DNA from: an uncultured Muribaculaceae bacterium
Lineage (GTDB): Bacteria; Bacillota_I; Bacilli_A; RF39; UBA660
Assembly (NCBI GenBank): GCA_964561805.1
Contig: CAZLQU010000001.1
Span: forward strand, 26,125-66,992
Reading direction: 5' to 3'
DNA: 40,868 nucleotides
Positions 1 through 40,868 of this stretch are shown here, in pieces. The number at the start of each line of letters is the position of its first letter. Positions within the stretch are counted from its first letter, which is position 1. The position numbers were made by a program, and so were the translations under genes. The notes under the pieces were generated by a model. The model searched no databases. It worked only from the letters and a program-made list of their open reading frames with translations, and was not told the DNA's origin.

Positions 1-228
1 AATTTAACTAATTTTGGTACAGCTTCTTCATTAATTACTTTTGGTGAAATTAAGGAAGCAGAAAATGGTAGATATTATATGGAAATGGGAGCTACAATCG
101 ATGAAAGAATTGCCGATGGATTCTATTTCTGTAAGGCATTAAAATTAATTGAATATATGTTTGAAACACCAGAATTAATGTTAAAACCAGCTGGTGAAAA
201 GGTAAAATACCCAGAAAATAGGAAATAA
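1..228 (+). CDS. 3' end of an acyltransferase with a 2-oxoacid dehydrogenase E2 / CAT-like catalytic domain (5' end cut by the window edge)
   Basis: Frame 1 is open from base 1 to TAA 226-228. The tail ...GATIDERIADGFYFCKALKLIEYMF... lines up with the C-terminal DHRxxDG region of E2 catalytic domains (here DERIADG). Confidence 0.45.
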   Translation, partial: NLTNFGTASSLITFGEIKEAENGRYYMEMGATIDERIADGFYFCKALKLIEYMFETPELMLKPAGEKVKYPENRK

Positions 229-230
229 AA

Positions 231-1973
231 ATGATAGGAACATTAAAAGATTTATTTGGTAGAATTAGTAGATTTTATTACAAAGTAACGAAAAGAGAAC
301 CATGGTATAAATACTATGGGAATAATAATAAAATAAATTATCCGGATTTAACAATTTATGAATTAATAGAAAAGACAGCTAAGACATATCCATCATATTA
401 TGCTTATGAATATTATGGCAAAAAGGTAACATACCGTGAGTTTATTGAAAAAATTAAAAAGACTGCTAGTGCACTTACGGAACTTGGGGTAAAAGAGGGA
501 GATAGAGTAACTATCTGTATGCCTAATACACCGGTAGCAATTATTACATTTTATGCCGTTAATATGATTGGTGCTGTCAGTAGTATGGTACATCCATTAT
601 CTAGTAAAAATGAAATAGAATTTTATTTAAAAGAATCAAATAGTAAATTTGTTTTAACAATTGATTTAGTTTACGATAAGATAGCAGAAATTGTTAATAA
701 AACAAATGTAGAAAAAGTAATCGTATCTTCAGTATCTGACGATATGAATAATTTTCGTCATGCTTTGTATTGGTTCTTTTCTGGTAGAAAAAATAAGATT
801 GTTAAAGATGAAAAAGCGATATTTTATAAAGAATTATTAGACATGGCAATTTTAGATAAAGATTTTTCTGGCATTAAGAGGAATATTAATGATGAAGCAA
901 TCATTTTATATAGTGGGGGAACTACTGGAGATCCTAAAGGAATTTGTTTATCAAATTTAAATTTTAATGCCTTGGCAATGCAACTACAGATGGCCATTGG
1001 TACTAAGTTAGCAAAACCAGGTGGTAGCAATTTAGCAATTTTGCCAATATTTCATGGTTTTGGACTTGGGGTTTCAATTCATACGGGATTATATATTGGA
1101 ATTAAGATTGTATTAGTACCTGATTTTAGTCCAAGAAAGTTTGGTAGTTTACTCAAGAAATATAATCCAAATTTCTTAATTGGGGTACCTACTTTATATG
1201 AAGCTTTGTTAAAGACTAAATTAAAAAGAAATGATTTATCACACTTGACTTGTGCTGTTAGTGGCGGCGATATTATGACACCAGAATTCAAAAAGGAAAT
1301 CGATTTGTTCTTAAAAAAACATGGCGCTAAAACAGAGCTTAGATGCGGTTATGGACTTACTGAATGTAGTGGGGCTTGTGTTTTAAATCCTAAGGATGAA
1401 TATCGTGATAATTCCATTGGGGTACCACTTCCTGATATGGCTTTTAAGATTGTTAAAGTTGAAACAACTGAGGAAGCAAAATATATGGAAGATGGAGAAA
1501 TTTGTGTTAGTGGGCCAACGGTAATGATGGGATACTTGAACAACGAAAAGGAAACTGCTAAGGTTAAAGTAAAACATAAAGATGGACTTGTTTGGCTTCA
1601 TACAGGCGATATTGGCTGTATGGACGAGGATGGCTTTGTTTATTATAAGCAAAGACTAAAGAGGATGATTGTGTCATCTGGATATAATATTTATCCAAAT
1701 TATATTGAAAGTATCATTAAAGGTAATAAATATGTATCTGATTGTGTCGTTGTTGGGATACCACATCCATATAAAAAACAAGTAGCAAAAGCGTATATTG
1801 TTTTAAAAGATGGAATAGCCGATAATAATAATATTCGTCGTGAGATAAAAAAATATTGTGAAGATAATTTGGTAAGATATTCATGGCCATATGAATATGA
1901 ATATAGGCGTGAATTACCAAAGACATTAGTAGGTAAAGTTGCTTACCGTGAACTTGAAAAGGGTGATAAGTAA
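231..1973 (+). CDS. AMP-dependent synthetase/ligase (long-chain fatty acyl-CoA ligase-like, ANL superfamily)
   Basis: 580-aa ORF with an AGGAAA SD upstream. ANL motifs are present: YSGGTTGDPKG (P-loop-like A3), GYGLTE, LHTGDIG and C-terminal LPKTLVGKV. Confidence 0.85.
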   Translation: MIGTLKDLFGRISRFYYKVTKREPWYKYYGNNNKINYPDLTIYELIEKTAKTYPSYYAYEYYGKKVTYREFIEKIKKTASALTELGVKEGDRVTICMPNTPVAIITFYAVNMIGAVSSMVHPLSSKNEIEFYLKESNSKFVLTIDLVYDKIAEIVNKTNVEKVIVSSVSDDMNNFRHALYWFFSGRKNKIVKDEKAIFYKELLDMAILDKDFSGIKRNINDEAIILYSGGTTGDPKGICLSNLNFNALAMQLQMAIGTKLAKPGGSNLAILPIFHGFGLGVSIHTGLYIGIKIVLVPDFSPRKFGSLLKKYNPNFLIGVPTLYEALLKTKLKRNDLSHLTCAVSGGDIMTPEFKKEIDLFLKKHGAKTELRCGYGLTECSGACVLNPKDEYRDNSIGVPLPDMAFKIVKVETTEEAKYMEDGEICVSGPTVMMGYLNNEKETAKVKVKHKDGLVWLHTGDIGCMDEDGFVYYKQRLKRMIVSSGYNIYPNYIESIIKGNKYVSDCVVVGIPHPYKKQVAKAYIVLKDGIADNNNIRREIKKYCEDNLVRYSWPYEYEYRRELPKTLVGKVAYRELEKGDK

Positions 1974-2809
1974 TGGTAATTTTAGATGGGAAAAAAATAA
2001 AAACTGAAATCTTAGATGAGTTAAAAGAAGAAGTCAGTAAATTAATAGAAAAACCTAATTTTGTAGTTATTCAAGTTGGGGATAATCCCGCTAGTAATGT
2101 CTATATTAAACAAAAAGCGAAAATGGCGGAGTATGTTGGTTATAGATATACACATTTAAAACTAGATGAGGATGTTAGTGAAGCTGAATTACTTAAAAAA
2201 ATTGATAAATTAAATAAAGATAAGAGTGTGCACGGAATACTTGTCCAAATGCCAATACCAGATCATATCGATACCAATAAAATTCAGAATGCTGTTGTTC
2301 CAGAGAAAGACGTCGATGGGTTAAGTGATGTGAATGCTGGTAAACTATTCCATGGGAAAGATGCGTTATTTTCATGTACACCATATGGGGTAATGGAAAT
2401 ACTAAAAAGATATAATATTCAGGTAGAGGGTAGTCATGCTGTTATCGTTGGAAGAAGTAATTTGGTTGGTAAACCAATGAGTGTAATGCTTACCAATGCC
2501 GGTGCAACGGTAACTTTGTGTCACTCTAAAACAAAAGATTTAGCTAAGCATACTAAAATGGCTGATATCTTAATTGTTTGTGTTGGCAAACCTAAAATGA
2601 TTACTAGTGATATGGTAAGTGATGGTACAGTCGTAATTGATGTTGGAATCAATAGACTAGATAATGGGTTATGTGGTGACGTTGATTTTGATAACGTTAA
2701 AGAGAAAACTTCATATATTACTCCCGTACCAGGCGGAGTTGGTCCTATGACGGTGGCAATGCTTGGTGAGAATGTTTTAAAGGCATATAAAATGCAGAAA
2801 GAGAAATAA
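1973..2809 (+). CDS. folD: Bifunctional methylenetetrahydrofolate dehydrogenase / methenyl-THF cyclohydrolase
   Basis: 278 aa, TAATG overlap with the upstream stop. Hallmarks: VGDNPASNVYIKQKAK, GILVQMPIP, VDG, CTPYGVMEIL, VIVGRSNLVGKPM, PVPGGVGPMTVAML. Confidence 0.95.
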   Translation: MVILDGKKIKTEILDELKEEVSKLIEKPNFVVIQVGDNPASNVYIKQKAKMAEYVGYRYTHLKLDEDVSEAELLKKIDKLNKDKSVHGILVQMPIPDHIDTNKIQNAVVPEKDVDGLSDVNAGKLFHGKDALFSCTPYGVMEILKRYNIQVEGSHAVIVGRSNLVGKPMSVMLTNAGATVTLCHSKTKDLAKHTKMADILIVCVGKPKMITSDMVSDGTVVIDVGINRLDNGLCGDVDFDNVKEKTSYITPVPGGVGPMTVAMLGENVLKAYKMQKEK

Positions 2810-2811
2810 GT

Positions 2812-3528
2812 ATGTATAATATAAGTTATTGGTTTATAATGTTTATGATCTATTCATTTATTGGATGGATTATCGATGTTTTGGATATTTATTTTACTAC
2901 TAAGAAACTGGTTAATAGAGGTTTTTATATTGGGCCATATTGTCCAATATATGGAGTTGGGGTATTACTTATAATATTTTTACTAAAGGATTATAAGGAT
3001 AGTATTTTGGCACTCTTTGTTTTAGCTAGTGTTTTATGTATGACACTAGAATATTTAACTAGTTATGTGATGGAAAAATGGTTTAATGCTAGATGGTGGG
3101 ATTATAGTGATAGAAAACTTAATTTAAATGGTAGAATTTGTTTGGAAACGACGATTCCATTTGGGTTAGGTGCTACTTTGGTAATGTATGTTGTAAATCC
3201 ATTTTTAACAGGATTATTAGACAAAGTACCAAGTAATATTGTTATTATTATTGCATTTATTTTAATGACCATTTTCTTAGTTGATATTATTATTTCATTT
3301 TCGGTAATTACTAGAATTAATGATATCGATTGGAGTAGGTTTAAAGATGATACAGAAGAAATAAATAAAAGAGTACTAGAATATTTGAAGAAATCATCTC
3401 CGCTTATGCGTAGACTTATAAATTCATTCCCAAATGCTAAACTTAAAATTAAAAAATTAAAAAGTAATTTTGATAAAAAAAGAGAAAAATTTAGTAATAC
3501 AATTAAAGAAAAATTGAATCGTAATTAA
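2812..3528 (+). CDS. Polytopic membrane protein of the 'putative ABC-transporter type IV' family (Pfam PF06541-like, from memory)
   Basis: 238 aa with several hydrophobic helices. Family-typical GPYCPIYGVG and RWWDYS motifs, and a basic C-terminal tail. Confidence 0.6.
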   Translation: MYNISYWFIMFMIYSFIGWIIDVLDIYFTTKKLVNRGFYIGPYCPIYGVGVLLIIFLLKDYKDSILALFVLASVLCMTLEYLTSYVMEKWFNARWWDYSDRKLNLNGRICLETTIPFGLGATLVMYVVNPFLTGLLDKVPSNIVIIIAFILMTIFLVDIIISFSVITRINDIDWSRFKDDTEEINKRVLEYLKKSSPLMRRLINSFPNAKLKIKKLKSNFDKKREKFSNTIKEKLNRN

Positions 3529-3540
3529 CGATTCTTTTTA
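3516..3540 (+). terminator. Rho-independent terminator after the membrane-protein gene
   Basis: GAATCGT-aatta-ACGATTC stem-loop (the stop codon lies in the loop) followed by TTTTT. Confidence 0.6.
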
Positions 3541-3617
3541 TTATGCAACTAAACTATATAATTTTTAATGTATTAAATAATAATTTGTGAAAAAAGAAAA
3601 AAATATAGCTTCTTTTG

Positions 3618-3646
3618 TTGCAATAAACTCTATATTTTGTTATACT
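3618..3646 (+). promoter_or_regulatory. Sigma-A type promoter of giant gene 1
   Basis: TTGCAA (3618-3623), 17 nt, TATACT (3641-3646). The same arrangement is conserved upstream of giant gene 2. Confidence 0.55.
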
Positions 3647-3654
3647 TTATATAA

Positions 3655-3678
3655 GAATAGAATTTGATAATTCTATTC
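3655..3678 (+). promoter_or_regulatory. Conserved 5'UTR / operator-like perfect palindrome just upstream of the SD of giant gene 1
   Basis: GAATAGAATT-tgata-AATTCTATTC (10 bp stem, 5 nt loop), 4 nt before the GGTGA SD (3682-3686). A near-identical copy lies at 20144-20167. Confidence 0.55.
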
Positions 3679-3691
3679 AATGGTGACCAAA

Positions 3692-6600
3692 ATGAAGAAA
3701 AAAATTACAATCATTACAATTGTTGTTTTTGTCGTGGGTCTAATCATAGCGGGATCAAGCTATGCGTTTTGGTCATGGACAAGTAACGTCAATAAGAATG
3801 TTGTCTTTAATATAGCTAGTAATTTAAGAAATTATATTGTCTATAATGAAGGTGAATCAGCTTTTACTGGTGAACTTAATGTAAGTAATAGTTACCTTAC
3901 TGGAAGTATTCATTCGACAATTTCAATTTATAAAACAACAAATGTTAATATGCTGGCAACATTACATATGGATGTTAATCAAATTGGTCCTAATATGAAA
4001 AATAGTACGGCTTTAAAATGGGTAGTAACTGCAGGAACGGTATCAAATGTTGGTGCTGAACTTGCTCATGGTAATTTTGTTGGAGCAAATAATGGAGATA
4101 CTTTAACATTAGTACCAGATATTCCAGTTAATATAACGGAAACATTCTATACTATATGGATTTGGCTTGATAGTAGTGAAAATCCATCAGATAATCTATC
4201 AGGAGAAACACTTGACACAAATGTTTGGACTGAAATTAATCAAGCTGAAGGTGCTGAAGATAGATATGAAATAACAAATACTAATGCTAATTATCAACAA
4301 ATTAGTGCAACAGTCGTAGATAGCAAATATAAAGTAACTCATTATGCCATAACAACTACAAATAGTGATCCATCAAATTGGACAGAAATAATTCCAACAA
4401 CTGAACAAAATAATGTCTATACTTTAAATGAATCAGTAAGTGGTACAGGAACATATTATATTTGGTTTAAAGATGAGAATAATAGAGTAAAAAACAAACA
4501 AATTCAAGTATCATCAGTTGATACTACTGCTCCTAGTTGTGTATGGGGACCATTTGCTCCAGGTATAATTAATTATAATAACACCTCAGTAATTACCTTA
4601 ACATGTACAGATAGTGAATCAGGAATATCAGTTCATAATCTAACAACTGCTGATATTATTACATCAAATAGTAGTATTGAAGTTAGTAATATTGTTAAAG
4701 AAAATATTGCTAATGGATATAAATATACAATAACGGTAATTGGCACTAGTAATATTGGAACGGCTGATCTTACATTAGATGATAACAAAGTAAGAAATGG
4801 TGTTAATTTAGGTAATAGTAGTATATCATCAGACGATTTAATGATTGATAAAGCATCTTGTGTTGCACCAACTAATGTTCAAATATCAACTGCTGGAATT
4901 GTTACATGGACAGCTAGTTCAACTGCAAGCAGTTATGAGATTAGTATTGATAATGAAACATTCGCTACCGCTACAAGTGGAATTGATTATAAGAATACGA
5001 TAATTGCCACATCGGGAACAAGAACAGTATATGTCCGTTCAGTATGTGATAGCACTTATTATTATACTCCAAGTGATAATGCAACAAAATCAATAAATGT
5101 ATATAGTGTTTCATTGACTAATGGAACTGGTATAAGTACGGTTACAGGATCAGGCAATTATATTAGTGGTTCTACAGTAAATATTGGAGCCACAGTTGCT
5201 AGTAATTATTCGTGGGGTAATTGGACAGATAATAATAATGGTAATGCCCAAATAAGTACTGTCAGAACATATTCTGGGACAATCAGCAGCAATTGGAATT
5301 ATCGTGCAAATGCAGTTGCAGACCAATATACAGTTGATTTTGATGACAATCGATTCAATACATCAGCAAGTTTGACTGCAGGCGGCTTGACTATATCATA
5401 TAATTCAAATACACATGAGTTAACGATTGATGGTACGCAGACAGCATCAATTCAACTTCAAAATATACTGCAAACATTTACTGAAGGTGATACTTACAAA
5501 GCAACTTTAACTTATATTAGTGGAAGTGTAAGTTCAGGTGATGGCTCTAACTATCTTATATGTAATGATTTGAGAGGCCAAAATGTATCTGATGTTGTCC
5601 TTCAATATTGCTTGAAACCACCATCAGCATCAATCAATACTATTACAAAAACAATCACTGCTGATGCAGCAACAAATGGTAAGCGTTTATTTGCTATGTT
5701 ATGGGTGCAATCAGAAAATCAAATAACATATACAAATTACAAAGTAAAGGTAGATTTTACTAAAGTTGAAACAAAAACGGTTACTTATGGTAGTACATAT
5801 GGTACTTTGCCATCACCAACAAGGACAGGATATACTTTTGATGGTTGGTATACGGCAGAAACTGGAGGTACTAAAGTTCTTGCGACTAGTACATTATCAG
5901 TTAATGCCGATCATACATTATATGCTCATTGGACACCCGAGTCATATACAGTAACATTTGATGATAATAGATTTAATGCACCAGCAAGTATGACAGTTGA
6001 TGATTTAACAGTTTCATATAATTCAAATACGCATGAATTAACAATTAATGGTACGCAGACAGCATCAATTCAACTTCAAAATATACTGCAAACATTTACT
6101 GAAGGTGATACGTATAAAGCAACTTTAACTTATATTAGTGGAAGTGTAAGTTCAGCTGATGGCTCTAACTATCTTATATGTAATGATTTGAGAGGTCAAA
6201 ATGTATCTGATGTTGTCCTTCAATATTGTTTGAGACCACCATCAGCATCAATCAATACTGTTACAAAAACAATCACTGCTGATGCAGCGACAAATGGTAA
6301 GCGTTTATTTGCTATGTTATGGGTGCAATCAGCTAATCAAATAACATATACAAATTACAAAGTAAAGGTAGATTTTACTAAAGTAGAGACTAAAACAGTT
6401 ACATATGGCAGTACATATGGTACTTTACCGGCACCAACAAGAGCAGGATATACTTTTGATGGTTGGTATACGGCAGAAACTGGAGGTACTAAAGTTCTTG
6501 CGACTAGTACATTATCAGTTAATGCCGATCATACATTATATGCTCATTGGACACCCGAGTCATATACAGTAACATTTGATGATAATAGATTTAATGCACC

Positions 6601-9600
6601 AGCAAGTATGACTGAAGGTGGATTAACAATAACCTATGATTCGGGTACACATGAATTAACAATAACTGGTACACAAGCGGCTGCTGTAAATCTTCAGCGA
6701 ATTTTACATACATTTGTAGAGGGGGATACATATAATTCAACCTTGACATATGTAAGTGGTACGGTAACGGCAATAGATAATACTACCCATTATTTATGCA
6801 ATGATGTGGTTAATAATAATGGAACAGTATATCAATATTGCATAACACCACCACTATCATCAAGTGTTACTAGGCAGAGGGTAATAACTGCTGATGCTGC
6901 CAATAATGGTACTCATCTACGTAGTTGGTTATATGCAGCAACTGGCAATAAAGTAACTTATACAAATTATAAAATCAGGGTAGATTTTACTAAAGTTGAG
7001 ACAAAAGCAGTTACATATGGTAGTTCATATGGCACTTTGCCAACGCCGACTAGGACAGGATATACTTTTGATGGTTGGTATACGGCAGAAACTGGTGGAA
7101 GTAAAATAACTAATTCTTCATCTGTTTCAACCGCAGAAAATCATACATTGTATGCTCATTGGACAATAAAAGAACCGGCGCTTATAATAAATCCGAATGG
7201 TGGTAGTTATAACGGTTCAACGAGTAATACTCGTATAACACAGGCATATAATACAACCTATCAAGTTCTTAATAATCCAACTAGGGCAGGCTATGTCTTT
7301 AATGGTTGGACAATATCAGGTGATGGTACGTATAATCCATATGATACATCTATAAGTCCAACATCAACACAAACTATTAATTATAATTCTTCTAGTAGTA
7401 CGTTACCTACAGTATATAATAATTCTGGCGGTGGAACGGTAACTTTATCAATGGTTAGTGATTCAACTGCTAGTGGTGGCTATGCCCTAAGAATGGTTAC
7501 GAATGGTACGGCATCTCCTGGAGCCGGTGGTATGCATACAAGTATTTTACCAACAGATCCAAGTAGAATTAATGTAATCGAAATTCGTGCCAAAATACCT
7601 ACAGGATATAATTTGAAACCAGGAGGAGTTAGTTATTATTATACAGGAATAGGTAGTAGTTATATTGTTAGGCCTACAGGAGGTACTGGTTCATGGAAAA
7701 CATATTATTTAATTATCTATGGTGGTGATACTGGTACATTTTCTTCAGAATTATACTTATATATAACAGGAAGTAATAATACATCAGTTACATGGTATAT
7801 CAATTCGGTAACTGTAAAAAGTTATACTAGAAGTCAGTTTAAATCAGTTTACCAATTTGGTGAGGCTGCTGGCACTTTGACAGCAAATTGGGCACTTAAT
7901 GGTTCAAGAGTAAGATTTAATACAAATGGTGGATCATATAATACAACATATGTTAAAAATTGGACTAATGGTTATAACAGTGTATCAGCTAATTCTTCAG
8001 CTGATAGGCATATTAATTACAGTACTTCATATGCTACATTCCCAGCTGATAATTCTTATAATTGGACCCCTGATGACAGAGTTATATCAAAAACCGGATG
8101 TACTTTTACAGGTTGGTATACTGCGACATCAAATGGGACTAAAGTTTTCAACACAAATGGTACATTGGTAGCCTCGGTAAGTGGATATAGTGATGCTTCT
8201 AAAGCGTGGATAAAGTATGATGCCAATACAAATCTGTATGCCATATGGTCAGCTAATTCATATCAGGTATGCTACAATAAAAATACAACTGATACGGTAT
8301 CAAGTATGCCTTCGGGATGTACATCATATACATATGCCTCTAGTGGAACGGTTAATTTAAACTCATCTGCTCCAACAAGAACAGGCTATACTTTTCAAGG
8401 CTGGTCAACATCATCAACAGCCACGACGGGAGATTATGCAGCTGGAGCTGCTTGGAGTAAGAGTAATGTACCTAATTCTGGGAATACAATTACTTTATAT
8501 GCAATATGGAAAGCAAAGCCAGTATATATTTACTACAATCCAAATGGTGGTACTGTTGGTGGAACATATACAACATATAACGGTTGGATGTCAAGTGATG
8601 GCTCAACATATTATAAATATACAGTAAATAGTGGTGCAAGTGTCGATTTAATGAATTATAATGGTTCTAATTTTGGAATAACTAAAGAAGGTTATGAGCC
8701 ACCGACAGCTAGTATTTGGTGCTTAAAGAATAGTACAACGGCATGTTATGATCAAACAACTAGTTATACATATGACCAATATAAAGCAAATGCCACTGAA
8801 AAAACAAGTAATTATGAATTAAATCTATATGTCAATTGGCAAGGAAAAGCATATACGGTTAAGTTTTATCGTGGTTTAGGAACTAGTGAAGGCGGCGATC
8901 CAACGTATCTTGGAAGTACTAGTTGTACATTTGGAACAACTTGTACTTTGAAAAAATACTCTAGTATGACAGCAGTCTTTCCTAGTTCAAGTGCAGGTTG
9001 GGGCTTTGCCGGCTGGAGTATTAGCCAGACTAGTACAACAAGAACGTATAGTGATCAGCAAAGTATCAATCCTTCATCATATACTGCGACTTTAAATTTA
9101 TATGCTGTTGGTTCAAGAACGGTAACTTACTATCGACCAACGACTGCCAGTCCATCAACTAATGATACGGTAACATATACGCAATATTGGATTCCGTATA
9201 CGAATTCGACGACATATGCAACATCTGTAACGGTACCGGCTGGTAGAAGTATTGGTAATAGCTGGACGTTCCAATGTTATCGTGCTAATGATACTGCATC
9301 TTCAACATGTGGAATTAATGCAAGTTATAATGGTTCAACTTATAATATTCCAGTTGGTAATTTGGTAACATATAGATCAATATATAATAGATCATTAAGT
9401 TTGGTTTACAATAAGAATGGTGGTACCGGTACAGCTCCGTCGACTCAATCTGCAACACAGTACTATAATAGTGGTACTACTAGCGGAGCAAATACAGTCG
9501 GTGCAACTTTCACTTTAGCTGCCAACACTTTGACCAAAACAGGTAACAACTTTAATGGTTGGGCCGAAAGCAGTTCGGCTACTTCAGGAACGGCAGCTGG

Positions 9601-10621
9601 CGGAACAATTACATATAATCCTGGATTAACATCTACCACATTAACTAAGAATGTGTATGCTACATGGACTCCTAAACCTGTATATATTTACTACAATCCA
9701 AATGGTGGTACTGTTGGTGGAACATTTACAACATATAACGATTGGATGTCAAGTGATGGCTCATCGTATTATAAACAAGTAGTAAATAGTGGCGGAAGTA
9801 CAGATTTAGTTAATTATAATGCTTCAGCTTTTGGAATAACTAAAAAAGGTTATGTACCACCGACAGCTAGTATATGGTGTTTAAAGAATAGTACAACGGT
9901 ATGTTATGATCAAACAACTAGTTATACATATGCCCAATATAAAGCAAATGCTACTGAAAAAACTTCTTATTATGATTTGAGTCTATATGTCAATTGGGCA
10001 CCTGTTACATATTCAATTTCTTATAACTTAAATGGTGGCTCGCATGGTACTAATCATCCAACTAGTGCAACTTATGGTGCAAGTCCATTTGCGATATCTG
10101 CGCCATCAAAATCGGGATACACATTTACAGGTTGGACAAGTACGACACTTGGTACAACAGCTAAAGCATGTACAGGAACAGCTACATCAACATGTGCCAA
10201 TTGGGGTGGTGAAAAAACAGCAAGAGGATATTATACAAATTTAAGTGATTCAACTACTGGCGTTACGTTAGTAGCTAATTGGGTATCTAATACGACATAT
10301 ACAGTTAAGGTATTTAAATGCTTAATGTATACGACAACTCCAAAAAGGACAGCAAATTATCAATCATATGATAGTTATAGTGCATGTAATTCAGCTTGTA
10401 CTGGAACATGCTATAGTGAAACAGGCACAGCATATACTTGTGTATGGTATACAAATTCATGTTCAAGTCCATATTCTTTATCAGGAAGTACATGTGTTGC
10501 TTATTTATCACAAGAACAATCATCGCAAACTGGTCAAACATCATGTACGCCAGTTACAAACTATACAACATGTAATAGTAGTCATGTTAATGAAACTAAT
10601 ACAACATGTACTGAAGAATAA
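3692..10621 (+). CDS. Giant (about 2,310 aa) cell-surface protein with a signal-anchor, a family-specific N-terminal module, Ig/FN3-like domains, many Listeria-Bacteroides (InlB B-repeat, Flg_new) repeats and a C-terminal Cys-rich domain
   Basis: ORF is open 3680-10621. I place the start at ATG 3692 (GGTGA SD, 5 nt spacer), because the upstream ATG 3680 is TTG in the paralog. N-terminus is MKKKITIITIVVFVVGLIIAGSSYAFWSW. The motif GYTF(D/Q/T)GW...HTLYA(H/I)W recurs more than 10 times. DTTAPSC...TCTDSESGI looks Ig-like. There is no LPXTG and no C-terminal TM segment. Confidence 0.9.
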   Translation: MKKKITIITIVVFVVGLIIAGSSYAFWSWTSNVNKNVVFNIASNLRNYIVYNEGESAFTGELNVSNSYLTGSIHSTISIYKTTNVNMLATLHMDVNQIGPNMKNSTALKWVVTAGTVSNVGAELAHGNFVGANNGDTLTLVPDIPVNITETFYTIWIWLDSSENPSDNLSGETLDTNVWTEINQAEGAEDRYEITNTNANYQQISATVVDSKYKVTHYAITTTNSDPSNWTEIIPTTEQNNVYTLNESVSGTGTYYIWFKDENNRVKNKQIQVSSVDTTAPSCVWGPFAPGIINYNNTSVITLTCTDSESGISVHNLTTADIITSNSSIEVSNIVKENIANGYKYTITVIGTSNIGTADLTLDDNKVRNGVNLGNSSISSDDLMIDKASCVAPTNVQISTAGIVTWTASSTASSYEISIDNETFATATSGIDYKNTIIATSGTRTVYVRSVCDSTYYYTPSDNATKSINVYSVSLTNGTGISTVTGSGNYISGSTVNIGATVASNYSWGNWTDNNNGNAQISTVRTYSGTISSNWNYRANAVADQYTVDFDDNRFNTSASLTAGGLTISYNSNTHELTIDGTQTASIQLQNILQTFTEGDTYKATLTYISGSVSSGDGSNYLICNDLRGQNVSDVVLQYCLKPPSASINTITKTITADAATNGKRLFAMLWVQSENQITYTNYKVKVDFTKVETKTVTYGSTYGTLPSPTRTGYTFDGWYTAETGGTKVLATSTLSVNADHTLYAHWTPESYTVTFDDNRFNAPASMTVDDLTVSYNSNTHELTINGTQTASIQLQNILQTFTEGDTYKATLTYISGSVSSADGSNYLICNDLRGQNVSDVVLQYCLRPPSASINTVTKTITADAATNGKRLFAMLWVQSANQITYTNYKVKVDFTKVETKTVTYGSTYGTLPAPTRAGYTFDGWYTAETGGTKVLATSTLSVNADHTLYAHWTPESYTVTFDDNRFNAPASMTEGGLTITYDSGTHELTITGTQAAAVNLQRILHTFVEGDTYNSTLTYVSGTVTAIDNTTHYLCNDVVNNNGTVYQYCITPPLSSSVTRQRVITADAANNGTHLRSWLYAATGNKVTYTNYKIRVDFTKVETKAVTYGSSYGTLPTPTRTGYTFDGWYTAETGGSKITNSSSVSTAENHTLYAHWTIKEPALIINPNGGSYNGSTSNTRITQAYNTTYQVLNNPTRAGYVFNGWTISGDGTYNPYDTSISPTSTQTINYNSSSSTLPTVYNNSGGGTVTLSMVSDSTASGGYALRMVTNGTASPGAGGMHTSILPTDPSRINVIEIRAKIPTGYNLKPGGVSYYYTGIGSSYIVRPTGGTGSWKTYYLIIYGGDTGTFSSELYLYITGSNNTSVTWYINSVTVKSYTRSQFKSVYQFGEAAGTLTANWALNGSRVRFNTNGGSYNTTYVKNWTNGYNSVSANSSADRHINYSTSYATFPADNSYNWTPDDRVISKTGCTFTGWYTATSNGTKVFNTNGTLVASVSGYSDASKAWIKYDANTNLYAIWSANSYQVCYNKNTTDTVSSMPSGCTSYTYASSGTVNLNSSAPTRTGYTFQGWSTSSTATTGDYAAGAAWSKSNVPNSGNTITLYAIWKAKPVYIYYNPNGGTVGGTYTTYNGWMSSDGSTYYKYTVNSGASVDLMNYNGSNFGITKEGYEPPTASIWCLKNSTTACYDQTTSYTYDQYKANATEKTSNYELNLYVNWQGKAYTVKFYRGLGTSEGGDPTYLGSTSCTFGTTCTLKKYSSMTAVFPSSSAGWGFAGWSISQTSTTRTYSDQQSINPSSYTATLNLYAVGSRTVTYYRPTTASPSTNDTVTYTQYWIPYTNSTTYATSVTVPAGRSIGNSWTFQCYRANDTASSTCGINASYNGSTYNIPVGNLVTYRSIYNRSLSLVYNKNGGTGTAPSTQSATQYYNSGTTSGANTVGATFTLAANTLTKTGNNFNGWAESSSATSGTAAGGTITYNPGLTSTTLTKNVYATWTPKPVYIYYNPNGGTVGGTFTTYNDWMSSDGSSYYKQVVNSGGSTDLVNYNASAFGITKKGYVPPTASIWCLKNSTTVCYDQTTSYTYAQYKANATEKTSYYDLSLYVNWAPVTYSISYNLNGGSHGTNHPTSATYGASPFAISAPSKSGYTFTGWTSTTLGTTAKACTGTATSTCANWGGEKTARGYYTNLSDSTTGVTLVANWVSNTTYTVKVFKCLMYTTTPKRTANYQSYDSYSACNSACTGTCYSETGTAYTCVWYTNSCSSPYSLSGSTCVAYLSQEQSSQTGQTSCTPVTNYTTCNSSHVNETNTTCTEE
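5327..7174 (+). repeat. In-frame tandem repeat, 3 x 618 bp (206 aa each), inside giant gene 1
   Basis: Units start at 5327, 5945 and 6563 (YTV(D/T)FDDNRFN...HTLYAHWT). Units 1 and 2 are nearly identical at the DNA level and unit 3 is diverged in its first two thirds. A 167-nt stretch at 5828-5994 reads as identical to 6446-6612. Confidence 0.9.
8516..8839 (+). repeat. Copy 1 of a 324-bp dispersed direct repeat inside giant gene 1
   Basis: KPVYIYYNPNGGTVGGTYTTYNGWMSSDGS...CLKNSTTACYDQTTSYTY...LYVNW. Its paralogous block is at 9674-9997. Confidence 0.85.
9674..9997 (+). repeat. Copy 2 of the 324-bp dispersed direct repeat inside giant gene 1
   Basis: KPVYIYYNPNGGTVGGTFTTYNDWMSSDGS...CLKNSTTVCYDQTTSYTY...LYVNW. 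Same length and frame as 8516-8839. Confidence 0.85.
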
Positions 10622-10630
10622 TAGTATTAA

Positions 10631-10658
10631 AAGTCAATACGAAAGTATTGACTTTTTT
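10631..10658 (+). terminator. Rho-independent terminator of giant gene 1 (conserved with the terminator of giant gene 2)
   Basis: AAGTCAATAC-gaaa-GTATTGACTT (GNRA-type loop) followed by TTTT. Nearly the same hairpin occurs at 27611-27637. Confidence 0.8.
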
Positions 10659-10763
10659 AGTGGTATTATGTTATATTTAATGGGACTGCGGTGATTTTGT
10701 TTGATGTGAATACGTTTTTTTTAAGAAAAGAAGCGTTTTTTTGCGTTGTATGGGAGGTATATT

Positions 10764-12770
10764 TTGGAATTAGCAAAGGAAGAAATTATACTCGAAGAAA
10801 AACGACTCGAAGATACGATTAAACTTATTCGTAGTAAGATTAGCGTATTAGGACAAGAATTATATGATCGGGATGAAAAAGTACTAGAATTTAAAAAGTT
10901 CATGTGGGATAGTCGGGCTGATATGGACGGGGCAGAACTTAAGACAATGATGTCTGATAATGATTTAGAAATTAGAATGATGATGAATAAGGGGGAATAT
11001 TTACAAAAACTATTTAAGGTGCAAAATAAACCATATTTTGGAAGAGTAATTTTTAAATCAGATAATAATACTGATGATGTATATATTGGAATTACGCATA
11101 TTATCGATGATGAGAATAACTACTATGTCCATGATTGGCGAAGTCCAATTTGTAATTTGTTTTATGACTTTGAAGTGGGAAAAGCTAACTATTTAGCTCC
11201 AATGGGAAGAATATATGGTGAAATTACTAAGAAAAGACAATATACGATTAAAGATGGTAAACTAATTCATGTTTTTGATAATAATATTAATATCGATGAT
11301 GAATTATTACAAGAAGTATTAGCTAGTGAATCAACAGATAAAATGAAAAATATTGTCGATACAATTCAAGCAGAACAAAATAAAGTAATCCGTAATACCG
11401 AAGATAAGAATCTAATCGTAGAAGGAATTGCCGGATCTGGAAAGACAAGTGTTGCCTTACATCGTATTGCCTTTCTTTTATATAAAATTCCTAATTTAAA
11501 ATCAAATAACGTTTTAATCTTTTCTCCAAATAAAATATTTTCTGAATATATTTCAAATGTTTTGCCAGAACTTGGGGAAGAGAACACAATGCAGACAACA
11601 ATAAATGATTTTCTTGATATGGAAATTAAAGAATTCGAGAAAGTAGAAACATTTACCGCTTTTATTGAAAGAAGTTATACAGACAGAGAAGATTATGAAT
11701 TTATTAAATATAAACAAAGTGATATGGTATATGAAGATATTGATAGATATATTGATAAATTGACAAGGAAACTTAGATTTGTAGATGATTTATTTACTAG
11801 GGATTATAGTTATACGGTAGATGAGCTTAATCTAATGTTAAAAGATAGATATAGTAAATTTTCAATAAGTGAAAGACTAAATTTTATGGCTGATAAAATT
11901 AGCGAAGTTAATTTTAAAGGGAGTTTGGGGAAATCAAAGAAAATTTTAAGTGAATTATATGAAAGATTAAATATTAAATTAAAGTTAATTGATATTTATG
12001 TTGACTTTTTTAAAAGCGAAGACAGTTTATTAAAAAGAGATATTAGTGATATTAAAAATAATCGAAAGTTACTTAATTATGATGATGCATGTTTATACGT
12101 TTATATGAAATGTAAATTATATGGATATAATTACAATACTTGGGTTAAAGAAATTGTTATTGATGAAGCTCAAGATTATTCAATGGGACAAATTAAACTA
12201 ATTAGTAAAATATTTAAAAATGCATCTTTTACAATTCTTGGAGATATCAATCAAACAATTAATCCGTACTATAAATATGATAGTTTAGAAGATTTGTGTA
12301 AAATATTAGATGATGCCAAATATATAGAACTTACTAAAACATATCGTTCTACAGAAGAAATAATTAATTATAGTAATAAAGTATTAGGACTAAATCATAT
12401 AAGCGCCGTAAGAAGAAATGAAAGTATGCCAGTAATTATAAAAGAAGAAAATGACTTAAATAATCAATTGCGTGAAGATATAAAAAGTGGTACTGGTAAA
12501 AGCCTGGCAATTATTACTAAAAATCAATCGGAATGTGATAAAATATATAATCTTTTAAAAGATACTGGAATATCTAAAATTGATAATAATAGTAAAAAAT
12601 TTAATCGTGATTTAATAGTGGTACCGGTATATATGGCAAAGGGGCTAGAGTTTGATAGTGTAATTATTTATACAGATAAAAACAATAGATATACAGATAG
12701 AGAAAAATACTTATATTATGTAGCTATCACAAGAGCACAACATAGGTTAGTAGTATATAATCAAAAGTAA
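10764..12770 (+). CDS. helD: HelD-like (helicase IV / UvrD-Rep superfamily 1) DNA helicase, RNA-polymerase-associated type
   Basis: Walker A GIAGSGKTSVALHRIAFLLY, DEAQDY (motif II), TKTYRST, and C-terminal GLEFDSVII...YVAITRAQHRL. The ORF track starts at TTG 10746, but GGGAGG (10752-10757) favours TTG 10764. Confidence 0.8.
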   Translation: MELAKEEIILEEKRLEDTIKLIRSKISVLGQELYDRDEKVLEFKKFMWDSRADMDGAELKTMMSDNDLEIRMMMNKGEYLQKLFKVQNKPYFGRVIFKSDNNTDDVYIGITHIIDDENNYYVHDWRSPICNLFYDFEVGKANYLAPMGRIYGEITKKRQYTIKDGKLIHVFDNNINIDDELLQEVLASESTDKMKNIVDTIQAEQNKVIRNTEDKNLIVEGIAGSGKTSVALHRIAFLLYKIPNLKSNNVLIFSPNKIFSEYISNVLPELGEENTMQTTINDFLDMEIKEFEKVETFTAFIERSYTDREDYEFIKYKQSDMVYEDIDRYIDKLTRKLRFVDDLFTRDYSYTVDELNLMLKDRYSKFSISERLNFMADKISEVNFKGSLGKSKKILSELYERLNIKLKLIDIYVDFFKSEDSLLKRDISDIKNNRKLLNYDDACLYVYMKCKLYGYNYNTWVKEIVIDEAQDYSMGQIKLISKIFKNASFTILGDINQTINPYYKYDSLEDLCKILDDAKYIELTKTYRSTEEIINYSNKVLGLNHISAVRRNESMPVIIKEENDLNNQLREDIKSGTGKSLAIITKNQSECDKIYNLLKDTGISKIDNNSKKFNRDLIVVPVYMAKGLEFDSVIIYTDKNNRYTDREKYLYYVAITRAQHRLVVYNQK

Positions 12771-12816
12771 ATTTAAAGTCTATATGAAGTTTAAACATAT
12801 TAAATCATCAATTAAT

Positions 12817-12845
12817 TTGCGCTATTTTAATAATTATGTTATATT
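12817..12845 (+). promoter_or_regulatory. Candidate sigma-A promoter for the dockerin-protein gene
   Basis: TTGCGC, 17 nt, TATATT. A GGTGA SD lies just before ATG 12861. Confidence 0.35.
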
Positions 12846-12860
12846 TATAATGGTGATAAT

Positions 12861-15455
12861 ATGAGAAAATATAATTTAATAATATTTATTATTTTATTAT
12901 TCTCTTTCAGTATTGATCATGCTTTTTGTGAAGAAGTTAATATTAAAACATATGATGCAAGTAGCGAGAACAATTTAAGTTTTTGGGAAAGTAAGATTAA
13001 AAATGCTAATTCCATTTCTATGGTTAAATCGATAGCCGATAAAAATAATGAGATAAATCATTTGTATATGGTTACTAAGTACTATTCGGCTCATCCTAAT
13101 GATGATATAACGTTACTATGTATTTCGGGTTTTTGCGATAATACACAAATTGATGAAGATAAAAAATTATCAATTAATTTAGATTTAGATTCATCTTTAA
13201 ATTATGATGATGTTAGAATTAAAATAAATTATTTATCTGTAAATAGGGAAGCACAGATTGAAATTAACGTGCTTGATTTTGATAGTTTAAGTTTTTATGT
13301 TTATGATGATAATAATGATTATGGTAGTTTTAAGATAGATGATGCTAGGTATTTAGGAGTATTTACAAGAAATGTTTTAATAAGTCAAAATCCTGATAAG
13401 TATAATTTAATTTATGAAGATAATTATGAAATTGTTTCTGAAAATTTGATGTTAAATAATGATTTAAAAAATAATTGTCATGATGGATGCGATTTAAAAA
13501 TTAAAATAATTCCTTTTGATAAATATCATGCATCTAGTTCCCATTTTGCAATTAGAGAAATTAAAATAGATGGATACAGAAATGGAGAAGTTTATCAAAA
13601 AGAAGTAATTAGAAAAATAAACAATCAACAAGTTATAAATGATATAAGAACAAGAATTGCGTATCGTATGTTTTATAGTGCTTCAGTTAAATATACTCCA
13701 AATAATAGTTTTACGCTGGCAGCTAGTGATAATTTAAACAATGTTAATGCAACATACAATAATGGCATATATTATTATGGATTACCTTATGGTGGAGAAA
13801 AGATTTCCTCTGTCGAAGAATTTAAAACTAGAATTGATAATTTAACTTATGATGAAGCAAATTCGATAAATGGTTTTTCTTGTTCTACTTCAGCGATGGA
13901 TGCAGTAACTAAAAATACTAATATATATACAAGCCTCGATTGGAGTGGCAAAGTCTTTTATTCTCCGGATACTAAATTAGTCGATTGTCCAAGTAGTATT
14001 AATGGTTATATTTCTAGTGCAAGTAGTACAATTGCAACGATTACTACGGAATGCAATAATATTGATAAAACTGCTTTGACAGGTTATACGGCGCCAGTGA
14101 TAAGAGAAAGAATAAGTGAGCAACAAATGTTTTATCGCTATGCAAATATCAATATTGGCGATTTAATTGTTCATAAAGAGTCATGCGTTGATAGTAATGG
14201 CAACGTTATTAGTAATTGTGCTGCTTCAGGACATACCAGATTAGTTACTGAAAAACCAATAATTGTATTTAAACAGGATCAAAATGGCAATTACATTATT
14301 GATGGAGAAAATAGTTATATTTATGTAACTGAAATTACCAAAAAAGATGTTAGTGAAACGCTTAGCGAATGGGATGATTGGTCAAATATTAATTGGAAAC
14401 AAGAAAATATAACTAATTTTAGAACAATGGAAAGAAAAATATATGGTAGTGGAGATTGTAATATTAATATTCAAACATCTTCACCGACAAAATTAGACTG
14501 TGAATTAGCCAATTCTCCAACAGAGTGGAATATTAGTTATAAATTATCGTTTAAAAGATTGTATGGTGAAACTAATTGGAATCATATTTATTTTCCTTTT
14601 ACATTTAATACATATAATGATATTATTACTAATGGTTTTGAGGTTCCATATGCTAAATTAATTTATAATAATCATGAAGCAATATATTATGATGATCGAT
14701 TATATAGTGATAATAATATAGTAACTAAAGAATTGGCAAGTGCAATTAAAACTAATAAACAATTGTTGGGAACAATAAAGACAAACTATAAATTGACAAA
14801 AATAAAATATGAAATAACATTGAAAGATAATAATATATTACAGTTTTTAGAATATCCGGTATATGCGACTAATAATATTCAAAATCGCTATTCAATGGCA
14901 TATGAGAATAATTTGTCGCAAGTGCTTGATAATTTTGACAATATTTCAAGAATAAAAATAACGGTTTTATCAGTTGGCCCTAAATTAGAAAATATAAACA
15001 ACAATGTTGTTAATGACAATGAACTTTATGATGAAATAAATGCATCTAATTCAATTGTTGTCTTTGATTATGATTATGATTCTTTACCAGAATATAAGGT
15101 AATTGATGAGAAAAATGTTGTGAGGACAAAAACTTCCTTGCTTAATAATTTAACGGTTAATAGTATAAAAGGGGCTAATGTAACAATTAATAGTTCTAAT
15201 AGCGAACTTGCTACAGGTGATGAAATCAATATAACATTTAATAATACGAACGATATTGTTAGTTATTATTTAGCATTTCCTGGTGATGTTAATGACAATA
15301 GTATAATTGATTTGGATGATGCAAAGATAATTGCTAGACATATTGTGGATAAAAATGTAATTATCAATGATGCCAATTTAATCGCCGCTGATTATAATGA
15401 TGATAATCAAATAAAAATGAATGATGTAGTTAAATTGTTAAAGAATATAAACTAG
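12861..15455 (+). CDS. Secreted 864-aa protein with a C-terminal dockerin-type (type I-like) duplicated Ca-binding module
   Basis: Signal peptide MRKYNLIIFIILLFSFSIDHAFC. The C-terminus GDVNDNSIIDLDDAKIIARHIV...ADYNDDNQIKMNDVVKLLKNI matches the duplicated dockerin F-hand segments (15279-15452). The central region is not assignable, but see the finding on Cys/His motifs. Confidence 0.6.
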   Translation: MRKYNLIIFIILLFSFSIDHAFCEEVNIKTYDASSENNLSFWESKIKNANSISMVKSIADKNNEINHLYMVTKYYSAHPNDDITLLCISGFCDNTQIDEDKKLSINLDLDSSLNYDDVRIKINYLSVNREAQIEINVLDFDSLSFYVYDDNNDYGSFKIDDARYLGVFTRNVLISQNPDKYNLIYEDNYEIVSENLMLNNDLKNNCHDGCDLKIKIIPFDKYHASSSHFAIREIKIDGYRNGEVYQKEVIRKINNQQVINDIRTRIAYRMFYSASVKYTPNNSFTLAASDNLNNVNATYNNGIYYYGLPYGGEKISSVEEFKTRIDNLTYDEANSINGFSCSTSAMDAVTKNTNIYTSLDWSGKVFYSPDTKLVDCPSSINGYISSASSTIATITTECNNIDKTALTGYTAPVIRERISEQQMFYRYANINIGDLIVHKESCVDSNGNVISNCAASGHTRLVTEKPIIVFKQDQNGNYIIDGENSYIYVTEITKKDVSETLSEWDDWSNINWKQENITNFRTMERKIYGSGDCNINIQTSSPTKLDCELANSPTEWNISYKLSFKRLYGETNWNHIYFPFTFNTYNDIITNGFEVPYAKLIYNNHEAIYYDDRLYSDNNIVTKELASAIKTNKQLLGTIKTNYKLTKIKYEITLKDNNILQFLEYPVYATNNIQNRYSMAYENNLSQVLDNFDNISRIKITVLSVGPKLENINNNVVNDNELYDEINASNSIVVFDYDYDSLPEYKVIDEKNVVRTKTSLLNNLTVNSIKGANVTINSSNSELATGDEINITFNNTNDIVSYYLAFPGDVNDNSIIDLDDAKIIARHIVDKNVIINDANLIAADYNDDNQIKMNDVVKLLKNIN

Positions 15456-15469
15456 TTATATTAAAACTA

Positions 15470-15497
15470 TTTACAAATTGAGAAACAATGCTATAAT
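15470..15497 (+). promoter_or_regulatory. Sigma-A promoter driving the T-box leader / ORF / glyQS unit
   Basis: TTTACA (15470-15475), 16 nt, extended -10 TGcTATAAT (TATAAT 15492-15497). Confidence 0.55.
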
Positions 15498-15503
15498 AAT
15501 TAT

Positions 15504-15628
15504 AGATTTATGAATGCGATGACGGGCTTGGAAACCTATCAGCAATGTGTTTTTGAGAGATTCTTCGGAATAAATAAAGTGGAACCGCGGTTATGTAATC
15601 GTCTTTATAATTTCGGGGATTTTTTCTT
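15504..15628 (+). promoter_or_regulatory. Candidate compact T-box riboswitch leader (glycine-type discriminator pairing)
   Basis: Stem I base with K-turn-like UGCGAUGA...UCAGCA (15515-15545). The loop holds Gly codons GGC (15525-15527) and GGA followed by A (15530-15533). Stem III is AUUC-UUCG-GAAU (15560-15571). The T-box sequence AAAGUGGAACCGCGG (15576-15590) has a UGGA bulge and a complementary CGUCUUU (15600-15606), then CGGGGAUUUUUUC. Confidence 0.55.
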
Positions 15629-15644
15629 TAATAGGGGGGAAAAA

Positions 15645-16034
15645 ATGAGAAATATTAGCAAAATGATTAAGTGCCGGGCAATATTTTTGCAAAGTCTTGC
15701 AACATTATATAATGGAGATTTCGTTTTTAATGAAGATTTCGATTTACTTTTGGATAGTTTCTTTGATAGTTATATTCATAGTAATTTTGATAAGTTTAAT
15801 TTAATATATAATTTTAGATTGGAAGATGGTAAATTAGCAATTCATGAAGAAGATGAATGGCGTGAAATACTAATCAAATACATAAATTGTTTTAGAATAA
15901 ATGACACTAAAAATATTATTAAATTATATAATGATGTAGGATTTAGTGATACTCAAAAATTAAGCGAATTAGCAGAAATGTTTTATGAATATCTAGCACT
16001 TATTAGTGATGATAAAGTAATGATAAAGAGTTAA
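15645..16034 (+). CDS. Hypothetical acidic 129-aa protein between the T-box leader and glyQS
   Basis: ATG 15645 is preceded by a GGGGGG SD with a 5-6 nt spacer. The ORF-track start 15510 would translate the leader RNA. I recognise no motif. It ends 11 nt before glyQS. Confidence 0.55.
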   Translation: MRNISKMIKCRAIFLQSLATLYNGDFVFNEDFDLLLDSFFDSYIHSNFDKFNLIYNFRLEDGKLAIHEEDEWREILIKYINCFRINDTKNIIKLYNDVGFSDTQKLSELAEMFYEYLALISDDKVMIKS

Positions 16035-16045
16035 GGAGGAAAAAA

Positions 16046-17413
16046 ATGAAAGAAATTACAATGCAAGAAATGGTTAATTACTGCAAGCAATATGGCTTTA
16101 TATTTCAAGGAAGTGAAATATATGGTGGGCTTGCTAATACGTGGGATTATGGTCCACTTGGAAGTAGACTTAAAAACAATATTAAGGATGCATGGAGAAA
16201 AAGATTTATTCAAGAAAGAAAGAATGCCTATGAATTAGATGCTGATATTTTAATGCATCCAAAAGTATGGGAAGCTTCAGGACACGTAGCTGGTTTTGCT
16301 GATCCACTAGTTGACTGCAAGGAATGTAAAACTAGACATAGAGTCGATAATTTAATTAATGATTATACAAAATCAACGATTGCTGACGGGATGACGGAAG
16401 AAGAAATGGTAAAATATCTAAAAGATAATAAAGTACCTTGTCCAAAATGTGGTAAAAGCAATTTTACGGATATTAGAGAATTTAATTTAATGTTTCAAAC
16501 ATATCGAGGTGTCACTAAAGATAATAAAAGTATTGTTTATTTAAGACCAGAAAATGCACAGGGAGAATATGTTAATTTTCTTAATGTACAAAGGTCTATG
16601 AGAGCAAAACTACCTTTTAGTATTGGCCAAATTGGTAAGGCATTTAGAAATGAAATAACACCGGGTAATTTTACTTTTAGAACAATCGAATTTGAACAAA
16701 TGGAATATCAAACTTTCTGCAAAGAAGGGGATGATATGAAATTATATGAGTATTTCAAAGAATATGGTAAGAAATTCTATATGGATTTAGGATTACCGGA
16801 AGAAAAACTAAGATATCATGACCATGAAAAATTAGTATTCTATGCCAAAGCAGCTTGTGATATTGAATATTTATTCCCATTTGGTTGGGGGGAAATCAAC
16901 GGAACACATAATAGAACCAACTATGATTTAACTCGTCATCAAGAGTATTCAGGTGAAAGACAAGAATATATTGATCCAGATACAAATGAAAAATTCATTC
17001 CATATATTGTCGAATCTACATATGGCCTTGATAGAACGGTTTTAGCAGTTTTATTTAATGCTTATTGCAAGGAAGAACTAGAGAACGATACTCGTGAAGT
17101 AATGAGATTTCATCCATATTTAGCACCATATAAATGTGCTATACTTCCACTAGTTAAGAAGTATCATAGTGAAAAAGCAATGGAAATATACGAGGAACTA
17201 AATAAACACTTTATGACTAGTTATGATGAAACGGGATCTATCGGTAAAAGATATCGTCGCCAAGATGCAATTGGAACACCTTTTGTAATAACAATTGATG
17301 ATGAAACAATCAATAATGGCACAGTAACCATTAGGGATAGAGATACGATGAAACAAATAACTTTAAAACTAGATGAAATAGTCAAGTATATTGAAGAGAG
17401 AATTAAATTTTAA
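16046..17413 (+). CDS. glyQS: Glycine--tRNA ligase (homodimeric alpha2 class II type)
   Basis: 455 aa with an AAGGAGG SD. N-terminus ...YCKQYGFIFQGSEIYGGLANTWDYGPLG, then RPENAQG, GKAFRNEITP, FRTIEFEQME, GLDR and a C-terminal anticodon-binding region GKRYRRQD. Confidence 0.95.
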   Translation: MKEITMQEMVNYCKQYGFIFQGSEIYGGLANTWDYGPLGSRLKNNIKDAWRKRFIQERKNAYELDADILMHPKVWEASGHVAGFADPLVDCKECKTRHRVDNLINDYTKSTIADGMTEEEMVKYLKDNKVPCPKCGKSNFTDIREFNLMFQTYRGVTKDNKSIVYLRPENAQGEYVNFLNVQRSMRAKLPFSIGQIGKAFRNEITPGNFTFRTIEFEQMEYQTFCKEGDDMKLYEYFKEYGKKFYMDLGLPEEKLRYHDHEKLVFYAKAACDIEYLFPFGWGEINGTHNRTNYDLTRHQEYSGERQEYIDPDTNEKFIPYIVESTYGLDRTVLAVLFNAYCKEELENDTREVMRFHPYLAPYKCAILPLVKKYHSEKAMEIYEELNKHFMTSYDETGSIGKRYRRQDAIGTPFVITIDDETINNGTVTIRDRDTMKQITLKLDEIVKYIEERIKF

Positions 17414-17440
17414 TTTTCTCTTTTAATTTGTTTTTTTTTA
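17395..17440 (+). terminator. Possible terminator after glyQS
   Basis: AGAGAGAAUU...AAUUUUCUCU (one G-U pair) overlaps the stop codon and is followed by T-rich sequence including T9. The AU-rich stem is weak. Confidence 0.35.
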
Positions 17441-17480
17441 AATACTATGATATAATACTCGGCCGATTGGGGATGGTAGT

Positions 17481-18320
17481 GTGACTTACATAAAAGATAG
17501 TATCTATCATACTAGTTTACCAATTATGGTAATCGATGATAATCAAAGATTTAAAAAATATCCACAAATTGGGTATGGTGAAGAAGGATCTATACATAGA
17601 TATAATGATAAAAGAGCTTTTAAAGTATTCGATTTTTTTGAGGATAGAGAAAAATTAAAAAACAAGTTTAAAAAAATTGAAGAATTAGCAAGAATTAAGG
17701 ATAAGTCTTTTTGCTTTCCACAAGGTTTAGTAGGGTATCTTGATTTAAAAAAAGAGGGATATTTTATGGAACTAGTAAAACCGATGGATAAATGCAGTGA
17801 TTTTAGTAAACTGGATCAATTAAGAGATATGAAAAAGAGACTTGAATATCTGATAATGGCTGATAGGGCAATAGAGAGAATTCATAAAAAAGGAATTATT
17901 ATTGGAGATATTCGTGATGGAAATATCATGATTAATAAATGTGGCGAAGTTAAATTTATTGATACGGATAACTATAAGTATGGAGATTATGATTATGATT
18001 TAATTCCCACTAGAAGTAAAAAGTTTGAACACACTTACGGAAAAGAAATAAATGGTATAGATAATGATAAATTTGTCTTTACGATGATGGCTTTGCAATA
18101 TTTTATTCCTGGTCCTATTTTCTGGAAGCATAATGAGGTTGATTATTATAAAGAAATGGTTGAATTGCTTGAGGTAAGCGAAGAGGTAAAAGAAGGGTTA
18201 AGACTTATTTTATCTGATGCACCAGATAAACCATATGTTGGTAAAGTGTTAAAAAAAATTAATCCTGAGGAAATGATTATTTTACCTCAAAATGTTAAGA
18301 AATTAGAGCGAAAATATTAG
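17481..18320 (+). CDS. Soluble protein-kinase-like (ePK/APH fold) protein
   Basis: GTG start after a GGGGATGG SD and an extended -10 TGaTATAAT (17448-17456). RAFKVF is VAIK-like, IHKKGIIIGDIRDGNIMIN aligns to the HRDxKxxN catalytic loop keeping D and N, and KFIDTDN is DFG-like. No TM or sensor domain. Confidence 0.5.
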   Translation: MTYIKDSIYHTSLPIMVIDDNQRFKKYPQIGYGEEGSIHRYNDKRAFKVFDFFEDREKLKNKFKKIEELARIKDKSFCFPQGLVGYLDLKKEGYFMELVKPMDKCSDFSKLDQLRDMKKRLEYLIMADRAIERIHKKGIIIGDIRDGNIMINKCGEVKFIDTDNYKYGDYDYDLIPTRSKKFEHTYGKEINGIDNDKFVFTMMALQYFIPGPIFWKHNEVDYYKEMVELLEVSEEVKEGLRLILSDAPDKPYVGKVLKKINPEEMIILPQNVKKLERKY

Positions 18321-18331
18321 AAAAGTGTCAA

Positions 18332-18365
18332 GAGAGCGTTTAATTTAGAAAACGCTTTCTTTTTG
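18332..18365 (+). terminator. Rho-independent terminator after the kinase-like gene
   Basis: GAGAGCGTTT-aatttag-AAAACGCTTTC followed by TTTTT. Confidence 0.7.
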
Positions 18366-18366
18366 C

Positions 18367-18395
18367 TTGTTTTAATTAGGCTTTTATACTATAAT
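18367..18395 (+). promoter_or_regulatory. Candidate sigma-A promoter for the 533-aa membrane protein gene
   Basis: TTGTTT, 17 nt, TATAAT. An AGAGGAG SD lies before ATG 18418. Confidence 0.45.
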
Positions 18396-18417
18396 TGGGT
18401 TAGAGGAGAATGTTAAA

Positions 18418-20019
18418 ATGAAAGATTCTTTTAAAAATAAAAATATTTTAGTTATTCTTTTTGAACTTTTGATTATTGCTTTAGGAATAATTGGCATTAC
18501 TTTTGCAACAAGTAAACTTCTTGATAGTAGGGCAGCAACGATGATTACTACCGATGAATATAATCTTGATTATGTAGGAGATAGTTATGTTACGATTAGT
18601 GACATTGAGCCAATGGATGATAGTCTAGTAAATTATGCGACAACTGAGAATGTTATTCGTTTAGCTTTTTCGGTTAAAGGTGTAAGAAATAATAATGATG
18701 ATAAATTAATATATGATGTAATGCTAAATGAGATGGATATCGATTGTTCATTATTAAATAAGTATACGAAATGGAATTTATATAAAAATGGAAAATTAAT
18801 ATCTAATGGTAGTTTAGATCCACTTTTTGATGGAGCCGTACTTAGCGATAGTATGAGACTTACAACAATTCAAGAAAATTTACCAAGATATGATAAAGAT
18901 TATGATAATTATGTACTAATATTTTGGATTAGTGAATCTTGTGATGATTTAGAGACTTGTGAATTGATTGATCAAAGTGATATAGTAAATAGCAAGATGA
19001 ACATGAAAGTATTTATTGCCCTTTATAGTGGTGCTAAAAAGAAATATGAGAGGGTACCTAATTATGATGGAACATGTGCTAACAAGCCAGAACTTTATAA
19101 TAATATGGTGCCAGTAAATTATAACAATGGTGAATGGGTTGTAGCAGATAAAGATAATGGTAATCAGTATAATTTATGGTATAGTTATGCTAATCAAAAA
19201 TGGGCTAATGCTGTCGTAGTCAACGATGCTAATAAATATCAAAATGTTGGTACTGTGATCGATAGTAGTGATGTTTTAGGTTACTTTGTATGGATTCCTA
19301 GATTTAGATATAAATTATGGAATGTAGGAAGTGAAATAACTGATAGTTATAATGCTTATGATGATGGTATTGATGTTGTCTTTGAAAATGGTTTAAATAA
19401 AACCGATAATGAAAAAGTTAACGGTAATTATTATACTCATCCAGCTTTTGGTGATAGTTTAAGAGGTGTTTGGGTTAGTAAATATGAGATTAGTAAAGAC
19501 AATGATATGTATCGCTTTGTCGGTGGTGTTGAAGGCTATTACGGTGATACTTTAGATAACTATAAAACAATTGCAACTACTATTAGTGATAGTTATAAAT
19601 TAGGTAGTAGGGCAGAAAGCCATATGATTAATAATCAAGAATGGGGAGCTACATTATATTTATCACATTCTAAATATGGTGTTTGTGCTGGAGATGGTTG
19701 CAGTAGTATTGCTACCAATGGAACATATATTGCTGGAAATAACAGACAGGATACCACAACTAGAAATATATATGGTGTATATGATATGGCTGGTGCTAGT
19801 GGCGAATATGTTTTAGGTAAATCTACTATCGGAACAGCAACATCAGAAGTTGTTTTAGCTAATAAAAATACATGGTATAATGGTATGGGAGCATTAAGTG
19901 ATAGAGACTATATCATTCGTGGCGGTTTAGATAAAAGTTTATTCTATTTTGGTGATATCAAAATGGATAGTACAGCCAATAGTACAAGAATATGTTTAAT
20001 TAGTAAAAAAGGTGATTAG
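18418..20019 (+). CDS. N-terminally anchored 533-aa surface protein with an N-terminal module resembling that of the giant proteins and a C-terminal FGE-sulfatase/SUMF1-like (C-type lectin fold) domain
   Basis: Signal-anchor NILVILFELLIIALGIIGITFATS. FGE-like motifs occur in canonical order: VWVSKYEIS, NQEWGATLY, IYGVYDMAGASGEYVLG, IIRGG. Confidence 0.5.
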   Translation: MKDSFKNKNILVILFELLIIALGIIGITFATSKLLDSRAATMITTDEYNLDYVGDSYVTISDIEPMDDSLVNYATTENVIRLAFSVKGVRNNNDDKLIYDVMLNEMDIDCSLLNKYTKWNLYKNGKLISNGSLDPLFDGAVLSDSMRLTTIQENLPRYDKDYDNYVLIFWISESCDDLETCELIDQSDIVNSKMNMKVFIALYSGAKKKYERVPNYDGTCANKPELYNNMVPVNYNNGEWVVADKDNGNQYNLWYSYANQKWANAVVVNDANKYQNVGTVIDSSDVLGYFVWIPRFRYKLWNVGSEITDSYNAYDDGIDVVFENGLNKTDNEKVNGNYYTHPAFGDSLRGVWVSKYEISKDNDMYRFVGGVEGYYGDTLDNYKTIATTISDSYKLGSRAESHMINNQEWGATLYLSHSKYGVCAGDGCSSIATNGTYIAGNNRQDTTTRNIYGVYDMAGASGEYVLGKSTIGTATSEVVLANKNTWYNGMGALSDRDYIIRGGLDKSLFYFGDIKMDSTANSTRICLISKKGD

Positions 20020-20037
20020 AAATAATCACCTTTTTTT
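20005..20037 (+). terminator. Rho-independent terminator
   Basis: AAAAAAGGTGATT-agaaat-AATCACCTTTTTTT, overlapping the stop codon. Confidence 0.75.
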
Positions 20038-20106
20038 ATTATGTGTTCGCCATATAATATTTAATATATATTAAATATTAATTTATTAAAAATACAATAT
20101 ATTATG

Positions 20107-20135
20107 TTGCAAATAATACTATATTTTGGTATACT
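20107..20135 (+). promoter_or_regulatory. Sigma-A type promoter of giant gene 2 (paralog of 3618-3646)
   Basis: TTGCAA (20107-20112), 17 nt, extended -10 TGgTATACT (TATACT 20130-20135). Confidence 0.55.
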
Positions 20136-20143
20136 TTATATAA

Positions 20144-20167
20144 GAATAGAATTTGATAGTTCTATTC
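20144..20167 (+). promoter_or_regulatory. Second copy of the conserved 5'UTR / operator-like palindrome
   Basis: GAATAGAATT-tgat-AGTTCTATTC. The single stem difference from copy 1 (A to G) still allows a U-G pair. A GGTGA SD follows at 20171-20175. Confidence 0.55.
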
Positions 20168-20180
20168 ATTGGTGACCAAA

Positions 20181-23100
20181 ATGGAAAAGAAAAAAATTAC
20201 AATCCTTACAATTGTTGTTTTTGTCGTGGGTCTAATCATAGCAGGATCAAGCTATGCCTTTTGGTCGTGGACTAGTAATATAAATAAAAACTTAGTTTTT
20301 AATACTGCTAGTAATTTAAGAAATTATATTGTCTATAATGAAGGAGAATCAGCTTTTACTGGTGAACTTCAAGTAAGTAATAGCTATCAAACCGGAAGTG
20401 TACATGCAACTGTTTCAATTTATAAAACTACAAATGTTAATATGCTTGCTACATTACATATGGATGTTAATCAAATTGGCCCTAATATGAAAAATAGTAC
20501 GGCTTTAAAATGGGTAGTAACGGAAGGTACAGTATCAAATGTAGGAAGTGAACTTGCTCATGGTAATTTTGTTGGAGCAAATAATGGGGATTTATTAACA
20601 TTAGTACCTGATATAAATATTACGACTACAGAAGCATTCTATACAGTATGGATTTGGATAGATTCATCAGAAAATCCATCAGATAACATATCAGGTGAAA
20701 CCTTAGATACCGATATTTGGATGGAAATAAATCAAGTAGAGGGATCTGAAGATAGATATGAAATAACAAATACTAATGCTCATTATCAACAAGTTAGTGC
20801 AACAGTTGTAGATAATAAATACAAAGTAACTCGTTATGCCATAACGACAACAAATAGTGACCCATCTACTTGGACAACAATTACACCAACAACTGAACAA
20901 AACAATGTCTATACTTTAAATGAATCAGTAAGTGGTACAGGAACATATTATATTTGGTTTATGGATAGTGAAGGTCGTGTAACATGTGAACAAGTTGTTG
21001 TAACTGAAGTAGATACCACTAAACCAAGTTGTAGTTGGGGAGCGTTTACACCTAATACAGTTCAAAATAATGCGACATCTTCAGTAACATTAACATGTAC
21101 CGATAGTGAATCAGGAATAGGTGTATATAACTTACAAGCAAGCGATTTTACACCATCAAATAATAAGATAACGGTAACAAATGTAACTAGAGAAAGTGTA
21201 ACTAATGGATATAAATATACAATTACAGTAACTGGTACTACAAATGATGGTACATCACATCTTACAGTTGATGCTAACAAGATTAGAAATGGTGCTGGGT
21301 TAGGTAACTTAAGTACTTCATCTGGTGATATAAGTGTCGTAAATGTTATAAATATTACTTTGGATAATGCTAGTGCTACGACTAATGGTACAAGTACAAT
21401 TTATTTAAGTTATAATGATGGAATATATTTAGATAGTGGATTAATTAATCAAATGACGGATAGTACTAATCCAATTACAATACCTGTAAGAACATATTAT
21501 AGTTTTTTAGGTTATTATGATAATACGACTCAAATGATAGATAGTGATGGACATATTACAAGCAACTTTACTAATACACTTTATAGTAGTGCTAAGACCT
21601 TAAATGCACATTGGCAGGATACAACATCACCAATAGCTTCACTTTCAGTTAGTATTACTAATAATACGATAAATGCAACAGCGACTGTTTCAGATAATGG
21701 TGATGGTTTTGATGGAAACTATCATTGGTTAGTTTCAACAAGTAATACTTGTGATCAAAATGTTGATATAAATGATTTTACAACGACAACAACTAATACG
21801 TATTCACATGTAATGCAAGATAATAATTTATATTATGTATGTTTAATGGTTAAAGATAATGCTGATAATGAAACATATTCTGTTTCTCAAGGATTAAGTA
21901 ATATAGTAGTATCATTTAATTCAAAAACTGCAGACAATATATCATTTTCTAATAAATATGTAGCTTATAATCAAGTTTATGGTGAATTTCCAACTACAAC
22001 TAAAACAGGATATACATTAAAAGGTTGGAGTTTAGCCGAAGATGCTTCCTATATTCCTAATACATATCAGCAAGTTGAGTATCTTCAGTCTACAGGTACG
22101 CAATATATTGATACGGGATATATACCAAATGAAAACTCTAGGTTATGGTTAGATTATCAACCAACTGAAGCACAGTCAAAGATTTATGCTGGAGCTAGAA
22201 ATGAGTCTTCTTCACCAAAGGTATATTTTACAATTAATTCAGGATCTAATAATACTAAAATGTATGCTTCTTGGGGAACAACCGTAAATTACAATATAGG
22301 GCCAATGACAACCGATAGAGTGAGAACGGAGATTGGATCTGAAGGTATTTACTATAATGATGAATATGTAACAATGCCTGGAGAAACAGTATGGAGCAAT
22401 ATATCATATTCAGTATATTTATTTGCAGTACAAGAATCTAGTAATACAGCATCATTAAATGCAAGTGTAAAAATATATGAAGCCAAAATATATGAGGGAA
22501 ATACACTTATTCATCATATGATTCCATGTTATAGGAAAAGCGATAATGTTAGAGGAATGTATGATGCAATCAGTGGTGAATTTTATACTAATAGTGGAAC
22601 TGGTACATTTGGTATTGGTAGTGATGTAAACAATTATGTTACGGAATCAACAACTGTTAGCAAAAACGAAAATCACACATTATATGCTGTATGGAAAGAT
22701 GAAGAGGCACCAACTGGTACATTAACACTTTCAGATGACAATTGGATAATTACGGCTACGGTTAGTGCAAGTGATACAGGCTCTGGTGTAAAACCTAGAT
22801 ATGGTTTTAAAATGATTGATACAAATAATTGTAATTCATCAGTTACAGGATTTGTTGAGACAAGTGTTAATAGTTATACTTTTTCTGATTCGTTAAAATA
22901 CTATGTATGTGTTAGAATTCAAGATAACGAAGGCAATTATAATTATTTATCTCAAAGAATTCCAGCAAGTTATTACTTATATACTGGTGATGTACAATCA
23001 TTTACAGCACCTTCTGATGGATATTATTTTGTTGAAACATATGGTGCTCAGGGTGGAGAAGAGACAAATGGTGGATATTCTTCTGGATATATTGAACTGA

Positions 23101-26100
23101 ACGCTAATGATGTATTATACGTTTATGTTGGTGGAAGTGGAGCTGAACGTGATAGTACAGGTTTAGGTGGCTGGAATGGCGGAGGCAATACATTAGATAA
23201 TGGTAATGGTAAAAAAGGTCCTGCCGGTGGTGGTGCTACCGATATTAGACTTACTAATGGTGCTTGGGATAATGCAACATCACTTAATTCACGAATAATG
23301 GTTGCTGGTGGAGGTAGTGGTTGGTATGGCGTTGGTGGTACTTTAGTTGGTAAGCCTGGCCAAGAAACAAGTTATCAATATTATCAACACGTTGGAAAAG
23401 GAGGGGCTCAAACTGCCGGTGGAGGTGAACCAATTATTTATAGTACAGCTACTTCAAATGGTACGGCTGGTGGTTTTGGAACTGGAGGTACTGGCGGTGG
23501 AAGTAGAAGCGGCACAACAACAGGCGGCGGAGCAGGTGGTGGCGGTGGCTACTACGGTGGCTCTGGAGCATCTGGAATAGCTGATGGTGTATTAGGTGGT
23601 GGTGGCGGTTCGTCATTCATCTCAGGATATGCTGGAGCTAATGCAATAACGTCAGCATCAGATCGAACACATACGAATAATACTAAACATTATAGTAACA
23701 AATACTTTATTGATAATAAAATGACGGCTGGAGTAAATTCTGGTAATGGTAGAGCAAGAATAAAGCCAGTAGATAGTATTCCTCAAAGAGTAAATACTGA
23801 TCTTAATAATGTAAGATATGTTAAAGATTGCATAAGTGGAAATTCTCAAGACGATTATAATACTTGGGTTGAAATTGAAGTAATTGAGAATGGTGTCAAC
23901 ATAGCTGATGGTATAACTGCAACGGGTATTACGCCATACTATGGATATGATATATCATATTTAACAAATGGTGATATTACTCCTTTAGAATATGTACAAA
24001 GTTCAGTTATTGGTTCACCATCATGTGTGATACTTGACCTAGGTGAAACATATAACGTAGATGAAATTGCGGTATGGCATATTTGGAACGATGGAAGAAC
24101 ATATAATAATAATGTTACATATGTATCAAATGATGGCATATTATATGTACCAGTTATAAATAATCAAACACCAGAAACGTCAAATGGTAAAAGAGTAACA
24201 GCGTGGGATAATCCACTTGAAGATAATACTCCAAGAGCTGAATTTAATTATACTGGTGATTATCAAACATTTACTGTTCCAGAAAGTGGTTACTATAAAA
24301 TAGAAACTTGGGGAGCAGAAGGTGGCTTTGCCAATTATAGTACGAAATATAATGGTGGAGCTGGTGGTTATTCATCTGGTTATATAAATTTAACAGCTAA
24401 TGATACATTATACATATATGTAGGAGGCATGGGCTCATCAGTAAGTGGTACATCAAGCGCAACTGTTACTGATAATGGCTTTGGTTATAATGGCGGTGGG
24501 CCTGCTGGATTTTATGCATCAAATTCTAATGGTGGTGGCGGCGGCGGAGCTACTGACGTTAGAACAGTTAGTGGAGCATGGAATGATACTACATCACTTA
24601 ATTCAAGAATAATGGTTGCAGGTGGTGGTGGAGCTGCAAGATCACATTCTAGTACTCCAAGATACTCTGGCACAGGTGGTACTGGAGGTGGATTAATAGC
24701 TGGTAATGGTGTAGCTGGTAATACTTATTGTTATGCTCTTGGTATTGGAGGTAAACAAAACACAGCAGGAACTTCTACTACTTGTAGTAGTGATGGTCAT
24801 GCATATTCGAATAATGCTTTGTTTGGTTATGGATGGTATGATTATAGTACCACGGTTGCTTATCAAAGTGGCAATACTACTGCCGAAGGTGGAGGTGGTG
24901 GTTACTATGGTGGTGGTATTGGATATCACGCACCATCTGGTGGAGGTTCATCATTCATCTCTGGATATGCTGGCGTAAATGCTATAACATCCGCATCAGA
25001 TAGAACACATACAAATAATACAAAACATTATAGTAATAAATACTTTATAAATGGAAGTATGTCTAGTGGTGTAAATACTGGAAATGGTAAAGCAACGGTG
25101 ACATATGCTGGTGCCACAATGCCAAGAACTAATACAGATCTTAATAATGTAAGATATATTAAAGATTGTATAAATGGAAGTAGTTCAAATATAGGTAATC
25201 ATTGGGTTGAATTACAAGCAATACAAAATGGAATAAATTTAGCTAAAAATAAAGCTGTAACTGGCACTCATTCAGAAAAAACCGATCGACCATATAGTGT
25301 TATTACTGATGGATTGCTGCTAACTACTTCTACAATGTATGCAGCGCCATCATATGATGGTGGTATGCAATGTATCACAGTTGATTTAGGTGCAACATAT
25401 AATCTGGATGAAATAGCAATATGGCATTTTTATGATGATGGTAGAACATATTATGATAATACAACATCTGTATCTAGTGATAATATTTTCTTCATACCAG
25501 TTATTAATAGACAAGAAGCAGAAACAGCTAATGGTAAGAGAGTTAGTGCTTGGGATCAACCTCTTGCTGATAATGAGCCTAGAGCAATATATTATTATAT
25601 TGGTAATTATCAAACGTTTACGGCTCCACAAAGTGGATATTATAAGATTGAAGCATGGGGTGCTCAAGGTGGTGGTGGTCCTAAAGGTGGTTACGTATCA
25701 GGTTATATTAATTTAACCGCTAATGACACACTATATATTTATGCTGGTGGTAAGGGATTATCCTCAAACTCTAGTTCCGGAACTGGTGGCTATAATGGTG
25801 GTGGGTCTACTGAAGCAACTAGTGGGAAACGTGGGCCTACTGGCGGTGGAGCTACGGATATTAGATTAGTTAGTGGTACTTGGAACAATGCGACATCACT
25901 AAACTCAAGGATTATGGTTGCGGCTGGTGGCGGCGGATATTATAATACGGCAAGTTATGGTATCGGCGGTGGTTTGCTAGGAGTAGATGGAGCTGATTCT
26001 GCATACACATATTATGTAAGTGTCGGTAAAGCCGGTATGCAACGATCTGGTGGAGCAACACCTACTAAAGATAGTGGAGCTAGTACAAATGGAACAGCTG

Positions 26101-27611
26101 GTGGATTTGGAACAGGTGGAAAGGGTGGTGCTAGTGGTACTGGTGTATCTACTGGCGGCGGCTCTGGTGGTGGCGGTGGCTACTACGGTGGATCTGGAGC
26201 TTCTGGGCTATCGAATGGTTCATTTGGTGCTGGTGGTGGTTCCTCATTTATCTCAGGATATGCTGGAGTTAATGCGATAACATCGGCATCAGATAGGACA
26301 CATACAAATAATACAAAACATTATAGTAATAAATACTTTATTGATAGTACAATGTCATCTGGTGTTAGTTCAGATAATGGTCAAGTTATTATTAAATATG
26401 CGGGTCCATCGCATTCAAGTGTAAATAGCGCTCTTAATGGTATTAGATATATTAAGGATTGCATCAATGGTAATACATTAAATACATACAATCAATGGAT
26501 AGAGATTCAAGCAATTCAAGATGGTGTTAATCTTGCCAAAAACAAAACTATAACTGGTACAGCGAATGCTGAATCTGGTTATGAATATACATATATTGTT
26601 GATGGTATGATTGATAATTCTAAATATGGTAGAACCCCAAGCAATAGTGGGCTTCAATGTGTAACAATTGATTTGGAAAATACATATGATTTGGATGAAG
26701 TAGCCGTATGGCATGTATGGACTGATGGTAGATCATTTAATGATAATGTAACATATGTATCAAGTAATAATACGGATTGGGCAATTATTATTGCTAATGA
26801 GGATGTTGAAACCCATAATGGTAAGAGATTCAATAGATGGCAGGAATATAATCAATACATTGAATGCGAGGCAGGAACATATCTTGCTGCTGGAGGAACG
26901 ACATGTATTACATGTCCAGCAGGATCAGCTTGCCCGGGTGGTATATATGAATATAGTATGACTAGTGCTAATGGTATTAATGCTTGTGCTGCCGGTAAAT
27001 TCTCAACTGGTGGAGCTGAAAGTTGTACTAACTGTGTTGCGGGATCATATAGTGGAACTGGAGCTTCAGGATGTATAGCTTGTGCTGCTGGTAAAACAAA
27101 TACAGCAGGATCAGGTAGTTGTTCATCTAATTGTTCAAATAGTGCTGGTGTAAGTACATGGTACACACCAACATGGAATAGTAACAATACAATGACTAAT
27201 TCATGTAAGGTAAATACTTGTAGTAGTTCTTACCATATAAATGGCAATGCTTGTGCTAAGAATTCTTATACCAAGACACAAGTTGATTGTGTGTATACAT
27301 CATATAAAGCAACTTCTAGTAGTGCTAGTTTCACATATGGTGGAAATCAAAGTGGGTGTACTTCAGCTTGCTCTGCATATAGTGGCACGTGTTCTGCTTT
27401 AAATGGTAGTCCTTCATCAGCTACCTTGTGGCGCTGCACGTACACCAAATATACTTGTCCAAACTATGGTGCTACGTTAGCAAGTAATCATAGATGTTAT
27501 TACACTACGACACAGACAACTACATCGACAACAACAGATTGTACACCAAAGACAGAGTTTAGTACATGTAATTATAGTAATCGTGGTAAATCTAATGTTA
27601 CTTGTAGTTAA
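20181..27611 (+). CDS. Giant (about 2,476 aa) cell-surface protein with the same N-terminal module as giant 1, Ig-like domains, three [glycine-rich ALK-GRD-like + discoidin/F5-F8 type C-like] units, ephrin-receptor-like CxxC repeats and the family C-terminal Cys-rich domain
   Basis: ORF is open 20169-27611, with the start placed at ATG 20181 (GGTGA SD). N-terminus is MEKKKITILTIVVFVVGLIIAGSSYAFWSW. Three recurrences of YQ(S/T)FT(A/V)P.SGYY..E.(Y/W)GA(Q/E)GG, GGGATD(I/V)R, SRIMVA(G/A)GGG, GGGGYYGG and GGGSSFISGYAG.NAITSASDRTHTNNTKHYSNKYFI. Each is followed by NVRY(V/I)KDC...DLG.TY.(V/L)DE(I/V)A(V/I)WH...DGR(T/S). Confidence 0.9.
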   Translation: MEKKKITILTIVVFVVGLIIAGSSYAFWSWTSNINKNLVFNTASNLRNYIVYNEGESAFTGELQVSNSYQTGSVHATVSIYKTTNVNMLATLHMDVNQIGPNMKNSTALKWVVTEGTVSNVGSELAHGNFVGANNGDLLTLVPDINITTTEAFYTVWIWIDSSENPSDNISGETLDTDIWMEINQVEGSEDRYEITNTNAHYQQVSATVVDNKYKVTRYAITTTNSDPSTWTTITPTTEQNNVYTLNESVSGTGTYYIWFMDSEGRVTCEQVVVTEVDTTKPSCSWGAFTPNTVQNNATSSVTLTCTDSESGIGVYNLQASDFTPSNNKITVTNVTRESVTNGYKYTITVTGTTNDGTSHLTVDANKIRNGAGLGNLSTSSGDISVVNVINITLDNASATTNGTSTIYLSYNDGIYLDSGLINQMTDSTNPITIPVRTYYSFLGYYDNTTQMIDSDGHITSNFTNTLYSSAKTLNAHWQDTTSPIASLSVSITNNTINATATVSDNGDGFDGNYHWLVSTSNTCDQNVDINDFTTTTTNTYSHVMQDNNLYYVCLMVKDNADNETYSVSQGLSNIVVSFNSKTADNISFSNKYVAYNQVYGEFPTTTKTGYTLKGWSLAEDASYIPNTYQQVEYLQSTGTQYIDTGYIPNENSRLWLDYQPTEAQSKIYAGARNESSSPKVYFTINSGSNNTKMYASWGTTVNYNIGPMTTDRVRTEIGSEGIYYNDEYVTMPGETVWSNISYSVYLFAVQESSNTASLNASVKIYEAKIYEGNTLIHHMIPCYRKSDNVRGMYDAISGEFYTNSGTGTFGIGSDVNNYVTESTTVSKNENHTLYAVWKDEEAPTGTLTLSDDNWIITATVSASDTGSGVKPRYGFKMIDTNNCNSSVTGFVETSVNSYTFSDSLKYYVCVRIQDNEGNYNYLSQRIPASYYLYTGDVQSFTAPSDGYYFVETYGAQGGEETNGGYSSGYIELNANDVLYVYVGGSGAERDSTGLGGWNGGGNTLDNGNGKKGPAGGGATDIRLTNGAWDNATSLNSRIMVAGGGSGWYGVGGTLVGKPGQETSYQYYQHVGKGGAQTAGGGEPIIYSTATSNGTAGGFGTGGTGGGSRSGTTTGGGAGGGGGYYGGSGASGIADGVLGGGGGSSFISGYAGANAITSASDRTHTNNTKHYSNKYFIDNKMTAGVNSGNGRARIKPVDSIPQRVNTDLNNVRYVKDCISGNSQDDYNTWVEIEVIENGVNIADGITATGITPYYGYDISYLTNGDITPLEYVQSSVIGSPSCVILDLGETYNVDEIAVWHIWNDGRTYNNNVTYVSNDGILYVPVINNQTPETSNGKRVTAWDNPLEDNTPRAEFNYTGDYQTFTVPESGYYKIETWGAEGGFANYSTKYNGGAGGYSSGYINLTANDTLYIYVGGMGSSVSGTSSATVTDNGFGYNGGGPAGFYASNSNGGGGGGATDVRTVSGAWNDTTSLNSRIMVAGGGGAARSHSSTPRYSGTGGTGGGLIAGNGVAGNTYCYALGIGGKQNTAGTSTTCSSDGHAYSNNALFGYGWYDYSTTVAYQSGNTTAEGGGGGYYGGGIGYHAPSGGGSSFISGYAGVNAITSASDRTHTNNTKHYSNKYFINGSMSSGVNTGNGKATVTYAGATMPRTNTDLNNVRYIKDCINGSSSNIGNHWVELQAIQNGINLAKNKAVTGTHSEKTDRPYSVITDGLLLTTSTMYAAPSYDGGMQCITVDLGATYNLDEIAIWHFYDDGRTYYDNTTSVSSDNIFFIPVINRQEAETANGKRVSAWDQPLADNEPRAIYYYIGNYQTFTAPQSGYYKIEAWGAQGGGGPKGGYVSGYINLTANDTLYIYAGGKGLSSNSSSGTGGYNGGGSTEATSGKRGPTGGGATDIRLVSGTWNNATSLNSRIMVAAGGGGYYNTASYGIGGGLLGVDGADSAYTYYVSVGKAGMQRSGGATPTKDSGASTNGTAGGFGTGGKGGASGTGVSTGGGSGGGGGYYGGSGASGLSNGSFGAGGGSSFISGYAGVNAITSASDRTHTNNTKHYSNKYFIDSTMSSGVSSDNGQVIIKYAGPSHSSVNSALNGIRYIKDCINGNTLNTYNQWIEIQAIQDGVNLAKNKTITGTANAESGYEYTYIVDGMIDNSKYGRTPSNSGLQCVTIDLENTYDLDEVAVWHVWTDGRSFNDNVTYVSSNNTDWAIIIANEDVETHNGKRFNRWQEYNQYIECEAGTYLAAGGTTCITCPAGSACPGGIYEYSMTSANGINACAAGKFSTGGAESCTNCVAGSYSGTGASGCIACAAGKTNTAGSGSCSSNCSNSAGVSTWYTPTWNSNNTMTNSCKVNTCSSSYHINGNACAKNSYTKTQVDCVYTSYKATSSSASFTYGGNQSGCTSACSAYSGTCSALNGSPSSATLWRCTYTKYTCPNYGATLASNHRCYYTTTQTTTSTTTDCTPKTEFSTCNYSNRGKSNVTCS
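22971..26840 (+). repeat. Three diverged tandem coding units (about 1.25-1.35 kb each) of glycine-rich domain plus discoidin-like domain
   Basis: Units start near 22971, 24240 and 25588. Protein motifs are conserved while many codons differ synonymously, so this is an old duplication under constraint. Confidence 0.8.
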
Positions 27612-27637
27612 AGTCAATACGAAAGTATTGGCTTTTC
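27611..27637 (+). terminator. Rho-independent terminator of giant gene 2 (paralog of 10631-10658)
   Basis: AAGTCAATAC-gaaa-GTATTGGCTT (one U-G pair) followed by TTC. Starts at the last base of the stop codon. Confidence 0.7.
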
Positions 27638-27674
27638 TTATTCTTTGTTATATAATTATATTAGGTGATAAGGT

Positions 27675-28127
27675 ATGAATAGGAAAGGTTTTACTTTAGT
27701 TGAACTTTTAGCAACAATTGTATTACTGGCATTAGTCGTAGGAATTAGTTCTTATGCGATTACTAATATAATAAAGAGTTCAAAGGAAAAAAATTATAAT
27801 TTACTTATAAGTAATGTTAAAGATGCTAGTGAATTATATTATGAAGAATGTAGGTATGCTGATGGTAATAATAGTGGGATAACTTGTACAGTTAATGCTG
27901 ATGGTAGTTATCAAGTTACCTTGGGTAATTTAGTTAGTTATGGATATTTAAAAGGAAATGGAACAATTAAATCATCAACAAATGAGCAAAATATTGGAAA
28001 GTATACAATACTTAATCCTAAGGATAATAAGTCAATTGCTAGTTGTAAGATAAAAATTACTTATACTTCTGGCAAAATAAATGTTAGTGCTATCACTACT
28101 ACTGGAAGTTGTCCTGTGGAGTATTAA
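27675..28127 (+). CDS. Type IV pilin / pseudopilin-like protein (prepilin N-terminal cleavage/methylation motif)
   Basis: MNRKG|FTLVELLATIVLLALVVG has Gly-1, Phe+1 and Glu+5 followed by a hydrophobic helix. The 150-aa product has two Cys pairs in the globular part. Candidate promoter TTGGCT-17-TATAAT at 27628-27656, and an AGGTGA SD. Confidence 0.8.
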   Translation: MNRKGFTLVELLATIVLLALVVGISSYAITNIIKSSKEKNYNLLISNVKDASELYYEECRYADGNNSGITCTVNADGSYQVTLGNLVSYGYLKGNGTIKSSTNEQNIGKYTILNPKDNKSIASCKIKITYTSGKINVSAITTTGSCPVEY

Positions 28128-28128
28128 G

Positions 28129-28779
28129 ATGATTGGTAATGATTGGGATAAGGTATTGGAAGAAGAGTATAAAAAGGAATATTTTTTAAAGATAAAAGAT
28201 ATCGTTAGAAATGAATATCAAAGTAAGACTATTTTTCCACCGGCTAAACGTGTTTTTTATGCTTTTAGAGAAACCCCGTATAAAGATACGAAGGTTGTTA
28301 TTTTGGGACAAGATCCATATCATGGTGTAGGTGAAGCAAATGGCTTATGTTTTTCGGTAAACGAGGGGATAACTATGCCACCATCGCTTAAAAATATATA
28401 TAAAGAATTATATGATGATTTAGGAATAGCAAGGACAAACACGGATTTATCTGATTGGGCACATGAGGGAGTATTACTTTTAAATAGTGTTTTAACTGTC
28501 GAAAAAGATAAACCAGCCAGTCATAAATTTGTTGGTTGGGAAGAATTTACGGATAATGTTATTAAAAAATTAAATGAAAAAGATACACCAGTTGTATTTA
28601 TTCTTTGGGGTAACTACGCTAAAGGAAAAGCAAAATATATCACAAATCCTAAGCATTTAATTATTAGTTCTAGTCATCCAAGCCCATTTTCAGTTAATTA
28701 TGGTTTTTTTGGAAGTAAACCTTTTTCTAGGACAAATAAATTTTTAAAAGATAATGGCTTAAAAGAAATAGAGTGGTAA
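28129..28779 (+). CDS. ung: Uracil-DNA glycosylase
   Basis: Start at ATG 28129 (MIGNDWDKVL...). Motifs GQDPYHG, GLCFSV, LLLNSVLTV and HPSPFS. The ORF-track 5' extension overlaps the pilin gene and looks spurious. Confidence 0.92.
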   Translation: MIGNDWDKVLEEEYKKEYFLKIKDIVRNEYQSKTIFPPAKRVFYAFRETPYKDTKVVILGQDPYHGVGEANGLCFSVNEGITMPPSLKNIYKELYDDLGIARTNTDLSDWAHEGVLLLNSVLTVEKDKPASHKFVGWEEFTDNVIKKLNEKDTPVVFILWGNYAKGKAKYITNPKHLIISSSHPSPFSVNYGFFGSKPFSRTNKFLKDNGLKEIEW

Positions 28780-28780
28780 G

Positions 28781-29869
28781 ATGTTAGGCGTTTATATACA
28801 TATTCCATTTTGTAATAAGATATGCAATTATTGTGATTTTTGTAAGGTTTTATATAACAAAAAATATATTAATGATTATTTAGATAAATTAAGTTTAGAA
28901 ATTAAAGAAAGATACAAGAAAGAGATGGTTAAGACTATTTATATTGGGGGAGGAACACCTAGTAGTCTCGATACATTTGAATTAGATAAACTTTTAAGTA
29001 TTGCTTCAATTTTCAAGTTAGATAATGATTATGAATATACGATTGAGTTTAATATTGAGGATATTGATATCGATAAGATAAATTTATTTAAAAGTTATGG
29101 CATAAATAGGATTAGTTTTGGAGTGGAATCATTTGATAAAAATATTCAAGAAATATTAGGAAGAAGTCATAATGAAGATATGATATTTGATAATATTTAT
29201 TTAACTAAAAAATATTTTGATAATATCAGTATTGATTTGATTTATGGTGTTAATGATAATATAGAGATAGTTAAAAGTGATGTCAATAAGTTTTTAGAGT
29301 TAGATATTCCCCATGTAAGTTTTTATTCATTGATTTTGGAAGAACATACAAAATTATATATCGATAAGCATGAATATATTGATGAAGAAATAGACCGGGA
29401 GATGTATGAATATATATGTCTTGAATTAAAAAAACATGGATATCATCATTATGAAATTAGTAATTATGCCAAAGATGGTTATGAGAGTTTGCATAATACT
29501 AATTACTGGTTAAATGGTAATTATTATGGTTTTGGTTTAGGCGCTGTGAGTTTTCTTCAAAATCATCGAATTAGTAATACTAAAAATATGCATAAGTACT
29601 TGGATGGTAAATACTTAAGTAGTGATGTATATGAAGATATAACTACTTGTAAAGAAAATGATTTAATTTTAGGGCTTAGATTAGTTAAGGGAATTAATGT
29701 TAATAATTTTAATTTAAAATATAATGACGATTTATTAAAGAAAAAAGTAATTAAGGAACTTATAGATGATAATTATTTGGAAGTAATAAATGGTTATTTG
29801 AGATGTAAGAAAGAGTTTTTATATTTAGAAAATTACTTTTTAGAAAAAATTATAGGGAGTGAGTTATGA
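28781..29869 (+). CDS. hemW: Radical SAM heme chaperone HemW (oxygen-independent coproporphyrinogen oxidase-like)
   Basis: YIHIPFCNKICNYCDF (CxxxCxxC), GGGTPS, a HemN_C-like tail, 362 aa. Confidence 0.88.
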   Translation: MLGVYIHIPFCNKICNYCDFCKVLYNKKYINDYLDKLSLEIKERYKKEMVKTIYIGGGTPSSLDTFELDKLLSIASIFKLDNDYEYTIEFNIEDIDIDKINLFKSYGINRISFGVESFDKNIQEILGRSHNEDMIFDNIYLTKKYFDNISIDLIYGVNDNIEIVKSDVNKFLELDIPHVSFYSLILEEHTKLYIDKHEYIDEEIDREMYEYICLELKKHGYHHYEISNYAKDGYESLHNTNYWLNGNYYGFGLGAVSFLQNHRISNTKNMHKYLDGKYLSSDVYEDITTCKENDLILGLRLVKGINVNNFNLKYNDDLLKKKVIKELIDDNYLEVINGYLRCKKEFLYLENYFLEKIIGSEL

Positions 29870-30657
29870 CAAAGTTTTTACTTAGTAAGAAATTTATATT
29901 GCCAGTAATGTATATAATTATCGGGGTGATTGTTTATAACATTATTAAGTTTTTAATGAAGAGACTTAGTAAGACAAAATATGCTGATAGAAAGAAAAAA
30001 ACAATTATCGAATTGCTTAGAAATATTGTTAAATATTTAATACTAATATTTGTTGTTTTAGCAATATTATCGGTATATGGCGTTGATACCTCCGGTTTAG
30101 TTACTTCAATTGGAGTGGCTGGAGTTATTATTGGTCTTGCTTTACAAGATATTGTGGCTGACTTTTTAGCAGGAGTACTTATTTTATTTGATAATCATTT
30201 TGCAATTGGTGATATTGTAACAATTGATGGATTTACGGGTGAAGTAGTTAATTTTGGTTTGATGACCACTAAAATAAAAGCAGCAACTGGTGAAGTAATG
30301 ATTTTATCAAATGCGGCTTTTAGAAAAGTAATTAATTATAATATGAATAATACAACGCATTATATTAATATCGATGTTGCGTATGATACTGATATAGATA
30401 AGTTAGAGAAATGTTTAATGGAAATGACAGATGAAGTAGAGAAGATTGACGGATACCTTGGTAATTATAAATTGCTAGGAATTCAGGAATTTGCTAGTAG
30501 TAGTATTAAATATATGGTAATGTTAGATTGTAAGACTAATATTAGATTTCAAGTTAAAAGAGATTTTAATATGATTCTTAAGAGATACTTAGATAAATAT
30601 AAGATTGAAATACCTTATACGAAAGTTGATGTTAACATTAGAGGAAAAAATGAATAA
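29866..30657 (+). CDS. Small-conductance mechanosensitive channel family protein (MscS-like)
   Basis: ATGA overlap with the hemW stop. Three N-terminal TM helices, then GVAGVIIGLALQDIVADFLAGVLILFDNHFAIGDIV and the beta domain. Confidence 0.85.
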   Translation: MTKFLLSKKFILPVMYIIIGVIVYNIIKFLMKRLSKTKYADRKKKTIIELLRNIVKYLILIFVVLAILSVYGVDTSGLVTSIGVAGVIIGLALQDIVADFLAGVLILFDNHFAIGDIVTIDGFTGEVVNFGLMTTKIKAATGEVMILSNAAFRKVINYNMNNTTHYINIDVAYDTDIDKLEKCLMEMTDEVEKIDGYLGNYKLLGIQEFASSSIKYMVMLDCKTNIRFQVKRDFNMILKRYLDKYKIEIPYTKVDVNIRGKNE

Positions 30658-31216
30658 AATTAAATATTTTGAAACTGAAATTAATTATATTAGTGATAAA
30701 ATTAAAAGAGAAGATATTAAATATTTAATTAATTTGCTTCCAGATTATTTCTTTAGAGTGCCAGCTTCTAGTACAGGTAAATATCATCCAAAATTTGCAT
30801 GTAGTGAGCACGGACTACTTAAGCATACGAAACTAGCTGTTAGGATTGCCTATGACTTATTAGCAATAAATGATAGTTTTAGTGAAGATGAAAAAGATTT
30901 AATTATTATGGCATTAATTATGCATGATGGGTTAAAAAAAGGAATAGAGGAAGAAAAACATACACGTTTTGATCATCCACTCTTGGTTTCTAAATTAATT
31001 ATGGAACATGTAAAAGAATTAAAAACGGACACGGATGCAGTTAGAAAAATGTGTATGATGATCGAGAGTCATATGGGTAAATGGAATACCGATAAACATA
31101 GTAAAATAGTATTACCACTACCCAATGATAAACTTAGTAAATTTGTTCATATGTGCGATTATTTGGCAAGTAGAAAATATCTAAATGTCAAATTTGATAA
31201 ATTAGAAATCGTGTAA
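30650..31216 (+). CDS. HD-domain metal-dependent phosphohydrolase
   Basis: Start at ATG 30650 (GAGG SD, overlaps the mscS-like stop). H...HD signature: KHTKLAVRIAY, IMHDGLKKG, ESHMGKW. Confidence 0.7.
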   Translation: MNKIKYFETEINYISDKIKREDIKYLINLLPDYFFRVPASSTGKYHPKFACSEHGLLKHTKLAVRIAYDLLAINDSFSEDEKDLIIMALIMHDGLKKGIEEEKHTRFDHPLLVSKLIMEHVKELKTDTDAVRKMCMMIESHMGKWNTDKHSKIVLPLPNDKLSKFVHMCDYLASRKYLNVKFDKLEIV

Positions 31217-31234
31217 GGAGTAGGAGTAGTAGTA

Positions 31235-32338
31235 ATGAGTGAACTAAAAATCATTGTACCAGAAAATTTTAAGGAGTTTGGAGACAAGGTAAACAAAAGA
31301 ATTCAAACAATTAGGAAGACAAATGATAATTTCTTGGTGAATACTTCATTAGTAAGATTTAATAATGGTGAGGGGAAAGCAGTAATTAAAGAATCGCTTC
31401 GTGATAAAGACTTATATATTATGAGCGATGTTAGTAATTATGATGTGTCTTACAATTATTATGGAAGGACTCATTATATGAGTCCGGATGAACATTTTAT
31501 GGATATTAAAAGAATACTAAGTGCTGAGTGTGGACATGCTAGTAAAAGAACAGTAGTTATGCCATATTTGTATCAATCTAGACAAGATAAAAAAGATTCT
31601 AGGGAAAGTTTGGATTGTGCACTTGCTCTTAAAGAACTTGAATATATGGGAGTTAATGAAATTGTTACTTGTGATGTTCATAATAAAAGTGTTATGAATG
31701 CTGTTCCTAATATGGCATTTGAGAATATGTATCTTGGAGATATTATGCTACTTGATTTAATTGAACATGAAAAAATTCATGATTTTGATAAATTTGTATG
31801 TATCTCACCAGATGAAGGAGCAATGAAAAGAGCTAGATTCTTTTCTGACTTGCTTGGTAATGTTGGTATTGGCTCATTTTATAAGCAAAGAGATTATACG
31901 AAAGTTATTAAAGGGAAAAATCCAATTATTGATCATAGGTTTTTAGGACCAAGTGATATGGAAGGAAAATATGTTATTGTCGCTGATGATATGATTGCTT
32001 CAGGAGGTTCAATTTTAGATACAGCTGAAGCAATAAAGAAACTTGGTGTTGATAAAATATTTTTAATCGTTACATTTGCTTTGTTCACTGAAGGCGTTGA
32101 AAAATTTGAAGAGGCATATGAAAAAGGCATAATCAATAGGGTATATGCTTCAAATGTTAGCTATGTTCCAGAATATATAAAGAAAATGAAATGGTTTAGA
32201 TCAGTTGATTGTTCTGAGAAAATTGCAATGATTATTAGTGAACTTAATTATGGTAATAGTATTGGTGAACTTATCAGCGGTAGAGTAGAGACGGCTGTTA
32301 AGATAAAGAAATTGAGGAAAAAATATGAAACTAAATAA
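31235..32338 (+). CDS. prs: Ribose-phosphate pyrophosphokinase (PRPP synthetase) family protein, long form (367 aa)
   Basis: VRFNNGEGKAVIKESLRDKDLYIM, VVMPYLYQSRQDKK (compare PYxxYARQDR), ISPDEGAMKRAR, VIVADDMIASGGSILDTA (PRPP loop). Confidence 0.8.
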   Translation: MSELKIIVPENFKEFGDKVNKRIQTIRKTNDNFLVNTSLVRFNNGEGKAVIKESLRDKDLYIMSDVSNYDVSYNYYGRTHYMSPDEHFMDIKRILSAECGHASKRTVVMPYLYQSRQDKKDSRESLDCALALKELEYMGVNEIVTCDVHNKSVMNAVPNMAFENMYLGDIMLLDLIEHEKIHDFDKFVCISPDEGAMKRARFFSDLLGNVGIGSFYKQRDYTKVIKGKNPIIDHRFLGPSDMEGKYVIVADDMIASGGSILDTAEAIKKLGVDKIFLIVTFALFTEGVEKFEEAYEKGIINRVYASNVSYVPEYIKKMKWFRSVDCSEKIAMIISELNYGNSIGELISGRVETAVKIKKLRKKYETK

Positions 32339-32654
32339 AAAAGGATTTACATTAATTGAATTACTTGCAGTGGTTGTTATATTGCTTGCAATATCTGTAA
32401 TGGCAATATCATCAATAAGTGCAGCAATTGAAAGAAATAAAGCAAAGCAAGATAATGCTAAGAAAGAAGTAATTGTCAGTTATGCCAAAATATATTATGA
32501 AGATCACAAAAACAGTTTAGGTTTATCAGGTTGTATTCCAATTGGTAGTCTTGGATTATCAAGTGAAGAGATGACAGCTTCAAATGGTGAACCATTTCCA
32601 GGTGGTGTAAGATATAATAATGGTAGTTTTGAATATGTTGATAGTTGCTCTTAG
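32325..32654 (+). CDS. ComGC-like major pseudopilin / type IV pilin (109 aa)
   Basis: MKLNKKG|FTLIELLAVVVILLAISVMAI is a canonical N-methylation motif with Glu+5. Overlaps the prs 3' end by 14 nt. Confidence 0.85.
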   Translation: MKLNKKGFTLIELLAVVVILLAISVMAISSISAAIERNKAKQDNAKKEVIVSYAKIYYEDHKNSLGLSGCIPIGSLGLSSEEMTASNGEPFPGGVRYNNGSFEYVDSCS

Positions 32655-32663
32655 GAGGAAATT

Positions 32664-33197
32664 ATGAAACTAAATAAAAAGGGATTTATGATGGCTGAAG
32701 TAATTGTCGTATCAGCAATTATTTTGACATTTTTGGCTGCTATCTTTGTTAGTTATAATAAGATATATTCGGCTTATAAAACAAGGCTTGATTATTATGA
32801 TGTAACAGCATTATACCGATTAAAATTTTATAAAGATTTTTATAGTGAATATGTTAGTAATTGTGATAGTACTGGGACTAGTACTAGCGTTTATAGTTGT
32901 AATTTGGCAACAGCTAAAAATAATAAAATAGCATCTTTCGAATCACTTGCAAATGCTGATTTGGATTATGAAAATGTTAAAGAAAATACGTATATAATTT
33001 ATAATAATTATAATAATTTAGATGATAATGTTTTAGATAGTAAAAATGTTAATTTGACATATAAGGATTATGTTAAATATCTTTCTAATTCGGTAGATTT
33101 AAGAGGAGCTAATTATGTTATGATTATTGAAAGATGCGAAGCATATGATAAGGATACTTGCAAATATGCCTATTTGGAGGTGTATGATGAAGCTTAA
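32664..33197 (+). CDS. Minor pseudopilin-like protein (177 aa)
   Basis: MKLNKKG|FMMAEVIVVSAIILTFLAAIF has the same leader as its neighbours and Glu+5. AGGAGG SD. Confidence 0.7.
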   Translation: MKLNKKGFMMAEVIVVSAIILTFLAAIFVSYNKIYSAYKTRLDYYDVTALYRLKFYKDFYSEYVSNCDSTGTSTSVYSCNLATAKNNKIASFESLANADLDYENVKENTYIIYNNYNNLDDNVLDSKNVNLTYKDYVKYLSNSVDLRGANYVMIIERCEAYDKDTCKYAYLEVYDEA

Positions 33198-33621
33198 TAA
33201 AAAAGGTTATATGTTAATAGAAATAATCTTAGCAACGGCCATTGCCTTTGGAATTGCATACTTTATTTTGAGTATGACAATTAAATTAAAAAATAAAAAC
33301 GATGATTTACTTGTCGAAACATTAGTGGCAACTGATCAGGCAATTATTGCTAATGCAATCATGGCTAATTTAGATGGTAGTAATTGTACTAATGTTAATA
33401 ATAAAATTAAAATTGAAGGTAAGAAAATAAAGATTTCTGGTAAAGTTGTAGATGTAACTAGTGATTATATTACAACATTAGGACCAGTTGCTTGTAAGAC
33501 AATTACAACTCCTAATAATGGTGGTAATATTCTTGCTACACATATAAATATTCCAATTAGTGTTAAACAATTAAATGACCGTAATTTTAATATTAAATTA
33601 GATTGGATTGATAGATCATAA
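33187..33621 (+). CDS. Minor pseudopilin-like protein (144 aa)
   Basis: Start placed at ATG 33187 (GGAGG SD 33176-33180, 6 nt spacer), giving MKLNKKG|YMLIEIILATAIAFGIAYF with Glu+5. Overlaps the previous gene by 11 nt. Confidence 0.7.
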   Translation: MKLNKKGYMLIEIILATAIAFGIAYFILSMTIKLKNKNDDLLVETLVATDQAIIANAIMANLDGSNCTNVNNKIKIEGKKIKISGKVVDVTSDYITTLGPVACKTITTPNNGGNILATHINIPISVKQLNDRNFNIKLDWIDRS

Positions 33622-33647
33622 AAAAAAGAAATATAATTTCTTTTTTT
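33621..33647. terminator. Bidirectional terminator between the convergent pilin operon and the SEDS gene
   Basis: AAAAAAAGAAAT-ata-ATTTCTTTTTTT, with A-tract and T-tract flanks. Confidence 0.7.
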
Positions 33648-34776
33648 AATTGGTATATCTTAAATGTTGATTTGAAATATTAAAAACTATTCCTAAAAGA
33701 AGCATATACGATAATAATGAAGAACCACCATATGAAATAAAGGGAAGCGTTATTCCCATAATAGGAAGAAGTCCAATAGTCATGGCAATATTATATATTT
33801 GACTAAAAGTAAGAACAGCAATAATTCCACCTAAGGAATATTTATCAGTTTGATTTGTTGTTTTAATAGCATAATTAATTAATGTTAAGTCAAAGTAGAG
33901 AATGGTAATAATTAGAATGATGGCTCCTAAAAAACCGGTATTGGAAGCAAATACGGAAAAGATAAAATCAGTCTGCATTTCCGGGAAATAGATAGGAGTT
34001 TTATTAATACCATGACCGGTAGTACCGGCAGAACCAATAGCAGTTAGTGAGTTTTTTAACTGAAGGCCATCAGCTGATGACCAATTCGTAATTCTATCCA
34101 TACGATAAAAGAAACTTGTACCAAATATTTTGATAAATAAATCTTGCTTTAGGTAGTAAATTAAAAAGAAACCAGTTAATAATAAAGTAATGATAATGAT
34201 GGTTAAGATAAACCATCTTTTTCTAAACCCACCAATAAATAACATCATGAAGGTAATAATTAAATACATAATAACGGCTCCAGTATCAGGTTCTATGAAT
34301 GTTAAGATGGAAGGAATAAAAACAATAAATAAAACTTTTAATAAGAATTTTAGTTCATCAAAGATAGTGGGATTATGATATGTTTCATTAAAATCATTGA
34401 TCATTCTTGAGAGGGTTATTATTAAAAATATTTTCATGAATTCGCTTGGTTGAAAAGTGCCAATTAAAGGTATCTTAAACCAGCAAGTAGCATTATTGAC
34501 AGTAACACCGAATGGTAGGACAAGTGCTAATAAAATAATTCCAACTAGATAAAAAATAAAGGCATTTCGATAGAGAAATTTATTACCGATAGTCATTGTT
34601 AAATAAGCAACGATGATACCAATAAAATACCAAATTATTTGTTTTGACCAAAGATTATTATATTCAACTGATAATAACTTTTTAGTTGAATAAATAGAAA
34701 TAATGCTTATCACAAAAAAAATAAATATGGGAATTAAAATGCTCAATTCAACTTTATATTTTGATACTTGTTTCAT
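33646..34776 (-). CDS. SEDS family peptidoglycan glycosyltransferase (FtsW/RodA/SpoVE)
   Basis: 376 aa with about 10 TM segments. Motifs QPSEFMK, PDTGAVIM, PEMQTDFIFSVFA and GITLPFISYGGSS. Confidence 0.88.
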   Translation of the reverse strand: MKQVSKYKVELSILIPIFIFFVISIISIYSTKKLLSVEYNNLWSKQIIWYFIGIIVAYLTMTIGNKFLYRNAFIFYLVGIILLALVLPFGVTVNNATCWFKIPLIGTFQPSEFMKIFLIITLSRMINDFNETYHNPTIFDELKFLLKVLFIVFIPSILTFIEPDTGAVIMYLIITFMMLFIGGFRKRWFILTIIIITLLLTGFFLIYYLKQDLFIKIFGTSFFYRMDRITNWSSADGLQLKNSLTAIGSAGTTGHGINKTPIYFPEMQTDFIFSVFASNTGFLGAIILIITILYFDLTLINYAIKTTNQTDKYSLGGIIAVLTFSQIYNIAMTIGLLPIMGITLPFISYGGSSLLSYMLLLGIVFNISNQHLRYTN

Positions 34777-34845
34777 ATAATCATCCTTTATTATATTTTA
34801 CCACATTAAACTATGATTTTATACATATATTATAATGGAGGTAAT

Positions 34846-35133
34846 ATGGAAGAAAAACCTAAGATGTATCAGAATAAGATAGATAAAGTATTTCATAACA
34901 ATAGGGAAGTCTATGCTTCATTAGATCATAATTATAACGGAAATGTTACTTATATTAGAAAAAAAATAGAGCAAATTATCGATAGCAATTCCTTTATTTA
35001 CAGTAAGCTAGTACATATTGTTATCGATAATAAAACAATTACAAGAAAAATTATTGGAATAGATAATAATAGTTTAATAACTATCGACAATGAATATATT
35101 CCTTTAGAAAACATTCAAGATATTTATATTTAA
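34846..35133 (+). CDS. Hypothetical 95-aa protein
   Basis: ATG 34846 is preceded by a GGAGG SD, and the ORF-track start 34813 lacks one. No recognisable motif. Confidence 0.45.
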   Translation: MEEKPKMYQNKIDKVFHNNREVYASLDHNYNGNVTYIRKKIEQIIDSNSFIYSKLVHIVIDNKTITRKIIGIDNNSLITIDNEYIPLENIQDIYI

Positions 35134-35159
35134 AAATCATCTACTTGTTAGATGATTTT
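35133..35159. terminator. Bidirectional terminator hairpin
   Basis: AAAATCATCTA-cttgt-TAGATGATTTT, overlapping the 3' end of the minus-strand gene. Confidence 0.65.
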
Positions 35160-35494
35160 AAATTGATACCGATCATAGATCCAATTACACCGGCAAAGAG
35201 TAATAAAAGATACATAATAATTGTTTTATAATTAAATGATTGTTTTAAAATGATACTTGTAATAGTGATAATAGCAATATAAATTAATGAGAATTTTAAA
35301 CCTTCTAGATAAGCTTTTTCTTTAATGGCTTTACCTAAAAAGATACTAGCTATAAGCATTGAGATGATAGGTATAATTATTTTTATGATTGTAAAATTAT
35401 TAGCAAATATTGAGTTTGCTATGGAGATGATAAAAGTTAGAATAATGATAAAACCTAAAAGAAGCCCATAGCATTTGAAGTATGTTTTAAACAT
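35141..35494 (-). CDS. Small integral membrane protein (117 aa, about 4 TM helices)
   Basis: Uninterrupted hydrophobic ORF with a plausible AGGTGA-type SD upstream on the minus strand. Family not recognised with certainty. Confidence 0.5.
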   Translation of the reverse strand: MFKTYFKCYGLLLGFIIILTFIISIANSIFANNFTIIKIIIPIISMLIASIFLGKAIKEKAYLEGLKFSLIYIAIITITSIILKQSFNYKTIIMYLLLLFAGVIGSMIGINLKSSNK

Positions 35495-35563
35495 ATAATC
35501 ACCTAATAATATTTATGAATTTGTATATATAATTATTCCAAAGGACATAATAATAGTGGTGAT

Positions 35564-36214
35564 ATGATGGAATATGTTAAAATTATTATGAGAACAACAT
35601 TTTTTTATTTCTTTATTATTTTAATTTATCGGATAATGGGAAAAAGAGAAGTTGGCCAGTTAGGAATAGTTGATTTAATTGTATCTATTTTGATTGCCGA
35701 ATTAGTTGCAATATCAGTAGAAAATACAAGTAAGAGTATTCTGATATCGGTAGTTCCAATAATTGCTTTAGTTATTCTTCAAATAGTGTTATCGGTTGCT
35801 AGTTTAAAAAGTGATAATGTTAGATCTCTTTTGGATGGTAATCCATCATTTATTATTAAGGATGGTAAGATTAAATATCAGGAAATGATTAAACAAAAAT
35901 ATAATTTGGATGATCTTCTTACGCAACTTAGGGAAAAAGGTGAGAGAAATATTGAGGATATTGAATATGCAATATTAGAAAACAATGGTAGTTTATCAAT
36001 TTTTCCATATGATAAAAAGAAAAAACAAAGTCCATTTCCAATGCCAGTTATTTTAGATGGTAAATTACAAACTAAAATAATAAGAGAAATAGGAAAAAAT
36101 GAGGAGTTTATCACTAATTTATTAGCAAATAAAAAGCTTAAAATAAATGATGTTTTCTATGCATTTTATAAAGCTAATAATCTTTTTATTATTAAATACA
36201 GTGATTTAAATTAA
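35564..36214 (+). CDS. DUF421 (YetF/YkjA-like) membrane protein
   Basis: YRIMGKREVGQLGIVDLIVSILIAELVA is the typical DUF421 N-terminal signature, followed by a soluble C-terminal domain. 216 aa. Confidence 0.75.
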   Translation: MMEYVKIIMRTTFFYFFIILIYRIMGKREVGQLGIVDLIVSILIAELVAISVENTSKSILISVVPIIALVILQIVLSVASLKSDNVRSLLDGNPSFIIKDGKIKYQEMIKQKYNLDDLLTQLREKGERNIEDIEYAILENNGSLSIFPYDKKKKQSPFPMPVILDGKLQTKIIREIGKNEEFITNLLANKKLKINDVFYAFYKANNLFIIKYSDLN

Positions 36215-36235
36215 AAACGAGTTTAACTCGTTTTA
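36214..36235. terminator. Bidirectional terminator between the DUF421 gene and rnj
   Basis: AAAACGAGT-tta-ACTCGTTTT. Confidence 0.7.
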
Positions 36236-37903
36236 TTTTCTTTTTATATCCATAAAGATTGGTAAAATAATCGGAATTCTTCCAGTTTTTTCTTCTAAAA
36301 ATGGCATTAAATTATTAACTAATTCAGTTTTCATATCGGTAAAGTTAACATTTTTAGTTTTTAGTTTTTGAATAACTATTTTCTTAGCTAGAAGTTCAAT
36401 TTCTTTAATTAATTCACCTGATTCATTTACTAAGACATATCCTCTAGTTGTTACTAGGGGCATATTTAATAATTCTTTCTTTTTAATATCAACATTAATG
36501 ATAATTGCTAAGACACCATTATTAGACATTAAGGTTCTATCTTTAATAACAATATTTGATACGTCACCAATTCTAGAGCCATCAACATAAATATCTCCGG
36601 CAATTACGTGGCCATGTTTTCTTATGCCTTCTTTAGACATTTCTAAGACATCACCATTACTTAAGATAAAGGTATTTTGTCTAGGAATATCACAAAGCGT
36701 AGCAATATCGGTGTGAGTTTTTAGCATTCTGTATTCACCATGATATGGAGCAAAGTATTCAGGTTTAAATAATCTAATCATTAGTTTTAATTCTTCTTGA
36801 TTAGCATGACCTGATGAATGGATACCATATTCAAAACCATGCGTATATACTTTTACTCCTTTTAAGTATAGTTTATTAATGGTTTTTGATACGGATGATG
36901 AATTACCAGGAATTGGAGATGATGAAAAGATTACAACATCATTTGGAAGTAATTTAATTTGCTTATGGGTGCCACTAGCGATACGTGATAAGGCAGCTAA
37001 TGGTTCACCTTGGCTACCAGTACAAAGTAAACATACTTTTTCCGGTGGTAACATATTAGCTTCTTCAGCACTAATGATAATACTTTTATCTTTGATATAA
37101 CCACATTTCATGGCAATATCAATTGATGTATCCATACTTCTTCCAAATAGGGCTACTTTTCTTTTGTTTTCTTTACATGTTTCAATAATATGTTTTAAGC
37201 GATAGATGTTTGAAGCAAAGGTTGCTAAAATAATACGATTATTTTTATTGTTTCTAAATATTTCTCCAAGATTTTCATCTACGACTGATTCTGATAAAGA
37301 AATACCAGGAGATAGGGCATTAGTAGAATCACTCATAAGAAGTCTTACCCCACGTTTACCCAGTTCAGCCATTTTTCCTAAGTTAGCCATTGGTCCTACT
37401 GGTGTAAAGTCAAATTTAAAGTCACCAGTCATAACAATGGTACCATTAGGAGTATGAATAGCTATTCCATGTGAATCGGGAATAGAGTGAGTTGTTCTAA
37501 AAAATTCAATATTAAAGTATTTGGTTTTAAGAATTGTATTTTCATTATAAGTAAATAAATTTTTATAATTAAGTGTTTTTTCTTCAAGTTTTTTTTCAAT
37601 TAACTCTTTGGCTTGCTGAGGAGCATATATTTTGGGGATATTTACTTGGGTAAGTAAGAATGGAATACCGCCAATATGATCTTCATGACCGTGAGTTATT
37701 AAAAGATATTTAATTTTATTTTCATTTTCTTGTAAATAGGTAAAATCAGGAATAACATAATCAATTCCTAATAAGTCATCATCAGGAAACATGACTCCTG
37801 CATCAACGATGATAATTTCATCTTTGTGACGGATGACATACATGTTTTTCCCAACTTCACCAAGTCCTCCCAAAGCGAAGACTTGTGTGTTATTATTTTT
37901 CAT
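36233..37903 (-). CDS. rnj: Ribonuclease J (metallo-beta-lactamase / beta-CASP RNase)
   Basis: 556 aa. ALGGLGEVGKNMYVI, ITHGHEDHIGG (HxHxDH), beta-CASP region, SGHANQEEL. AGGAGG SD. Confidence 0.95.
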   Translation of the reverse strand: MKNNNTQVFALGGLGEVGKNMYVIRHKDEIIIVDAGVMFPDDDLLGIDYVIPDFTYLQENENKIKYLLITHGHEDHIGGIPFLLTQVNIPKIYAPQQAKELIEKKLEEKTLNYKNLFTYNENTILKTKYFNIEFFRTTHSIPDSHGIAIHTPNGTIVMTGDFKFDFTPVGPMANLGKMAELGKRGVRLLMSDSTNALSPGISLSESVVDENLGEIFRNNKNNRIILATFASNIYRLKHIIETCKENKRKVALFGRSMDTSIDIAMKCGYIKDKSIIISAEEANMLPPEKVCLLCTGSQGEPLAALSRIASGTHKQIKLLPNDVVIFSSSPIPGNSSSVSKTINKLYLKGVKVYTHGFEYGIHSSGHANQEELKLMIRLFKPEYFAPYHGEYRMLKTHTDIATLCDIPRQNTFILSNGDVLEMSKEGIRKHGHVIAGDIYVDGSRIGDVSNIVIKDRTLMSNNGVLAIIINVDIKKKELLNMPLVTTRGYVLVNESGELIKEIELLAKKIVIQKLKTKNVNFTDMKTELVNNLMPFLEEKTGRIPIILPIFMDIKRK

Positions 37904-37979
37904 TTTTTCCTCCTTTTTATAGATTTTAACCGTTAAAAAAATAAATAAATTGAATTTTAAAGAATTTTAATACTTTTAC

Positions 37980-38008
37980 ATTATAACATAATTAGGGTAT
38001 AAATGCAA
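37980..38008 (-). promoter_or_regulatory. Candidate sigma-A promoter of rnj
   Basis: On the minus strand, TTGCAT (complement of 38003-38008), 17 nt, TATAAT (complement of 37980-37985). Confidence 0.5.
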
Positions 38009-38014
38009 AATATC

Positions 38015-38043
38015 TTGTAAAAATAATGGTGATAGTCTATAAT
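38015..38043 (+). promoter_or_regulatory. Candidate sigma-A promoter of the deacetylase / pilin-like pair (divergent from rnj)
   Basis: TTGTAA, 17 nt, TATAAT. An AAGGTAGGTG SD lies before ATG 38060. Confidence 0.5.
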
Positions 38044-38059
38044 TAAGGTAGGTGTAAGT

Positions 38060-39319
38060 ATGAGAAGTAAAAGAAGAAAAAAAGTTAATTATGGCAAGAT
38101 TTTTTTAGCAATATTACTATTATTTATAGCGGTATTTGGTGGCTATAAATTATTAAATAAAACTAAAGCAGATAAGAAAGTGTTAATGATTGATGTAACA
38201 GAAATGGATTTAAATGCTGCCAAAGTTTTACTTGAAGATTATAAATTAGATATGAGTATTACTTATAAATATAGTGATGAGGTTGAAAAAGATAAAATTA
38301 TTAGTCAGAGTATTGCTAAAGATACGGAAATAAATAATTTTGATAAGTTAGAACTTACAGTTTCATTGGGAAAACTTGATAAAGAAAAATTAAAAAACGA
38401 TGGTATTAATGAAATGGGAAAAGTACCGATTATGATGTATCATGGAATTAAAAACATGAAAAATAGTGAAACCAATAATACTGGTGGTAATGTCGATAAG
38501 GATGGTTATACAAGAACTGTCGAAGCTTTTAGAAATGATTTAGAATTTTACTATAAAAAAGGATACCGAATGGTAAAATTATCAGATTATATTAGTGGTA
38601 AGATTGATGTAGAATATGGTAAAAGTCCAATTATTTTAACTTTTGATGATGGAAATGATAATAATATTAAAGTAACAGGGCTTGATAGTGATGGTAATAT
38701 TATTATTGATAAAAATAGTGCTGTGGGTGTTTTAGAAGAATATAAAAAGAAATATCCAGATTATAATGTAACAGCGATATTCTTTGTTACGAGTGCTTTA
38801 TTTAACCAACCAGAATATAATGAAAAAATTTTACACTGGCTTATTGATAATGGCTATGAAGTGGGAAATCATACGAAAGGACACAATAATTTAAGTAATA
38901 CGAGTACTAGCGAAACACAAGAAGTTATTGGTTATATGTATGATAAATTAGAAGGTATTTTGGGAGATAAATATTCCAAGATAGTGGCTCTTCCTTTTGG
39001 TAGTCCATATAATAAAACACATAGTAATTATAAATATGTTATTAGTGGTGAATATAATGGTAAAACATATGAAACTTTGGGAGCATTACGTGTAGGTTGG
39101 GAACCAGAAGTAAGCCCATTTAATAAAGAATTCGATCCGACATTTTTGAAAAGATGCCGAGCATATGATAATAATGGAGTCGATTTTGATATTGATATGG
39201 TTTTTAGAATGTTAGATAAAAGTAGATATGTTTCAGATGGAGAGGTATCTAGAGTTGTTACTAGTAAAAGTAATGGGGATAATCTAAAAACAGATAAGGA
39301 GATTATATTATATGAATAA
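38060..39319 (+). CDS. Membrane-anchored polysaccharide deacetylase (NodB / CE4 family) with a PASTA-like spacer domain
   Basis: N-terminal TM helix. ILTFDDGNDNN (TFDD motif 1) and GNHTKGH (HxxxH motif 2). 419 aa. Confidence 0.8.
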   Translation: MRSKRRKKVNYGKIFLAILLLFIAVFGGYKLLNKTKADKKVLMIDVTEMDLNAAKVLLEDYKLDMSITYKYSDEVEKDKIISQSIAKDTEINNFDKLELTVSLGKLDKEKLKNDGINEMGKVPIMMYHGIKNMKNSETNNTGGNVDKDGYTRTVEAFRNDLEFYYKKGYRMVKLSDYISGKIDVEYGKSPIILTFDDGNDNNIKVTGLDSDGNIIIDKNSAVGVLEEYKKKYPDYNVTAIFFVTSALFNQPEYNEKILHWLIDNGYEVGNHTKGHNNLSNTSTSETQEVIGYMYDKLEGILGDKYSKIVALPFGSPYNKTHSNYKYVISGEYNGKTYETLGALRVGWEPEVSPFNKEFDPTFLKRCRAYDNNGVDFDIDMVFRMLDKSRYVSDGEVSRVVTSKSNGDNLKTDKEIILYE

Positions 39320-39953
39320 TAAGGGATTTGCAATTACAACAATACTTTATGGGGTATTAATCTTATTTTGCTTATTACTTGTATCAATGTTAGGTATTTT
39401 AGCATCATATCGTGGCAATTTAGAAAAACTATTAGATAAGAATAATGGCGCTAGAGCTATTGCTCAAAAAGGGACAATAAACACGGCTACTTTTGTGTCT
39501 GCAAGTGGTGTAGGGACATACTTAGGAAATGGGGTTTATGGATATAAGAAAACTGGAAAGTGGTCTAGTTATTGTCTTCAACCATCTTTATTTCAATCAG
39601 GTGGAGTTTATGAATTTTCTTATTCGTTTCAAAAAACAGCGGGTTCATTAATTAATATTGGTGGTCATTCAACAGCAGCAAAGGATGTATCATTTTATTT
39701 AGATGGTCATCTTCAAGAAGGAGTAAGTAATTCTATTAATATTAATCCATATCATGATGTTGGACCTAGTAGTAGCGGCTATGCACCAGAACGAAATATT
39801 TCTAACGATGATACTGAAATTCATAATATTGTTTTAAAATTTACATATGTACCAGCTACTGGTGATAATGGTGGAATTATTTGTATTCAACCTAATCGTG
39901 GATTGGATACTACAGTAGAAGGTAAAATATTTGATTTGAGTTTAAAGAAATAG
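39312..39953 (+). CDS. Atypical prepilin-like protein (213 aa) lacking Glu+5, with a globular C-terminal domain
   Basis: MNNKG|FAITTILYGVLILFCLLLVSMLGIL. The ATG overlaps the deacetylase stop (ATGAATAA), suggesting translational coupling. Confidence 0.55.
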   Translation: MNNKGFAITTILYGVLILFCLLLVSMLGILASYRGNLEKLLDKNNGARAIAQKGTINTATFVSASGVGTYLGNGVYGYKKTGKWSSYCLQPSLFQSGGVYEFSYSFQKTAGSLINIGGHSTAAKDVSFYLDGHLQEGVSNSININPYHDVGPSSSGYAPERNISNDDTEIHNIVLKFTYVPATGDNGGIICIQPNRGLDTTVEGKIFDLSLKK

Positions 39954-39966
39954 CATGTTAAAGTGA

Positions 39967-39995
39967 TTTACAAAAGGCAATTATTTTGTTAAAAT
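39967..39995 (+). promoter_or_regulatory. Candidate sigma-A promoter of tgt
   Basis: TTTACA, 17 nt, extended -10 TGtTAAAAT. An AGGAGTG SD lies before ATG 40017. Confidence 0.5.
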
Positions 39996-40016
39996 ATCCT
40001 TTCAGGAGTGAATAGT

Positions 40017-40868
40017 ATGAAAGTTAAATATGAATTACTACATAAAGATAAAGATACAAATGCCAGGTACGGTACTTTAGAAACAAACTATGGAAAATTT
40101 GAAACGCCAATGTTTATGCCAGTCGGAACCCAAGCTACAGTAAAAACATTAGATACTAATGAAATTAAAGCTATTAAAGCAGGAGTAATTTTGGCAAATA
40201 CATATCATTTGTGGTTAAGGCCAGGAGAAGATATTGTCGACAAGGCAGGGGGACTACATAAGTTTATGAATTATGATGGCCCAATACTTACTGATTGTGG
40301 TGGATTTCAGGTATTCTCTTTAGCTAAACCTAAAAATATTAGCGAGGAAGGTGTCGTTTTTAAGAGTCATATTAATGGAGAAAAGTTGTTATTGACACCA
40401 GAAAAGAGTATACAAATTCAAAACAAATTGGATAGTGATATTGCAATGAGTTTTGATGAATGTATTCCATATCCAGCAACTTATGAATACTGTAAACAGA
40501 GTGTAGAAAGAACACTTAGATGGGCCAAAAGAGGCAAAGATGTTTTTGATAATCCAAGACAATCACTTTTTGGAATCGTTCAAGGTGGAGAATATACAGA
40601 TTTAAGAGAACATAGTGCTAAAGAAACTGTTAAGATGAATTTTGATGGTTATGCTATTGGTGGTACTTCAGTTGGCGAAGATAAACCAACAATGTATAAA
40701 ATGATCGATGATGCAATAAGATATCTTCCAGATGATAAACCTCGTTATTTGATGGGTGTTGGAGATCCGTTTGATTTATTCGAAGGAGTAGAACGCGGTG
40801 TTGATATGTTTGATTGTGTACATCAAACAAGATTAGCAAGACATGGACATGCATTTACTAAGTATGGT
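40017..40868 (+). CDS. tgt: Queuine tRNA-ribosyltransferase (3' end cut by the window edge)
   Basis: [73 protein letters not shown]. The frame is open to the last base. Confidence 0.95.

Follow-up and report, generated by a model that had tools for sequence, protein, structure and literature searches.

The stretch of DNA considered here, 40,868 nucleotides of an uncultured rumen bacterium and referred to below as the window, carries two giant genes, A and B, with similar ends and very different middles. This raises the question of whether the ends are relics of an old duplication or frame payloads still exchanged within a family of variable surface proteins, as the first-pass annotation supposed. 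We put the probability at roughly 0.7 that A and B are each a self-contained expression unit encoding an adhesin-like protein anchored by its N-terminus, and that homologous recombination reshuffles the payloads. The comparisons behind this reading revealed the conserved parts, the family and its modular diversity, and showed that whole units are gained or lost between strains and that some alleles are mosaics whose breakpoints are sharp.

Five elements had been listed as common to the two genes, namely a promoter, a 5'UTR palindrome with its Shine-Dalgarno sequence, an N-terminal module, a Cys-rich C-terminal domain and a terminator hairpin; all five were confirmed at the positions reported, each with similarity above chance (Table 1). 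The promoter-like sites share one layout, and only 2 of the 51 nt from the -10 box to the ATG differ between the leaders. Homology of the RUG705 genome (L003) to the window starts exactly at the gene-A promoter-like site, in another genomic context. The palindrome (3653-3679 in A, 20142-20168 in B) has one mismatch in 27 nt, with none expected in shuffles; the hairpin of gene A begins a few nt from the inferred transcript start, and the single A/G difference between the two hairpins retains pairing as U-G. A conspecific allele of gene A (L022, described below) carries a different hairpin in the same 5'UTR position, and other genomes have other stem sequences there; across the family, 5' hairpins vary in sequence and keep a fixed place. 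The GGTGA of gene A is identical in L003, L022 and L048. The terminator hairpins agree at 23 of 24 nt (0 expected by chance), and the same hairpin lies 3' of family genes in L022, L048 and L049. Each unit would start with an extended -10 promoter of the sigma-70 type, followed by a hairpin at the extreme mRNA 5' end and a Shine-Dalgarno sequence, and would close with an intrinsic terminator whose 3' arm may also provide the -35 box of the next gene. The 5' hairpin may stabilise these 7-kb mRNAs against 5'-end-dependent decay; an RNase J gene is present within the window.

Table 1. Coordinates in the window of the features of the gene-A and gene-B loci.
Feature	Position	Strand	Description
Gene-A unit	3540..10664	+	Insertion relative to ancestral CmpB-helicase spacer
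Gene-A promoter-like site	3618..3646	+	TTGCAA, 17 nt, TATACT, TG extension; layout identical to gene-B site
Gene-A 5'UTR hairpin	3655..3678	+	10-bp stem, 4-nt loop; -10.2 kcal/mol, z -2.7
Gene-A Shine-Dalgarno GGTGA	3682..3686	+	5 nt upstream of ATG at 3692; read from sequence
Gene A CDS	3692..10621	+	2309 aa; exact protein present in public collections, unnamed there
Gene-A N-module	3692..4849	+	aa 1-386; hydrophobic helix and three beta domains (predicted)
Gene-A variable core	4850..10020	+	Flg_new/InlB-B-type repeats and unnamed modules; internal DNA repeats
3' arm of gene-A locus	10021..10621	+	Last 200 aa; 99-100% identical between window and L022 allele, identity drops sharply upstream
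Cys-rich tail, gene A	10319..10618	+	aa 2210-2309, 10 Cys
Gene-A terminator hairpin	10631..10654	+	AAGTCAATAC-GAAA-GTATTGACTT, then T-run
Promoter-like site, downstream helicase gene	10648..10677	+	-35 TTGACT inside terminator hairpin 3' arm; -10 ancestral sequence
Gene-B unit	20040..27643	+	Insertion relative to ancestral spacer between 533-aa gene and prepilin-like gene
Gene-B promoter-like site	20107..20135	+	TTGCAA, 17 nt, TATACT, TG extension
Gene-B 5'UTR hairpin	20144..20167	+	10-bp; -11.1 kcal/mol, z -2.9
Gene-B Shine-Dalgarno GGTGA	20171..20175	+	Identical to that of gene A
Gene B CDS	20181..27611	+	2476 aa
Gene-B N-module	20181..21341	+	aa 1-387
Gene-B variable core	21342..26864	+	Ig-like and Flg_new-like modules, then three ~440-aa units
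Cys-rich C-terminal region, gene B	26865..27608	+	aa 2229-2476
Gene-B terminator hairpin	27611..27634	+	AAGTCAATAC-GAAA-GTATTGGCTT
Promoter-like site, downstream prepilin-like gene	27628..27656	+	-35 TTGGCT inside hairpin 3' arm; -10 TATAAT ancestral

The N-terminal module (N-module), described earlier as some 390 aa long, aligns between A and B without gaps at 295 of 384 residues (77%, E 8e-176), far above background. The DNA (3556-4841 vs 20052-21333) is 80.5% identical, at ~88-95% to ~4470 (aa ~260) and then ~60-75% as far as 4841. An AlphaFold2 model (pLDDT 83.7) predicts one helix and three beta domains. In gene A the helix, which is hydrophobic, covers aa 2-21; domain 1 (aa ~35-185) is a jelly-roll, domain 2 (aa ~192-273) a beta domain, and domain 3 (aa ~282-385) is Ig-like, with P281, C283, C305 and D307 invariant. 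No Pfam or NCBIfam model matches the N-module and none of the sources gives it a name, which supports the first impression that it belongs to no named family. The dN/dS between A and B, 0.18 over aa 2-262 and 0.42 over aa 263-385, places the N-module under purifying selection; because dS is 0.47-0.86, the two N-modules have not been recently homogenised in this genome, where purifying selection alone explains their similarity. Each protein has a single hydrophobic segment, at the N-terminus, called by eye as a signal/anchor, and both are devoid of LPXTG motif, lipobox and hydrophobic segment at the C-terminus. Since it holds the sole hydrophobic segment and LPXTG and lipobox are lacking, the N-module probably exports the protein and retains it at the membrane as a membrane-proximal stalk.

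Behind the anchor and the three beta-sandwich domains that would define the family, the payload is probably a long series of binding or repeat modules that can be exchanged for one another. In gene A these include Flg_new repeats (PF09479, E 6e-62, six stretches, at least six above threshold) and three copies of a ~206-aa unit; in gene B each ~440-aa unit consists of an ALK/LTK-type glycine-rich domain (ALK_LTK_GRD, PF12810, E 1e-106, three copies above threshold) and an unnamed beta-rich domain, and DNA repeats span 22964-26772. The two cores, said to have nothing in common, do differ in this way, but one or two weak Flg_new-like units in gene B give them some likeness. The glycine-rich part of the gene-B description held, whereas the discoidin label did not: the only match, F5_F8_type_C_2, has E 0.083 and 13.9 bits against a cut-off of 27.8. 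Such payloads would be adhesive or ligand-binding; 'surface' and 'adhesin' are putative labels taken from the domain types and the signal/anchor read by eye.

The Cys-rich tails are similar at 31% over 86 aa (BLASTP, E 0.005), with coinciding cysteines in the aligned tail, and their Smith-Waterman score of 125 (shuffle mean 64.5, sd 9.4) is reached by 0 of 2000 shuffles; DNA-level similarity between the two tails was not detectable. This weak similarity, limited in gene B to the last ~105 aa (27288-27608), reflects real homology, and tails homologous to that of gene A occur in L005, P0072 and L049. A shared Cys-rich domain is retained for this pair but not as a family-wide end: among the C-termini of 103 long family members, 20 are Cys-rich of some kind, 17 carry the GRD terminal motif GGSGI(V/I)IIRNxR, in which many other members end, and 66 are of other types.

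That family is large. A profile search with the N-module, which had been suggested as a check, recovered 2244 representatives of clusters defined at 50% identity at E<=1e-3, 1012 at E<=1e-10 and 226 at E<=1e-30, so that the N-module heads at least 226 clusters of proteins of 150-4162 aa, nearly always matching from residue 1. The hosts are uncultured gut and rumen Bacilli (MAG labels Bacilli, Tenericutes or Erysipelotrichaceae), and 19 related loci came from GTDB genomes. Of these, 16 were analysed as complete N-module matches; a MAG has 3-4 paralogs, and the proteins are 850-2957 aa long. Payloads and C-termini are diverse, and modules of A and B reappear at other positions in other members; stand-alone proteins of domains 1 and 2 also exist (e.g., P0018). 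Genes A and B are most simply read as paralogous members. N-module identity is 75-94% between paralogs in one genome and 40-55% between genomes, and lineage-specific duplication, rather than gene conversion, could also produce the high within-genome similarity.

Strain comparison bears directly on exchange. The conspecific contig L045 (98-99% identical) is without gene A, gene B and the 864-aa gene: it joins window position 3539 to 10665 via 62 nt of other sequence, matching the empty site of the sister species L036 and L039, and 20039 to 27644 via about 25 nt, and in the sister species L039, L040 and L041 the 533-aa and prepilin-like genes are adjacent. Chimeric cores between conserved ends, as predicted, were found in two alleles, each on one short-read metagenome contig; paralogs with long identical stretches are just where assemblers form chimeras. 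In conspecific L022, with flanks about 96% identical to the window, the gene occupying the gene-A site matches gene A at 98-100% identity as far as about 4470 and once more between 10021 and the stop, and the intervening 5.5 kb is replaced (breakpoints about 4470-4490 and about 10020), including N-module domain 3 (about 4480-4849); its segment 4490-4750 is 80-92% identical to gene B vs 53-77% to gene A. In P0332, an allele of gene B, identity is 99-100% outside two blocks, of about 600 aa (aa ~1400-1990) and about 50 aa; the replaced sequence includes a sub-block of the Cys-rich C-terminal region. These mosaics, with the absence of both genes from L045, support the proposed recombining family; neither background-level similarity of the ends nor a known family with a fixed core and no core exchange was found. 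At the 3' end, the suggestion that the ends serve as homology arms would hold only among alleles of the same locus, which share a 600-nt 3' arm, the 3' coding DNA of A and B being too diverged. No recombinase or mobile-element gene adjoins either unit.

Could the two genes be static paralogs of an old duplication, their ends conserved only by purifying selection on expression signals and a structural N-module, and the mosaics assembly artefacts? The lack of recent conversion between A and B in this genome (dS as above, dN/dS 0.18-0.42) would fit, as would the single contig carrying the L022 allele and the uniformity of the window alleles elsewhere, at 99.6-99.9% for gene A in several samples and 99.9-100% for gene B in several contigs. 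For L022 to be an artefact, however, the assembly must have been mis-joined twice and brought back to the same locus, with both joins placed where the flanks match gene A at 98-100% identity; even then, a chimera presupposes that a gene with identical arms but another core occurred alongside. The mosaic pattern recurs at the gene-B locus in P0332, from a different assembly, the empty alleles of L045 are colinear over 12 kb, and module order varies widely among family members, so that static paralogy seems quite unlikely. On/off phase variation of the mycoplasma Vlp/Vsp/Vpma type, with the conserved 5' region as the switch (a homopolymer tract or invertible promoter), is far less probable again. 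The layout does recall vpma and vsp genes, in which a highly conserved 5' untranslated region and N-terminal export signal precede repeat-rich coding sequences without significant homology (PMC2268961), and the hosts belong to the same broad group (Bacilli/Mollicutes-like). Yet each gene has a complete promoter whose spacer contains no homopolymer tract, neither protein has a lipobox, no recombinase gene lies nearby, the genes sit unclustered, 9.5 kb apart among housekeeping genes, and the 5' hairpin is not an invertible segment because its loop is only 4 nt.

A further alternative concerns the anchor: a SipW-type signal peptide cleaved after G-[ST]-[YF]-A, as in TasA/camelysin, would display the proteins on a fibre, with the domain-1 jelly-roll polymerising, or docking on the fibre, by donor-strand exchange. 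The AGSSYAFWSW that follows the hydrophobic stretch (GGTFAYFSW and GGTLAYWRW in relatives) resembles the signal ends of TasA and CalY, and hhalign pairs the family consensus kkk..gGTyAyw with TasA KKK..GGGTWAAF, but at a probability of 2% and over the signal peptide only. TIGR04088 reaches 16.5, 13.3 and 13.2 bits in three relatives (cut-off 19) and finds nothing in the window proteins themselves, Peptidase_M73 gives no match, and neither the window nor the L001 operon holds a SipW-like peptidase. In Foldseek searches with the domain-1 model the TasA fibre 8aur_A has the highest query TM-score (TMq 0.50, probability 1.0), and the Pyrobaculum bundling pilus 7ueg and the Sulfolobus 0406 filament 7pnb, both archaeal, are also listed, although every E-value is above 1e-3 and jelly-rolls of the CBM32 type are ranked higher. 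TasA fibres assemble via donor-strand exchange (PMC9674648), and archaeal bundling pili, 7ueg among them, have been compared to TasA and are TasA-like (PMC9245690). With the stand-alone domain 1+2 proteins also in its favour, a TasA/SipW-like reading of domain 1 is conceivable but unlikely. Under the preferred reading of reshuffled, membrane-anchored adhesins, homologous recombination at the conserved 5' region, repeated module borders and the locus-specific 3' arm would yield new payload combinations and strain-specific surface repertoires.

Genes A and B thus appear to represent a large family of giant, modular proteins of the cell surface that has neither name nor description, with a familiar kind of surface variation. 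Vpma of M. agalactiae and Vsp of M. bovis are likewise multigene families with a conserved 5'UTR and export end, in Bacilli/Mollicutes-related bacteria from ruminants. The conserved N-terminus here, however, comprises 386 aa of predicted folded domains rather than a ~25-aa lipoprotein signal, lacks a lipobox and heads proteins about 10 times larger, the genes are scattered among housekeeping genes rather than clustered beside a recombinase, and variation lies between strains (gain, loss, core swap) rather than in site-specific inversion within a clone. TasA/camelysin and the archaeal bundling pilins are alike in the signal-peptide end and weakly in the jelly-roll fold, whereas the domain itself gave no sequence or profile match, 2000 or more further residues follow, and no SipW gene was found. 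Internalins are a paralogous surface-protein family whose members share an N-terminal part and differ in their C-terminal parts, and gene A, with at least six Flg_new repeats, resembles Listeria internalins and other InlB-B-repeat proteins (PF09479 / TIGR02543), but lacks an LRR, an inter-repeat region and any known anchor (LPXTG, GW or other), and its N-module is unrelated; for internalin_H (NF033188) the score is 81 bits, where the cut-off is 1050. In an animal receptor kinase the ALK/LTK glycine-rich domain binds the ligand, whereas its three copies in gene B form a repeated payload on a predicted bacterial surface protein. Similar in pattern are the M and M-like proteins, the Alp family and PspA/PspC of Gram-positive cocci, in which conserved export and anchoring ends enclose recombining, strain-specific middles with sharp-breakpoint mosaics; those proteins have a C-terminal sortase or choline anchor and are 10-fold smaller than A and B, which lack any C-terminal anchor and whose constant part is N-terminal.

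The two very long open reading frames on the forward strand of the window, genes A and B, were proposed in the first-pass annotation to share five elements at their ends, and pairwise alignment of these ends found all five to be real. Translation starts were placed, as in the first-pass annotation, at the ATG codons preceded by GGTGA at 5 nt, since the longer ORF starts (3680 and 20169) lack a ribosome-binding site. Both genes carry the same promoter layout, the same 5'UTR palindrome and the same GGTGA Shine-Dalgarno (SD) sequence. The palindrome folds into a 10-bp hairpin, in which the sole difference between the copies preserves the pair as U-G, and has no third copy in the window (0 expected); no Rfam family matched at gathering score anywhere in the window, this element included. 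The shared N-terminal module, proposed at roughly 390 aa, was borne out by 295 of 384 identical residues without gaps (E 8e-176), and the corresponding DNA match (3556-4841 versus 20052-21333; 80.5% identity) runs at ~88-95% up to ~4470 and then at ~60-75% to 4841. For residues 2-262 of this N-module dS is 0.47 and dN/dS 0.18, and for residues 263-385 they are 0.86 and 0.42; the module is under purifying selection and the two copies in this genome have undergone no recent homogenization. A near-identical terminator hairpin closes both units. The Cys-rich C-terminal domain fared less well as a conserved end: the tails of A and B are homologous, with cysteines in register within the aligned tail and an alignment score 6.4 sd over composition-preserving shuffles (0 of 2000 as high), but are only 31% identical (E 0.005), retain no similarity in the DNA comparison of the two genes, and are not a family-wide feature. 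A two-sequence HMM of the tail was discarded in favor of the shuffle test because it hit low-complexity Thr/Ser/Gly stretches everywhere.

Coordinates of the two units, of neighboring genes discussed in the text, and of the segments missing from the conspecific contig L045 (window numbering)
Feature	Position	Strand	Remarks
Gene A	3692-10621	+	start ATG 3692; protein of 2309 aa
Gene B	20181-27611	+	start ATG 20181; protein of 2476 aa
Promoter-like sites	3618-3646 and 20107-20135		TTGCAA-17-TATACT, TG extension
5'UTR palindrome	3653-3679 and 20142-20168		27 nt; 1 position differs between copies
5'UTR stem type 1	3655-3678 and 20144-20167		GAATAGAATT/AATTCTATTC
Terminator hairpin	10631-10654 and 27611-27634		AAGTCAATAC-GAAA-GTATTG(A/G)CTT; 23/24 nt identical; 0 expected by chance
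Terminator hairpin plus overlapping promoter-like site, gene A unit	10631-10677		-35 TTGACT in hairpin 3' arm
Terminator hairpin plus overlapping promoter-like site, gene B unit	27611-27656		-35 TTGGCT in hairpin 3' arm
Missing in L045: gene A	3540-10664		62 nt in its place
Missing in L045: 864-aa gene	12803-15488		
Missing in L045: gene B	20040-27643		~25 nt in its place
UvrD-like helicase gene	10746-12770	+	3' of gene A
Gene for 864-aa secreted protein	12861-15455	+	islet 12803-15488
Prepilin-like gene	27675-28127	+	150 aa; directly 3' of gene B
RNase J gene	36233-37903		

The cores had been described as having nothing in common, and their domains are indeed largely different, with the exception of one or two weak Flg_new-like units in gene B (18.4 bits, below the cut-off). 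At least six Flg_new/InlB-B repeats, with large internal duplications, are present in the core of gene A, which scores above the cut-offs of both PF09479 (206 bits versus 27) and TIGR02543 (140.6 versus 20.95). The core of gene B contains three ALK/LTK-type glycine-rich domains in units of ~440 aa (PF12810, 356.7 bits in three stretches versus a cut-off of 24.5; none in gene A), in agreement with the glycine-rich units first suggested. The accompanying 'discoidin' assignment did not hold, as the best match, to F5_F8_type_C_2, reached 13.9 bits against 27.8 (E 0.083).

Conspecific contigs, recovered through exact-protein look-ups and one metagenome scan, allowed the proposed search for chimeric cores among strains. 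Several (L023-L025, L028-L033, and L043) carry the same alleles as the window at 99.9-100% identity. Contig L045, which matches the window at 98-99% identity across 12 kb and stops ~800 nt beyond the empty gene-B site, lacks three segments, among them both giant genes. In sister species the CmpB-like and helicase genes are adjacent, as are the 533-aa and prepilin-like genes, and these empty sites match those of L045, indicating that the empty state is ancestral. Each unit replaced part of a spacer without convincing target duplication; the only candidate at the unit borders is a 6-nt ATTATG repeat at site A, unconvincing in AT-rich DNA. In both units a spacing of 17-18 nt separates the -35 box borne by the terminator hairpin from the downstream gene's ancestral -10, so that the 3' arm supplies a -35 and insertion did not orphan that gene. 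In contig L022, with flanks ~96% identical, a 2386-aa gene occupies the gene-A site. This gene follows gene A at 98-100% identity to ~4470 and is nearer gene B (80-92%) than gene A (53-77%) over 4490-4750. Past 4750 it has a different module order, and from 10021 through the stop codon into the helicase gene its identity with gene A returns to 99-100%. Its 5' breakpoint lies within a stretch that is 97% identical between A and B and encodes GTGTYYIWF, and its 3' breakpoint at the start of a Flg_new unit. A gene-B allele, P0332, is 99-100% identical to gene B except for residues ~1400-1990 and a ~50-aa sub-block of the Cys-rich tail; the replaced block shows 47-76% identity in four windows over residues ~1400-1790, rising to 87-90% by residue 1990, and is colinear with unit 2 rather than copied from unit 1 or 3.

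These units sit in a bacterial chromosome rather than in a phage or plasmid. At ~29% GC, the window encodes housekeeping functions around them (an acyl-CoA ligase-like gene, FolD, a CmpB-like gene, a UvrD-like helicase, GlyRS, Ung, a HemW-like gene, MscS, PRPP synthetase, RNase J, and a PASTA/deacetylase protein), and a prophage or mobile-element origin was dropped because of these flanks and because no phage, integrase, or transposase genes were found among the scanned window proteins (a few small ORFs were unscanned). Contigs identical or near-identical to the window come from ruminant gut metagenomes, and relatives are MAGs labeled Bacilli, Tenericutes, or Erysipelotrichaceae. Between the giant genes lies the gene for an 864-aa secreted protein, which neither Pfam nor PADLOC assigns to a family; over its last 58 residues it matches Dockerin_1 at full length, though below threshold (E 0.009, 16.6 bits versus 22.9). 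It is missing from L045 and replaced by a DUF1016/YhcG gene in L022, marking a third strain-variable islet. PADLOC likewise found nothing for the 174-aa and 533-aa window proteins. The helicase 3' of gene A has PADLOC hits to GajB models (best E 2e-22) and is conserved in sister species; its identity between window and L022 falls from 96-100% to 75-90% past ~11120, so that the flank is itself mosaic. The protein encoded directly 3' of gene B has a prepilin-type N-terminal methylation motif; a functional link with gene B was dropped, as the prepilin-like gene keeps the same place in genomes without gene B.

A hairpin just 5' of the SD carries at least three unrelated stem sequences in family genes. 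The upstream hairpins examined were those of the two window genes, L022:10845-10887, and loci L007, L008, L011, L006, and L010; besides the type 1 stem of the window, a second reads GTCCTTAAGTA/TACTT(A/T)AGGAC and a third TCAAGTA/TACTTGA. Most of the more distant family members keep a hairpin at this 5'UTR position with other stem sequences, and in the L022 allele type 1 has been cleanly exchanged for type 2, a hairpin similar to that of paralogs in a human-gut MAG from the Hadza. Hairpins of differing stem at one position fit a role at the RNA level, for instance as a 5'-terminal stabilizer. Such a role as mRNA stabilizer, which would be analogous to known cases, takes its basis from 5' stem-loops and RNases J and Y in Firmicutes; RNase J is encoded in the window. 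Stabilization does not explain the letter-for-letter conservation of the hairpin within the clade: the leaders of A and B show 2 differences over the 51 nt from -10 box to ATG and their terminator hairpins 1 over 24 nt, far fewer than the ~30-50% of adjacent synonymous sites, which points to constraint on sequence beyond structure. The -35 box marks the start of homology to the window both in RUG705 (L003) and in L048, a different species, with genomic surroundings other than those of the window genes. In L048 and L049 the terminator hairpin at the gene end is identical to that of the window units; the C-terminus that precedes it in L048 has no relation to that of A or of B. The L048 gene (580-5595) has promoter, UTR hairpin, and terminator hairpin as in the window genes and is split by an in-frame stop into ORFs of 582 and 1071 aa, being either a pseudogene or the product of a sequencing error. 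More distant family members have different terminators. The same terminator hairpin also follows an unrelated, non-family 902-aa ORF in a 'Clostridia' MAG (L050:3165-3188).

As the first-pass annotation had supposed, the N-module is no recognized named family: whole or in pieces it matched no Pfam or NCBIfam model at threshold, no public source gives its proteins a name, and no description of the family was found in the literature searched. We define the family by an N-terminal hydrophobic segment and ~360 aa of three beta domains, from residue 1, with the invariants W156-I-W-x-D160 (domain 1) and P281, C283, C305, and D307 (domain 3), to which both window genes conform. In a profile search for further members, the number of cluster representatives matched was 2244 with E<=1e-3, 1012 with E<=1e-10, and 226 with E<=1e-30; because the profile runs somewhat past the N-module, the lower tiers include hits to downstream Ig-like parts. 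Matched proteins span 150-4162 aa, and the match begins almost always at their first residue. GTDB species representatives hold 19 related loci, of which 16 were analyzed as full N-module matches (proteins of 850-2957 aa), with three loci in one MAG and four in another. N-modules of paralogs within other genomes are 75-94% identical and those between genomes 40-55%. Among 103 long members, the C-terminus bears the GRD motif GGSGI(V/I)IIRNxR in 17, some Cys-rich tail in 20, and something else in 66, and modules of A and B recur at other positions: residues 385-580 of gene A, next to the N-module, correspond to residues 2094-2291 in L004, and the Cys-rich region of gene B (residues 2227-2416) to residues 394-578 in protein P0109. 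The N-terminus is thus the family constant and the Cys-rich tail, also unrecognized at first reading, one option among many.

Proteins of ~620 aa (P0035, P0037, P0064, and ~40 similar) have only the signal and domain 1 in common with the giants, at ~50% identity, followed by a near-threshold FGE-sulfatase-like domain (22.3 bits versus 23.3); domain 1 therefore serves as leader for non-giant proteins too. An operon-like row at L001:10001-14577 encodes a 659-aa N-module protein (P0012), three family-less ORFs (154, 167, and 242 aa), and P0018, a stand-alone 244-aa protein of domains 1 and 2 only that is 94% identical to P0012 where shared; a DUF285 giant gene follows. CdiA_C (toxin C-terminal domain) matches occur in small ORFs of related genomes, at variable spots near family loci (L001:1275-2386 and L039:8569-8931). 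Many N-module homologs are cut off on contigs of 1-3 kb, and contigs L026 and L027 end in the gene-A leader (window ~3663); since contigs break at family genes, the family is probably under-represented in MAGs.

The initial observation is therefore confirmed and its interpretation as a recombining, variable surface-protein family supported, with qualifications, by the L022 and P0332 mosaics and the absences in L045. With a probability of about 0.7, we favor the view that A and B belong to a large unnamed family of giant, adhesin-like surface proteins held by the N-terminus, each encoded by an expression unit complete in itself. Homologous recombination, acting within the conserved 5' region and at the borders of repeated modules, would reshuffle their payloads, and whole units are gained and lost between strains. 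The anatomy of the units, the family with its diversity, the presence/absence polymorphism, and the mosaic alleles were observed directly. The proteins of A and B have one hydrophobic segment, at the N-terminus, so that if they stay on the cell they should do so by that end; their surface location, N-terminal anchoring, and adhesive role, like the role of the hairpins and the selective driver, we infer. Were A and B static paralogs, the mosaics would have to be assembly artefacts. Each mosaic allele is indeed known from one short-read assembly, that of L022 from one contig only, and the gene-B locus of the L022 strain was not recovered, as exact look-ups of neighboring proteins matched only the window's strain or nothing. 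A double chimera that comes back to the same locus is improbable in itself, and a chimera would still need a co-occurring gene with identical arms, leaving this explanation distinctly unlikely. A phase switch of the mycoplasma type would share the conserved 5' ends, but the 17-nt promoter spacers contain no homopolymer tract and no recombinase was found among the window proteins scanned against Pfam and NCBIfam (several ORFs at 30.6-35.5 kb and 39.3-40.0 kb fell outside the scan), and we regard it as very improbable indeed.

A further proposal, display on TasA-like fibers, addresses the mechanism of the N-module and can stand alongside the reshuffling of payloads favored here. AlphaFold2, given a 35-sequence alignment, models the N-module (pLDDT 83.7) as a helix at residues 2-21 joined by a short linker of low confidence to three beta domains; domain 1 modeled alone is a jelly-roll (pLDDT 81.5). 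In Foldseek searches of the PDB the whole 386-aa model gave generic tandem-Ig matches only (TM <0.26), and domain 1 gave none below E 1e-3; CBM32 modules were best by E-value and a TasA fiber (8aur_A) had the top query TM-score (0.50, E 4.6e-3). The domain-1 list also includes the Sulfolobus 0406 filament (7pnb) and the Pyrobaculum bundling pilus (7ueg), which has been likened to TasA (PMC9245690). Past the hydrophobic stretch, AGSSYAFWSW in the window and GGTFAYFSW in relatives resemble the end of SipW-dependent signal peptides. The SipW-cognate model TIGR04088 scores 16.5, 13.3, and 13.2 bits in three relatives (cut-off 19) and does not match the window proteins; hhalign to TasA gave 2% probability with the signal peptide alone aligned, the mature domain had no Pfam match to TasA/camelysin (Peptidase_M73), a sequence-profile search of the PDB returned nothing relevant, and the 41-kb window holds no SipW-type signal peptidase gene. 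The sub-threshold scores, the hhalign result, and the lack of a SipW-like gene in view make TasA/SipW a lead rather than a classification, and fiber display itself is unlikely. Domain 1 could nonetheless be a TasA-like, SipW-processed donor-strand module, the giants and short domain-1-only members co-assembling in a surface fiber or sheath, and a regulator or cassette-moving machinery could recognize the conserved hairpins of leader and terminator by their sequence. That the promoter-to-terminator unit is a portable display cassette in either sense, as a SipW-processed donor-strand scaffold or with hairpins as recognition sites, we hold to be rather improbable. Were the cassette reading true, the -35 box carried by the terminator would be there by design, to re-promote the gene behind the cassette's landing site; were the scaffold reading true, payload exchange by recombination would yield a modular bacterial display scaffold. 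Either this or a TasA-like nature would widen the interest of the family.

The Bacilli of this gut and rumen group have yet to be cultured, and the N-module offers a handle on their cell surfaces, since one recognizable N-terminal module marks hundreds of giant, strain-variable, putative surface proteins. As their genes break short-read assemblies, counts of these proteins are too low. A new Pfam or NCBIfam model might be built from the module, which might also be used as a strain-typing marker or in studies of adhesion to feed particles, host mucus, and phage, while the population data provide a worked example of surface-protein units gained, lost, and re-cored among strains of one species.

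In layout, the closest known systems are the Vpma and Vsp families of mycoplasmas, in which a conserved 5'UTR and signal are followed by unrelated bodies (PMC2268961). The window genes share with Vlp, Vsp, and Vpma a conserved 5'UTR and N-terminal signal ahead of unrelated, repeat-rich bodies; unlike them, their proteins have no lipobox and no cysteine in the first 40 residues, and the genes have no switch element, be it a promoter tract or a recombinase among the scanned proteins. They also differ from the class 1 internalins of Listeria (NF033188), reaching 81.3 bits against a cut-off of 1050 with only the B-repeat part aligned and no LRR found by Pfam, and from sortase-anchored proteins, since they end in ...NTTCTEE and ...SNVTCS with neither an LPXTG-like motif near the end nor a C-terminal hydrophobic stretch that could serve as an anchor. 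The payload domains Flg_new and ALK_LTK_GRD are known families. Mosaic, strain-specific surface proteins with conserved ends are a well-known behavior, whereas the family, its N-module, and the promoter-to-terminator unit are new.

Follow-up and report, generated by a model that had tools for sequence, protein, structure and literature searches.

The gene at 20181..27611 of the window (the whole 40,868-nucleotide stretch that was analysed) codes for a protein of probably 2476 aa with three tandem copies of a two-domain unit, in which a glycine-rich domain (GRD) homologous to that of the animal receptors ALK and LTK is followed by an apparent circularly permuted CBM32/discoidin-like domain. The explanation favoured here, at slightly better than even confidence, is that of a modular surface protein, secreted or anchored at its N-terminus, whose three units serve as multivalent ligand- or glycan-binding heads. 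The protein joins a known but uncharacterised family. All features discussed below lie on the plus strand.

The reading frame in the ORF list spans 20169..27611 and opens with a TTG codon (2480 aa). The true start is likely the ATG at 20181, which has GGTGA 5 nt upstream and falls at the position equivalent to the start codon of the relative P0124; from there to the stop at 27611 the translation has the 2,476 aa given by an earlier note on this DNA. Consensus scans propose a promoter-like site upstream of the gene at 20107..20135 (TTGCAA, a 17 nt spacer, TG, TATACT), downstream of a terminator-like hairpin (20005-20036) that ends the preceding gene, and another terminator-like hairpin directly after the stop codon (27610..27635). 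As read from the translation, segment 20181..20258, MEKKKITILTIVVFVVGLIIAGSSYA, is a predicted signal peptide or signal anchor, whose KKK n-region is followed by a hydrophobic core and by SYA ahead of F. The translation contains no further hydrophobic segment beyond this N-terminal one. Surface retention of the protein is assumed, because neither an LPXTG cell-wall anchor nor a C-terminal transmembrane segment is visible in the 2476 aa. The N-terminal stalk (20259..22970, about 900 aa) has no Pfam family above threshold, the closest being a weak Flg_new match at aa 581-626 (E about 1e-3, below cut-off), and the N-terminal 930 aa gave no match to PDB sequences. At the other end, a C-terminal cysteine-rich tail of 247 aa (26868..27608) contains 23 Cys, or 24 with the last residue of unit 3; it has no Pfam family above threshold and no PDB sequence match, and a tail 52% identical to it is carried by P0126. 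An NCBIfam scan of the whole protein returned no match, and Pfam found no kinase family in it.

The three units occupy nt 22971-24239, 24240-25586 and 25587-26867 (aa 935-1357, 1358-1806 and 1807-2233 in ORF numbering), with 52-56% amino-acid identity between units across about 420 aligned positions. The three-unit array described in the earlier note is real, and every motif quoted there was found in the translation; its assignment to Gly_rich and to the kin of the ALK/LTK GRD was borne out as well. PF12810 (ALK_LTK_GRD, formerly Gly_rich; gathering cut-off 24.5 bits) matches the whole protein with 356.7 bits in three stretches. Each unit alone scores between 116 and 140 bits: 116.5 bits (E 2.6e-33) for the glycine-rich domain of unit 1 (22971..23786, a TNF-like sandwich plus glycine runs, 25% Gly), 139.5 bits (E 2.3e-40) for that of unit 2 (24240..25124, also modelled with AlphaFold and searched with Foldseek) and 125.0 bits (E 6.3e-36) for that of unit 3 (25587..26417). 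With unit 2 as a single query, phmmer found no ALK/LTK among the PDB sequences at E<=1, so a family profile was needed. The profile built from 66 family members matched the structures of ALK, SCD-2 and LTK (E 1e-13 to 3e-6); the E-values were 1.3e-13 for 7lir, about 2e-9 for human ALK and 2.6e-6 for LTK.

The AlphaFold (AF2) model of unit 2 has a pLDDT of 92.1 and a pTM of 0.92 over both domains; this pTM suggests that the two domains pack as a single rigid body. In a Foldseek search of this model against the PDB, ranks 1-21 went to ALK/LTK TG domains without exception (probability 1.0 and E 9e-8 to 6e-6, with a modest target TM of 0.25-0.46). The sequence profile and the predicted fold both confirm that the units are homologous to the GRD of animal ALK and LTK. 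In the solved ALK, LTK and phage structures, the glycine runs are packed as a rigid lattice of polyglycine-II helices. The units of the window protein are 23-25% Gly with the typical runs, and DSSP assigns long stretches of the unit 2 model to neither helix nor strand at high pLDDT. Weaker Foldseek matches after ALK/LTK were the Bxb1 tail tip and the Pam3 fibre (E 2e-3 to 0.1, with Pam3 7ypx at E 0.1 only). Among viral predicted structures, 97 matched unit 2 at E<1e-3, down to 4e-16, including annotated tail fibres of Bacillus phages JL and CP-51; the 'receptor protein-tyrosine kinase' labels found on some viral matches are automatic name transfers.

The second domain of each unit is about 140-150 aa long and was assigned to a CBM32/discoidin-like beta-sandwich with apparently permuted strand order at 23787..24239 (unit 1), 25125..25586 (unit 2) and 26418..26867 (unit 3). 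The discoidin-like call of the earlier note stood at the level of the family and fell short at the level of the window protein and of the fold. The three window copies score at most 20.1 bits (E 0.001-0.7), under the gathering thresholds of both PF00754 (28.2 bits) and PF22633 (27.8 bits). PF22633 gave E 0.085 for unit 1, which aligns with the family domain profile, E 0.0013 for unit 2 (PF00754 E 0.0038) and E 0.74 for unit 3, which was aligned with the family; all of these are below threshold. Among homologous domains, PF22633 matches 39 of 43 (best E 7e-9) and PF00754 31 of 43 (best E 7.6e-8). A profile of the domain in native order had 11 matches in the PDB, all of them CBM32, with modest E-values of 8e-4 to 0.75. 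The unit 2 domain is modelled with eight strands at a pLDDT of 92.5; its Foldseek search against the PDB gave nothing significant (best E 0.28), and for this reason the 'discoidin' assignment failed to be confirmed at fold level.

The alignments in native order end about 30-40 residues before the CBM32 C-terminus, and the missing strands align once they are moved there from the N-terminus. The permuted profile found 20 PDB matches with a top E of 1.4e-4, and 19 of these are carbohydrate-binding modules or carbohydrate-active enzymes (CBM32 modules, two F-type-lectin-like Sm-hPAF chains, alginate lyases and a beta-hexosaminidase), the remaining one being an uncharacterised protein at E 0.42. 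The CBM32 of AlyQ aligned end-to-end with the permuted profile at E 1.4e-4, compared to E 0.011 in native order. The domain is therefore apparently a circularly permuted CBM32/discoidin-like fold whose first two strands belong canonically at the C-terminus; the canonical last two strands (VRYIKDC...WVELQAI) would now be N-terminal. If the strand order is permuted in this way, both the sub-threshold Pfam scores and the absent fold match are explained. The case for permutation comes mainly from one profile search, because permuting the three window domains singly and rescanning them with Pfam shifted the scores by about 1 bit or less; the same permutation at family level brought a small gain only. 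C310 and C378 are invariant across 66 family sequences, and an invariant cysteine pair may staple the domain.

Near the end of each glycine-rich domain lies a near-invariant block of 37 aa, GGGSSFISGYAG(A/V)NAITSASDRTHTNNTKHYSNKYFI, in which A/V is the lone difference between the copies. It lies at 23601..23711 in unit 1, 24939..25049 in unit 2 (modelled at pLDDT 90-97) and 26232..26342 in unit 3. Each pair of copies is separated by 10-13 synonymous changes (pS 0.39-0.50, pN 0-0.012), and a binomial test of the block against the mean pN of the units (0.29-0.34) gave p of about 1e-11 to 1e-14. Across whole units dN/dS is 0.33-0.49 with dS of about 1, compared to about 0 for dN/dS in the block. 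The units are therefore under purifying selection, and the block under extreme constraint. Recent gene conversion was considered as the source of this conservation and rejected, because of the synonymous divergence and because the longest exact nucleotide match between units is 21-44 nt. An almost invariant block with synonymous differences, and purifying selection in preference to recent conversion, had both been proposed from the letters alone, and both withstood the dN/dS comparison. The three units are old copies of a two-part module. Across the wider family the loop part of the block is variable, and the block, at the GRD end, may form part of a binding surface or an interface with the CBM32-like domain.

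Proteins matching the unit form 10,923 clusters at 50% identity. The rarity implied by the earlier note does not stand, since thousands of proteins contain the same two-domain unit, several as tandem arrays (2 to about 5-7 units). Most relatives are 450-800 aa long with a single unit; others reach 7000 aa and up to 11 GRD stretches. Two of them, P0007 and P0011, have a type IV prepilin leader and then one unit. The first 476 aa of the window protein are 95.6% identical to P0124, whose cargo units differ, and the stalk region shows a mosaic relationship to P0124 and P0133. The window gene lies between genes at 18418-20019 and 27675-28127; by synteny, it is missing from the same site in L002, in which 118 bp separate the flanking genes. 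Judged from these comparisons, the gene is an accessory, mosaic cassette, because it is absent from the site in the closest genomes and because its N-terminus is common to a protein with different units. A locus shared with P0124 is not demonstrable because the downstream genes differ: the pilin-like gene that follows the window gene is not downstream of P0124. Housekeeping genes stand on either side of the window gene, and the 40 kb contain no other phage gene. The source genome is placed by similarity, its GlyRS being at most 89% identical to those of MAGs from rumen and gut; the window protein had no exact counterpart in the assembly index with the ATG or the TTG start, and an exact 47-mer did not occur in the GTDB representative genomes.

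In line with the earlier note, a literature search found no published function or binding experiment for bacterial PF12810, Gly_rich or GRD proteins. Multivalent ligand or glycan binding is proposed here because of the phage tail-fibre homologues. Published work on an LPS-recognising fibre of a Klebsiella phage favours this reading, as host-range mutations map to the glycine-rich domain of that fibre (PMC12671077). The organism is an uncultured, walled gut or rumen Bacilli bacterium, and each unit would be a ligand-recognition head whose likeliest target is a glycan on host mucus, on a dietary polymer or on another microbe. Three heads in series could provide avidity, and the stalk of about 900 aa could project them past the wall. 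The glycine-rich domain would act as a stiff scaffold presenting variable loops, as at phage tail-fibre tips and in ALK, and the CBM32-like domain would add lectin-type binding. A more far-reaching and clearly more doubtful version, offered tentatively, is that the GRD and the permuted CBM32-like domain make up an undescribed, self-contained recognition supradomain, which uncultured gut Bacilli would display both on type IV pilins and on giant wall-distal proteins; the block would be its ligand-binding or inter-domain hinge site.

Three other explanations were weighed. The protein might be a structural coat or spacer, its rigid glycine lattices and beta-sandwiches forming a long fibre or a surface layer that resists proteases and has no specific ligand. 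In solved structures the GRD forms a stiff scaffold (PMC9608196), and the great length and repetitiveness of the protein and of its largest relatives would suit such a role. On the other hand, the gene is accessory and mosaic and not core, CBM32-type domains (the only native-order PDB matches) are typically binding modules, and single units on pilins suit adhesion better, which leaves a pure coat or spacer unlikely. An enzymatic or enzyme-associated role, in which the block (..SGYAG.NAITSASDRTHTNNTKHYS..) would act on a polysaccharide as a catalytic or cofactor site, targeted by the CBM32-like domain, is less probable still. CBM32 is usually appended to carbohydrate-active enzymes, and the PDB matches include NagJ, GH31, chitosanase, AlyQ and hyaluronidase; additionally, the block is extremely constrained and has many polar residues (D, R, H, T, N, S, Y). 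The authors of the Klebsiella phage study left undecided whether the GRD residues serve 'LPS binding or catalysis' (PMC12671077), which allows for an enzyme. Against this role, no catalytic family was found in any part of the protein by Pfam, NCBIfam or PDB searches, and variability of the loop portion of the block in the wider family would be unusual in a catalytic site.

The abundance of GRDs in phage fibres, together with the insertion of the gene relative to close genomes, could also indicate a phage-derived receptor-binding protein, such as a prophage tail fibre, a tailocin fibre or a remnant of one in the chromosome. However, the protein has a predicted N-terminal Sec-type signal or anchor and shows no N-terminal helical trimerisation or baseplate-docking domain, and the gene is bounded by a promoter-like and a terminator-like site of its own. 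Prophage origin was rejected on the gene context, with its housekeeping flanks and no other phage gene in 40 kb, and a phage-derived protein is the least credible of the explanations, at a very low probability. The preferred explanation remains a surface protein with multivalent binding heads.

Bacterial proteins dominate PF12810, the family after which the ligand-binding domain of ALK and LTK, two oncogenic receptors, is named. If the supradomain proposal is true, its characterisation would provide the first function for bacterial PF12810 and, on the question of how the metazoan ALK/LTK ligand-binding module arose, a point of reference in prokaryotes or phages. Should the units bind glycans of hosts or microbes, this would account for a large class of accessory surface proteins in the poorly known, uncultured Bacilli of gut and rumen, and one unusual fold would link animal cytokine receptors with bacterial adhesins and phage fibres. 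The units are well-behaved and confidently modelled (pLDDT 92), the conserved patch offers a target for mutagenesis and the lectin-like partner a handle for glycan arrays. Additionally, the apparent circular permutation would account for the under-calling of the CBM32-like domain of these proteins by domain databases.

Among known systems, the ALK/LTK/SCD-2 TG supradomain (7lir, 7lrz, 7nx1 and others) is linked to the window units by PF12810 and supplies their best fold matches; common motifs are Y..G.Y.I...GA.GG, GGGAT, (I/V)AaGGGG, GGGGYyGG and G.SFIS. The ligands of ALK are the ALKAL cytokines. Unlike ALK and LTK, the window protein has no kinase, transmembrane helix, MAM/LDLa or EGF module; the bacterial units are in tandem, each followed by a CBM32-like domain, and carry an extra loop after SFIS that is the subfamily-specific part of the invariant block. 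The same fold class as the units is found in Pam3 gp24 (cyanophage; 7ypx/7yfw), Klebsiella TFP_Y and the tail tip of mycobacteriophage Bxb1 (9d93), and such TNF-like/GRD fibre tips of phages serve recognition outside the cell, with receptor binding documented or proposed for them. The phage fibres are trimers that have a helical docking domain at the N-terminus and a chaperone, whereas the window protein has a signal peptide (predicted), a long stalk, three units per chain, a CBM32-like partner and no phage neighbours.

The CBM32 or F5-F8 type C modules matched by the profile of the second domain, for example NagJ of C. perfringens (4a42/4a3z), GH31 (4lks), AlyQ (7d29) and the DD domains of Paenibacillus chitosanase (2rv9), share with it the core DG...W/Y...(Q)C.T.DLG..Y.ldEi and the strands RY(I/V)K...W.E.q... 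In contrast to them, the domain has an apparently permuted order, the invariant cysteine pair, fusion to a GRD instead of an enzyme, and no significant match in a fold search that depends on sequence order. A further comparison is with the proteins of uncultured Bacilli named 'Glycine-rich domain-containing protein' at NCBI (P0042, P0081, P0118) and with the multi-unit P0121, P0122 and P0124. They carry the same two-domain unit, 45-69% identical to that of the window protein, and the same block, and they differ from it by other N-terminal modules (pilin leader, LamG, Flg_new, Ig-like) and other C-terminal tails.

The three tandem units of the giant surface protein lie within a single long ORF, 20169..27611 (+), in a window of 29% G+C whose coding sequence is nearly all on the + strand. 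Translation of this ORF opens with TTG, and an ATG at 20181 sits 5 nt past a GGTGA, at the residue equivalent to the start of the close relative P0124; because of this spacing and this start, the product most likely begins at ATG 20181 and comprises 2476 aa, the length given in the earlier note. A terminator-like hairpin closing the upstream gene (20005-20036), the promoter-like site that follows it (20107-20135) and a terminator-like hairpin directly after the stop (27610-27635) are consensus matches only. The N-terminus (MEKKKITILTIVVFVVGLIIAGSSYA) resembles a Sec signal peptide or signal anchor. The C-terminal tail (26868-27608 (+), 247 aa) contains 23-24 Cys with CxxC-type spacing; Pfam gives it nothing above threshold (weak DUF7631), the PDB gives no match, and the relative P0126 ends in a tail 52% identical to it. 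G+C rises to 36-38% over the glycine-rich units (window 22001-28000) vs 25-30% in the flanks. The simplest explanation is the GGN codons of glycine and not a foreign origin, because the gene's own N-terminal part has 29% G+C.

Each unit begins with a glycine-rich domain (GRD) of the ALK/LTK type. Pfam PF12810 (currently named ALK_LTK_GRD) matches the protein three times with 356.7 bits in total, and units scored singly reach 116.5, 139.5 and 125.0 bits against a cut-off of 24.5, so that the membership proposed from the sequence is borne out. Queried with unit 2 alone, phmmer did not get as far as ALK among the PDB sequences. The profile built from 66 family members matched, in the PDB, C. elegans SCD-2 (7lir, E 1.3e-13), human ALK (E ~2e-9) and LTK (E 2.6e-6), with alignments extending from the Y.VP..G.Y.I...GA.GG start to G.SFIS. 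The AlphaFold2 model of the whole of unit 2, built on the 66-member alignment, has a mean pLDDT of 92.1 and a pTM of 0.92, and in Foldseek against the PDB its ranks 1-21 are ALK/LTK TG domains (E 9e-8 to 6e-6, probability 1.0), with the tail tip of mycobacteriophage Bxb1 (2e-3) and the fibre of cyanophage Pam3 (0.1) coming next. Profile and predicted fold thus agree with the kinship to the receptor kinases claimed earlier. TM-scores for these ALK/LTK matches are modest (0.25-0.46 on target), as expected where non-regular glycine helices make up most of the fold. The 2021 structure papers in Nature reportedly describe a polyglycine-II lattice in the ALK/LTK GRD.

Unit boundaries were set by motif searches and MAFFT alignment, giving unit 1 at aa 935-1357 (22971-24239 (+)), unit 2 at aa 1358-1806 (24240-25586 (+)) and unit 3 at aa 1807-2233 (25587-26867 (+)). 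Whole units are 52-56% identical in aa sequence; the figure is 51-64% for the GRD alone and 44-50% for the domain that trails it. At the end of each GRD stands a 37-aa block, GGGSSFISGYAG(A/V)NAITSASDRTHTNNTKHYSNKYFI (23601-23711, 24939-25049 and 26232-26342, all +), in which a single A/V difference separates the three copies. For whole units (Nei-Gojobori) dS is 0.92-1.08, dN 0.36-0.45 and dN/dS 0.33-0.49 (0.29-0.47 in the GRD, 0.36-0.56 in the trailing domain), ratios that are approximate with dS near saturation. The block has a pS of 0.39-0.50 and a pN of 0-0.012, a constancy with a binomial probability of 1e-11 to 1e-14 given the mean pN of the units, and the longest exact nucleotide matches between units are 21-44 nt. 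Synonymous divergence, low pN and short exact matches argue that the copies are old and that the block is maintained by selection; its near-invariance amid many synonymous differences and its purifying selection had both been noted from the sequence. Recent gene conversion is ruled out as the cause by this pS and by exact matches of at most 44 nt. The wider family keeps only GGSS(F/Y)ISG(Y/H/F).G ... HYS..F..M of the block, and the loop AGVNAITSASDRTHTNNTK is particular to the subfamily seen here.

The trailing domain of about 150 aa is less readily placed. Its three copies in the window are sub-threshold to PF22633 (F5_F8_type_C_2) and PF00754 (E 0.0013-0.74; at most 20.1 bits vs cut-offs of ~28), and a separate AlphaFold model with eight strands (pLDDT 92.5) found a best Foldseek match in the PDB of only E 0.28. 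A profile built from 43 homologous domains after trimming gave 11 PDB matches (E 8e-4 to 0.75), all of them CBM32 modules (NagJ, GH31, chitosanase DD domains, AlyQ, hyaluronidase), and the native domains match PF22633 in 39/43 cases (best E 7e-9) and PF00754 in 31/43 (best E 7.6e-8). The native-order CBM32 alignments start at profile position ~40 (the NIAKGK motif) and end 30-40 residues short of the CBM32 C-terminus, and the segment left unaligned at the N-terminus, VRYIKDC.NG....N.W.ELQAI, resembles the two final strands of a canonical discoidin domain (aRYvRi......w.sl.Elevy). Because of this likeness, the segment was shifted to the C-terminus in all sequences of the domain and the search repeated. 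The permuted profile gave 20 PDB matches, 19 of which are carbohydrate-binding modules or carbohydrate-active enzymes (CBM32 modules, two F-type-lectin-like Sm-hPAF chains, alginate lyases and a beta-hexosaminidase), the other being an uncharacterised protein (E 0.42). The best match, AlyQ CBM32 7d29, now aligned end to end (profile 13-137/137 vs chain 16-135/149, E 1.4e-4), compared with E 0.011 across profile 54-134 in native order. Permuted domains match PF22633 in 39/42 cases (best E 1.6e-9) and PF00754 in 34/42 (best E 7.5e-9), and the PF00754 alignment of unit 2 grows from profile 13-82 to 13-109; permuting only the window's three sequences shifts Pfam scores by ~1 bit or less. At modest E-values, we read the domain as a probable circularly permuted member of the discoidin/CBM32 superfamily, and circular permutation, if so read, would account for the weak Pfam scores and the failed order-dependent fold search. 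The cysteines C310 (KDC) and C378 (QC.T.DLG) of unit 2 are invariant in 66/66 aligned sequences; they would join the relocated strand to the core and are in keeping with an extracellular protein. The term 'discoidin-like' in the earlier note holds at family level, from the PF22633 and CBM32-only matches, with the qualification that the window copies are sub-threshold and the modelled domain lacks a significant fold match. The note's observation was accurate, and its reading stands with the permuted CBM32-like domain as the one refinement.

The unit is common. A word-indexed search with unit 2 brought back at least 2469 proteins (E<=1e-5). Most carry a single unit in 450-800 aa; their sources are metagenomes and 'Bacilli bacterium' MAGs, and those that have a name are called 'glycine-rich (domain-containing) protein'. 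In an exhaustive HMM search, a three-unit profile matched 10,923 clusters (50% identity) at E<=1e-3, of which 1,124 reach E<=1e-30; both domains are covered in about 90 of the 150 best. Counting motifs gives 5-7 units for P0121 (3846 aa), four for P0122 and two for several others. The triple array belongs to the upper range of the family and is not unique. Some relatives (P0007 and P0011) are themselves pilins, starting with MKQRGFTLVELL, a type IV prepilin leader, followed by one unit.

The neighbours of the gene are housekeeping genes (AMP-binding enzyme, FolD, helicase, class II aminoacyl-tRNA synthetase, uracil-DNA glycosylase, radical SAM enzyme, MscS, PRPP synthetase, RNase J and FtsW/RodA); the synthetase reaches 89% identity at most with copies from uncultured rumen/gut MAGs whose labels are Bacilli, Clostridiales or Tenericutes. 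The backbone is collinear in L001 and L002, the two closest genomes, and three large ORFs are absent there, namely 3680-10621, 12861-15455 and the GRD gene, in place of which L002 has 118 bp between the orthologues of 18418-20019 and 27675-28127. The first 476 aa of the protein (20181-21614 (+)) are 95.6% identical in P0124, which diverges beyond, and 72.5% identical in the relative P0133, the rest of which differs. P0124 has two units, and one is closer to unit 2 (68.7% identity) than unit 2's own neighbours are. This absence and sharing pattern mark the gene as an accessory, mosaic cassette, and indicate shuffling of distal modules by recombination on a conserved N-terminal module.

Other ORFs of the window may be described alongside. 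ORF 3680-10621 (+) (2313 aa, six Flg_new (Listeria-Bacteroides) repeats, weak pAdhesive_11 match) is another accessory surface-protein insertion, being absent from the collinear backbone of L001/L002; ORF 12861-15455 (+) (864 aa, no Pfam family) is missing between the helicase and a 174-aa ORF in both. Small ORFs 27675-28127 (+) and 32325-32654 (+), scattered amid the housekeeping genes and conserved in L002, carry a prokaryotic N-terminal methylation (type IV pilin-like) motif. The first is overlapped by 47 nt by the uracil-DNA glycosylase ORF (28081-28779 (+)), whose true start probably lies further downstream because the L002 match begins at residue 17. ORF 17481-18320 (+) (279 aa), with a weak, sub-threshold protein-kinase match (E 1e-4), is present in L001 and has no match in L002. 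FtsW/RodA (33646-34776 (-)) and a PASTA and polysaccharide-deacetylase protein (38060-39319 (+)) show that peptidoglycan is made by this organism, in spite of the Tenericutes or Mollicutes labels of some related MAGs.

A literature search on the function of bacterial PF12810 proteins found no paper. From analogy, we infer that the units may recognise a ligand: host-range mutations of a Klebsiella phage fibre that recognises LPS are located in its glycine-rich domain (PMC12671077), the ALK/LTK module (domain layout in PMC10605310) binds cytokines, the PDB relatives of the trailing domain are exclusively carbohydrate-binding, and relatives are borne on pilins. Rival, less probable readings make the protein a structural fibre, an unrecognised enzyme or a phage remnant. 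Among predicted viral structures there are 97 matches at E<1e-3, including annotated Bacillus phage tail fibres and cyanophage virion proteins; the label 'receptor protein-tyrosine kinase' on several viral matches is automatic name transfer from ALK. The triple-unit protein is a reasonable experimental handle on bacterial GRDs. It is a well-formed addition to a large, annotated and functionally uncharacterised family and no new kind of system. In ALK an EGF-like Cys-rich module also comes after the GRD, a likeness of placement to the Cys-rich tail here.
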